Positions 1-42,023 of a stretch of DNA of 42,023 nucleotides are shown here, piece by piece. Under the pieces are notes generated by a model. The model made no database searches. It was not told the origin of the DNA and saw nothing but the letters and a program-made list of their open reading frames with translations. Position 1 is the first letter of the stretch. Each line of letters opens with the position of its first letter. Source of the stretch: Ruminococcus sp. (GTDB lineage: Bacteria; Bacillota; Clostridia; Oscillospirales; Acutalibacteraceae); assembly GCA_045533085.1 (NCBI GenBank), contig JAZSHE010000095.1, forward strand, positions 1 to 42,023, read 5' to 3'. Made by a program: the position numbers and the translations under genes.

Positions 1-23
1 GGTGTCTTTATGTATGTTCGAAA

Positions 24-1406
24 TTAAAATGCGATTTTCTCAGCGATGTATGCTTTGAGTTCGTCAATTTTGATTCTTACCTGCTCCATTGTGTCACGGT
101 CACGGACTGTTACACAGCCGTCTTCGAGTGATTCGAAGTCGTATGTGATACAAAGTGGTGTGCCGATTTCATCTTGTCTGCGGTAACGCTTACCGATAGA
201 ACCAGCATCATCGTACTCAACCATAAAGTCTTTTGAAAGCTCATCAAAGAGGGCCTCAGCCTGCTCGCCTACCTTCTTGGAGAGTGGGAGAACTGCCGCT
301 TTGAATGGCGCGAGGAACGGATGAAGTCTTAATACTGTTCTGACATCGTTCTTTTCTGCATCAACAACCTCTTCGTCGTAAGCTTCTGTAAGAATTGAAA
401 GGAAAAGTCTTTCAACACCGAGAGAAGGCTCGATAACGTAAGGGATGTATCTTGAATTATCAGTTGGGTCAAAGTACTCAAGGCTCTTGCCGGATGTGTT
501 CTGGTGCTGAGTCAAGTCGTAGTCTGTTCTGTCAGCAATACCCCAAAGCTCACCCCAACCGAATGGGAAGAGATACTCGAAGTCAGTTGTCGCCTTTGAG
601 TAGAAGCAAAGCTCTTCTGGATCGTGGTCACGAAGACGTAAGTTTTCTTCCTTTACGCCGAGTGAGTATAAAAAGTCACGGCAGTATGCTCTCCAGTAGT
701 CAAACCACTCAAGGTCTGTGCCAGGCTTGCAGAAGAACTCGAGTTCCATCTGCTCAAATTCACGAACACGGAAAATAAAGTTACCAGGTGTGATTTCGTT
801 ACGGAAAGATTTACCGATCTGTGCGACACCGAAAGGAACCTTCTTTCTGCTTGTACGCTGAATGTTAGCGAAGTTTACGAAAATACCCTGTGCTGTTTCA
901 GGACGGAGATAAATCTCAGATTTTGAGTCCTCAGTAACACCCTGGAATGTCTTGAACATAAGGTTGAACTGACGGATGTCAGTGAAGTTCTGCTTGCCAC
1001 AGTTTGGACAAGTGATGCCCTTCTCTTTGATGTATTCTGTCATCTGCTCATTTGACCAGCCAGCAACGTTTGTGCCGTCAAAATCCTCGATGAGGTTGTC
1101 AGCTCTGTGACGTGTTTTACAATCTTTACAGTCCATCAGCGGGTCAGAGAAGCCACCGAGGTGACCTGATGCTACCCATGTCTGTGGATTCATAAGAATA
1201 GCTGAATCAAGTCCTACGTTGTATTTGTTTTCCTGAACGAACTTTTTGAGCCAAGCTTTCTTGACGTTGTTTTTGAGCTCCATACCAAGTGGGCCGTAGT
1301 CCCAAGTGTTGGCAAGGCCGCCGTAGATTTCAGAGCCCGGATATACGAAGCCTCTGCCTTTGCACAAAGCTACGATTTTTTCCATTGACTTGTCTGTGTT
1401 TTTCAC
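24..1406 (-). CDS. glyQS: Glycine--tRNA ligase (homodimeric class II type)
   Basis: Motifs [51 protein letters not shown] and anticodon-binding [18 protein letters not shown] start at 1406 follows a GGAGGGG RBS. Confidence 0.97.
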
Positions 1407-1499
1407 GAATACCCCTCCATTATGAGAATTATACCATATATAGTACAATTTTAGCTTGATAATGTCAAGAAGATAAGTTATTTTCCTTATTTGTTGACA

Positions 1500-1527
1500 T
1501 TGACTTTGTGAGATGATATTCTAAAAT
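1500..1527 (+). promoter_or_regulatory. Putative sigma-A promoter of pyrR
   Basis: TTGACT (1500-1505), 16 nt, TAAAAT (1522-1527), just upstream of the attenuator. Confidence 0.5.
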
Positions 1528-1534
1528 CAAGATA

Positions 1535-1629
1535 TCTTTAATTCGGTACTGTGATGCCGACAAGGTTTCAAAATATTTAATTGTAATCGCCTTGTTCGCA
1601 TTTTTGTGACAAGGTCATTTTTGTTTTTT
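1535..1629 (+). promoter_or_regulatory. PyrR-binding attenuator (binding loop plus terminator)
   Basis: CTTTAATTCGGTACTGTGATGCCGACAAGG resembles the PyrR binding stem-loop. It is followed by the hairpin CCTTGT..ACAAGG and a T-tract (1590-1629) just before pyrR. Confidence 0.8.
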
Positions 1630-1640
1630 ATGAGGTTTTT

Positions 1641-2186
1641 ATGGAACTGAAAGCTCAGATTTTGAATGAATCGGATATAAACAGAGTTCTAAAGCGAATC
1701 GCTCACCAGATTCTGGAGAAAAATCGCGGAACAAAGGACTTGTGCCTGATTGGTATCAAGTCGCGCGGAGTTCCGCTGGCACATAGACTTGCTCAGTATA
1801 TTTTTGAAATCGACTCCAATACAGTTGATGTCGGCGAGCTTGATATTACTCATTATCGCGATGACAGAGAAAAGTGTGAGGATAACACAGTTATCACAGG
1901 CACTAAGGTGGATTTTGATATCAAAGGAAAAACGGTTGTACTTGTTGATGATGTTATTTTCACAGGACGTACAGCACGTTGTGCGCTTGATGCTGTGTTA
2001 GATCTTGGCAGACCATCAAAAATCCAGCTTTGTGTGCTGATTGACAGAGGTCATTCGGAGCTGCCTATCAAAGCAAATTTCGTCGGCAAAAACATACCGA
2101 CTTCGCTTGACGAGGAAGTTGCTGTCAGACTTGCTGAGTATGACGGGGAAAACTCCGTTGCGATTTACACCAAGTGGTGTGGATAG
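1641..2186 (+). CDS. pyrR: Bifunctional pyrimidine regulator / uracil phosphoribosyltransferase PyrR
   Basis: [25 protein letters not shown]-binding [24 protein letters not shown]. Confidence 0.96.
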
Positions 2187-2194
2187 GAGATTGT

Positions 2195-3763
2195 ATGAAA
2201 AATTATTCAGTTAAGATTATGTCGTTGATTCTGACGATTACAATGATTGTGTCACTTTGTGCGTTATCTGTGCCTGTTGTCGGTGCTGTGGATTCCCTGC
2301 CCGATATCGTTGATAACAGTGAGTCGCCATATTTCCCTGCTATTGAATCGCAGGGCAGTTTGGGCGCGTGTGTGTACTGGGCTGAAACTTACTATCAGTT
2401 TACATATACGATGAACAAAGCTATGGGCATTGTGACTACTCCTGAAAACACCTTTTCGCCCAGCTTTACATTCAATCTCGGCAATGGTGGTAAAAATGGC
2501 GGTGGTTGGGATATCGACGGATTCACTCTGATGCAGGAGATAGGAAATGTTCCGCTGTCCACAGTACCATATACAGAAAATGAGTTCCTGAGCTGGCACG
2601 CAAGTGAAGAAATCTGGCGCGAAGCACTTAACTACAGAGTGAAAACCTACGAGTATCTTAAGGATGTCGGACTCACAAATGAAACACAGATTACCTCTGT
2701 TGATGACCCCGACCTGACCAAAATCAAAACCTGCCTTGCAAATGGTGAGGTGCTGAGTTTCAATACTATCATTAATTCGCTCACAGTTTTGAGATTAAAG
2801 GAGCACAAGGATGTTCCTGAAAACTCAAAGTATGTGAATGAGTATGTTGTCAAAGATCGTATCGGTGGTGGTCAGGGACATCGTATGACCATTGTAGGAT
2901 ATAATGATAAAATCTGGAGCGACTTGAATGACAACGGAAAAGTCGATTCAGGTGAGATGGGTGCATTCAAGGTGGCTAATTCCTGGGGCACGAGTTATCA
3001 CAACAAAGGTTTCTACTGGTTTGCTTATGATTCACTTAACAAATATACAAGCGTGTCCGGAGTATCGAACGATAACCGTTATGGTACTGTCGAGGATATC
3101 GCGCGTATCGAAGTACGACCTTATGGAGAGGGTAGCGATTTATATCTCAGATATACACTTAACACCTGCGACAGAGGACAGAGCAAGATGTATGTTACAG
3201 CCACAAAAGGTGACGAGGTTTACACATACGAGGCAGGTCCTAAAAGAAAGTTTGGTATGAATAGTTCTAAGTTTTCGTATGACGGAACAACGAACTCTAA
3301 CGATGGCACAATGGTGTACGCCCTTGATAACATCGTACCTGATATTACTGCTGATACTTTACACGAGTACAAGTGGAGCATTAAATTTGAGGATACAAAT
3401 GCTGACTCAAAGGTGTTCACTGTTAAAAATTGCGAGATTGTTGACGAGAAGAACAACAGGTTGATTAAACCTACAAACGTGTTCCCGTTTGCACTCGATG
3501 GCAGTTCAAAAACTGTGCAGTATCCTGATATTGAAAAAATCACAGGTATTATCGGTGATGCCGACGGAGATTCACAGATTACTATTATGGATGCAACAAC
3601 AATCCAGAAATATCTTGCTAAAATTATCACACAGAACGATTTATATTTTAATCTTTGCGATTGTGATAACGGTGGTGAAGTTAATATTTCTGATGCAACA
3701 TATATCCAGTTTTATCTAGCGCATATTTTTAAAGAGTTATCACATGTCGGAGAGAAAAAGTAA
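2195..3763 (+). CDS. Secreted papain-like (C1A) cysteine peptidase with C-terminal dockerin
   Basis: Signal peptide; catalytic QGSLGAC, GHRMTIVGYND and NSWG; duplicated dockerin repeats GDADGDSQITIMDATTIQKYLA / DCDNGGEVNISDATYIQFYLA. ATG 2195 follows AGGAGA. Confidence 0.88.
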   Translation: MKNYSVKIMSLILTITMIVSLCALSVPVVGAVDSLPDIVDNSESPYFPAIESQGSLGACVYWAETYYQFTYTMNKAMGIVTTPENTFSPSFTFNLGNGGKNGGGWDIDGFTLMQEIGNVPLSTVPYTENEFLSWHASEEIWREALNYRVKTYEYLKDVGLTNETQITSVDDPDLTKIKTCLANGEVLSFNTIINSLTVLRLKEHKDVPENSKYVNEYVVKDRIGGGQGHRMTIVGYNDKIWSDLNDNGKVDSGEMGAFKVANSWGTSYHNKGFYWFAYDSLNKYTSVSGVSNDNRYGTVEDIARIEVRPYGEGSDLYLRYTLNTCDRGQSKMYVTATKGDEVYTYEAGPKRKFGMNSSKFSYDGTTNSNDGTMVYALDNIVPDITADTLHEYKWSIKFEDTNADSKVFTVKNCEIVDEKNNRLIKPTNVFPFALDGSSKTVQYPDIEKITGIIGDADGDSQITIMDATTIQKYLAKIITQNDLYFNLCDCDNGGEVNISDATYIQFYLAHIFKELSHVGEKK

Positions 3764-3774
3764 ATACTAAAGAA

Positions 3775-3801
3775 AAAACGCACTCTGCATGAGTGCGTTT
3801 T
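3775..3801. terminator. Bidirectional intrinsic terminator
   Basis: AAAACGCACTC-tgcat-GAGTGCGTTTT between convergent genes. Confidence 0.85.
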
Positions 3802-3815
3802 GTTATATAGTTTAG

Positions 3816-4478
3816 TTATTGTAATAATGTGAAATTGTTTTTTTCAAAGAGGAGCAGACCTTCATCACGCATTTTGCACAGCTCGTTTGACATTGCGCTT
3901 CGGTCAACAGAGAGAAAGTCCGCAAGCTGTTGGCGATTGAACGGAATTGTAAAGCTGTTACATCCGTTGAGTTTTGCTTCGTTTGATAGATATGAAATGA
4001 GCTTTTCGCGAGTTGTTCTTTTTGAGATGTGTGTCAGCTTTTGCATCAGAAGTCGATTTTTGTGGGTGAGAGCAACAAGCAGGTTTTGTATCACAGCACT
4101 GTGAAAACTGCAAGCTCTGGGGCAAACACACATCAGTTTTTTGACGTTAAAAAGTGCCACAGTTGAGTTGGTTGTTGCGACAGCATCAGTGAGCACAGCA
4201 CTGCTTCCATATACAGCATAAGATTCACCGAAAAGTTCAGCGGGTTTCACTTCTGCAATGATGCTTCGGTTGCCCCAGTAATCGATTGATTGTATGTGCA
4301 CACAACCGTTCAGCAGAACATAAAACTGGTCGAGATATTCTCCTTGTCTGAAGATATGTTCGTCCTTTTTATATTCCTTGATAGTAGCTCCAAGGCAGGC
4401 GGTCATTGTTTCAATATCACTTTCGCTGATGCCACAAAACAGGGTAGTACGTTTAAGTATATCAATATATTTTTTCAT
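3816..4478 (-). CDS. Crp/Fnr-family transcriptional regulator
   Basis: cNMP-binding-like N-terminal domain (ELFGESYA) and C-terminal HTH (FNRQQLADFLSVDRSAMSNEL). Confidence 0.93.
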   Translation of the reverse strand: MKKYIDILKRTTLFCGISESDIETMTACLGATIKEYKKDEHIFRQGEYLDQFYVLLNGCVHIQSIDYWGNRSIIAEVKPAELFGESYAVYGSSAVLTDAVATTNSTVALFNVKKLMCVCPRACSFHSAVIQNLLVALTHKNRLLMQKLTHISKRTTREKLISYLSNEAKLNGCNSFTIPFNRQQLADFLSVDRSAMSNELCKMRDEGLLLFEKNNFTLLQ

Positions 4479-4492
4479 AAAGTCTCCAATCT

Positions 4493-4508
4493 TGTTGTAA
4501 AAAAAACA
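4493..4508. promoter_or_regulatory. Possible Crp-family operator
   Basis: Imperfect palindrome TGTTGTAAAAAAAACA between the divergent Crp and Fe-S genes. Confidence 0.35.
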
Positions 4509-4564
4509 GACTTGTTTTAATTATTGTATTATACTTGTATCAGAAAGTCAATGGAGGTATTATT

Positions 4565-5272
4565 ATGCTGCGAAAAATAGTTAAGATAGATCAAGATAGA
4601 TGTAACGGATGCGGTTTGTGTGCTGATGCTTGCCACGAGGGCGCTATCGGTATGGTCGACGGCAAAGCTAAACTCTTGAGAGATGACTACTGCGATGGTC
4701 TTGGTGATTGTCTGCCTGCGTGCCCAACGGGCGCTATCTCGTTCGAAGTCAGAGAGGCGTTGGCGTATGACGAAGTGGCTGTCAAAAAGGCTCAGGCTGA
4801 AAAATCACAGGCAAAAGCTTGTAGTTCGTTGCCGTGTGGATGCCCTGGCACAAATTCAAAGATGCTCGAAAGAGAAACGGTAAATCTTCCTTATGCGTCA
4901 ATTAATACAAGCAGATTGAACCAGTGGCCTGTGCAGATAAAGCTTGTGCCTGTCAATGCACCGTATTTTGATAACGCAGATCTGCTGATAGCTGCTGATT
5001 GCACAGCTTTTGCATACGGAAATTTCCACAACGATTTCATCAGAAACAGGATAACGCTTATTGGTTGTCCAAAGCTTGATGAGGGCGACTACGCGGATAA
5101 GCTGACACAGATTATCGCGAATAACAATATTAAAAGTGTTACTGTTGTCAGAATGGAAGTGCCATGTTGTGGTGGTATTGAAAACGCAGTTAAAAGAGCA
5201 CTGATGAACAGCGGCAAGTTTATCCCTTGGAGCGTCGTGACTATTTCTGCAAACGGAAAAATATTGGAATAA
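4565..5272 (+). CDS. 2x[4Fe-4S] ferredoxin-domain iron-sulfur protein
   Basis: CNGCGLCADAC and CDGLGDCLPACP, plus C-terminal Cys motifs AADC, IGCPKLD and EVPCC. ATG 4565 follows GGAGG. Confidence 0.9.
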   Translation: MLRKIVKIDQDRCNGCGLCADACHEGAIGMVDGKAKLLRDDYCDGLGDCLPACPTGAISFEVREALAYDEVAVKKAQAEKSQAKACSSLPCGCPGTNSKMLERETVNLPYASINTSRLNQWPVQIKLVPVNAPYFDNADLLIAADCTAFAYGNFHNDFIRNRITLIGCPKLDEGDYADKLTQIIANNNIKSVTVVRMEVPCCGGIENAVKRALMNSGKFIPWSVVTISANGKILE

Positions 5273-5336
5273 ATCTTTTCATAAAACTTGAAATGTGATA
5301 TAATACTTCGTAATGAACTTTAAAGGAGAGTAGAAT

Positions 5337-6677
5337 ATGTTTATTTCAAACGACATAAAATATGTAGGAGTTAACGACCATAATATAGATTTGTTTGAGG
5401 GCCAGTATATCGTGCCAAATGGTATGGCATATAACTCATACGTTATTGTTGATGAAAAAATCGCTGTTATGGATACAGTTGACAAGAATTTTAAAGATGA
5501 GTGGCTTAAGAATATCGCCGATGTACTAGGTGACAGAAAGCCTGACTATCTTATTGTTCAGCACATGGAGCCAGACCATTCAGCAAATATCGTGAGCTTC
5601 ATCGTTGCTTATCCAGATGCAAAAATCGTTGCGTCCAAAAAAGCTTTTGATATGATGAAAAATTTCTTTGGAACCGATTTTGCCCCTAAGCAGATTGTTG
5701 TAGGTGAAAACGATACATTGGAGCTTGGTGAACACACCCTGACATTTGTTACAGCACCTATGGTACATTGGCCGGAGGTTATCGTGACATACGACAACAA
5801 GGACAAGGTTCTGTTTTCAGCAGACGGATTCGGCAAGTTCGGTGCTCTTGATGTAGAAGAAGAGTGGGCATGCGAAGCAAGACGTTACTATTTTGGTATC
5901 GTCGGCAAGTACGGTGTTCAGGTGCAGTCGCTCCTCAAAAAGGCGAGCAAGCTTGATATTAATACAATCTGTCCGCTCCATGGTCCTGTGTTGTGCGAAG
6001 ACCTTGGTTATTACATTAACCTTTATGATGTTTGGTCAAGCTATCAGGTAGAAGAAGAGGGCGTTATGATCGCGTACACTTCTGTTTACGGTAACACGAA
6101 GGTAGCGGTTGAACTGCTCAGGGATAAGCTCATTGAAAATGGAGCTAAAAAGGTAGTGGTGAACGACCTTGCACGCGAAGATATGGCAGAAGTTGTTGAG
6201 GATGCGTTCCGTTATGACAAAATTGTTTTTGCAACAACTACTTACAATGCGGATATTTTCCCGTTTATGCGAGAGTTTATTAACCATCTGACAGAGCGTA
6301 ACTTCCAGAACCGCACAGTTGCGTTTATTGAAAACGGAAGCTGGGCACCAACAGCGTGCAAGGTTATGAAAGAAATGCTCTCAAAATGCAAAAACTTAAA
6401 CTACGCGCTGACAGATGTCAAAATTATGTCAGCGCTCAACGATGACAGCAAAGCTCAGATCGAAACACTTTCAAAAGAGCTTTGTGGTGCACAGATGATT
6501 GACGGAGGTGAAAACACAGTGAAATACGCTTGTGATATTTGTGGTTGGGTCTATGATGAAGAGAAGGGCTCACCTGAAAACGGTATCGCACCGGGTACAG
6601 CTTTTGACGATTTGCCAGAAGATTTTGTATGCCCGTTATGTGCTGTTCCAAAGGAGAATTTCTCAAAAGTTGATTAA
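5337..6677 (+). CDS. fprA: Flavodiiron protein (FprA family) with C-terminal rubredoxin domain
   Basis: HMEPDH, HWPE, FSADGFG and PLHG diiron ligands; flavodoxin YTSVYGNT; rubredoxin CDICGWVYD...WVCPLC-like FVCPLC. Confidence 0.92.
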   Translation: MFISNDIKYVGVNDHNIDLFEGQYIVPNGMAYNSYVIVDEKIAVMDTVDKNFKDEWLKNIADVLGDRKPDYLIVQHMEPDHSANIVSFIVAYPDAKIVASKKAFDMMKNFFGTDFAPKQIVVGENDTLELGEHTLTFVTAPMVHWPEVIVTYDNKDKVLFSADGFGKFGALDVEEEWACEARRYYFGIVGKYGVQVQSLLKKASKLDINTICPLHGPVLCEDLGYYINLYDVWSSYQVEEEGVMIAYTSVYGNTKVAVELLRDKLIENGAKKVVVNDLAREDMAEVVEDAFRYDKIVFATTTYNADIFPFMREFINHLTERNFQNRTVAFIENGSWAPTACKVMKEMLSKCKNLNYALTDVKIMSALNDDSKAQIETLSKELCGAQMIDGGENTVKYACDICGWVYDEEKGSPENGIAPGTAFDDLPEDFVCPLCAVPKENFSKVD

Positions 6678-6695
6678 AACTTGAAGCGATAACTG

Positions 6696-6725
6696 ACAGT
6701 CGGGTGTTTTGCCCGACTGTTTTTT
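6696..6725 (+). terminator. Intrinsic terminator
   Basis: ACAGTCGGG...CCCGACTGT followed by a T-tract. Confidence 0.85.
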
Positions 6726-6806
6726 CTTGCCATTTTTAACTTTTGATGATACAATGGGTGAAACACAATGTTGAGTTATCAACATTTTGCTAAAGGAAGT
6801 GTAGAT

Positions 6807-7535
6807 ATGAAAAACAAGATGCAAAGAGATTTATTTGTACCGCTTTCTCATTGTGACAATACATCAAGACTTAGTGTGCCGTTTGTGTTCAATCTGTTTA
6901 TGGATATTGCAACTGACCACGCTAACGAGCTTAGTTTAAGTTCAAAAGACATTGGCGACGATATGTTCTGGCTTGCTACCAGAACAAAGATTGTGATTGA
7001 AAGAAGACCACAGATGAGTGAAAAGGTCACGCTTGCAACCTGGCCTGAAAAGGCAGTCAGGGTCCGTGCTAATCGTCACTATTCCATAAGTGACAGTCAG
7101 GGTGTTGCTATCTGCGGTAAAACCGAGTGGGCTGTTATTAATACTGTGACAGGAAAATTACAGCGTCTTAATGATATTTATGGCGAGGAGTTCGAGTTTT
7201 GCGAGGATGTTTTGTGTGAGGGGTCATACGCCAGAGTGAATGATAAATTTGACGATGCTGATATTCTTGGTGAATATAAAATCCGCTCGACCGATATTGA
7301 TGTTGGACAACACATGAATAACGCAGCTTATGTCAGAGCGCTTTTTTCTCTGTTTTCATGTGAAGAGCTCAGCGAAAGCGAAATCAAGGAGATTGACATC
7401 GCGTACAAGAACCAGAGTTTCGAGGGCGAAACACTTACTGTAAAAGTCAGAAAAGCTGACGATGGAGCGTTTGAATATGCGATGATAAAGCCTGATAATA
7501 CCATTTCAGCGGTTGTAAGAATCGTAAATCAGTGA
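6807..7535 (+). CDS. Acyl-ACP thioesterase (double hot-dog fold)
   Basis: DIDVGQHMNNAAYV catalytic motif and TWP motif. ATG 6807 follows AAGGA. Confidence 0.88.
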   Translation: MKNKMQRDLFVPLSHCDNTSRLSVPFVFNLFMDIATDHANELSLSSKDIGDDMFWLATRTKIVIERRPQMSEKVTLATWPEKAVRVRANRHYSISDSQGVAICGKTEWAVINTVTGKLQRLNDIYGEEFEFCEDVLCEGSYARVNDKFDDADILGEYKIRSTDIDVGQHMNNAAYVRALFSLFSCEELSESEIKEIDIAYKNQSFEGETLTVKVRKADDGAFEYAMIKPDNTISAVVRIVNQ

Positions 7536-7553
7536 AATATTGCCGTTTTCATC

Positions 7554-7582
7554 CAAGCCTCGGTCCACGAGGCTTGTTTTTT
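7554..7582 (+). terminator. Intrinsic terminator
   Basis: CAAGCCTCG...CGAGGCTTG followed by a T-tract. Confidence 0.85.
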
Positions 7583-7656
7583 GTGCAATAATACTATTGA
7601 AAAATATGGTAATCTGGACTAGAATGTTGTTTAAATAACAGATTTGAGGTGTTATT

Positions 7657-8826
7657 ATGAAAAAAGGTAAATTTGCTTTACTAAGTATAGTGTCTATTGT
7701 CATAGTCTTTGCCATAGCAGTTGGTGCGGTGTACTTTTTGGGTGATTCATCCGTTTTAGCTCCTGGAGACCCTACAACTGTAACTGAGTCTACACAGCCA
7801 CCGACCGAAGCTCCTACAGAGCCTGACAAGGTTGAGCTATTATTGCAGGATATGACATTGGAAGAAAAGGTTGCCCAGATGATGATGGTCAGCTGTCACG
7901 AGAATGTTAACATCGACGCAGCATGTTCCTATGGTGTAGGCGGCATTTGTCTTTACGCACACTCTTTTGCTGAAAAGAGCGCGGATGATGTGAAGGCTAT
8001 GATTGAAAACTATCAGCGCTTGTCATATATGCCGATGTTGGTTTCAACAGATGAGGAGGGCGGTACGGTAGTACGTGTCAGCTCTAATCCACAGTTGAGA
8101 GAAACTCCGTTTTTATCTCCGTTAGAGCTTAAGGCTCAGGGCGGTCTTGAGCTTGTGAAAAGTGATGCTCAGGAAAAGTCACAGCTGTTACTGTCACTTG
8201 GTGTGAACGTGAATCTTGCACCTGTTTGTGATGTGCCGCTTGACGAAACAAACTACATCTATGACAGATGCTACAGCCTTGATGCTGATGAAACTGCACA
8301 GTACACAAGCACTGTTGTCACAACTATGAAAGAAAATGGTATCGGCTCTTGTCTCAAACACTTCCCTGGTTACGGCGGTAGCGTTGATACACACCAGTCG
8401 ATGTCTTACGACGACAGAGAGTACTCTGCATTTGAAAATGGCGATTTCAAGCCTTTCGAAGCAGGTATTGCTTCTGGTACTGATTGCGTTCTTGTCAGCC
8501 ACAATATCGTTAATTGTATTGACGCTGAGATGCCTGCATCGTTGTCGACTCCTGTTCACAACCAGTTGCGTGGTAAGCTCAACTTCCATGGCGTTATCAT
8601 CACAGACGACCTTGTTATGGAAGGTATTGCACAGTTTACAGACGGAAGTAACGCTGCTGTGCTTGCTGTAAAAGCTGGTAACGATATGATAATCTGTGAG
8701 GATTACACAACTTCTGTTGACGCAATCGTTCAGGCTGTCAACAACGGTGAAATTCCAGAATCTCAGATTGATGCTTCGGTTAAGAGAGTTCTTAACTGGA
8801 AGAAGAACCTTGGTTTACTCGGATAA
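7657..8826 (+). CDS. Membrane-anchored GH3 beta-N-acetylhexosaminidase (NagZ-like)
   Basis: N-terminal TM and Pro/Thr linker; DEEGG, NLAPVCD, KHFPGYG...DTH and IITDDL motifs. Confidence 0.88.
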   Translation: MKKGKFALLSIVSIVIVFAIAVGAVYFLGDSSVLAPGDPTTVTESTQPPTEAPTEPDKVELLLQDMTLEEKVAQMMMVSCHENVNIDAACSYGVGGICLYAHSFAEKSADDVKAMIENYQRLSYMPMLVSTDEEGGTVVRVSSNPQLRETPFLSPLELKAQGGLELVKSDAQEKSQLLLSLGVNVNLAPVCDVPLDETNYIYDRCYSLDADETAQYTSTVVTTMKENGIGSCLKHFPGYGGSVDTHQSMSYDDREYSAFENGDFKPFEAGIASGTDCVLVSHNIVNCIDAEMPASLSTPVHNQLRGKLNFHGVIITDDLVMEGIAQFTDGSNAAVLAVKAGNDMIICEDYTTSVDAIVQAVNNGEIPESQIDASVKRVLNWKKNLGLLG

Positions 8827-8850
8827 TAATTTAAATATTGAGATATTAAG

Positions 8851-8879
8851 AAACAGCTCCTTAAATGGGGCTGTTTTTT
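8851..8879 (+). terminator. Intrinsic terminator
   Basis: AAACAGCTCC...GGGGCTGTTT followed by T's. Confidence 0.8.
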
Positions 8880-8952
8880 GTTTTTAGTTGGATAATTAGC
8901 ATTGCAAAAATTTTCAATAGTTGATACAATAATCGTATGTAAAGAGTAGAGG

Positions 8953-9798
8953 ATGGAAAAGATGAGCGTTATCGGCAAGCAGATTAAAAAGTTTCGTATA
9001 GCAAAAGGTATTACTCAGGAACAGCTCGGTGAACTTGTGGGGGTTACTACACAGGCTGTGTCAAAATGGGAACGTGGTGGTACACCTGACGCTGAGCTGT
9101 TGCCAACAATAGCACAGGTTCTGTCGGTGAGCATAGATACGCTGTTTGGTATAGCGGAGGAAAGCCTCTCGCTTACGATTGCAAGACGTATATGTCAGAT
9201 GTCTGATGATGAAGCGTATCGTTTTGCGTTCAATCTTTGTTGGGCGATAGAAAACGGTATGCTGCATGGCGTTGTAATGCCTGAACATTATATAGATGGT
9301 TTCGTTGAAAATTTGGCAAAGGATACCGATGGATTGGAGTATTTCTCGAAAAATATGTCTGACAGCGGTATGGTTACAGCCAGATTGTCGCCTGATTTTC
9401 ACTATTTCTTTTTAATGAAGGAACCTAAGAGTGGTATCAAAAATGTTCTTTCGGATTCTGAAACTCTCAGAAAAGTATTTGAGGTTTTTGCGGATAAAAA
9501 CCTGCTTAGTATAATTTTCTTTATGTACTCGAGACTTAACACACCGCTTGCTACATCTCTTATCAGCAAAAACACAGGACTGACTGAAGATGAGGTTGAC
9601 AGATATATGGAAATACTCTGTGACAACAATCTTGCTACAAAAAGCGTTATCGAAACAGCTACAGGCGAAATGCATTCATATATGTTCCACAACGAAAGCT
9701 CTGTTATTCCGCTTTTGTGTTATGCAGACGAAATAACAAAAACAAACTCTCATGATTTTATATGGTCTCTTTCACGTACCAAGCCTTTACTGCAGTAA
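8953..9798 (+). CDS. XRE-family HTH transcriptional regulator with C-terminal extension
   Basis: ITQEQLGELVGVTTQAVSKWERG...PD HTH_3 signature. Confidence 0.88.
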   Translation: MEKMSVIGKQIKKFRIAKGITQEQLGELVGVTTQAVSKWERGGTPDAELLPTIAQVLSVSIDTLFGIAEESLSLTIARRICQMSDDEAYRFAFNLCWAIENGMLHGVVMPEHYIDGFVENLAKDTDGLEYFSKNMSDSGMVTARLSPDFHYFFLMKEPKSGIKNVLSDSETLRKVFEVFADKNLLSIIFFMYSRLNTPLATSLISKNTGLTEDEVDRYMEILCDNNLATKSVIETATGEMHSYMFHNESSVIPLLCYADEITKTNSHDFIWSLSRTKPLLQ

Positions 9799-9905
9799 AC
9801 CTGCAGTTGAGGCTCTTTTAATTTGGTTTATAAATTAAAAAACAAGTTGTTTGAAAAGATTTTGCCTTGGATTTATAATAATTACTGTAAAAGGAGGGCG
9901 AGATT

Positions 9906-11009
9906 ATGAAGAAATTATTAGTTGTAATCTTATGTTGTGTATTTGCTCTGTCATTTACTGCTTGTTCAGTTGATGAAGCTAAGATCACTGAACCTACCCA
10001 GAAAGTAGCATTTACTTTAACAGCTGAGAAAAAAGAAAAAATAGCCGCAAAGTTGAAAAATTTCGAAGGAATTGTTTATTTTACTCAGAATGGAGAAGTC
10101 CTGTATATCCACGCGAGGGGCAAAGATGAGCTTGGAAATGACCTTACAATTGAATCACCAATGTATATTGGTTCTGTGTCAAAGCAGTTTTGTGCAACAG
10201 CTGTTATGATGCTCAAAGAGCAGAACAAGCTGAGCGTTGATGATACACTTGATATGTATTTCCCTGAGTACGAAATCGGAAAGGATATCACAATCAAAAA
10301 TCTGCTCACAATGCGTTCGGGAATTCCTGAGATGATCGAAAGTAAAGATATGGATTATTTAAAGAATCTGTCAGCTGATAAACCGACGAGTGAGAACCTT
10401 GCTGTTATCAAAGATTGGGTGTTCAGTCAACCACTTGAATTTACTCCTGACACAGCGTATGACTACTCCAACACAAATTACTTTTTGCTCAGCGAAATTG
10501 TAGAGATAGTGTCAGGTCAGGGTTACTATGATTATATAAGATCAAACATTTTTGAACCACTCAAAATGGAACACTCCGGATTTATTGGAGATGTTAAGGA
10601 TAACGAGTTCTTTTCAAGTGCTCTTACATACGACACCTTGTATGACGAGGTGAATGGTATAGAAGGTCTTTTGGATGGTCTTCTCAGCAAAGGTGCAGGG
10701 GATATAGTGTCAACTGCTCCTGATATGGATAGATGGATGACAGGTTTTCTAAGTGGTGAAGTTGTATCTGATGAAAGCTATCGCGAAATGCTAGAGGATT
10801 ATTCACCTGATTGTGGAGATTATTACGGCTATGGCTTTATGGGTCTGTACAAAAAGGGTAAAGGACACACAGGATACATAGGTGATTATTTATCGATAGA
10901 TTATTTTAACGAAGAGTATGGTTGCAACCTGTTTTGTTCAGTTAACAATCTTGATGACAAATATATCAAGATGCCGAATGTGTTTATAGATATTTTGCTC
11001 GACGATTGA
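9906..11009 (+). CDS. Lipoprotein serine hydrolase (beta-lactamase class C/PBP family)
   Basis: Lipobox FTAC; SxxK (SVSK), LLTMRSG, YSN and GHTG motifs. Confidence 0.88.
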   Translation: MKKLLVVILCCVFALSFTACSVDEAKITEPTQKVAFTLTAEKKEKIAAKLKNFEGIVYFTQNGEVLYIHARGKDELGNDLTIESPMYIGSVSKQFCATAVMMLKEQNKLSVDDTLDMYFPEYEIGKDITIKNLLTMRSGIPEMIESKDMDYLKNLSADKPTSENLAVIKDWVFSQPLEFTPDTAYDYSNTNYFLLSEIVEIVSGQGYYDYIRSNIFEPLKMEHSGFIGDVKDNEFFSSALTYDTLYDEVNGIEGLLDGLLSKGAGDIVSTAPDMDRWMTGFLSGEVVSDESYREMLEDYSPDCGDYYGYGFMGLYKKGKGHTGYIGDYLSIDYFNEEYGCNLFCSVNNLDDKYIKMPNVFIDILLDD

Positions 11010-11075
11010 TTTTCTCCACAAAAACTCCATGTTATAGTGGTATAACAGGTACATAAAATTAAAAGAGGGAAAATT

Positions 11076-12734
11076 ATGAAAAGAATTTTGTCGGCTATTC
11101 TCGCTGTGCTTATGGTGGCATCAACACTCGCAGCTTGTGGCACTGAGACCAAAGAACAAGTGGCAGAGGATTTGCCTGAATCGGTTGATTTGAGAAATTT
11201 CAACGGAAAGAATTATGTAACACCAATAAAGCGACAGATGTTCGGCGATTGCTGGGCGTTCGGGATCGCGGGAGCTGCTGAAATCGCATATCTTTACGCA
11301 AACGATATGGGTGTACCTGCGGGAGAAGTGAACGACAAGGTGGACTTTTCCGAGAAGTATATAAACTGGTTTGTCTATGGTGATATCACCGAGGATGATG
11401 TGATGGTTGGCAAGGTTAGAGCCTCTCAGGTAGGTGAGGGCTATGATGCAAGCGAAGCCGAGGAATATATGAAGGACTCTACATACGCTATTGGCGGAGC
11501 CAGCTACTCAGGAGCAAATCTATTTGCGTCAGGTTTCTTGCCTGTTGACGAAAGCACAAGCGTCAATGGTGAATATCCGTATGCATACAGAGGCAAAAAC
11601 AGTGTGGTGGTTGAAGGAGAATTGCAGTACTCTGTTAATGATGATTGGTCTATCCCACGAAACGCTGAGTATCGCAACCCACAGACAGATGCGATTTTAA
11701 GAAATGGTAGCTTCTTGCCACAGATTGCTACATTTGACGAAAACGGCGAATATATATTCAACGAAGAAGGACTCACAGCGATTAAGTCAGAGCTTGCAAA
11801 CGGTCATGGTGTAGCTATCGCAGTTCTTTGTGAGGGTGCGATTAACTACGAGAACTGGGCTGCGTATAATGTGAATGGTATAGCAAACCATGTGGTTACT
11901 GTCGTTGGCTATGATGATAACTATCCGAAAGAAAACTTTACGCGTACAGCTACATCAGGCGAAGTTGTTGAAAACAGCACCCCTCCTCAAAATGGTGCTT
12001 TTATTCTAAAGAATAGTTACGGCGAATGGGGATATGAGCGTAGCGGTTACTACTATATGTCTTATTACGACCATACTATAAGAAATGCAATCGGTTTTGA
12101 ATTTGATAAAAATGATTCTGTTAAGTACAAGAATCCGAACTACGATCAGTATGATATGCTGATGTATGGTATTTGCGGTGTGTTTGACTACGACTGCGAA
12201 ACAAAGACAGCAAACGTGTTTGATGCAGAGGAAGATGAATCGCTTTTTGCGATTGAGTACAAAACATACTCTCCTGATATCAACGTGCATTACGAGATTT
12301 ATAAAAATCCGAAAGATGGCACTCCTGACTCTGGTGAACTGCTCGAATCGGGCGATGCTGTCCACAAATGGAGTGGTTACCATAAGATTGACCTTGACCA
12401 CGAGTATAAGCTCAAAAAGGGTGATAAATACTCTGTCGTATTAACAATGACATATACAGACAGCAGTAAATCTTCACATTACACTGAGGTTGTTGCGTAT
12501 GCTAATGATATGAAAATAGGAGCAAAGGCAACAGGTGTTATCAACGAGGGCGAAAGCTATCGTTTTACAGACGGAAAATGGACTGATTTGAGTGAGCTGA
12601 TAAGTGAACTCAAAGAAGCTCTGTATGAACAGAACCAAGAAATAAATATACCTGATGCTTTTAAAGCTCACGGTGTAGATGAAATCGCTGTTGATAACTA
12701 TCCTATTAAAGCGATGCTTAATCCCGAAAAATAA
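11076..12734 (+). CDS. Lipoprotein C1A cysteine peptidase with C-terminal lectin-like domain
   Basis: Lipobox LAAC; QMFGDCWAF, NHVVTVVGYDD and KNSYG motifs. Confidence 0.87.
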   Translation: MKRILSAILAVLMVASTLAACGTETKEQVAEDLPESVDLRNFNGKNYVTPIKRQMFGDCWAFGIAGAAEIAYLYANDMGVPAGEVNDKVDFSEKYINWFVYGDITEDDVMVGKVRASQVGEGYDASEAEEYMKDSTYAIGGASYSGANLFASGFLPVDESTSVNGEYPYAYRGKNSVVVEGELQYSVNDDWSIPRNAEYRNPQTDAILRNGSFLPQIATFDENGEYIFNEEGLTAIKSELANGHGVAIAVLCEGAINYENWAAYNVNGIANHVVTVVGYDDNYPKENFTRTATSGEVVENSTPPQNGAFILKNSYGEWGYERSGYYYMSYYDHTIRNAIGFEFDKNDSVKYKNPNYDQYDMLMYGICGVFDYDCETKTANVFDAEEDESLFAIEYKTYSPDINVHYEIYKNPKDGTPDSGELLESGDAVHKWSGYHKIDLDHEYKLKKGDKYSVVLTMTYTDSSKSSHYTEVVAYANDMKIGAKATGVINEGESYRFTDGKWTDLSELISELKEALYEQNQEINIPDAFKAHGVDEIAVDNYPIKAMLNPEK

Positions 12735-12797
12735 ATGAAATAAAGATATAAGAAATTCCACCTCATAAAAAGTTGATATTTCGACATTATCCACGAT

Positions 12798-12885
12798 AAA
12801 CACCCATCAGTTTTGATGGGTGTTTGTATTTGTATGAAAGTTGCAATACCAAAAACAGCCAAGGGAATACCTTTGGCTGTTTTTG
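12798..12885. terminator. Two tandem hairpin terminators
   Basis: AAACACCCATCA..TGATGGGTGTTT (12798-12825) and CAAAAACAGCCAAGG..CTTTGGCTGTTTTTG (12850-12885). Confidence 0.75.
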
Positions 12886-13007
12886 TTTGTGTATGTATTC
12901 TGTTATAGCTCAAGGTGTTCAGGAAAAGCCTCTTTACGCATAATACCCCACATTTTGTCAATGTAGGATAGAGTGTAGAAGTTTTCACAAGTCAGTCATT
13001 TGCCTAG

Positions 13008-13038
13008 TCAAAATCTGAACTGCATAATCAAAGAATAG
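13008..13038 (+). repeat. 32-bp boundary repeat, copy A
   Basis: TCAAAATCTG-aactgca-TAATCAAAGAATAG. Confidence 0.85.
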
Positions 13039-13048
13039 CGAGTGAAAA

Positions 13049-13711
13049 TTATCTCTTGTCTGTTATCTTCTTTTCTATTCTTAAACAAGCTTCGATATGC
13101 ATAATCCAATGTCGTGAGAATGGCATCTGAATAAGTCCGCGTATATCCTTACCGAACCAGTAGTCAATCAGCCACAACGCATCCTCGCTATCGCTGACTA
13201 CATTGAGCTTTTCAAGTTTCTGTCTATGTTCGCTTGTTATTTTGGTTTTCAAATCCGTGAATCTGAGTGACATTAAGATATCTTCAGTAGACTTACTGAC
13301 ATCGCTGATGTAGTTAAATAACTCATCAATATTGAGAGACCTAGAAAACTCTGAAATCTCATCAGCGCTAAGCTCGTTACCCGTTGTAATTATAGGTGAG
13401 TTTGTTCGCGTTTCATAATCATTTGCAAAGAAAACCTGTTCATCACCTTTGATAAGTGTATGAGCTACAATATCTTCAATACGGAAAATGTGCCACAAGG
13501 AGTATGCAATACTTTTGCTGTGATATCCTTTTGCGTTTCTAAAAGGCATACTGCATAAATCTTCATCAGTAAGGTGCTCTTTGAGTTCTAATATTCTATT
13601 GAGCATGCTTTTGCGAAGATTCAAAAGTGTTTGTATACCCGTGTAAAAAGTATCACTTTTTTTGAGGTATACTTGCACCGATTTATTAAGTTCAGACCAC
13701 TCTTTGTTCAT
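13049..13711 (-). CDS. DinB/YfiT-like putative metalloprotein
   Basis: SIAYSLWHIFRIED and RHWIMHIE His motifs. Own promoter TTGACA-17-TACACT at 13770-13742. Confidence 0.7.
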   Translation of the reverse strand: MNKEWSELNKSVQVYLKKSDTFYTGIQTLLNLRKSMLNRILELKEHLTDEDLCSMPFRNAKGYHSKSIAYSLWHIFRIEDIVAHTLIKGDEQVFFANDYETRTNSPIITTGNELSADEISEFSRSLNIDELFNYISDVSKSTEDILMSLRFTDLKTKITSEHRQKLEKLNVVSDSEDALWLIDYWFGKDIRGLIQMPFSRHWIMHIEACLRIEKKITDKR

Positions 13712-13771
13712 GCAATCACCACACAAATCACTTATGTAAAAAGTGTAGCTTAGTGAGTGTTCATTGTCAAG

Positions 13772-13803
13772 CCAAAATCTGCACAGCTTTAATCAAAGAA
13801 TTG
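13772..13803 (+). repeat. 32-bp boundary repeat, copy B
   Basis: CCAAAATCTG-cacagctt-TAATCAAAGAATTG. Confidence 0.85.
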
Positions 13804-13874
13804 ATGACATTTAAAATTTGATGTGATATACTAAAACATAGCATTCTTGAATAATAAAAGTAAAAGGTGATACT

Positions 13875-14405
13875 ATGAACTTCAAAGAAATCGCAGAAAA
13901 CAGGCAGTCATGCCGAGCATATAACAGTGAACGTATGGTAGAGAAAGAAAAGCTCGACGCAATTTTAGAGGTAGCAAGGTTTTCGCCATCCGCTTGCAAC
14001 GGTCAGCCTTATCACATTACAGTGTGTACTGGTGAAACAGCAAAGAAGGTTGCAAAAGCAACTCAGGGAATGGGACTTAACAAGTTCGCACCTGACGCAC
14101 CTGTCTTGCTCGTAATCTCCGAAAAGCCTTATGTTAAAACCGCAGCTCTCGGTGCAAAAAGAAAGAAGAACGACTATCGTTCAATGGATATCGGAATTCT
14201 CACTGCGTACATCACGTGTGAGGCTACTGCACAGGGTTTGGGGACTTGTATCCTCGGTTGGCTTGACGATGAAAAAATCCGTGAGCTGTGCAATCTTGAC
14301 GGCACAGTGCGACTTGTAATCACCCTCGGTTATGCAAAGGACGACGACAAACTCCGTACCAAAAAGCGTAAAGATATAGACGAACTCGTAAGTTTTATCG
14401 GATAA
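13875..14405 (+). CDS. Nitroreductase-family protein
   Basis: RQSCRAY, SPSACNGQPY and GLGTCILG motifs. Confidence 0.92.
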   Translation: MNFKEIAENRQSCRAYNSERMVEKEKLDAILEVARFSPSACNGQPYHITVCTGETAKKVAKATQGMGLNKFAPDAPVLLVISEKPYVKTAALGAKRKKNDYRSMDIGILTAYITCEATAQGLGTCILGWLDDEKIRELCNLDGTVRLVITLGYAKDDDKLRTKKRKDIDELVSFIG

Positions 14406-14440
14406 ATAAAGCTTAAGTTACCGAGAAAGGGAAGATCATA

Positions 14441-14824
14441 ATGAACACATTTGATAATACCAAATACGAATCAGAAGTAAAAGAACGCTTCGGCAAAACA
14501 CAAGCCTACAAAGAGTTTGAGCAGAGAACAGAAAACCACACAAAAGCTGATTTTGCAAATTCCGCCGATGGTTTGGATAAAGTGATGAAGAAGTTTGCAG
14601 ATTGCAAAGTTGACGGACAAACTCCAGATTCAGAAAAAGCTCAGGCTGTTGTTAAAGAACTGCAAGACTTCATCACAAGTAACTTCTACACTTGTACCGA
14701 TGAAGTCCTAAAAGGACTCGGACAAATGTATGTTGCCGATGAACGCTTTAAAGCTAACATCGACAAACACGTTGTCGGCACTGCTGAATTCATATCTAAA
14801 GCCATAGAAATCTACTGCAAATAA
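14441..14824 (+). CDS. Stand-alone TipAS antibiotic-recognition domain protein
   Basis: EVKERFGKT, GLGQMYVADERF and GTAEFISKAI match the TipAS domain; no MerR HTH. Confidence 0.85.
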   Translation: MNTFDNTKYESEVKERFGKTQAYKEFEQRTENHTKADFANSADGLDKVMKKFADCKVDGQTPDSEKAQAVVKELQDFITSNFYTCTDEVLKGLGQMYVADERFKANIDKHVVGTAEFISKAIEIYCK

Positions 14825-14865
14825 CGATAATCACAACTTACGTTGTATATAACAGAGGTGTTAAA

Positions 14866-15384
14866 ATGGATTTTGAAAAACTGATTGATGAGCGATATTC
14901 CGTGCGTAATTTCAAGCCTGAACATTTACCTCAGACGGTGATTGATAAAATCCTCGAAGCAGGGCACAAAGCACCAACAGGCTGTAATTATCAACCACAG
15001 AGAATACTTGTTTTGAATACGGATGAATCTATCGAAAAGCTGAAAGAGTGTACTAAATGTCATTTCAACGCACCAACTGCTATGCTTGTTTGCCATAATA
15101 GGGATGAAAGCTGGAAACGTGTGTATGACGGTGCACTTTCTTCTCCTGTTGATGCTGTGATTGTCACAACATATATGATGCTAGCAGCTCAGAACGAAGG
15201 GGTTGGCACCTGTTGGGTTATGCATTTTGACCCTGCTAAGATGTGTGAAACTTTCAGTATTCCTGAAAACGTTGAGCCTGTCGCATTGCTTGTTATGGGT
15301 TATCCATCAGATGATGCAAAACCACTCGACTTGCATTTTGAATCCCGACCAATTGACGAAATAGTCACCTACGATAGTTTTTAG
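14866..15384 (+). CDS. Nitroreductase-family protein
   Basis: RYSVRNF, APTGCNYQP and GVGTCWV motifs. Confidence 0.92.
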   Translation: MDFEKLIDERYSVRNFKPEHLPQTVIDKILEAGHKAPTGCNYQPQRILVLNTDESIEKLKECTKCHFNAPTAMLVCHNRDESWKRVYDGALSSPVDAVIVTTYMMLAAQNEGVGTCWVMHFDPAKMCETFSIPENVEPVALLVMGYPSDDAKPLDLHFESRPIDEIVTYDSF

Positions 15385-15390
15385 TAAACC

Positions 15391-15418
15391 AAGGCGGAGA
15401 GCTTCCCTCTCCGTCTTT
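15391..15418 (+). terminator. Intrinsic terminator
   Basis: AAGGCGGAGAG..CTCTCCGTCTT hairpin with a downstream T-rich run. Confidence 0.7.
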
Positions 15419-15649
15419 AATTTTTTATCACTTACTTCATCAATCATAAATGAGTGATGAAACGATAGTTCAGAATCCAATCCGTTAGTCTCGAAGATTA
15501 GAGTATAGGTAACTCGCGCACCTATACTCATTTTTATTTGTCTATATATCCTTGAAATAATGGTGTTTATGTTTTATTATAAAAAGAACATAGACAAACT
15601 TTTTACGATACTGATGATACAATAATAACGCAGAGACGGGGATGCAGAT

Positions 15650-16828
15650 ATGAAATATAAAAATGCAGGAGCAATTCTTCCTAGTGAGCTGATTGAAGAA
15701 ATCCAGAAATATATTCAGGGTGAGTTTTTATACATTCCTAAAAAGGATAAGCAAAGAAAAAGGGCTGTCACCGAGTACAAAATTGAGCTTGAAAAACGAA
15801 ACAACAGAATCTACAAAATGCACCTCGAGGGAATGAGCAACGAGCAGTTAGCTCGAAATTTCAGCTTGGCTCAGTCGAGTATCAGAAGAATAATTATTGA
15901 GCAAAGGAAAAGGTTTGAGATTATGTCAACTAAAATTAATTCCTTGTTGCCACACTGGGGTTTGCAAAATGAAAACATAACGCAGATTTATTCGTCTGTA
16001 TGGCAGATTGGCGAAAGCTATGTGCTGAAAGTATATGACGAACCTGAGTCTCTAAAAAGAAATATTACGATAAATCAGCACTTGCACGATATGGGCATAC
16101 CTGTCGGTAAGCTCATATACACCTCAAAAGAAGAACAGTACATAGAAGCTGACGAACAGTATTTCTTTGTGTCGGAAAAGCTTTCGGGAAGTAATATCAT
16201 CAGCCTGAAATTCGGAGATAAAACAGCCGAGATAATGGGCGAAATTATTGCAAATTTGCACATTGCGTTTGAAAGTCTTGAAAGTAAGACTGAGGTCTGG
16301 GACAATAGCTTGTTGTGTGAGATGAATGGTTGGGTGAAGGAAAGCTTTGAAAAAAGCGGATGGCAGAATCTGAGCTGTGACGACTACGAAATGGTTGTTG
16401 AAAATCTTGAAAAGTTCTATGAAAAACTGCCTGCACAGCTTATTCACAGAGATGTACATTTTGGCAACTTTCTTTTTGATAAAGGAAATTTCAGCGGTTA
16501 CATAGATTTCGATTTAAGTCAGAAGAACGTCAGGATTTTTGATTTGTGCTATTTTGTTCTGTCGGTTTTATCCGAGAAAGAGAAGTTTGAAATTAATGAG
16601 ATAAAGTGGTTCGATTTCACAAAAAATGTTTTTGCTGGTTATAGCAAAATCTTACCTCTTACTGCAGAACAAAAAGGAACTGCGGTATTTGTTATGGAGT
16701 GCATCGAGCTGTTGTCCCTAGCATATTTTGAGGGGCAGGAAGACACCGCTCTGGCAAAGAGCACATACGATGTTTTCAAATTTATCAATAAAAACGAAAG
16801 AAGAATCACAAGGCTATTACAAAAATAA
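15650..16828 (+). CDS. Fusion of a CD3324/Mor-like HTH domain with an APH/choline-kinase-family phosphotransferase
   Basis: N-terminal MKYKNAGAILPSELIEEIQKYIQGEFLYIP...LARNFSLAQSSIRRII; kinase motifs IHRDVHFGNFL and IDFD. Confidence 0.82.
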   Translation: MKYKNAGAILPSELIEEIQKYIQGEFLYIPKKDKQRKRAVTEYKIELEKRNNRIYKMHLEGMSNEQLARNFSLAQSSIRRIIIEQRKRFEIMSTKINSLLPHWGLQNENITQIYSSVWQIGESYVLKVYDEPESLKRNITINQHLHDMGIPVGKLIYTSKEEQYIEADEQYFFVSEKLSGSNIISLKFGDKTAEIMGEIIANLHIAFESLESKTEVWDNSLLCEMNGWVKESFEKSGWQNLSCDDYEMVVENLEKFYEKLPAQLIHRDVHFGNFLFDKGNFSGYIDFDLSQKNVRIFDLCYFVLSVLSEKEKFEINEIKWFDFTKNVFAGYSKILPLTAEQKGTAVFVMECIELLSLAYFEGQEDTALAKSTYDVFKFINKNERRITRLLQK

Positions 16829-16843
16829 AAAGGAGAATTACAG

Positions 16844-17689
16844 ATGTTAAAAATTACAGATAATTTTGATTTACAGGATGTTTATGACTTTCAGCTTGGA
16901 TTAAAAACACCATACTTTTTTTGCGTAAGTTTTGATACTTGGAAGAAGTCATTTGAGGAAGATATCGACGGCGAAGGCAGAGTGTTGTTTAATGAGCTTG
17001 ATGTAAAAGCTGTTTATGATGAAGATGTGCTTTTAGGCTTTGTTCAGTACGGCAAAACTGCATTTGGATTTGCAGACAATGGCGAGATTTCAAGCGAAAT
17101 TTCTTACCCTATCATCTGCAATCTTTATTTCAAAGAAGACAGAGCAGATGCAGGAGAACTGCTTTTAAACGAAGCGATGAAAAGCTTGGGCGAAGAGAAC
17201 AGAGTTTATGCGTTCTTCCATTACTTTGGTATGACTTGCTTTGCACGACACGGCAAGCTATTTGAAAATCACGCTCATATTGAAGCTTTGCTTAAAGTTA
17301 ACGGCTTTGAACTTGAACACGAAAATGTGTATTACTCATCTGTTTTAAGTGAGAGTGAAAATTCAGAGGTAGTTCTAACCGCTAACGATTTGACAAAGGG
17401 CAATCAACAGTACATTGATTTTAAAATCGACGGAAATCAGGTAGGCGGTTGTGAGGTGCATTATCTTGATGACACCACAGCATACCTTCGTTGGATATAT
17501 GTAAACGGTGATATCGTGGGCAAGGGTATCGGCACAAAATGTATGACTACGTTAAAGAGCTTTTTATACGAAAAAGGTATCAGAAGATTCGACACCGACA
17601 CAGCTCTTGATAACAAAATTGCTCAGCATTACTATGAGAAAAACGGCTTCATCCGTGAGGGAATTACCAGAAGCTACTATACAGCCTGA
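16844..17689 (+). CDS. GNAT-family acetyltransferase
   Basis: C-terminal GKGIGT acetyl-CoA motif and N..AQHYYEKNGF. Confidence 0.85.
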   Translation: MLKITDNFDLQDVYDFQLGLKTPYFFCVSFDTWKKSFEEDIDGEGRVLFNELDVKAVYDEDVLLGFVQYGKTAFGFADNGEISSEISYPIICNLYFKEDRADAGELLLNEAMKSLGEENRVYAFFHYFGMTCFARHGKLFENHAHIEALLKVNGFELEHENVYYSSVLSESENSEVVLTANDLTKGNQQYIDFKIDGNQVGGCEVHYLDDTTAYLRWIYVNGDIVGKGIGTKCMTTLKSFLYEKGIRRFDTDTALDNKIAQHYYEKNGFIREGITRSYYTA

Positions 17690-17697
17690 TTTGCACA

Positions 17698-17729
17698 TCA
17701 GAATCTGACCAGCAGTAATCAAAGAATAG
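17698..17729 (+). repeat. 32-bp boundary repeat, copy C
   Basis: TCAGAATCTG-accagcag-TAATCAAAGAATAG, 8 nt after the GNAT stop codon. Confidence 0.85.
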
Positions 17730-17752
17730 AGAAAGCTAAACATATCGGTATG

Positions 17753-17782
17753 ACAAGGAGGGTAAAATCTCCTTGTTTTTTT
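17753..17782 (+). terminator. Intrinsic terminator
   Basis: ACAAGGAG...CTCCTTGT followed by a T-tract. Confidence 0.75.
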
Positions 17783-17787
17783 ACAAA

Positions 17788-17846
17788 ACACATTGACAAG
17801 TGTCTATGTGTATGTTATAAGTATATATAGACAAATATCTATGTGA
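17788..17846 (+). promoter_or_regulatory. arsR promoter with two ArsR-type operator palindromes
   Basis: TTGACA-17-TATAAG overlapped by ACACATTGAC-aagt-GTCTATGTGT and followed by ATATATAGAC-aaat-ATCTATGTGA. Confidence 0.75.
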
Positions 17847-17856
17847 GGTGGATGAA

Positions 17857-18132
17857 ATGAACACAACAGATGTAGCTCTTATTTGCAAAGCACTCTCGGA
17901 TAACAACCGTTTGCAGATTGTTCAGATGTTATCTGGTGGTGAAAAATGCGGTTGCAAATTGCTGGAAGCTTTTGATATTACACAGCCAACGCTTTCTCAC
18001 CATATGAAAATTTTATGCGAATGCGGACTTGTAAACAGTAGAAAAGAAGGCAAGTGGCATCACTATTCCATAAACACGGATGGATGGAATGAATTTTATG
18101 GGTTTATAAAAACTATTGGAAAGGTGTGCTAA
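17857..18132 (+). CDS. ArsR/SmtB-family repressor
   Basis: KALSDNNRLQIV, EKCGCKL (metal-binding CxC) and QPTLSHHMKIL. Confidence 0.93.
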   Translation: MNTTDVALICKALSDNNRLQIVQMLSGGEKCGCKLLEAFDITQPTLSHHMKILCECGLVNSRKEGKWHHYSINTDGWNEFYGFIKTIGKVC

Positions 18133-19076
18133 ACGTGGAAGAAAGAGCAAAGAAAATTATTGACGCTTGTGTAGAAGAAACGAGCAAAAACCCGATAGAG
18201 ATATTTTATAATATAGCAAGCAAGGATTTTGTCAGAATCCATGGACCTGAGCACCATGTGTTAGATGGTGCAGCTCTGCTCACTGCTTTTTATAACGCAG
18301 GTGGAGAGATTAACTTGGCTGAAAGTTTAACCGAGCTTATGAAAAGAGGAATACAGATGCCTGGTGCAACCTGCGGTATGTGGGGTGTTTGCGGTGCGGT
18401 CAGCTCGATGGGTGCAGCTTTGTCTATTATAGACGGCACAGGTCCGTTGAGCACTGATACTTCGTGGGGAAAGCACATGGAGTTTACCTCAAAAGCACTG
18501 CATAGCTTGGCACAGGTTGGCGGTCCGAGATGTTGCAAAAGGGATGCGTTTTTGAGCTTCCAAACAGCGATTGAGTTTATAAACGAGAACTACGATGTGC
18601 AGTTAGAAAGCGGTAGCATTGAATGTCATTTCAGCGAAAAGAACGCACAATGCATCAAAGAAAAGTGTCCGTTTTATAAAAAGCCGAAGAAAAAGGTGGC
18701 GTTTATCTGCGTGCATAATTCTTGTCGTAGTCAGATTGCAGAAGCTTTGGGAAAGCACTTGGCAAGTGACGTGTTCGAGTCATATTCTGCAGGAACTGAA
18801 ACGAAACCTCAAATCAATCAGGACGCAGTTCGCATTATGAAAGAGCTGTACAAAATTGATATGGAGCAGACACAGTATTCAAAGTTGATTACGGATATAC
18901 CAAGCGTAGATGTAGCAATTTCGATGGGTTGTAATGTGGCTTGCCCGTTCATCGAAAGAGGATTTGATGACGATTGGGGACTAGAAGACCCGACAGGAAA
19001 ATCCGACGAAGAGTTCAAGAAAATAATCGCTGAAATCGAGCGTAGAGTTTTAAGACTTAAAGATGAACTGGTGTAG
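18126..19076 (+). CDS. DUF5714-like Cys-rich domain fused to an arsenate reductase (ArsC, LMW-PTP fold)
   Basis: N-terminal HGPEHH, CGMWGVCGA and GGPRCCKR; C-terminal FICVHNSCRSQIAE, MGCNVACP and WGLEDP. Confidence 0.85.
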   Translation: MLNVEERAKKIIDACVEETSKNPIEIFYNIASKDFVRIHGPEHHVLDGAALLTAFYNAGGEINLAESLTELMKRGIQMPGATCGMWGVCGAVSSMGAALSIIDGTGPLSTDTSWGKHMEFTSKALHSLAQVGGPRCCKRDAFLSFQTAIEFINENYDVQLESGSIECHFSEKNAQCIKEKCPFYKKPKKKVAFICVHNSCRSQIAEALGKHLASDVFESYSAGTETKPQINQDAVRIMKELYKIDMEQTQYSKLITDIPSVDVAISMGCNVACPFIERGFDDDWGLEDPTGKSDEEFKKIIAEIERRVLRLKDELV

Positions 19077-19117
19077 TGATTATCAGAAGAAAGTATATTT
19101 AAGACAGGAGAATTCTT

Positions 19118-19555
19118 ATGAATCATATAGAATTAGCAAATTACTATTTTGAGCAGAAGTTTCATTGCTCACAGGCTGTGCTTGCGGCATTTGCAGGAGA
19201 GCTTGGATTGAGTGAAGAACAAGCGTTAAAGTTAGGTGCTTGTTTCGGTGGCGGTATGTGCAAGGGCGAAGTGTGCGGAGCTTGTACTGGAGCGTTGATG
19301 GCGTTAGGATTAAAATACGGTCAGTTTGATGTTACTGATGTAGCGAGCAAAGAAATGACAAACGAAGTCGCAGTGCAGTTTCTTGAAATGTTCAAGAAAG
19401 AAAACGGCTCTTACATCTGCAAGGAACTGTTAGGCTGTGATATAGCAACATCGGACGGCAAACAGTACGCAGTTGAAAACAATCTGTTTGTTAAGTTTTG
19501 TCCTAAGATGGTTCAGTCAGCTACAATTATTGCTGAAAAATTACTTAAAGGTTGA
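19118..19555 (+). CDS. C-GCAxxG-C-C family putative redox protein
   Basis: HCSQAV, FGGGM, CGACTG, ICKELLG and FCP motifs. Confidence 0.9.
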   Translation: MNHIELANYYFEQKFHCSQAVLAAFAGELGLSEEQALKLGACFGGGMCKGEVCGACTGALMALGLKYGQFDVTDVASKEMTNEVAVQFLEMFKKENGSYICKELLGCDIATSDGKQYAVENNLFVKFCPKMVQSATIIAEKLLKG

Positions 19556-19641
19556 TGGCAAAATTCTCACTGTCATCGTAATTTCATTATTAATATTGCT
19601 ACTATTTACTTTGAGTTAAAAAGCAGAAAGAGGCTGTATAT

Positions 19642-20043
19642 ATGGAAAACACTAAAACACTGGAAGAAGTAAGAAGAATATTTGAAGGCGATAGGTTCGC
19701 AACAGAAAACGGAGCTGTTATAGAAGAATTTGGTGATCATAGCGCTACTTGCAGTTTGCTTATTACAGATTCGCATCGTAACGCTATGGGAGCAGTAATG
19801 GGCGGTACGTATTTTATGCTTGCGGATTTTGCTTTTGCCGTTGCAGCTAACTGGAAGAAGTTTGGATGTGTGTCATTACATTCTGATATTTCTTTCTTGT
19901 GTGCAGCCAAGGGCGAAAAACTGATTGCTAAAGCAGTTTGCGTCAAAGACGGAAGAACCACAGCTTGTTATCGTGTGGATGTGACCGATGAATTAGGAAA
20001 TCTTACCGCTACGGTAACTATAACAGGTTATCATATCGATTGA
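19642..20043 (+). CDS. PaaI-family thioesterase
   Basis: HRNAMGAVMGGTYFMLADFAFA hot-dog motif. Confidence 0.9.
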   Translation: MENTKTLEEVRRIFEGDRFATENGAVIEEFGDHSATCSLLITDSHRNAMGAVMGGTYFMLADFAFAVAANWKKFGCVSLHSDISFLCAAKGEKLIAKAVCVKDGRTTACYRVDVTDELGNLTATVTITGYHID

Positions 20044-20280
20044 CATAATGATTTAGATTAACTCGAAATGCTTAAAACTGAAAAATTTCTTTTTTTATAT
20101 TACTTAAGGATTATTTAATAATTAATATTTATAATGTAATCACTGAAGAAAAATTCAGTAAATAATTATAATTTAGAGAGGGCTACAAAAGCCTTTGTGA
20201 TAACTCTGTAAAAACTAATGAATTTAAAGGAGGGTGATGATGACAAAAGCTGATAAATATAAAGACCTATTTACTAAAGA

Positions 20281-20386
20281 ATGCAACATTGCAAAGTAAA
20301 ACTTGTTATGTTGTATTTTTGTTGTATGTACAGTTGTTGAGATTTAAGGTGTTGTGGTACAATTAGCTTGATAGATTTGAATTTGT
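20281..20386 (+). repeat. Terminator+promoter module, copy 1
   Basis: ATGCAACATTGCAAAGT...ATGTTGTATTTTTG...CAGTTGTTGAGATTT...TGTGGTACAAT, near-identical to the copies at 22558 and 24598. Confidence 0.9.
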
Positions 20387-20401
20387 GGAGGCGGCTGAAA
20401 T

Positions 20402-20950
20402 ATGAATATCCGACTTCTTGAAAATGCAATGGATATTAGAGAATCTTTTATAAGTCATTTTGTTATGCCTTGGGAAGAATTCAAAATTCAGCATAAAGAA
20501 TGGATTGATGAAAATTCGAAAACTGACTATCCTATAGATAATGAATGGTATAAAAACGCCTATATGTGGGATAGAATGAGTCCGGATTACCCGTCCGTAT
20601 CTATGGAAGATGCATTAGCTTTTTTGTGTAAAAACAGCGGTCTTGTTCTTTTTATGACTGAGAAAGATGAAGAGGTTTATTATCAAGGCGAAAACCTTAT
20701 CAACTTTGTCGCTGAAGCTGATGTACATACCTTAGCTAAGCAGATTGAGAAGGAATGGTATGACTCTTATAGATTAGCGGAACAAAATATGTATGATCCC
20801 GAGATGTTTTTACCAGAGGATTTGTATGTATTTGATTTGTCTATGAAATGGTGTGTGGTTTTTACCCACGAAATTACAGATTATGAATCAGAATGTGAAA
20901 ATCCAATGAAAGCCGCAGAAAGTAGAGTATGCATTATCTGCAAGGCTTAA
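20402..20950 (+). CDS. Hypothetical protein (DUF4275-like)
   Basis: Good RBS; C-terminal DLYVFDLSMKWCVVFTHE resembles DUF4275. Confidence 0.6.
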   Translation: MNIRLLENAMDIRESFISHFVMPWEEFKIQHKEWIDENSKTDYPIDNEWYKNAYMWDRMSPDYPSVSMEDALAFLCKNSGLVLFMTEKDEEVYYQGENLINFVAEADVHTLAKQIEKEWYDSYRLAEQNMYDPEMFLPEDLYVFDLSMKWCVVFTHEITDYESECENPMKAAESRVCIICKA

Positions 20951-21002
20951 ACACAGTTTGACAACCCCAAAATTTATAGAACACAAAAGTGTTTGATAAT
21001 TC

Positions 21003-21031
21003 TTGACAAAATTTAGTTTTAGGTGTACCAT
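21003..21031 (+). promoter_or_regulatory. Sigma-A promoter
   Basis: TTGACA-17-TACCAT, 10 nt upstream of the riboswitch. Confidence 0.75.
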
Positions 21032-21041
21032 AGGGTAAACC

Positions 21042-21134
21042 CATGAGGGAGTAGCAAGCGGTAATGTTCCGTAGCAAGTCAACATCCTGGCAGTTTTAAA
21101 ACTGTCTGGCTTGTTTTAAATTGCCAGACTCATG
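21042..21134 (+). ncRNA. yybP-ykoY (Mn2+) riboswitch
   Basis: P1 CATGAG/CTCATG closing stem, conserved GGGAGTAGC, GTCAACAT and 3' TTGC-AGAC. A terminator hairpin at 21177-21215 lies before the next gene. Confidence 0.8.
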
Positions 21135-21176
21135 TATAGAGAATAGCTATACATTGAGTCCATATATCTGATTGTA

Positions 21177-21215
21177 AACCCAAGTATAGCTTTTGGCTGT
21201 GCTTGGGTTGTTTTT
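21177..21215 (+). terminator. Riboswitch expression-platform terminator
   Basis: AACCCAAGTATAGC-tttt-GGCTGTGCTTGGGTT followed by T's. Confidence 0.75.
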
Positions 21216-21236
21216 ATATCGAGAGGAAAGAGAATT

Positions 21237-21719
21237 ATGTTAGTAGTTTTAGAAGGAATCGTAATGTGCTTTGTTTTGCTGTTAGTTTGTGTTGTTGCGA
21301 TAGCAAACGGACCTGTTGGCGGAGTTGCTCTTTACGAAGATGATGTGCAAAAAAGAGTTGTCGAACTGGGACTTACAACCAAAGAGAAAATCAAGAAAAG
21401 TTTTATCTTGATGTTTGTTGCTTTGTATCTTCCGCTGTTTACACTAGTACCATTTATGGTGTACTTTATCAACGGAGCTTCTGGCTTCTGGGAAGGCTTC
21501 TGGCAGATGTCGATTATACTGTGGATTATGGGTTTGTTTGACCGCTTGTTCATCGACCTGTACTGGGTAGGGCATACAAAGGCTTGGCACATTGAGGGAA
21601 CAGAAGATTTAAAGCCGTACATCCCAGTAAAAGCAAATGTGGTTAAATGGACATTTACATTAGTTGGTATGCCACTCATTTCCGCTTTGATTGCTTGGGT
21701 TATGACATTTATTGTGTAA
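21237..21719 (+). CDS. Uncharacterised 4-TM membrane protein
   Basis: Four hydrophobic segments; FDRLFIDLYWV...GTED loop; RBS GAGG. Confidence 0.8.
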   Translation: MLVVLEGIVMCFVLLLVCVVAIANGPVGGVALYEDDVQKRVVELGLTTKEKIKKSFILMFVALYLPLFTLVPFMVYFINGASGFWEGFWQMSIILWIMGLFDRLFIDLYWVGHTKAWHIEGTEDLKPYIPVKANVVKWTFTLVGMPLISALIAWVMTFIV

Positions 21720-21757
21720 TAAATCAGTCTGCAAATTTATAATAGCGGAGGGTATTT

Positions 21758-21988
21758 GTGAGTAAGAAAAATAAAATTAATTTATATATTACGTTGTTGA
21801 TTTTAGGACTACTGGTGTTTGTATCTGAGGTGTTTATATTTCAGAAACCAGACGGAATAGCAGGTCTTATCATATGTTTAATCAGCATTTATCTGATTTT
21901 GGGAAGCGTTATAAAACTCTGTAAGTTAAGTGAAACATTCACTGATATGTTCTTCGGTTTCATAGATTTATTATTCTGGTTGCCGTAA
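21758..21988 (+). CDS. Small 2-TM membrane protein
   Basis: GTG start after GGAGGG; two hydrophobic helices. Confidence 0.7.
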   Translation: MSKKNKINLYITLLILGLLVFVSEVFIFQKPDGIAGLIICLISIYLILGSVIKLCKLSETFTDMFFGFIDLLFWLP

Positions 21989-22020
21989 GCGGTATGGGTT
22001 TTATTGAGTTTTGGAGGTAA

Positions 22021-22269
22021 ATGATTATGGACGAAATAATAGCGGAAATTCTTGAAGAAGTTTTGTCCGAAGTGATAGGAAGCAGAAAGGTTCCTAAAAT
22101 TATCAGATACATATTGTTGGCACTTGTTATAGGACTTCTTGAGTTTATTTTCATTGCTGTAGCGATAAATAGCGAGATGCTTATAGGCAGTATAATATGC
22201 TATGTACTGGCGGTGGCTTTTGTCGTTTTGGGAGTGTATTTAGCAGTTGTTAAAATTCATGGAAATTAA
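22021..22269 (+). CDS. Small 2-TM membrane protein
   Basis: GGAGG RBS; acidic N-terminus, RKVPKIIRY, two TM helices. Confidence 0.75.
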   Translation: MIMDEIIAEILEEVLSEVIGSRKVPKIIRYILLALVIGLLEFIFIAVAINSEMLIGSIICYVLAVAFVVLGVYLAVVKIHGN

Positions 22270-22290
22270 GTGTTTGTGGCATAGAGAACA

Positions 22291-22347
22291 TTGAGGTTTC
22301 AGCTGTGGTGTGGTATGATATAATCAAATCAATAAACTGTAATCTGA
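22291..22347 (+). repeat. Promoter half of the repeated module (partial copy)
   Basis: TTGAGG-tttcagctgtggtgtgg-TATGAT, then the junction motif ATAAACTGTAATCTGA. Confidence 0.75.
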
Positions 22348-22360
22348 GAGGTGAATTGTA

Positions 22361-22549
22361 TTGAAAAACAAATGGTGTTTGTTTGCATCTATATTTCAAC
22401 TTGTAGTTGGGATTCTTGCAATAGTAGCGTTTATCGTGTCAGCTATAAATGGCGAAAACATGGTGAAGTGGATAATAACACTCGTTTTGGCTATTGCATT
22501 TGTTGTTTTGGGAATAGTTGGAATTGTAAATCATAAATCAGATAAATAA
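22361..22549 (+). CDS. Small 2-TM membrane protein
   Basis: TTG start after GAGGTG; two hydrophobic helices. Confidence 0.7.
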   Translation: MKNKWCLFASIFQLVVGILAIVAFIVSAINGENMVKWIITLVLAIAFVVLGIVGIVNHKSDK

Positions 22550-22557
22550 AAATATAA

Positions 22558-22646
22558 ATGCAACATTGCAAAGTGAAACTGCGATGTTGCATTTTTGTTT
22601 TACTATGTGTTCAGTTGTTGAGATTTCGGGTGTGGTGTGGTATTAT
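22558..22646 (+). repeat. Terminator+promoter module, copy 2
   Basis: ATGCAACATTGCA-aagtgaaac-TGCGATGTTGCAT-TTTTG hairpin, then TTGAGA-17-TATTAT. Confidence 0.9.
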
Positions 22647-22715
22647 ATCCTCACGATATAAGCAAAATGTCCATGAATATTTTTGATGGCTTGATGCTTA
22701 ATAGAAAGATGGTGG

Positions 22716-23918
22716 ATGAAAATGTACCTTAATGAGAAAAGAATCAGGATAATGAAAATAATAGGTTATCCGCTGTTTGCGTTTGGTTTGCTTGAATGTG
22801 TTGTTTCGTTATACGCACTGATTTCAACAATCGTTTATTACTTTGACAGACTCGAAACAGTTGCTGGTTCGCCTGCTATTGTTGATTCGGTTTGCGGACT
22901 TGTTTTGGCAACAGTTTTACTGTTTGCTACAAGTGTGGCTTTCCGCTTTATTTCGGACGCTCGCTTTTATTCAAGTTATTTTGAGCTTGACCTTGATGGA
23001 AAAATTGAGTACAGTGAGCTTGCAGAAATTACTGGTAACAGCGTTACGTTTGTATCTTTTGAATTGTCACTTTTTCGTTCTTCAATTATGAAAAATTATG
23101 AGATAAAAAATGTCGGCAGTAAAAAATTTATTGAGTTGAATAGTAAAAAGTATACCTGTCAGTGTCAAAGTTGCGGTGCGAGTATAGAGAAAAGTGATTA
23201 TTTTGTCGGAGAATGTTCGTATTGTGGAAGTTCTGACCTTTTCGCTAAGGTTATTACTGACGATAGATTTTACTTAATTACTCGTGATACTGCAATCGAT
23301 CTTGGCAGATCAAAGAGTTATGTCAAAGGTGGTCTGGACATAAGAAAAGTAATATATTTTTTGATGATGGTATTATCTGTTGTACTGATGGGTATCAATA
23401 CGCTCTATGCTTACAGTTGCATTACACGTTATAATGATGAAGATTATTTGATAGAAGTATTGTTTACACCAGGCAATCATTTGAACTCATTTGAGTTGAT
23501 TAAAGCTGACCTTATGGATTCTATGATTTTCGGTATATTTATTGTATTAGGACTCATTCCTGTGTTTGTTATAGCAGTGAACAAACTCAGGCGTTGCTTT
23601 ACGGCTCAGCTTTGTTCTGACTTTTTAGCTAAGGCTAAAAGACCGTTTGTGAAAATCAGTAGTTTGCCCCAGCTTAATTTTTGCATAAGTGCCAAAAGAA
23701 AAATGAAATTAGTCAAGGCGTCTATATGCAACGGTTATCTTACTAATTGTACTTTCGAAAAGCATAATGATGAGATTGTTGTGGCTCTTTCTAAAAAGGT
23801 AGTTAAGGATAGATGTCCAACTTGCTCAGCACCTATCACAGGAGCTGTGGACGAGTGCTATAAGTGCAGATATTGCGGTAATCTTATTATGGATGTTGTT
23901 ATAAAAAATAGTCAGTAA
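22716..23918 (+). CDS. Membrane protein with duplicated 2TM + zinc-ribbon architecture
   Basis: Two TM pairs, each followed by a soluble segment ending in CxxC...CxYCG (CQSCGA..CSYCG; CPTCSA..CRYCG). Confidence 0.8.
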   Translation: MKMYLNEKRIRIMKIIGYPLFAFGLLECVVSLYALISTIVYYFDRLETVAGSPAIVDSVCGLVLATVLLFATSVAFRFISDARFYSSYFELDLDGKIEYSELAEITGNSVTFVSFELSLFRSSIMKNYEIKNVGSKKFIELNSKKYTCQCQSCGASIEKSDYFVGECSYCGSSDLFAKVITDDRFYLITRDTAIDLGRSKSYVKGGLDIRKVIYFLMMVLSVVLMGINTLYAYSCITRYNDEDYLIEVLFTPGNHLNSFELIKADLMDSMIFGIFIVLGLIPVFVIAVNKLRRCFTAQLCSDFLAKAKRPFVKISSLPQLNFCISAKRKMKLVKASICNGYLTNCTFEKHNDEIVVALSKKVVKDRCPTCSAPITGAVDECYKCRYCGNLIMDVVIKNSQ

Positions 23919-23944
23919 AGCCCAATTTATGAGGATGAAGTAAT

Positions 23945-24553
23945 ATGAGTTTTGATATAAATAAATTACAATGGACAAGAGAACCAAAAGACTATTCATT
24001 ATCTGCTGATAAAATCGAGATTGTCACAAATCCACACACAGATTTATGGCAGAGAACATATTATCATTTCAGAAACGACAATGCACCTGTGTTGCAGATG
24101 GAAACAGATGATAAGTTTTTCTCATTTACTGTAAAAACACAGTTTGAAAGCAAATGCAGATTTGACCAATGTGGAATTGTAATGTATCTCGATAGTGAGA
24201 ACTGGCTCAAAGGTTCTATTGAATATGAAAACGACAGATTTCAACATCTTGGCAGTGTTGTTACAAACAATGGATATTCGGATTGGGCAACTACTGAAAT
24301 TGATGCAAACATAAAATCGATGTGGTATAGATTCAGTCGTCGTGAAGATGATTACTGTATTGAGTGTTCAGAAGATGGCGTTACATTCAAGCAAATGCGT
24401 GTATGCCATATGTGGAATGGTAATGGTACAATCCGTTTTGGCATTTATGCGTGTAGCCCTGAAAACTCATCATTCAAATCAACATTTACGAATATGGAAA
24501 TCACAGAATGTAAATGGCTTGCTCACGATGGTCAGCAACCTGATTTGGAATAA
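23945..24553 (+). CDS. DUF1349 (concanavalin-like) protein
   Basis: TDLWQRTYYHFRNDNAP, FDQCG, SVVTNNGYSDW and GIYACSPE. Confidence 0.88.
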   Translation: MSFDINKLQWTREPKDYSLSADKIEIVTNPHTDLWQRTYYHFRNDNAPVLQMETDDKFFSFTVKTQFESKCRFDQCGIVMYLDSENWLKGSIEYENDRFQHLGSVVTNNGYSDWATTEIDANIKSMWYRFSRREDDYCIECSEDGVTFKQMRVCHMWNGNGTIRFGIYACSPENSSFKSTFTNMEITECKWLAHDGQQPDLE

Positions 24554-24597
24554 CAACTACCAATTTGAAGAACAGAAAAGTTAATAATTAATTTTAG

Positions 24598-24707
24598 ATG
24601 CAACATTGCAAAGTTGAACTGTGATGTTGCATTTTTGTTTTACTCTGCACAGTTGTTGAGATTTCAGGTGTGGTGTGATATTATTAACTAGATGAACTTG
24701 AATTTGG
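24598..24707 (+). repeat. Terminator+promoter module, copy 3
   Basis: ATGCAACATTGCA-aagttgaac-TGTGATGTTGCAT-TTTTG, TTGAGA-17-TATTAT, then ATGAACTTGAATTTGG. Confidence 0.9.
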
Positions 24708-24720
24708 CGAGGTGAAAGAA

Positions 24721-25140
24721 ATGTTAGAAATCAGATATGTTCAATCAGAGGATAAAGAGTTTTGGTATAGTCTCGATAAACATTTACCGGAACAAGAATT
24801 CGAAAATAAAGTTCGTGATAAAAGAGGCTATGTTTTATTAGATGACAATAAACCAATAGGGTTGTTGCGATATAATCTTTTTTGGGATAACACACCATTT
24901 TGTACTATGTTGTTTGTTGATTGGAATCATCAAGGAAAAGGTTATGGGCGAAAGCTTATGGAACATTGGGAAAAGGATATGAAATCCCTTGGGTATGGAA
25001 TGGTTTTGACATCGACACAGGTTGATGAAGATGCACAACATTTTTACAGAAAACTAGGTTATAAAGATTGTGGCGGGTTTGTAATAGATGTTAAGGGTTA
25101 TGAACAACCAATGGAGATGTTTTTAATTAAAGGGATTTAG
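24721..25140 (+). CDS. GNAT-family acetyltransferase
   Basis: HQGKGYGRKLM and AQHFYRKLGY motifs. Confidence 0.92.
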   Translation: MLEIRYVQSEDKEFWYSLDKHLPEQEFENKVRDKRGYVLLDDNKPIGLLRYNLFWDNTPFCTMLFVDWNHQGKGYGRKLMEHWEKDMKSLGYGMVLTSTQVDEDAQHFYRKLGYKDCGGFVIDVKGYEQPMEMFLIKGI

Positions 25141-25165
25141 ATAAATAGAATTCCAATTTGCAAGG

Positions 25166-25690
25166 ATGAGAAAAATGATTATTTTAATTACTGGTGCGTC
25201 ACATACAGGAAAGACGGCACTTGCACAAAAATTGCTTGAAAAATATAAATATCCGTACTTATCAATAGACCATTTGAAAATGGGCTTAATCCGTAGCGGT
25301 AACACGAAACTTACTCCAATGAGTGATGATGCTGATCTCACAGCTTACCTATGGCCTATCGTTCGTGAAATGATTAAAACCGCCATAGAGAACAAACAGA
25401 ATCTTATTGTTGAGGGTTGCTATATTCCTTTTGACTTTGCGAAAGATTTCGAAAAAGAATACCTTGAATATATCAGGTACTATTGCCTTGTGTTAAGTGA
25501 AAGCTATATCAAAAATCATTTTGCTGACATAAAGAAATATGCAAGTGTTATCGAAAACCGCTTGGACGATGAGGATTGTACACAGTTATGTGTATTAGAA
25601 GACAACGCTCGTTTTTTAGAGCTTGCTCAAAAGCACAAAGTGAATTATATCCTCATCGATGATGAGTACGAAATTGATATTGAATTATAA
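25166..25690 (+). CDS. P-loop kinase (adenylate/2-phosphoglycerate-kinase-like)
   Basis: Walker A GASHTGKT and IVEG motif. Confidence 0.85.
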   Translation: MRKMIILITGASHTGKTALAQKLLEKYKYPYLSIDHLKMGLIRSGNTKLTPMSDDADLTAYLWPIVREMIKTAIENKQNLIVEGCYIPFDFAKDFEKEYLEYIRYYCLVLSESYIKNHFADIKKYASVIENRLDDEDCTQLCVLEDNARFLELAQKHKVNYILIDDEYEIDIEL

Positions 25691-25762
25691 CGATAGTCCG
25701 CAGTTTAACTCTGATATATTCAGAGTGTGAGTTGCAGTGTGACTTAACGTAACGGAGATATT

Positions 25763-26579
25763 ATGAGTAATATTATAGAAATAACAGATTTCCTCGCTCC
25801 TGAGCTTGATGTATATGCACGGTTGACTGAAGTTCAGCTTTTAAACAGAGAGTTTCCCGAAAAAGGCATGTTTATAGCGGAAAGCCCAAAGGTAATAGAG
25901 CGTGCTCTTGACGCAGGGTATGGGCCTGTATCCTGCCTTATGGAGAAAAGGCATATTGAGGGCGAAGGTAAACAGATTCTTTCCAGAATAAAAGATGTTC
26001 CGATTTTTTGTGCAGAGTTTGATGTTCTTACACAACTGACGGGTTTCAAGCTGACTCGAGGTATGCTCTGTGCTATGAAACGAAAACCGCTTTTAAAAGT
26101 AAAAGAAATCTGCGAAAACAAAAGTAGAATTGTTATACTGGACAAGGTTATGAATCCTACCAATGTGGGTGCCATAATCCGCTCAGCTGCTGCACTGGGA
26201 ATGGACGCAGTAATCCTTACTGCGGGATGTTCAGATCCTTTGTACAGACGCTCGGCAAGAGTGAGTATGGGCACTGTGTTTCAGATTGACTGGACATTTT
26301 TAGACGACGATTGTCTTGACGAAATCAAAGACCTCGGATTTAAAACAGTAGCAATGGCACTTAAAGACAATTCTCTTTCTATCGATGACCCGATGCTGAT
26401 GAATGAAAATAAACTTGCAATCATTATGGGCACAGAGGGCGACGGACTTTCTGACAAAACTATATCTGATTGCGATTTTACCGTAAAAAATACCAATGTA
26501 TCACGGCGTGGATTCGTTGAATGTTGCTGCAGCTTCTGCGGTTGCGTTTTATCAGCTTGGTAATAAACACAACAGCTGA
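25763..26579 (+). pseudogene. TrmH/SpoU RNA methyltransferase with a +1 frameshift
   Basis: NPTNVGAIIRSA and IMGTEGDG motifs. The final motif IPMYHGVDSLNVAAASAVAFY is in another frame after the A6 run at 26485-26490, ending TGA 26577-26579. Confidence 0.85.
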
Positions 26580-26614
26580 AACTAAAAACTTGAATTACTA
26601 GAGGTTTCAAATTA

Positions 26615-26666
26615 TTGAGATTTCAGGTGTAGCGTGTTACAATCAACTTGATATACATGAATTTGG
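26615..26666 (+). repeat. Promoter half of the repeated module (partial copy)
   Basis: TTGAGA-tttcaggtgtagcgtgt-TACAAT, then ATATACATGAATTTGG. Confidence 0.8.
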
Positions 26667-26722
26667 ATATTGGTGATATAATGGCAAAAGATAAAAGTGT
26701 TGTGATTTCTAAGATGGATACC

Positions 26723-26754
26723 TAAAAATCTGATTCACAGTAAACAAAGATAAA
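26723..26754 (+). repeat. 32-bp boundary repeat, degenerate copy F
   Basis: TAAAAATCTG-attcacag-TAAACAAAGATAAA. Confidence 0.6.
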
Positions 26755-26786
26755 GCACTGAAGTTTTTATGAGCTTCAGTGCTTTT
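26752..26786. terminator. Intrinsic terminator
   Basis: AAAGCACTGAAG...CTTCAGTGCTTT. Confidence 0.75.
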
Positions 26787-27005
26787 GTGCATCAGGAAAA
26801 ATATTCAAAATATTTTTTATCTCAAAATAAATTTAGTTATATTTTAAAATTATTTTGACTTTATCGAATAACTCAAAATAAGAATTCAAAATGTGGTCAA
26901 AATTCTAGCAATTCTTCTGGAAGTGGGACAAACTGTAGTCGTTGGTGTTTTTTGAACGAATTGCTATCATTAAAATCTTAATGAAAATCAACAAGTTTTA
27001 AAAAC

Positions 27006-27047
27006 AAAAAACCGACCTGTATAGGTCGGTTTGTGGTCGAGGTGACA
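27006..27047 (-). mobile_element. Short att-like copy of the tRNA-Pro 3' end with terminator
   Basis: TGGTCGAGGTGACA (27034-27047) is identical to 27262-27275; adjacent hairpin AAACCGACCT..AGGTCGGTTT. Confidence 0.75.
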
Positions 27048-27261
27048 TACGATGAATAAAACAGAGAAAGATACCTCGTCTTTCCCCCTATTGTGTGAGC
27101 ATAAAAGTTTCATCTTTGCTCTCCCTAAAAACGCTACACTGTAGCGTTTTTACCTTCGTCGATGCGTTCCACATCTCCTCGGCACGCTCGCCTTCAAGTC
27201 ACTGTCACCTCTCAAGACAAATAGAAAAGAAGATACCCAAATGGGTATCCGCTATTTTCCA

Positions 27262-27306
27262 TGGTCGAGGTGACAGGACTTGAACCTGCGGTATCCTGGT
27301 CCCAAA
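27262..27306 (-). mobile_element. 3' half of tRNA-Pro(UGG); attachment site of an integrated island
   Basis: Minus strand reads TTTGGG ACCAG GATAC CGCAGG TTCAAGT CCTGTC ACCTCG ACCA: anticodon loop, T-arm and CCA, with no 5' half. Confidence 0.88.
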
Positions 27307-27510
27307 GACGGAAAGAACAATATATTCCGCTTGTTTCTGACCCTAACCACTACATATAGTGGTCTTTGCTACACGAAAGCATACTCTTTAGCACTCTTAT
27401 CTACACTGTTTCCATGTACTCCAATTCCAGAAGTGGGACAAACTGTGGTCGTAAAAACTCCCTGAGAATGTGTTCAAAAAACACCTCCTCAGGGAGTACT
27501 TGTTTGTTGT

Positions 27511-27539
27511 ATATTAGCTTAGAATATACATTAAGTCAA
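27511..27539 (-). promoter_or_regulatory. Outward-facing promoter pointing at the att site
   Basis: Minus strand TTGACT-17-TAATAT with no credible gene downstream. Confidence 0.45.
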
Positions 27540-27552
27540 GCAGTTTACCACC

Positions 27553-27584
27553 TCAAAATCTGACCTGCTGTAACCAAAGAATAG
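27553..27584 (+). repeat. 32-bp boundary repeat, copy D
   Basis: TCAAAATCTG-acctgctg-TAACCAAAGAATAG. Confidence 0.85.
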
Positions 27585-27602
27585 ATACTAAACAATAAAA
27601 GT

Positions 27603-28922
27603 TTAATCTAGTATACTAGACAGCTCTTTGATAGAAAGATTTAATTTTGCTGGAACGGCCTCATATTCTCCAGTTATGTATCTATGCTGTTTATTATGGT
27701 AAGGGTGAACTCGTTCTTCTTGAGCTGTGATACACTTTATTGTTCGAGTACCATTATCATCCTTTTTGATAGTATAGAAGGAACTAGAAGGTAAAATGGA
27801 CGAACTCATGATGTGTGTATTGTGTGTGGTAATTATTAATTGCCCTGAAAGTTCACTAAAAGTGTCTTCCAACAAATACTGTACCAATAAGTCGTGAATA
27901 CCATTATCGAGTTCATCAATTATAACCGTGTGACCTTTAGATGCGTTAATAAAGAAAGGGAGTAATTCTAATAGATTATGAGTACCTGTCGATTCAAGTG
28001 AAAAATCAATGTCTTTCACGGTGCCAGATATGGCTTGTCGAGTATATAACTCGTACGAAATTTTATCCTTCCTTGTTTTACGCTTATAGTAAACCTTTTT
28101 GATGTTTGGGTTTACTTTAGTTAAAAATTTGTTCAACATTTTTTCAGCTTTATCCAGCTGAGAGATGTCTTGTTCATGTATAGTTCCGGATTCTAATCTA
28201 GCGAGAATCGGATGAGCTAGTCCTAAAACTCCGTATTCAGGGGAATCAGCTTTTTTGACACGGCAAGAGAGTACGAAAAATTCTTCTAAACAAATAGAAA
28301 AATGTTCTGAAAAAGCTCCCTCTAAAAACTTACTTGATTTATCTGAGAACTCATGATAAATAATAGCGAGCAGTGAATGCTTGCCCCAATATTTTTCTAT
28401 ATTTATTTTAATATCAGCCAAAAGTGTTTTGTTTATAAATATTTTTTCGTTTAATTTAGTGTAGGTTTGTGATATATCAAAGTATAGTCCCTTATTTTTT
28501 TCAAGGGTATATTCCAATCTTTCATGTACAATTTCTTTATTGTCCGTTTCGATTAGATACTTTCCTTTTTTACCGTTTATGATGAATGAAAACTCCATCA
28601 GCAGATTACCAGTTGAATCTATAGTTCTGGAATCCTTAATAATAGTTTCAATATCTTTAAATCTACTCTTTAGCATTTCAAGAAAGCCCTCGTGCTGAGC
28701 GGCTTCTTTGTAGTTTTCCATTAATTCTTGAAACATATCTCTGACATCCATGGTGCGGATTAAATCAGCAAAGCAAAGAAAAATTGAAGCAAAATTTGAT
28801 TTACCTGCGCCGTTTTCACCATATAGTAGTACAAGATTTTTTGCTTTTGTACTATTTGAAGATAATTCTATAGTTGTATCAGTAAATGTTTTATAATTTT
28901 GCAAATGGATTGATGTGAACAT
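27603..28922 (-). CDS. AAA_21/ABC-type ATPase (RloA/AbiL-like)
   Basis: Walker A YGENGAGKSN, signature ESTGT, Walker B IIDELDNGIH and H-loop QLIITTH. ATG 28922 follows GGAGGG. Confidence 0.88.
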   Translation of the reverse strand: MFTSIHLQNYKTFTDTTIELSSNSTKAKNLVLLYGENGAGKSNFASIFLCFADLIRTMDVRDMFQELMENYKEAAQHEGFLEMLKSRFKDIETIIKDSRTIDSTGNLLMEFSFIINGKKGKYLIETDNKEIVHERLEYTLEKNKGLYFDISQTYTKLNEKIFINKTLLADIKINIEKYWGKHSLLAIIYHEFSDKSSKFLEGAFSEHFSICLEEFFVLSCRVKKADSPEYGVLGLAHPILARLESGTIHEQDISQLDKAEKMLNKFLTKVNPNIKKVYYKRKTRKDKISYELYTRQAISGTVKDIDFSLESTGTHNLLELLPFFINASKGHTVIIDELDNGIHDLLVQYLLEDTFSELSGQLIITTHNTHIMSSSILPSSSFYTIKKDDNGTRTIKCITAQEERVHPYHNKQHRYITGEYEAVPAKLNLSIKELSSILD

Positions 28923-29116
28923 TATAATCCCTCCGGCGAAAATTATATCATACAAAAACACGTTTGTCTAGAAAAATACGTCGAAAAATGAATAAAATGT
29001 AAATTATTGTAAGTTTTGCTTACAAATTCTCTAAAAATACTTGCTTTTTTATAGTTGTGTGATATACTTGTTTCAACATTTGGTAATTAGGAGGTAAAAC
29101 TAAAGGAGGGTCATTA

Positions 29117-30004
29117 ATGACTAATATTAAATTTTTGAGCTCAAAAAATTATGAGCCACAAGGTCCCAACTACGGAGATTGTATTATAATTGATACCGGC
29201 AGTGATTTGGTAATATACGATTGCGGTTGTGAGGAACACGCAAAGCGAGTAGAAGAGTATATGTGTGAACATAATTATGACCAAGCCATTGCAGTTCTTT
29301 CACATAACGATTCAGACCATTTTAAAGGGATTGAATATCTCGTGGAAAAACAGTTGTTATCCAAAATCTATACACAGTTATTTTTGAAACATAAAACTGA
29401 TATAGACAAGTTACTTGACGATGGTAGGGTTACAAACAAATCACTAGGTGACCGTATAAAGAAAGATTATGATAATATCGCAAGTTTAAGTGGGAAGGTA
29501 GAACTAGTGGATGCAATAGAATTAGGAGAGATAGTTTCAGGGGTTGAGATTGTCGGACCTGATAAAGATTATGCCTTAACAGTTGTAACTAAAGAGTTGG
29601 ATAACAGCGAAGGAGATACCATAGATACTGAGACAGCATATAATGCAGCCAGCGTTCAGGTATCGGTTGAATTAAAAGACAAAAAGGTATTACTATGTGG
29701 TGATGCTTCTTTTGAATCAATTAAAGATAAACTATGTGATTATAAGGTTATTCAATTACCTCATCACGGTAAGGCCGAAACAGCTGAGCTTATTTTTGAC
29801 GAAAAGAAAACAGAATTTGATACAGTGTATTTAGTCAGTGACAATACTGGCAACACAAATGGTGGCTCTGATAAGTTAAAAAAAGCGGGCAAACAAATAA
29901 AAAGTACTATTAACGGTGATATAACTTACCCGGACAACAGTCAAGGGAACCTTAAGGTAGGAAGAGTTTTGGGAATTACTGGAATGGGGTGGTTTTATAG
30001 ATGA
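29117..30004 (+). CDS. Metallo-beta-lactamase-fold hydrolase (ComEC/Rec2-like)
   Basis: GDC, YDCG, SHNDSDH, LLCGDA and LPHHG motifs. Confidence 0.88.
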   Translation: MTNIKFLSSKNYEPQGPNYGDCIIIDTGSDLVIYDCGCEEHAKRVEEYMCEHNYDQAIAVLSHNDSDHFKGIEYLVEKQLLSKIYTQLFLKHKTDIDKLLDDGRVTNKSLGDRIKKDYDNIASLSGKVELVDAIELGEIVSGVEIVGPDKDYALTVVTKELDNSEGDTIDTETAYNAASVQVSVELKDKKVLLCGDASFESIKDKLCDYKVIQLPHHGKAETAELIFDEKKTEFDTVYLVSDNTGNTNGGSDKLKKAGKQIKSTINGDITYPDNSQGNLKVGRVLGITGMGWFYR

Positions 30005-30447
30005 GATACCTCATTCAATCTTGTTTTGAACACGAACTCAAAGCTCGGCAGGAGTATTTAAACTCGGTTTTTAAGACGAATTTCATTGTGGTTGATAGAA
30101 ATCAGGCTTTTATTGAGCTACAAAGTTTTCCTCTTTGTGATGACCACATAATTCTCTTGTATGGCCACAATTATTGGATAGGACTTTTCTTTTCAATTTT
30201 TGGAGAAGGGATTAAGAACGACATAAAGGTCGTGACATCCTGCGATTTATTCGGATACAAGTCAGTACTAAAAGGGCAGAAAAATCTGTATTACTGCAAA
30301 GTCAATAAAGATGGGTATGTGGTATGTTATAAAGGCGAACAGTTTAATATGCCGTTTGATGTAACACAGTCTGAACTTGAGTTGCTTAATAATGCAGACC
30401 TTCCATTTGAAGAAAAAGTCAATTTTGCGTATAGGAGGGTTTCGTGA
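30001..30447 (+). CDS. Hypothetical protein
   Basis: Overlaps both neighbours by 4 nt; contains LLYGHN and VTSC. Confidence 0.75.
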   Translation: MRYLIQSCFEHELKARQEYLNSVFKTNFIVVDRNQAFIELQSFPLCDDHIILLYGHNYWIGLFFSIFGEGIKNDIKVVTSCDLFGYKSVLKGQKNLYYCKVNKDGYVVCYKGEQFNMPFDVTQSELELLNNADLPFEEKVNFAYRRVS

Positions 30448-31151
30448 TGAAGTTAGATATCTTTGATTCCTATAATATCAGAGCCAGAATAAGCGTAGTA
30501 TTATTTTTTATCATACCCTTTTTTGTTGACTGGCTGATTATTTTTAGTAGTAAGTTTACTGTTACAGAAAATCTTTTTGCAGTTGCTTTGTTAGTAATTA
30601 TATTTCAAAGCATATTAAATCTTAGTCGTCCGAAAGACAAGTGTTTTAGAGAAAATTATGTAACTGCAGCAAAGCTTCTAAATGTAAAATCTCAGTTGTC
30701 GGACATAACCAGAATGCGATACTATAGAAAATTAGCGACATTTGAACCTGAATTTTTGGATTTTAGTTGCCAGAAATCAGAATGGAATAATAAAATTACA
30801 GACGACTTATGTGAGAGTGCAGTAGTGTGGTTGCGCTCGAAAACCAGAGATAAAAATACCTTTTATCTAATTCACGAAGAAAATACAAATTATGGTTATT
30901 ACAGAAATATGTTTAATTTAAAAAAGGCAGGAATTATCCTGAATTGTGTAGCTGTCTTTGCCTTGGTGATAATGGTATTATGTCCACACTTTGATTCTTT
31001 CAAACCAAGCAATTTTGAGATGCTACTACTCGTAAGCATACACCTATTTCAAATAGTGTATTTGAGCTTGGCTATTACAAAAGATGCGGTTGAAACCGCC
31101 GCAAAGAGATACGCCAAGAGTTTAGTGGAGGCTATAGACATTATAGCCTAA
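30444..31151 (+). CDS. Multi-TM (about 4) membrane protein, putative defence effector
   Basis: Two TM pairs flanking a soluble loop with LRSKTRD...EENTNYGYYRN; N-terminal DSYNIRAR. Confidence 0.75.
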   Translation: MMKLDIFDSYNIRARISVVLFFIIPFFVDWLIIFSSKFTVTENLFAVALLVIIFQSILNLSRPKDKCFRENYVTAAKLLNVKSQLSDITRMRYYRKLATFEPEFLDFSCQKSEWNNKITDDLCESAVVWLRSKTRDKNTFYLIHEENTNYGYYRNMFNLKKAGIILNCVAVFALVIMVLCPHFDSFKPSNFEMLLLVSIHLFQIVYLSLAITKDAVETAAKRYAKSLVEAIDIIA

Positions 31152-31195
31152 TAGATAATAAAAATCAAAAATCCTTATACCAAATGTTAATTAAG

Positions 31196-31226
31196 ACCGT
31201 CTTATGCGAATGCATGAGGCGGTTTT
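31196..31226 (+). terminator. Intrinsic terminator
   Basis: ACCGTCTTATGC-gaat-GCATGAGGCGGT followed by T's. Confidence 0.75.
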
Positions 31227-31427
31227 GAGTTCTGTTTATGAGATACAAATTGTATCATTGTAATAATTTAATTAAAACATAACCTATAAGTAGTCCGTGA
31301 AAGTCTAGTGTAATATGTAAGTGGCTAAAGCTTGACCGATAGGATCATCTCACGAGCCTGTCGGTAACGATGAGTTCGTTTCTTTTTGCCCTCTTTTAGA
31401 ATAAAATTTTAAAAGGAGTAATATTTT

Positions 31428-31703
31428 ATGAAATCACTCAAAGAGTTAGTGATGAAAGAAACAAGACCAGTGTATTTGTATACACCATCAAAAGCGTTAG
31501 CTCGTGATTTTCTCAAAATAGCCGAAAAAGAATGCTTTTTATTTGGCGATGGTAAAAGACCGACTAAGAAACCATTAGATGATTACTATGCACTGCATCA
31601 GGAGCTGATTGTGAATTATATCGGGTTTGCTGGTAGATTGCGTTATTAAAGCATCGATGACGGAATATTAAGAGTTGAATACCAAGATTTGTTTAGAGAT
31701 TAG
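31428..31703 (+). pseudogene. Hypothetical protein with a probable premature stop
   Basis: Strong RBS. After TAA at 31647-31649 the frame stays open (SIDDGILRVEYQDLFRD) to TAG 31703. Confidence 0.5.
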
Positions 31704-31716
31704 AAAGTGCTAACGC

Positions 31717-31748
31717 TCAAATTCTGATCTGCATTAATCAAAGAATAA
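31717..31748 (+). repeat. 32-bp boundary repeat, copy E
   Basis: TCAAATTCTG-atctgcat-TAATCAAAGAATAA. Confidence 0.85.
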
Positions 31749-31853
31749 AGCTTATTTCAAAAACTTAAGTTCTCCATTGACAATTCATAACAAATTTAAT
31801 ACAATTATACTAAAGAACAAATGTTCTATTGGTTTGTGCTAGGAGGAATTGGA

Positions 31854-32401
31854 ATGACAGAGATAGAGAAAATTGAGTACGCTAAATCATTTATAGATAA
31901 ACTTGCAAATGGAATAAACCCGATTGACGATTCGCAGATTAAGGAAGATGATATGATTAATAATGTCAGAATTTCTAGATGCTTATTCTTTGTGTCAGAT
32001 GTGCTCAGACAAGTTGTTGAAAAAGTGGAATAAAGAAAAAGACTGCAAAAATCCCGTTTAATCTTACATCGGAGGAAAGAATGAAATTCGAGTATTCTGA
32101 TACTTCTATCCCTGTTAGTGAAATTACTAAGCGTTTTAATGAGCTTATTACCAATGAAGATATGAAAAAATTAACGCATAGAAATATCACAGAGTGGTTA
32201 ATTTCCATTGATATGCTTTATGAGATGACTAAACCTGATGGTAAAACAACAAAGCGTCCCACAGAGCACGGTATAGCAATCGGTATTACCACAGAAACTA
32301 GAATAGGTCCTAGAGGTGAATATGTTGTTACTATATATGATAAGAAAGCACAAGAATTTTTAGTGGATAATCTTGACAGCATGCTTGGATTTAAAAACTG
32401 A
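31854..32401 (+). pseudogene. Conserved hypothetical protein split by a 1-nt frameshift
   Basis: MTEIEKIEYAKSFIDKLANGINP... continues as GIKKKTAKIPFNLTSEERMKFEYS... if one base is added near the A-run at about 32020-32024. Confidence 0.7.
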
Positions 32402-32686
32402 TTGCTATTTTTTAATATCAATATCTAGTATGTAAGAGTGAATTAAGGCTTAAACTTGTGTTTACTTTTACAATTAACGTAACGATTATGTGTTTTTAGG
32501 GTCCGTTTTATTGTACATTGGTTAGTATATAATATTAAATGAAATCACACCACAATATAAATTCTGTGTGTAGAAAGAACTGTTTTTGTATGATATAATG
32601 ATACATGTATGCATAGAGGATTGATTTGCTTATATGGTGTAGAGATTTACTGTATACTACATCTTAAACATAACGAAAGGATGCTT

Positions 32687-33157
32687 ATGATGATTCCAAT
32701 AATGAGTTTTTGGCCTTGTATTTATGAAAAAATAATAGCTCAAAAAAAGCTAATTGAATACAGACGTACGTTTCCCAAGGATTGTGATTATGCTTATATG
32801 TACGTTAGTAAACCTGTAAAGGCCATATGTGCTATCATATATTTCGGTAAGAAACATGCGTTAGAAGATTGGAAAACAGAATATGCCTCAAACATTGAGG
32901 TTACCAAACGAATTTTGGATTATTCACAAAATTACCGATATGGTGCAGAAATAATTGGAATACAAAAAATACAGCCTATCACTCTAAAAGAACTACGTGA
33001 TAATGTAACAAACTTTGTGGCTCCTCAATCCTATGTTTTATTAGAGAATAATGAACTTTTATCAAATTATGTAAAAAGCAATACAATAATAATTGATGAT
33101 AAAATAATCAATAATCTTAATGATATATTTCCAGAACATATATGTAAGAAGGTTTAA
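32687..33157 (+). CDS. ASCH/PUA-like domain protein
   Basis: KIIAQKKLIEYRR, YMYVSKPVKAI and FVAPQSY are characteristic of ASCH. Its stop overlaps the MTase start. Confidence 0.75.
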   Translation: MMIPIMSFWPCIYEKIIAQKKLIEYRRTFPKDCDYAYMYVSKPVKAICAIIYFGKKHALEDWKTEYASNIEVTKRILDYSQNYRYGAEIIGIQKIQPITLKELRDNVTNFVAPQSYVLLENNELLSNYVKSNTIIIDDKIINNLNDIFPEHICKKV

Positions 33158-35070
33158 TGATGATCAGGGTGTTTGAAGCTTTTGCTGGATATGGAAGTCA
33201 ACGCTTAGCATTGAAACGCTGTGGGATCCCTCATGAAGTAGTAGGGATTTCTGAGATTGACGGAGATGTTCTCCTATCATATGCAGCAATACATTGCGGC
33301 CTATTAGAAAAAAGAAATACAACACCAGCAATTACAGAAAATGAAATGCGAGAACATTTGCAGAGTATAAATGTTCCGCTAGATTATAAAACCTTTAATA
33401 ACAAAGCTGCATACTTAAAAGGTAGTAAGCTAATAGATATGTATTTAGCTAATGTTTTAAGTAAGAATTATGGTGACATACGAATTATAGATCCGAGCAC
33501 ATTACCTGATTTTGATTTTTTTACTTATTCATTTCCTTGTCAGGATATTTCTGTTGCAGGTTATCAATTTGGTTTAGATCAGCAGTCAGGGACACGATCC
33601 TCACTCCTTTGGGAGTGTTGCAAAATTATTAGTGCTAAAAAACCTAAATATTTAATGATGGAGAATGTTAAAAACTTGGTTGGCAAAAATCATAAAGCTA
33701 ACTTTATAAGGTTTCTAGATTATCTTGAATCCCTTGGCTATAAAAATTATTGGGACATTCTCAATGCTAGAGATTTCGGTATTCCGCAGAATAGAGAACG
33801 AGTTTTTTGTATAAGTATTCTGGATGATAAAAAAGGCTTTTCTTTTCCTAAAGCAAAGAGATTAAATCTGTTTATGAATGATTTGCTGGAAGAAAATGTT
33901 CCGGATAACTTTTACCTGAAAAACAATCAGTGTACCGATGTTCCGATTAAGCAAGATTACATATATTGCTTAGACTCAAATTACTGGAAGGGGACTTTTC
34001 TGAAAAGCTTTTTGGAGAAGCATCGTAGACAAGTCGTTTCAGGTCCAATGAATAGCGAAGGTAGATATCCTGCACGAAGGCTAACCCCTTTAGAAGCGTG
34101 GCGCTTTATGGGAGTATCAGATTCCGATTTTAAGAAGGCGAGCAGTCTAGTTAGTAATACTAGCCTATATAAACAAGCTGGTAACAGCATTGTTGTTCCT
34201 GTATTAGAGAATATTTTCAGCAAATTATTTGAAACCAATGCTCAGGAGGTAAAAGAGATGGATGATAATAAAATGGAGCTTATTAACATTTTTAGACGAA
34301 ATGTAAAAGGGAAAACTCCAGATGTGTCTGGTAGAAATATCAGACATGATGGACGTAAAGGTCACTGGCTTGAAGAACAGTTTTGTATCCATGCAAACGC
34401 AAGCAATACTGCAGATATTTTAGGTTATGAATTGAAAAACGAAACAACCAGTAAAACTACTTTTGGAGATTGGTCTGCTAATAGGTATATTTTTAAACAT
34501 GGTCCGTATGTGCACCTCTTTAGAGGAACTGCTAGTTATGAAAAGCAAGATGCGTTTTGCAGTATTTTTGGTAAACCTAATGCACAGAAGAATAACAGAT
34601 ACTCTTGGTCAGGTAGCCCAGTTCCTAAAATAGGTGTTTATAATGACTTCGGACAGATTTTAGTAATTGAAGAGAATTTAGATATTACAGCTCGTTATTC
34701 ATACAATAAAGATACACGTCCTGATAAATCTTCTATTGTCCCAGTGGAGTTGCAAGTAGATGATTTAGAACTTGCTCGCTGGTTTGGTACACACTCACCT
34801 ACGAACTCGGCAACGGACAAATGTCTAAAAAGAAAGCTTGAAGACAAATTTAACGATAAAGGTTGGTTTACCTGTAAAACTGATTCATCAGGAAAGTATT
34901 ATCAAATCTGCTTTGGGAATCCTTTTAATTATTTAGACTGGATTGATTTGGTGAAGCGAGGAATAGTCTTTTTTGATAGCGGTATGTATCAAGGAAATAA
35001 AAGACCATATTCCCAGTGGAGAGCAAACAATACATATTGGGATAGTTTAATCGTTGAGCGTTACGAATAA
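33157..35070 (+). CDS. C5-cytosine methyltransferase fused to a LlaMI/ScrFI-like restriction endonuclease
   Basis: FAGYG, FPCQ, ENV, QNRER and YKQAGNS MTase motifs. C-terminal NVKGK...HDGRKGHWLE...ADILGYELKN..KTTFGDWSA recalls the LlaMI family. Confidence 0.85.
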   Translation: MMIRVFEAFAGYGSQRLALKRCGIPHEVVGISEIDGDVLLSYAAIHCGLLEKRNTTPAITENEMREHLQSINVPLDYKTFNNKAAYLKGSKLIDMYLANVLSKNYGDIRIIDPSTLPDFDFFTYSFPCQDISVAGYQFGLDQQSGTRSSLLWECCKIISAKKPKYLMMENVKNLVGKNHKANFIRFLDYLESLGYKNYWDILNARDFGIPQNRERVFCISILDDKKGFSFPKAKRLNLFMNDLLEENVPDNFYLKNNQCTDVPIKQDYIYCLDSNYWKGTFLKSFLEKHRRQVVSGPMNSEGRYPARRLTPLEAWRFMGVSDSDFKKASSLVSNTSLYKQAGNSIVVPVLENIFSKLFETNAQEVKEMDDNKMELINIFRRNVKGKTPDVSGRNIRHDGRKGHWLEEQFCIHANASNTADILGYELKNETTSKTTFGDWSANRYIFKHGPYVHLFRGTASYEKQDAFCSIFGKPNAQKNNRYSWSGSPVPKIGVYNDFGQILVIEENLDITARYSYNKDTRPDKSSIVPVELQVDDLELARWFGTHSPTNSATDKCLKRKLEDKFNDKGWFTCKTDSSGKYYQICFGNPFNYLDWIDLVKRGIVFFDSGMYQGNKRPYSQWRANNTYWDSLIVERYE

Positions 35071-35087
35071 TATAAGGTGACATTTAT

Positions 35088-36638
35088 ATGTTTAGTTTAA
35101 AATACACAATAACCATTACAATTCCAAATGTACCGTTACAGTGGATTCCCAAGATTGAATTATATTACCCAGATTTACCTCAATTCCCGATAATGTATAT
35201 TCACAAGAAAATATCATCTGGAAGGCTTGTTGCTTGTCCTGTATCTGTGAGTTATGATATTAAAGATAATTTTTGCGATGCGTATTTTTATGTTCTTTGC
35301 AATATTAATCCATCCTGTGATTCTGAGGTGTCTTTAACACTACAAGAGGAAATTCAAGAAAGAATAGGTATAAAAAACAAGATTTCAGTAAATACGATAA
35401 TCAACTGTTGTAATGGAAATGAACAGCATGAAAACCTTATGACTGATTTATGGAAATATATTGAGATGTCATACGGTTCCGCTATTCCATTTGGACGCTA
35501 TTATGAGGAAATATATTCTATTCCGCGCTTTGTGTCTGCTTGGCAACCTAAGACAGGTCGTCAAAGTGAAATGCGTATGCTATATAATTTTATGAGTGCT
35601 TTTGGAGAAGAAGTTCAATTCCCTTCTGACTGGAGCCATTTGGAGTACTATGTGATTCCTACATATATTGATGTTAGAAACAGTGATTATTCAGATTTTC
35701 CAACATTTTTAAAATTGTATACTGCTATAAAAAAACTGTTCAATGCTGAATTTACACGTGAAGTTACTATTGAGAATGTTTCATTCAAGGTTATGCCTAG
35801 AGCTTGGAAACAGAATAAGGATGATTTTATCAATAGTGTTAGCAATCGTTTGTATTCTACCGGTGTTTTTAACGAAGAAGATAAGTTTTTTGCTGAACAG
35901 TTAGTTGATGCTTTTAATCGACACCCATGGAGGGCGGCTTATTTCATAAGTGCATATTTGAATATAGAACATACCGATTATAGAATGTGGACCAAAAACT
36001 TTTTCAAAACTTTCTATGACAGCGGAAATAAATTAAAAGGATATTCAGAAAAAGTTATTGCTTGTATTTTGCAACAGGGTTTTGGAAAAGATGAAATCAT
36101 CCCTGTTGATACTTGGATTGAAACATTTTATATGTATCCATTAGGTATAGACAGTCGCTCGAATTTTTATGACTCTTTTAGTGGGTTAGGGAAAGTTGAA
36201 AGAGTTATCTGGCTTGCAAGCCAATCCAACAAAACTAATATGAAGAACTTTTTTGACATTTTATGGTGTCAAAGATACGGTGTTATTGGAAATAAAAAAC
36301 TACGAGGAGTGAACCCTATAGCCTGTTATGGCTGCAAACTAAAAGATACATGTATTGGACTTTCGCATGTACTAGGTGACTTCGTTTTAGTCTCAAATAC
36401 GTTAACAGAAGATGATTTTTCAAATCTAGCTGTAGATGTTGTTAATCAGATAACATTTATATGTCTCTTGGATGATAACGTTCCTAAAAAAGTTTATAAA
36501 AAACTTTATAACACTTGGGTTTTAATTGACGAATTTAGTGGTTACATTTTGACCCAAGAAGATGCTTTGTTGGATGAATATATAGAAAAACAACTGATAA
36601 CAGTTTCAGAGTTTATTAACGCAAAAAATAGAGGGTAA
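35088..36638 (+). CDS. Large HhH-GPD superfamily DNA glycosylase-like protein with Fe-S motif
   Basis: LKGYSEKVIACILQQGFGKDEIIPVDTWI (HhH plus catalytic Asp) and C...CYGCKLKDTC (EndoIII-like C-x2-C-x5-C). Confidence 0.65.
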   Translation: MFSLKYTITITIPNVPLQWIPKIELYYPDLPQFPIMYIHKKISSGRLVACPVSVSYDIKDNFCDAYFYVLCNINPSCDSEVSLTLQEEIQERIGIKNKISVNTIINCCNGNEQHENLMTDLWKYIEMSYGSAIPFGRYYEEIYSIPRFVSAWQPKTGRQSEMRMLYNFMSAFGEEVQFPSDWSHLEYYVIPTYIDVRNSDYSDFPTFLKLYTAIKKLFNAEFTREVTIENVSFKVMPRAWKQNKDDFINSVSNRLYSTGVFNEEDKFFAEQLVDAFNRHPWRAAYFISAYLNIEHTDYRMWTKNFFKTFYDSGNKLKGYSEKVIACILQQGFGKDEIIPVDTWIETFYMYPLGIDSRSNFYDSFSGLGKVERVIWLASQSNKTNMKNFFDILWCQRYGVIGNKKLRGVNPIACYGCKLKDTCIGLSHVLGDFVLVSNTLTEDDFSNLAVDVVNQITFICLLDDNVPKKVYKKLYNTWVLIDEFSGYILTQEDALLDEYIEKQLITVSEFINAKNRG

Positions 36639-36651
36639 CCCCCTCTATTTT
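36625..36651. terminator. Bidirectional terminator
   Basis: AAAATAGAGGG-taacc-CCCTCTATTTT between convergent genes. Confidence 0.8.
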
Positions 36652-36657
36652 ATATGT

Positions 36658-37824
36658 TTATATCAAGTTGTATTTTTCCATGTATTCTACCATTTGTTTT
36701 GCAACTGCCTCAATTACATTAATGCAAACAGAATTTCCAAACTGTTTGTACGCTTGTGCATTAGATACTGGAATTATGAACTCTTCTGGAAAACCTTGCA
36801 ATCGAGCACACTCTCTAGGTGTTAACATTCTAGGATTCTTACCGATTTGTTCTATTAATGCTTCACTTCCATCTTTATAATATCTAGCACTGATTGTACT
36901 GGTGTATTTGCTGTTTTCATTAAACAGACAAAAGCCAAATCCATTACCTTTTCTTTTGTGCAGCTGTTTTCTACCCAAATGACCTTGATATAATTTGTCG
37001 GAGATAGTGAATCTGTCTGGTACATTATTTTCTAAAATGTTACCAACACAAACCGACTCATCAATTTTACCTTTAGGATATACAAATGTGTCATATTTAT
37101 TGGGTAATAAATCTTTGTTAAAACCCACAATAATAATTCGCTCTCTGTTCTGTGGACTTCCAAAATGATAGGCATTTAAAACCTCTGGCTCAGGAACATA
37201 ATAATTCAGTTCATCTAAGATACTTAATATTACTTTTATAGTGTTTCCTTTATCATGACCTCTCAGCTGCTTAACGTTTTCTAACATAAATGCTTTTGGC
37301 CTTTTTAATTTTAATATGCTTGCTATATTAAAAAATAATGTTCCTCGTGCATCTTCAAAACCCTTTTTTAGTCCAGCCTGAGAAAAAGGTTGGCAAGGAA
37401 AGCCTGCTAATAAAATATCGTGGTCTGGTATTTCTGCAGGATCAATTTTTGTAATATCTCCTGCTGGGATTTCACCATAATTTACCCTATAAGTTTTTTG
37501 TGCAAATTTATCCCACTCTGATGAAAACACAGTTTTACCGCCACATCTTTGAAACCCTTGTCTGATACCACCGATACCTGCGAACAAATCGATTTGAGTA
37601 AATCTAAATGTTGATTTAGGGCTATCCTTAAATGGAGGTTCTGTCGGGTAGGATATGATTTTTTTGTAAACGGTTTCTGGAATATTTTCTGCTCCAGTTT
37701 CCCATAGCTTTAGTTTTTTTTCTTCCTCTTTAGATAACCCTAAAGAATCGGCAAATTCTTTTCTAGTAATGTCTAGTTTTTCTCTTACATGAGTAATTTG
37801 TTCACTTCTACTTAAATTTGCCAC
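36658..37824 (-). CDS. HTH-fused C5-cytosine methyltransferase (SsoII/ScrFIA/Dcm-like)
   Basis: N-terminal XRE-like HTH; FAGIGG, GFPCQ, ENV and KQFGNS; TRD TISARYYKDGSE typical of CCWGG/CCNGG enzymes. Confidence 0.92.
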   Translation of the reverse strand: MANLSRSEQITHVREKLDITRKEFADSLGLSKEEEKKLKLWETGAENIPETVYKKIISYPTEPPFKDSPKSTFRFTQIDLFAGIGGIRQGFQRCGGKTVFSSEWDKFAQKTYRVNYGEIPAGDITKIDPAEIPDHDILLAGFPCQPFSQAGLKKGFEDARGTLFFNIASILKLKRPKAFMLENVKQLRGHDKGNTIKVILSILDELNYYVPEPEVLNAYHFGSPQNRERIIIVGFNKDLLPNKYDTFVYPKGKIDESVCVGNILENNVPDRFTISDKLYQGHLGRKQLHKRKGNGFGFCLFNENSKYTSTISARYYKDGSEALIEQIGKNPRMLTPRECARLQGFPEEFIIPVSNAQAYKQFGNSVCINVIEAVAKQMVEYMEKYNLI

Positions 37825-37891
37825 TGCGTAGCTCCTCCTTGTTTTTTTACATATATATCACTCTAAATATAGTTAATGTCAAGTTATATTT

Positions 37892-38116
37892 TTATTTTGT
37901 ATCCAGTTTTATAGTATCTCCATCTGGAAAAATAAATGATTGTTCAAAAATAACCCCCATAACATTGGCTATCTGTTTAAGTTCTGTCAAAGAAACAGTA
38001 TCACGTTTTATTTTCTTGCTAAAATTTTGTGGTGTTTGACCAATCCTTCTAGCTAATTCTGAAACGCTTATCTTTTTCTTGTGACATAATTCTTTAATCA
38101 TATCTGATGTATTCAT
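37892..38116 (-). CDS. Small XRE-family HTH regulator
   Basis: ISVSELARRIGQTPQNFSKKIKR. Confidence 0.88.
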   Translation of the reverse strand: MNTSDMIKELCHKKKISVSELARRIGQTPQNFSKKIKRDTVSLTELKQIANVMGVIFEQSFIFPDGDTIKLDTK

Positions 38117-38147
38117 TTTGCTACCACCTTATATCACATTGTTTTGT

Positions 38148-38176
38148 ATTATAAACCATTTGGTTTATAATTGCAA
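38148..38176 (-). promoter_or_regulatory. Promoter with a perfect palindromic operator
   Basis: Minus strand TTGCAA-17-TATAAT; TTATAAACCA-tt-TGGTTTATAA (38149-38170) fills the spacer. Confidence 0.75.
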
Positions 38177-38254
38177 TATATTATTTTTGCTTAGTAGCGC
38201 AAAAATACTTGAGTTTAAAAAAATTAACTTTAAAACTCAGTTGAGGTATTTATC

Positions 38255-39190
38255 ATGAAAGTATGTAGTTTGTTTAGCGGAATAGGTGGTATCGATCTAG
38301 GTTTCATTCAGGCTGGGTTTGAGATCGTGTGGGCAAATGAGTTTGATAAAGATGCTGCAACAACATATCGACACAATCTAGGAGCGGAACACCTTGTGGA
38401 AAGAGATATTAGAAAAGTGGATATAGCGCAAATACCTGGTTTTGATGTTTTGGTAGCAGGATTTCCTTGCCAACCGTTTTCAATAATGGGTTTTCGTAAG
38501 GGCTTCAATGATGCGAGAGGTAATCTGTTTTTTGAGATTGCTCGTATTGCTGAAGCTAGGAAGCCTAAGGTGATTTTTCTTGAAAATGTTGCAAATTTAA
38601 TAGAACACGATGAAGGTAAATCATTTTTGACAGTTTATAATGCATTAGCTCCACAAGGATACAAACTGCGGTATCAGTTGATGGATTCCTTAGAGTACGG
38701 AAATGTACCACAGCAGAGAACTAGGGTTTTTATAGTAGCATTTCAAGATGAATCTGCTTGTGAAAAGTTTGAGTTCCCTGAAAAGATACCACTTACAGTG
38801 AAGTTGAATGATATTTTGGTTCGTAACATAAAACACAGTAGCTGTTATTATTACACAGGCTCTAGCTATTATTACGAAGCATTACAGAGAATTGTAATAG
38901 ATAAAAATGCTCTTTATAAAATTTATGACTCAGGGGTTTCTCGTAAAGCTCATTATATATGTCCTACACTTACTGCTAATATGGGAACATTCCCTGATAG
39001 GGTGCCGATTATACTTGATGATTATGGTATAAGAAAGATAACACCGTATGAGTGTCTTGCTTTACAAGGCTTCCCTAAGGACTATCGGTTTCCAAAAATT
39101 CCAATGGCTAGTGCATATAAACAGTGCGGCAATAGTGTAGTTGTACCAGTGATTAGAAGAATTGCAGAAAGTATTTATAAAGTATTATGA
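38255..39190 (+). CDS. C5-cytosine methyltransferase (Bsp6I-like scaffold)
   Basis: FSGIGG, GFPCQ, ENV, QQRTR, CPTLTANMGT and YKQCGNS. Confidence 0.92.
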   Translation: MKVCSLFSGIGGIDLGFIQAGFEIVWANEFDKDAATTYRHNLGAEHLVERDIRKVDIAQIPGFDVLVAGFPCQPFSIMGFRKGFNDARGNLFFEIARIAEARKPKVIFLENVANLIEHDEGKSFLTVYNALAPQGYKLRYQLMDSLEYGNVPQQRTRVFIVAFQDESACEKFEFPEKIPLTVKLNDILVRNIKHSSCYYYTGSSYYYEALQRIVIDKNALYKIYDSGVSRKAHYICPTLTANMGTFPDRVPIILDDYGIRKITPYECLALQGFPKDYRFPKIPMASAYKQCGNSVVVPVIRRIAESIYKVL

Positions 39191-39258
39191 ATAACGTTGT
39201 ATCCAAACACAAGATGTGGTAGTTAAATATTAATTTTATATTGAATTAAGGAGAATAT

Positions 39259-39672
39259 ATGATTCAACAAGTTATTAACGACCCGCTGTTTTTGAGCGGG
39301 AAGTCAGAGAAAGCAACAAAAGAAGATTTACAGGTGGCACAGGATTTGCTTGATACGCTGATAGCAAATCGTGCAAGCTGTGTTGGTATGGCTGCTAATA
39401 TGATAGGTGTGCGCAAGCGTATCATCGCCTTTGATGATAACGGTAAATACACCGTTATGTTCAATCCTGAAATTATCAAGTGTAGCGGTGAATATAACAC
39501 TGAGGAAGGCTGTCTATCACTTCTTGGCGGCCCTCGTCCGTGTAAGCGTTATCAAAGCATTAAAGTCCGCTACCAGAACGAAAAATTCCTACAGTTGACT
39601 AAAACCTACACCGGATTTACTGCACAGATCATACAACATGAAATTGACCACTGTAATGGTGTGCTGATTTAG
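39259..39672 (+). CDS. def: Peptide deformylase
   Basis: VGMAANMIG, EGCLS and QHEIDH motifs. Confidence 0.92.
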   Translation: MIQQVINDPLFLSGKSEKATKEDLQVAQDLLDTLIANRASCVGMAANMIGVRKRIIAFDDNGKYTVMFNPEIIKCSGEYNTEEGCLSLLGGPRPCKRYQSIKVRYQNEKFLQLTKTYTGFTAQIIQHEIDHCNGVLI

Positions 39673-39740
39673 TTGCTACTTGGATTAAATGATGTTATAA
39701 TTAAAAAAATTGTCATAGATTATGTCAAAGAGGTTTAATT

Positions 39741-40220
39741 ATGGGGAAATCATCTACTAAAGAGAATAAAAGCATTTATCAGTTAGTTCGAGAGGGAAAG
39801 GGGTATAGCAGAGCTCAAGCAGCTGACTTAATGACAGGTTATATAGAAGAGTATAGACTTGTGAGATTGGAAAATGGTGATGTTAGTCTTCAGCCGGCTG
39901 ATGTTCTTGCTATGTCAAAAGCTTACAACAAACCTGAACTTAGAAACTATTATTGTACTCACGAGTGTCCTATCGGAAAGATAGATGCGCCGCAGGTTAA
40001 AATGAACAGCAATATACATGAATTATTGGTGAATATGCTTTTATCTTTAGAAGCAGTTAACTCTAACAAAATGCGTCTTATGGAAATACTTGCAGATGGT
40101 AAAATCCAGAGTGACGAAATTGAAGATTTCGAGAAAATCGAGAAAGAGTTAGAGCATATTTCTATGGCGGTCGAATCAATTCAACTTTGGTGTGAGAGAG
40201 CAAAGAACGAAAACAAATAA
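39741..40220 (+). CDS. XRE-family HTH protein with a helical C-terminal domain
   Basis: GYSRAQAAD...RLVRLENG; YCTHECPIG. Confidence 0.8.
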   Translation: MGKSSTKENKSIYQLVREGKGYSRAQAADLMTGYIEEYRLVRLENGDVSLQPADVLAMSKAYNKPELRNYYCTHECPIGKIDAPQVKMNSNIHELLVNMLLSLEAVNSNKMRLMEILADGKIQSDEIEDFEKIEKELEHISMAVESIQLWCERAKNENK

Positions 40221-40231
40221 GGTTATAGATT

Positions 40232-40265
40232 GCGGCGTTTCAGTTGTCTACTGGAACGCTGTTTT
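40232..40265 (+). terminator. Intrinsic terminator
   Basis: GCGGCGTTTCAG..CTGGAACGCTGT followed by T's. Confidence 0.7.
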
Positions 40266-40386
40266 ATTTTGCAGCTTTTGTATGAATATAGATGGTTATT
40301 TTGCAATGTTTGTGATTAAAAATTGTGTTTTTAAAAGTTAATATATAAGTGAGAAAAATTGAATTTACACAAAAAGGGTGATCTAA

Positions 40387-40533
40387 ATGACAGTAAGAGA
40401 AAGGGTTTTAGCTTTGAGATTACTAGAGAAACAAAAGAAAGATCCAGAGTACGCTGAAAGGTTAGGTGTACATGTTGAGATAGTTGAAAAAGAAGAATGC
40501 AAAGAAGACAACACTAATTTGCAAAAGTTGTGA
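40387..40533 (+). CDS. Small protein (48 aa), not in the ORF track
   Basis: RBS AAGGGTG; MTVRERVLALRLLEKQKKDPEYAERLGVHVEIVEKEECKEDNTNLQKL. Confidence 0.65.
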   Translation: MTVRERVLALRLLEKQKKDPEYAERLGVHVEIVEKEECKEDNTNLQKL

Positions 40534-40639
40534 ATATATCTATTGCATTTTTGCGGATACAGTTAATTACTTCCATGAACTATAAGATTATAATTTAGAT
40601 ATAAAAATATAGAACATCAATTATCTTGGAGGATTTAGT

Positions 40640-41143
40640 ATGGGTAGAGCATTAACAGAGAAAAAAGTCTTAGATAAACTGGGAATCGATAATTTTAGAC
40701 AGTTAACTAAAGACAAAGTGATAGAGATGGCATCAATGCTAGATAAGATGGATCCTGAAGTAGCGAAAAAAGCATTAGATCAATTTCCTGACTTTGCAAA
40801 AACTATGAAAGAGATATTGTTGGAATATAAAGGACTCCTTTCTGAGGGATTAAAAAGCAATCAGGAGAATACGAAATCTTTTTTTGAATCATGTGATTGC
40901 GCAATCCAGGAGTGTCAGAGAATTCTAGATAAAGACAATTTATCTTTTGATGAGAAACACACCGTAATTATGCTTATGCTTGAAATAGCAAAGATGAAGA
41001 AGGATGCCAATAGTGAAAACAATAAATTTATCTTATGTTTGGCAACTACTGGAATTGTTGCATTAGGTATTGCAGCAACAGCACCGGTATCAGTATTAGG
41101 TGGAAATGTAAAAGTGGATTTTGATTCTATAAGAAAAATTTAG
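40640..41143 (+). CDS. Hypothetical helical protein with a C-terminal TM segment
   Basis: GGAGG RBS; hydrophobic C-terminal segment. Confidence 0.75.
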   Translation: MGRALTEKKVLDKLGIDNFRQLTKDKVIEMASMLDKMDPEVAKKALDQFPDFAKTMKEILLEYKGLLSEGLKSNQENTKSFFESCDCAIQECQRILDKDNLSFDEKHTVIMLMLEIAKMKKDANSENNKFILCLATTGIVALGIAATAPVSVLGGNVKVDFDSIRKI

Positions 41144-41224
41144 TAATCCACAAGTTGAGTTACAGGATAAATAAAAGTAATTGTTATATAGTTTAAACTA
41201 AAACTTAATAAAGGAGGTGGGAAT

Positions 41225-41440
41225 ATGGCTAAGTTCTATTATGTGAATGATGATCAAACAAAGAATCCTGGACTTCATCATGAAGTTCATACAGAGCAAC
41301 ATGCAAAAGATCTTGAAATTGCCAGCAAAACATATGTTGGATATTTTGATAACGAGATCGATGCAGTAAAAGAGGCGAAGAAGATATACTCAGACGCAGA
41401 TGGTTGTGCAGTTTGCTGTCCAAATGCGCACAAGGGGTGA
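41225..41440 (+). CDS. Small His/Cys-rich putative metal-binding protein
   Basis: AAGGAGG RBS; HHEVH and ADGCAVCCPNAH. Confidence 0.8.
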   Translation: MAKFYYVNDDQTKNPGLHHEVHTEQHAKDLEIASKTYVGYFDNEIDAVKEAKKIYSDADGCAVCCPNAHKG

Positions 41441-41444
41441 TTAA

Positions 41445-41570
41445 ATGGCAGTTCATCATGGAGGAAAAGTTGGTAAAGCAGGAAAGACTTTAGCAACAAA
41501 AAGCTCCTCAAAGTCAGCTAAAAGCAAAGCAGGGAAAACCTTAGCAAAACATAAGGCTGATAAGCATTGA
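41445..41570 (+). CDS. Small basic protein (41 aa), not in the ORF track
   Basis: RBS GGGGTG; MAVHHGGKVGKAGKTLATKSSSKSAKSKAGKTLAKHKADKH. Confidence 0.7.
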   Translation: MAVHHGGKVGKAGKTLATKSSSKSAKSKAGKTLAKHKADKH

Positions 41571-41651
41571 TGTGTATATAGACTATATAACCTATATAAC
41601 TTTTATTAATGTGATTGCAGATTAACATATATTTCTTTGCGATCAAAAGAG

Positions 41652-41685
41652 TTTCCAAAGGCAATGCTCGTATTGCCTTTGGAAA
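41652..41685. repeat. 14-bp perfect inverted repeat
   Basis: TTTCCAAAGGCAAT-gctcgt-ATTGCCTTTGGAAA. Confidence 0.8.
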
Positions 41686-41774
41686 TGTTATTATTGTATG
41701 AAACATAAGGGGAAGAAAGCTAAATTGCATAACTTCTTCACACAATATTTGTGAAAAGGAAATGAAGTGAATTT

Positions 41775-42004
41775 ATGACATTTGGGACTTTTCTTTTAAG
41801 GGTTGATGGCATAAGGGATGTAAATATAAATGATCTTAAATATGCTTGTGAGATAGGAATGAAGACTTATCAACCAGAAGGTCAGAAATACTTGTATGTT
41901 ATTAATATGGAAATTATTGAGGATAGGTTTTTTTGGTTATCCTGTGATTACGATGATGCGGTAAGTTTTCGTAATTATGTTGTGAATCAAAAGACAGGAA
42001 AGAC
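41775..42004 (+). CDS. Hypothetical protein, truncated at the window end
   Basis: Open frame MTFGTFLLRVDG... runs to the sequence end. Confidence 0.6.
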
Positions 42005-42023
42005 AAGTCGGAGGCCAAGCGGT
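42005..42023 (+). other. MGI/BGISEQ sequencing adapter (artefact)
   Basis: AAGTCGGAGGCCAAGCGGT matches the start of the MGI adapter AAGTCGGAGGCCAAGCGGTCTTAGGAAGACAA. Confidence 0.9.

Follow-up and report, generated by a model that had tools for sequence, protein, structure and literature searches.

The question raised by this locus is whether a short motif, which recurs in direct orientation along the accessory DNA of a Ruminococcus sp. contig, marks points at which gene modules are exchanged. The original prediction for the window (the whole stretch of 42,023 nucleotides that was analysed) comprised six equally oriented copies of two conserved arms around a spacer of 7 or 8 nt, with none in the first 12.9 kb. 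A pattern scan of the window returned these bipartite matches on the plus strand at 13008, 13772, 17698, 26723, 27553 and 31717 (n = 6), and none on the minus strand or in the first 12.9 kb. The spacer comprises 7 nt in the copy at 13008 and 8 nt in the other five, resulting in a layout of 10 + 7/8 + 13 with a total of 30-31 bp, which is asymmetric and has arms of weak dyad symmetry. While this layout was predicted correctly, the consensus TCAAAAWYTG-NNNYRC-(1-2 nt)-WAAHCAAAGAWA is wider than first stated, and the "spacer" therefore contains a near-fixed RC. In a matrix built from the six copies, these scored 28.8-37.1 bits compared to a maximum of 17.9 bits in the reversed genome. The proposed distance of 8-18 nt to stop codons was largely reproduced, with gaps of 11, 8, 19 and 13 nt for the stops at 13049, 17689, 27603 and 31703, the last of which, however, closes a short frame with a further stop just upstream. 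A seventh, decayed copy on the plus strand at 15470 was missed at first reading, as were the tRNA-Pro att remnants of the window and the origin of the motif in tRNA-Trp/tRNA-Pro islands. A structured RNA was considered and dropped, the window containing no Rfam match.

The copies, here lettered A, B, G, C, D, E and F from left to right, delimit modules of different content. Site A (13008..13037, plus; motif scan) lies between convergent gene ends. In no other genome was a homologue of its flanks found to adjoin a site, and seven homologues of the right flank are without one. As predicted, A and B enclose a single gene with a putative promoter of its own, namely a DinB-like gene (Pfam DinB_2; 13049..13726, minus; ORF and Pfam search) with a sigma-70-like match (13742..13770, minus; consensus match only), the -35 box of which starts at 13770 and abuts site B. 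A homologue of this gene (78% DNA identity) is enclosed by two sites 837 bp apart in another genome (G118:C23). Site B (13772..13802, plus; motif scan and flank comparison) is present in 6/6 homologues of its left flank, and in relatives this left flank occurs with three different right flanks. A further sigma-70-like consensus match (13804..13832, plus) abuts its right end, followed by a module of a nitroreductase, a TipAS-domain gene and a nitroreductase (13875..15384, plus; domain search). The decayed site G (15470..15500, plus) was recognised by motif and flank comparison; the homologous place comprises an intact site in G069:C3 and a partly decayed one in G083:C42, and site G is followed by a hairpin of the type found to the right of other sites. 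Module G-C consists of a Mor/APH-family gene and a GNAT gene (15650..17689, plus; domain search), and its homologues elsewhere end without a site. Site C (17698..17728, plus; motif scan) follows 8 nt past the GNAT stop. Here again no flank homologue was found to adjoin a site elsewhere, six homologues of the left flank being without one. The following ArsR-led cluster with small genes (17848..26563, plus; domain search) is further split by a second repeat family unrelated to the motif.

Site D (26723..26753, plus; motif scan), which is followed by a hairpin, has a right flank with three different left partners. Between D and E, 830 non-coding bases contain remnants of a tRNA-Pro att. The first part (26754..27047, no strand assigned) is by homology the inner end, on the attR side, of a tRNA-Pro island and includes the hairpin, an arm-like repeat (26923-26940) and a 15-nt piece of the tRNA-Pro 3' end (27033-27047); its homologue in G067:C11, and also in contig C121 of the window's own genome, is the DNA that separates a site from the complete tRNA-Pro gene. 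By sequence comparison, the 45 bp at 27262..27306 (minus) are the 3' half of tRNA-Pro(TGG), broken after the anticodon loop, and represent the att remnant of a tRNA-Pro island. A repeat search placed a second arm-like repeat at 27433..27450 (plus), and these repeats are presumably arm sites of the tRNA-Pro att. Site E (27553..27583, plus; motif scan) is the first site inside the att remnant. Its left flank is 93-97% identical to G012:C7 and the right flank changes at the site, which is present in 2/8 left-flank homologues. The module between E and F contains an AAA_21 (AbiEii-type) ATPase gene (27603..28961, minus; domain search), whose homologue (65%) in G193:C10 has no site nearby, and a metallo-beta-lactamase-fold gene with two unknown genes (29117..31151, plus; ORF and domain search). 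The original bracketing of this ATPase and metallo-beta-lactamase operon by copies "D and E" thus applies to 27553 and 31717, provided that the degenerate copy at 26723 is given no letter. For site F (31717..31747, plus; motif scan) no flank homologue was found. An ORF and domain search revealed no recombinase gene between the window copies.

A scan of the genome with a matrix from related sites determined 15 sites compared to 0 in the reversed control, and in the class the motif was found in 19 of 401 genomes (control 0). Two complete genomes mark the extremes, with 17 copies spread over 172 kb in G002 and none in G041. All 35 regions showed sites in one orientation only, with no inverted pair, while distances from the motif to genes and att cores varied widely. 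Modules between sites reach 32 kb and carry their own promoters in either orientation. A pattern scan of metagenomes added 27 loci, none of them a same-species allele of the window. Viral contigs gave 31 matches, but about half of these were the same weakly scoring match to an unrelated gene of a phage and were set aside. The counts also omit a motif-like match that lies within some intC genes.

The motif is native to tRNA-Trp and tRNA-Pro integrative islands of gut Clostridia, in which it lies at the edges of att, integrase, mobilisation and cargo blocks. Retrieval by the integrase only gave 77 sites in 50 of 78 IntC loci, all on the integrase strand (0 on the opposite strand, 0 in reversed DNA), and pairs of a site and a tRNA half showed a single relative orientation in 65/65 cases. 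Conversely, class-wide retrieval by the motif only showed a tRNA-Trp piece or IntC within 1.5 kb in 19/27 loci. IntC, which retains the catalytic R, HxxR, H and Y, was present in 30 of 38 genomes of the genus with at least three motif matches, compared to 37 of 184 others. Within 3 kb of sites, IntC was the neighbour in 67 loci, DUF6809 in 36, IntA/B in 19 and HTH_36 in 17, and six intC copies are the only recombinase genes found in the 172-kb array of G002. The intA and intB genes lie side by side, with no gene between them, on tRNA-Pro islands, and the motif is also common without this pair. In plasmid and phage collections only distant integrases were found (23-28% among the matches listed).

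The exchange of partners at the sites can be described from several comparisons. When 127 distinct sites were grouped by their flanks, 9 of 18 multi-member groups of left flanks joined at least two right flanks, and 14 of 23 groups of right flanks joined at least two left flanks. On both sides, flank identity is down to background only a few bases away from the site. For 283 distinct sites, position A7 of the left arm tracks the left flank (0.97 vs. 0.76), while the right flank is tracked by the final bases of the spacer, B4, B8 and the base directly behind the arm (0.30/0.38/0.85/0.61 vs. 0.59/0.69/0.99/0.93), pairs being non-independent, spacers partly genome-specific and some "different flank" assignments register shifts. 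The change of linkage falls between left-arm position 7 and the spacer end, a range too wide to name the exact bonds, and this would place the switch inside the spacer, where the breakpoints of a module shuffling were predicted. An empty and a filled locus were also observed: contig C201 of the window's genome has one site where G081:C102 has two around 4,268 bp. The two match over 208 bp up to and through the site (86%), and the match resumes at the first base of the second site for 339 bp (88%). The insert comprises a kinase/LytTR pair, a dockerin gene and one unknown gene, with no recombinase. This is the one clean pair among the six candidates listed, the other five having look-alike flanks. 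In G002, duplicated stretches begin or finish at sites, e.g. 294 bp of 98% identity beginning at base 1 of two sites. A 0.6-kb gene block 2 bp left of a site in contig C149 of the window's genome, without a second site, indicates that new junctions also arise beside the site. Within the window, 9 of 77 distinct clusters of alignment ends lie within 15 bp of a site compared to 2.3% of the region, but two of the nine coincide with gene ends beside sites A and C, and loci with sites were over-represented in the database, so that this count lends weak support. Altogether, we are confident that exchange occurs at the site, and it is likely that the exchange is enzymatic and site-specific.

With a probability of roughly 0.55, we interpret the motif as a one-directional island site of 30-31 bp at which neighbouring blocks are exchanged, likely via recombination in the spacer by a tyrosine recombinase, probably an island integrase. 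The site is best read as a second-level site of site-specific exchange, distinct from the att core, arm repeat or oriT of the islands. The prediction of recombination sites for gene modules is supported as far as exchange points, the spacer switch, the empty/filled pair and the missing recombinase in the window are concerned. Excision between two direct copies would release the enclosed block as a circle with one site, and the circle could re-enter at any resident site. Islands would in this way trade cargo as well as att, integrase, replication/excisionase and mobilisation blocks, and integrase-less arrays like the window would accumulate beside the tRNA gene. The window itself is probably an integrase-less part of a tRNA-Pro(TGG) pile-up, with intA-intB on C149 and the full tRNA on C121, a connection inferred from synteny between separate contigs. 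That the enzyme might be the tyrosine integrase of the islands, of IntC type or an IntA/IntB pair, is a tentative assignment at somewhat less than even odds. As IntC and IntA/IntB already act at att cores of their own, this assignment has to assume a second substrate in addition. A spacer with fixed RC between weakly dyad arms is also unusual for a tyrosine-recombinase overlap. More speculative is an integron-like second-layer system, in which one asymmetric site and a dedicated activity common to island families would shuffle cargo together with att, integrase and mobilisation blocks, giving rise to new island types as well as to chromosomal arrays that exceed 170 kb.

The same site-specific exchange could be carried out by a recombinase acting in trans, supplied from a helper element or belonging to the conserved proteins of the host, rather than by the island integrases. 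We regard this as unlikely, although it would account for a single consensus across tRNA-Trp and tRNA-Pro islands, whose integrases are unrelated, and beside at least one more type of integrase, the adjoining integrases being only about 25% alike and owning separate att cores and arm repeats. It would also fit the persistence of sites in class genomes without IntC match (five) or without IntB match (five), and in the 100% complete G020, whose sole tyrosine recombinase is the core Xer. However, no other recombinase recurs by the sites, and for the core Xer another sequence is the candidate site. Furthermore, motif variants track IntC subgroups about 110 bp upstream, though linkage alone would give the same. 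A serine recombinase was rejected as the enzyme, a large one being adjacent in 4 loci and absent from the G002 array.

Short patches of homology at module borders are known from phages, as boundary sequences. The motif could analogously be a protein-binding site for an excisionase, replication or regulatory protein that only offers such a patch for rare homologous or annealing exchange. The CAAA repeats at 20-21 bp spacing, as in head-to-tail binding, the frequent position before an HTH_17 excisionase-like, HTH_36 or integrase gene, the location of site B between two back-to-back -35 boxes and the junctions beside the site are in line with this. Nevertheless it is quite improbable: co-resident copies have only short perfect stretches in common, flank identity stops within a few bases on both sides, and the distances to genes and att cores are not fixed. 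By mechanical ORF calls, 57 of 266 sites lie between convergent gene ends and 42 between divergent starts. A transcription-factor site, the alternative raised beforehand, fits badly with a convergent placement that is about as frequent as others.

A further reading, in which the island integrases would use the motif as an arm-type or att site and the array would be a CIME-like tandem accretion of decayed islands, is very improbable. Accretion and decay of IMEs in tandem are known (PMC5704250), true tRNA-Pro att remnants lie in the window, and copies often flank a tRNA half on one side or the other, at a distance of 160-500 bp and with the orientation fixed. The att crossover lies, however, in the tRNA anticodon loop: the att cores consist of tRNA-Trp/Pro halves that share a 7-bp overlap there, with no likeness to the motif in register. 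Within 600 bp of the tRNA-Trp gene a different repeat was found in 25/30 loci (control 10/150), the motif in 9/30. G002 has 17 sites vs. 5 tRNA-Trp pieces, and five of the seven window copies lie kilobases away from any att remnant. An assignment as att sites of IntC or IntA/IntB was dropped, tRNA-Trp being found at 30/78 IntC and tRNA-Pro at 5/8 IntA/IntB loci. Hardly credible are pdif-like sites of the host Xer, with which size and two-arm layout agree (PMC5357621), or oriT-like sites at which the MobP3 relaxase would recombine DNA, its modules being sometimes enclosed by the motif. In 5/5 genomes the single core xer gene is preceded by a perfect 12-6-12 inverted repeat, which is the better candidate dif of the genus; the complete G041 is without a copy and inverted pairs are absent. 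The RHH gene, in turn, has a conserved oriT-like element upstream that is distinct from the motif, and the motif occurs within 1.5 kb upstream of the RHH-relaxase operon in 8/35 and at none of 8 long MobP3-type relaxase loci. The core xer gene was not found in the genome of the window (86.7% complete), and a MobP3 scan of viral contigs found nothing.

The proposed gene-swapping system inside tRNA-inserted islands is apparently undescribed. Neither motif nor system was found in the literature searched, which comprised mainly the text of articles outside subscription journals; pieces of the motif itself led to unrelated papers only. According to PMC12084326, integrative mobilisable elements form a large share of gut Oscillospiraceae genomes (14-23% of the genome for all such elements in Faecalibacterium) and evolve by module exchange. 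A short conserved site marking exchange points would allow islands to be cut computationally into modules, and would explain the recombination of defence, stress and metabolic genes and even of integration specificity. The mechanism is open to a direct test with a two-site reporter, and a new site/recombinase pair tolerating spacer mismatch would be a tool for gut anaerobes that are hard to engineer.

Among known systems, the tandem accretion of ICEs, IMEs and CIMEs at tRNA att sites (PMC5704250, PMC12084326) shares tRNA-targeting islands, tyrosine integrases, MobP3 modules, tandems, decayed remnants and integrase-less units between direct repeats. The repeat described here differs in being a second, non-tRNA sequence that is not an att, is common to islands with different targets, and splits att, integrase, mobilisation and cargo blocks from one another. 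In the available text of both sources, module exchange is described and an internal exchange site was not found. SE (PMC10214605) and MTnPi duos (PMC5704250) resemble intA-intB in their two tandem tyrosine recombinase genes; SE require tfp and srap, have been found in Gammaproteobacteria only and at 1-2 copies. The intA-tfp-intB order of the SE core (intA-tfp-intB-srap) is not present here, as intA and intB adjoin each other, and intA-intB tracks the tRNA-Pro att.

In pdif systems modules lie between inverted pairs, and dif occurs in one copy per chromosome. The XerC/D-dif-based pdif/IMEX (PMC5357621) show a site of about 30 bp with two arms, a variable centre of 6-8 bp and recombinase-less modules. 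The dif/pdif likeness of the original prediction is nonetheless not supported, as the motif has no likeness to the palindromic candidate dif, forms no inverted pairs and is missing in some complete genomes. The attC sites of integrons are palindromic and fold into a hairpin. Integrons and CALINs share with the sites described here direct arrays, sites often a few bases past a stop, single-gene units and integrase-less arrays, i.e. directly oriented sites bordering mobile recombinase-less units. Judged from its asymmetric 30-31 bp, the motif would form no such hairpin, and an IntI-type enzyme is missing (the integron-integrase model, with its cut-off of 265 bits, gives 38 bits for IntA, 54 for IntB and no match for IntC), while the modules, as long as 32 kb, contain promoters of their own that may point either way.

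All six copies of the two-armed site predicted at the borders of the accessory-gene blocks (A 13008, B 13772, C 17698, D 26723, E 27553 and F 31717) were confirmed on the forward strand and in one orientation, with a spacer of 7 nt in copy A and 8 nt in the other five. A matrix built from these copies scored 28.8-37.1 bits on them compared to a best score of 17.9 in the reversed genome, and a second matrix, trained on the sites of relatives, returned 15 sites in the own assembly (1.97 Mb in 265 contigs) and none in reversed DNA. A seventh, decayed copy (G) lies at 15470; the homologous place in the relative genome G069 holds an intact site. The consensus of 102 sites with an eight-nucleotide spacer, collected with a pattern that demanded RC in the spacer and tolerated one mismatch, was TCAAAAWYTG-NNNYRC-WD-WAAHCAAAGAWA. 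A Pfam scan of the 34 window genes from 8953 to 41143 revealed no recombinase.

In the genus, 117 of 222 genomes match a loose pattern, which gave few matches in the control; of 401 genomes sampled across the class, the own genome among them, 19 match a strict pattern, which gave none in the control. In none of 35 regions did sites occur on both strands, and in 31 of them they lie on the G-rich strand. The complete genome G002 carries 17 sites, all on the same strand, over 172 kb with spacings from 492 bp to 32 kb; the complete genome G041 has no site. This 172-kb array of site-bounded blocks (G002:C1 1533000-1706000, loci L095-L104) contains six copies of the gene for IntC, the tyrosine integrase of tRNA-Trp islands, three MobP3 modules and restriction-modification genes, and a thiamine-synthesis-like gene cluster lies between two of its sites.

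Partner switching was followed by clustering the 40-base left and right flanks of 127 distinct sites. Among the groups with more than one member, 9 of 18 left-flank groups meet at least two right groups and 14 of 23 right-flank groups meet at least two left groups, and flank identity is down to background level only a few bases from the site. The left flank of copy B was found with three right flanks, the left-flank group of copy E meets four, and the right flank of copy D has three left partners. The left flank of E is 93-97% identical to a contig of another relative (G012:C7); the change of sequence comes at the end of the site. Across 283 distinct sites, position 7 of the left arm tracks the left flank, and the spacer end and right-arm positions track the right flank, which places the switch in the spacer. 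The underlying pairs with near-identical flanks (99 with the same left flank, 105 with the same right flank and 47 with both) are non-independent, the spacers show some genome specificity, and some flanks scored as different reflect indel shifts. Six candidate pairs of empty and filled alleles emerged, one of them clean: a single site on own contig C201 corresponds to two sites in G081:C102 around 4,268 bp with genes for a kinase/LytTR pair, for a dockerin protein and for an unknown protein. Duplicated stretches in G002 start or stop at sites, and a homologue of the DinB-like gene of block A-B lies between two sites in G118:C23.

No site was found beside homologues of the right flank of A (0 of 7) or of the left flank of C (0 of 6), and no homologues of the F flanks were found. 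The ATPase block (E-F, with the metallo-beta-lactamase-fold operon) has a 65% homologue without sites, and on own contig C149 a gene block lies 2 bp left of a site, its second copy being absent. Partner switching is thus well shown for the motif family and for window copies B, D, E and G, yet not all junctions form at the site. The original prediction of recombination points for putatively excisable modules is partly supported, by this switching and by the one clean allele pair, and drew no support from the flanks of A, C and F; linkage points to the breakpoints expected within the spacer, with the C149 junction falling outside the site.

Conservative site-specific recombination between direct copies is suggested by the two-armed layout, by arms that are equally conserved at most junctions, by the spacer location of the switch and by the empty/filled allele pair. 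The block between two such copies would be excised as a circle carrying one site, and this circle would re-enter at any resident site. As the enzyme, an island tyrosine integrase is tentatively favoured, since IntC is found beside the sites far more often than any other gene, is catalytically intact and is the sole recombinase found in the G002 array. However, this would demand a second substrate of such an integrase, the motif is common to integrases only about 25% alike, and site-bearing genomes without IntC or IntB (of the tandem pair intA-intB in tRNA-Pro islands) exist. That some trans-acting enzyme recombines the sites is rated less likely. Slightly more doubtful still is a protein-binding site with exchange driven by homology. 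A pure operator, the transcription-factor reading named at the outset as a possible refutation, fits badly because 57 of 266 sites lie between convergent gene ends compared to 42 between divergent starts (mechanical ORF calls, with 69 of the 266 falling inside called ORFs).

The connection to island integrases is also seen from the loci themselves. Other copies in the own genome adjoin tyrosine integrase genes, and the 78 loci fetched by IntC alone contain 77 sites, spread over 50 of the loci, all on the integrase strand, with none opposite and none in reversed DNA. IntC is present in 30 of 38 genus genomes with at least three matches compared to 37 of 184 others, a test inflated by kinship, and 19 of 27 loci fetched class-wide by the motif alone have IntC or a fragment of tRNA-Trp no more than 1.5 kb away. 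A full tRNA-Trp gene occurs in 30 of 78 IntC loci and a tRNA half in many more, tRNA-Pro occurs in 5 of 8 IntA/IntB loci, and the halves break at a 7-bp overlap in the anticodon loop. Accordingly, IntC and IntA/IntB have ordinary att sites in these tRNA halves, and our initial reading of the motif as the att site was dropped. The motif lies inside the islands, in a single orientation relative to the tRNA half (65 of 65), and separates att, excisionase-like/HTH_36, RHH-MobP3, integrase and cargo blocks. An arm site was likewise rejected, since a different short repeat, outside of which the motif lies, fits better (25 of 30 compared to 9 of 30).

A motif-like match, due to chance or possibly a usable internal site, occurs on the same strand inside the genes of one intC subgroup (L045:14746, L342, L343). 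Among non-integrase neighbours, small DUF6809 genes are the most frequent and, with few exceptions, share the strand of the site (L049:14036-14317 and 35 further loci). Tandem IntC paralogues of about 345 aa in L265, L266 and L270 lack the N-terminal arm-binding part and keep the catalytic motifs; they stand behind full-length intC in L265 and L270 and form two groups in a quick tree. Possibly they belong to a recombinase trio and are candidates for acting on arm-less sites.

Between D and E, one tRNA-Pro island's inner end is followed by a 45-bp att half belonging to the next, and the relative contig G121:C7 unites the left-hand core genes of the window, shared cargo and the tRNA-Pro locus of own contig C121. 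Based on these remnants and this synteny, the window is probably an integrase-less stretch of a tRNA-Pro pile-up with intA-intB further on, the contigs being unjoined. Several short inverted repeats (27048-27261) split the tRNA-Pro att junction, and similar inserts interrupt tRNA 3' duplicates at tRNA-Trp loci. A second, unrelated repeat family between C and D (20259-20408, 22539-22670, 24573-24722, 26612-26681) consists of an inverted repeat and then a promoter-like stretch ahead of small genes. Many alignment ends against relatives coincide with it, two further copies lie on own contig C184, and the family possibly represents a cassette-like system of its own. The frame of a SpoU-family methyltransferase (25763-26563) shows an apparent shift near its 3' end. 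To the right of F, 32609-39190 is a probable defence block: it encodes three C5 DNA methyltransferases, and one of them carries a fused LlaMI-type endonuclease domain.

Known site types were compared as well. An oriT was rejected, as the motif is absent from 8 of 8 long MobP3-type relaxase loci and another conserved element, seen by eye, lies upstream of the RHH gene. This element, a short A/G-rich word, a hairpin and a second inverted repeat ahead of the RHH-MobP3 operon, recurs at relaxase loci of both the short IME type and the long ICE type (L045, L051, L097-L101, L204, L332-L340 and others) and is a candidate oriT of this relaxase group. A dif/pdif reading was rejected too: in 5 of 5 genomes of the genus the single core Xer-like gene (about 330 aa; L294, L295, L296, L297, L298) is preceded by a perfect 12-6-12 inverted repeat unlike the motif. 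This repeat is a candidate dif of a single-recombinase system or an autoregulatory site. An attC is dismissed, as the motif is asymmetric and no IntI was found.

The motif was not recognised at first as a described site, and no description of it was found in a literature search of mostly open main texts; passages of PMC6907783, 10.64898/2026.01.13.699239 and 10.64898/2026.07.08.737213 hold nothing on it. PMC5704250 describes tandem accretion, CIMEs and integrase duos, PMC12084326 Faecalibacterium islands in tandems and nests with module exchange, and PMC5357621 Xer site layouts. The SE elements of PMC10214605 differ from the site-bearing islands in core genes and host range. Compared to integrons and pdif modules, the motif belongs to neither, yet it works like the cassette site of either system.
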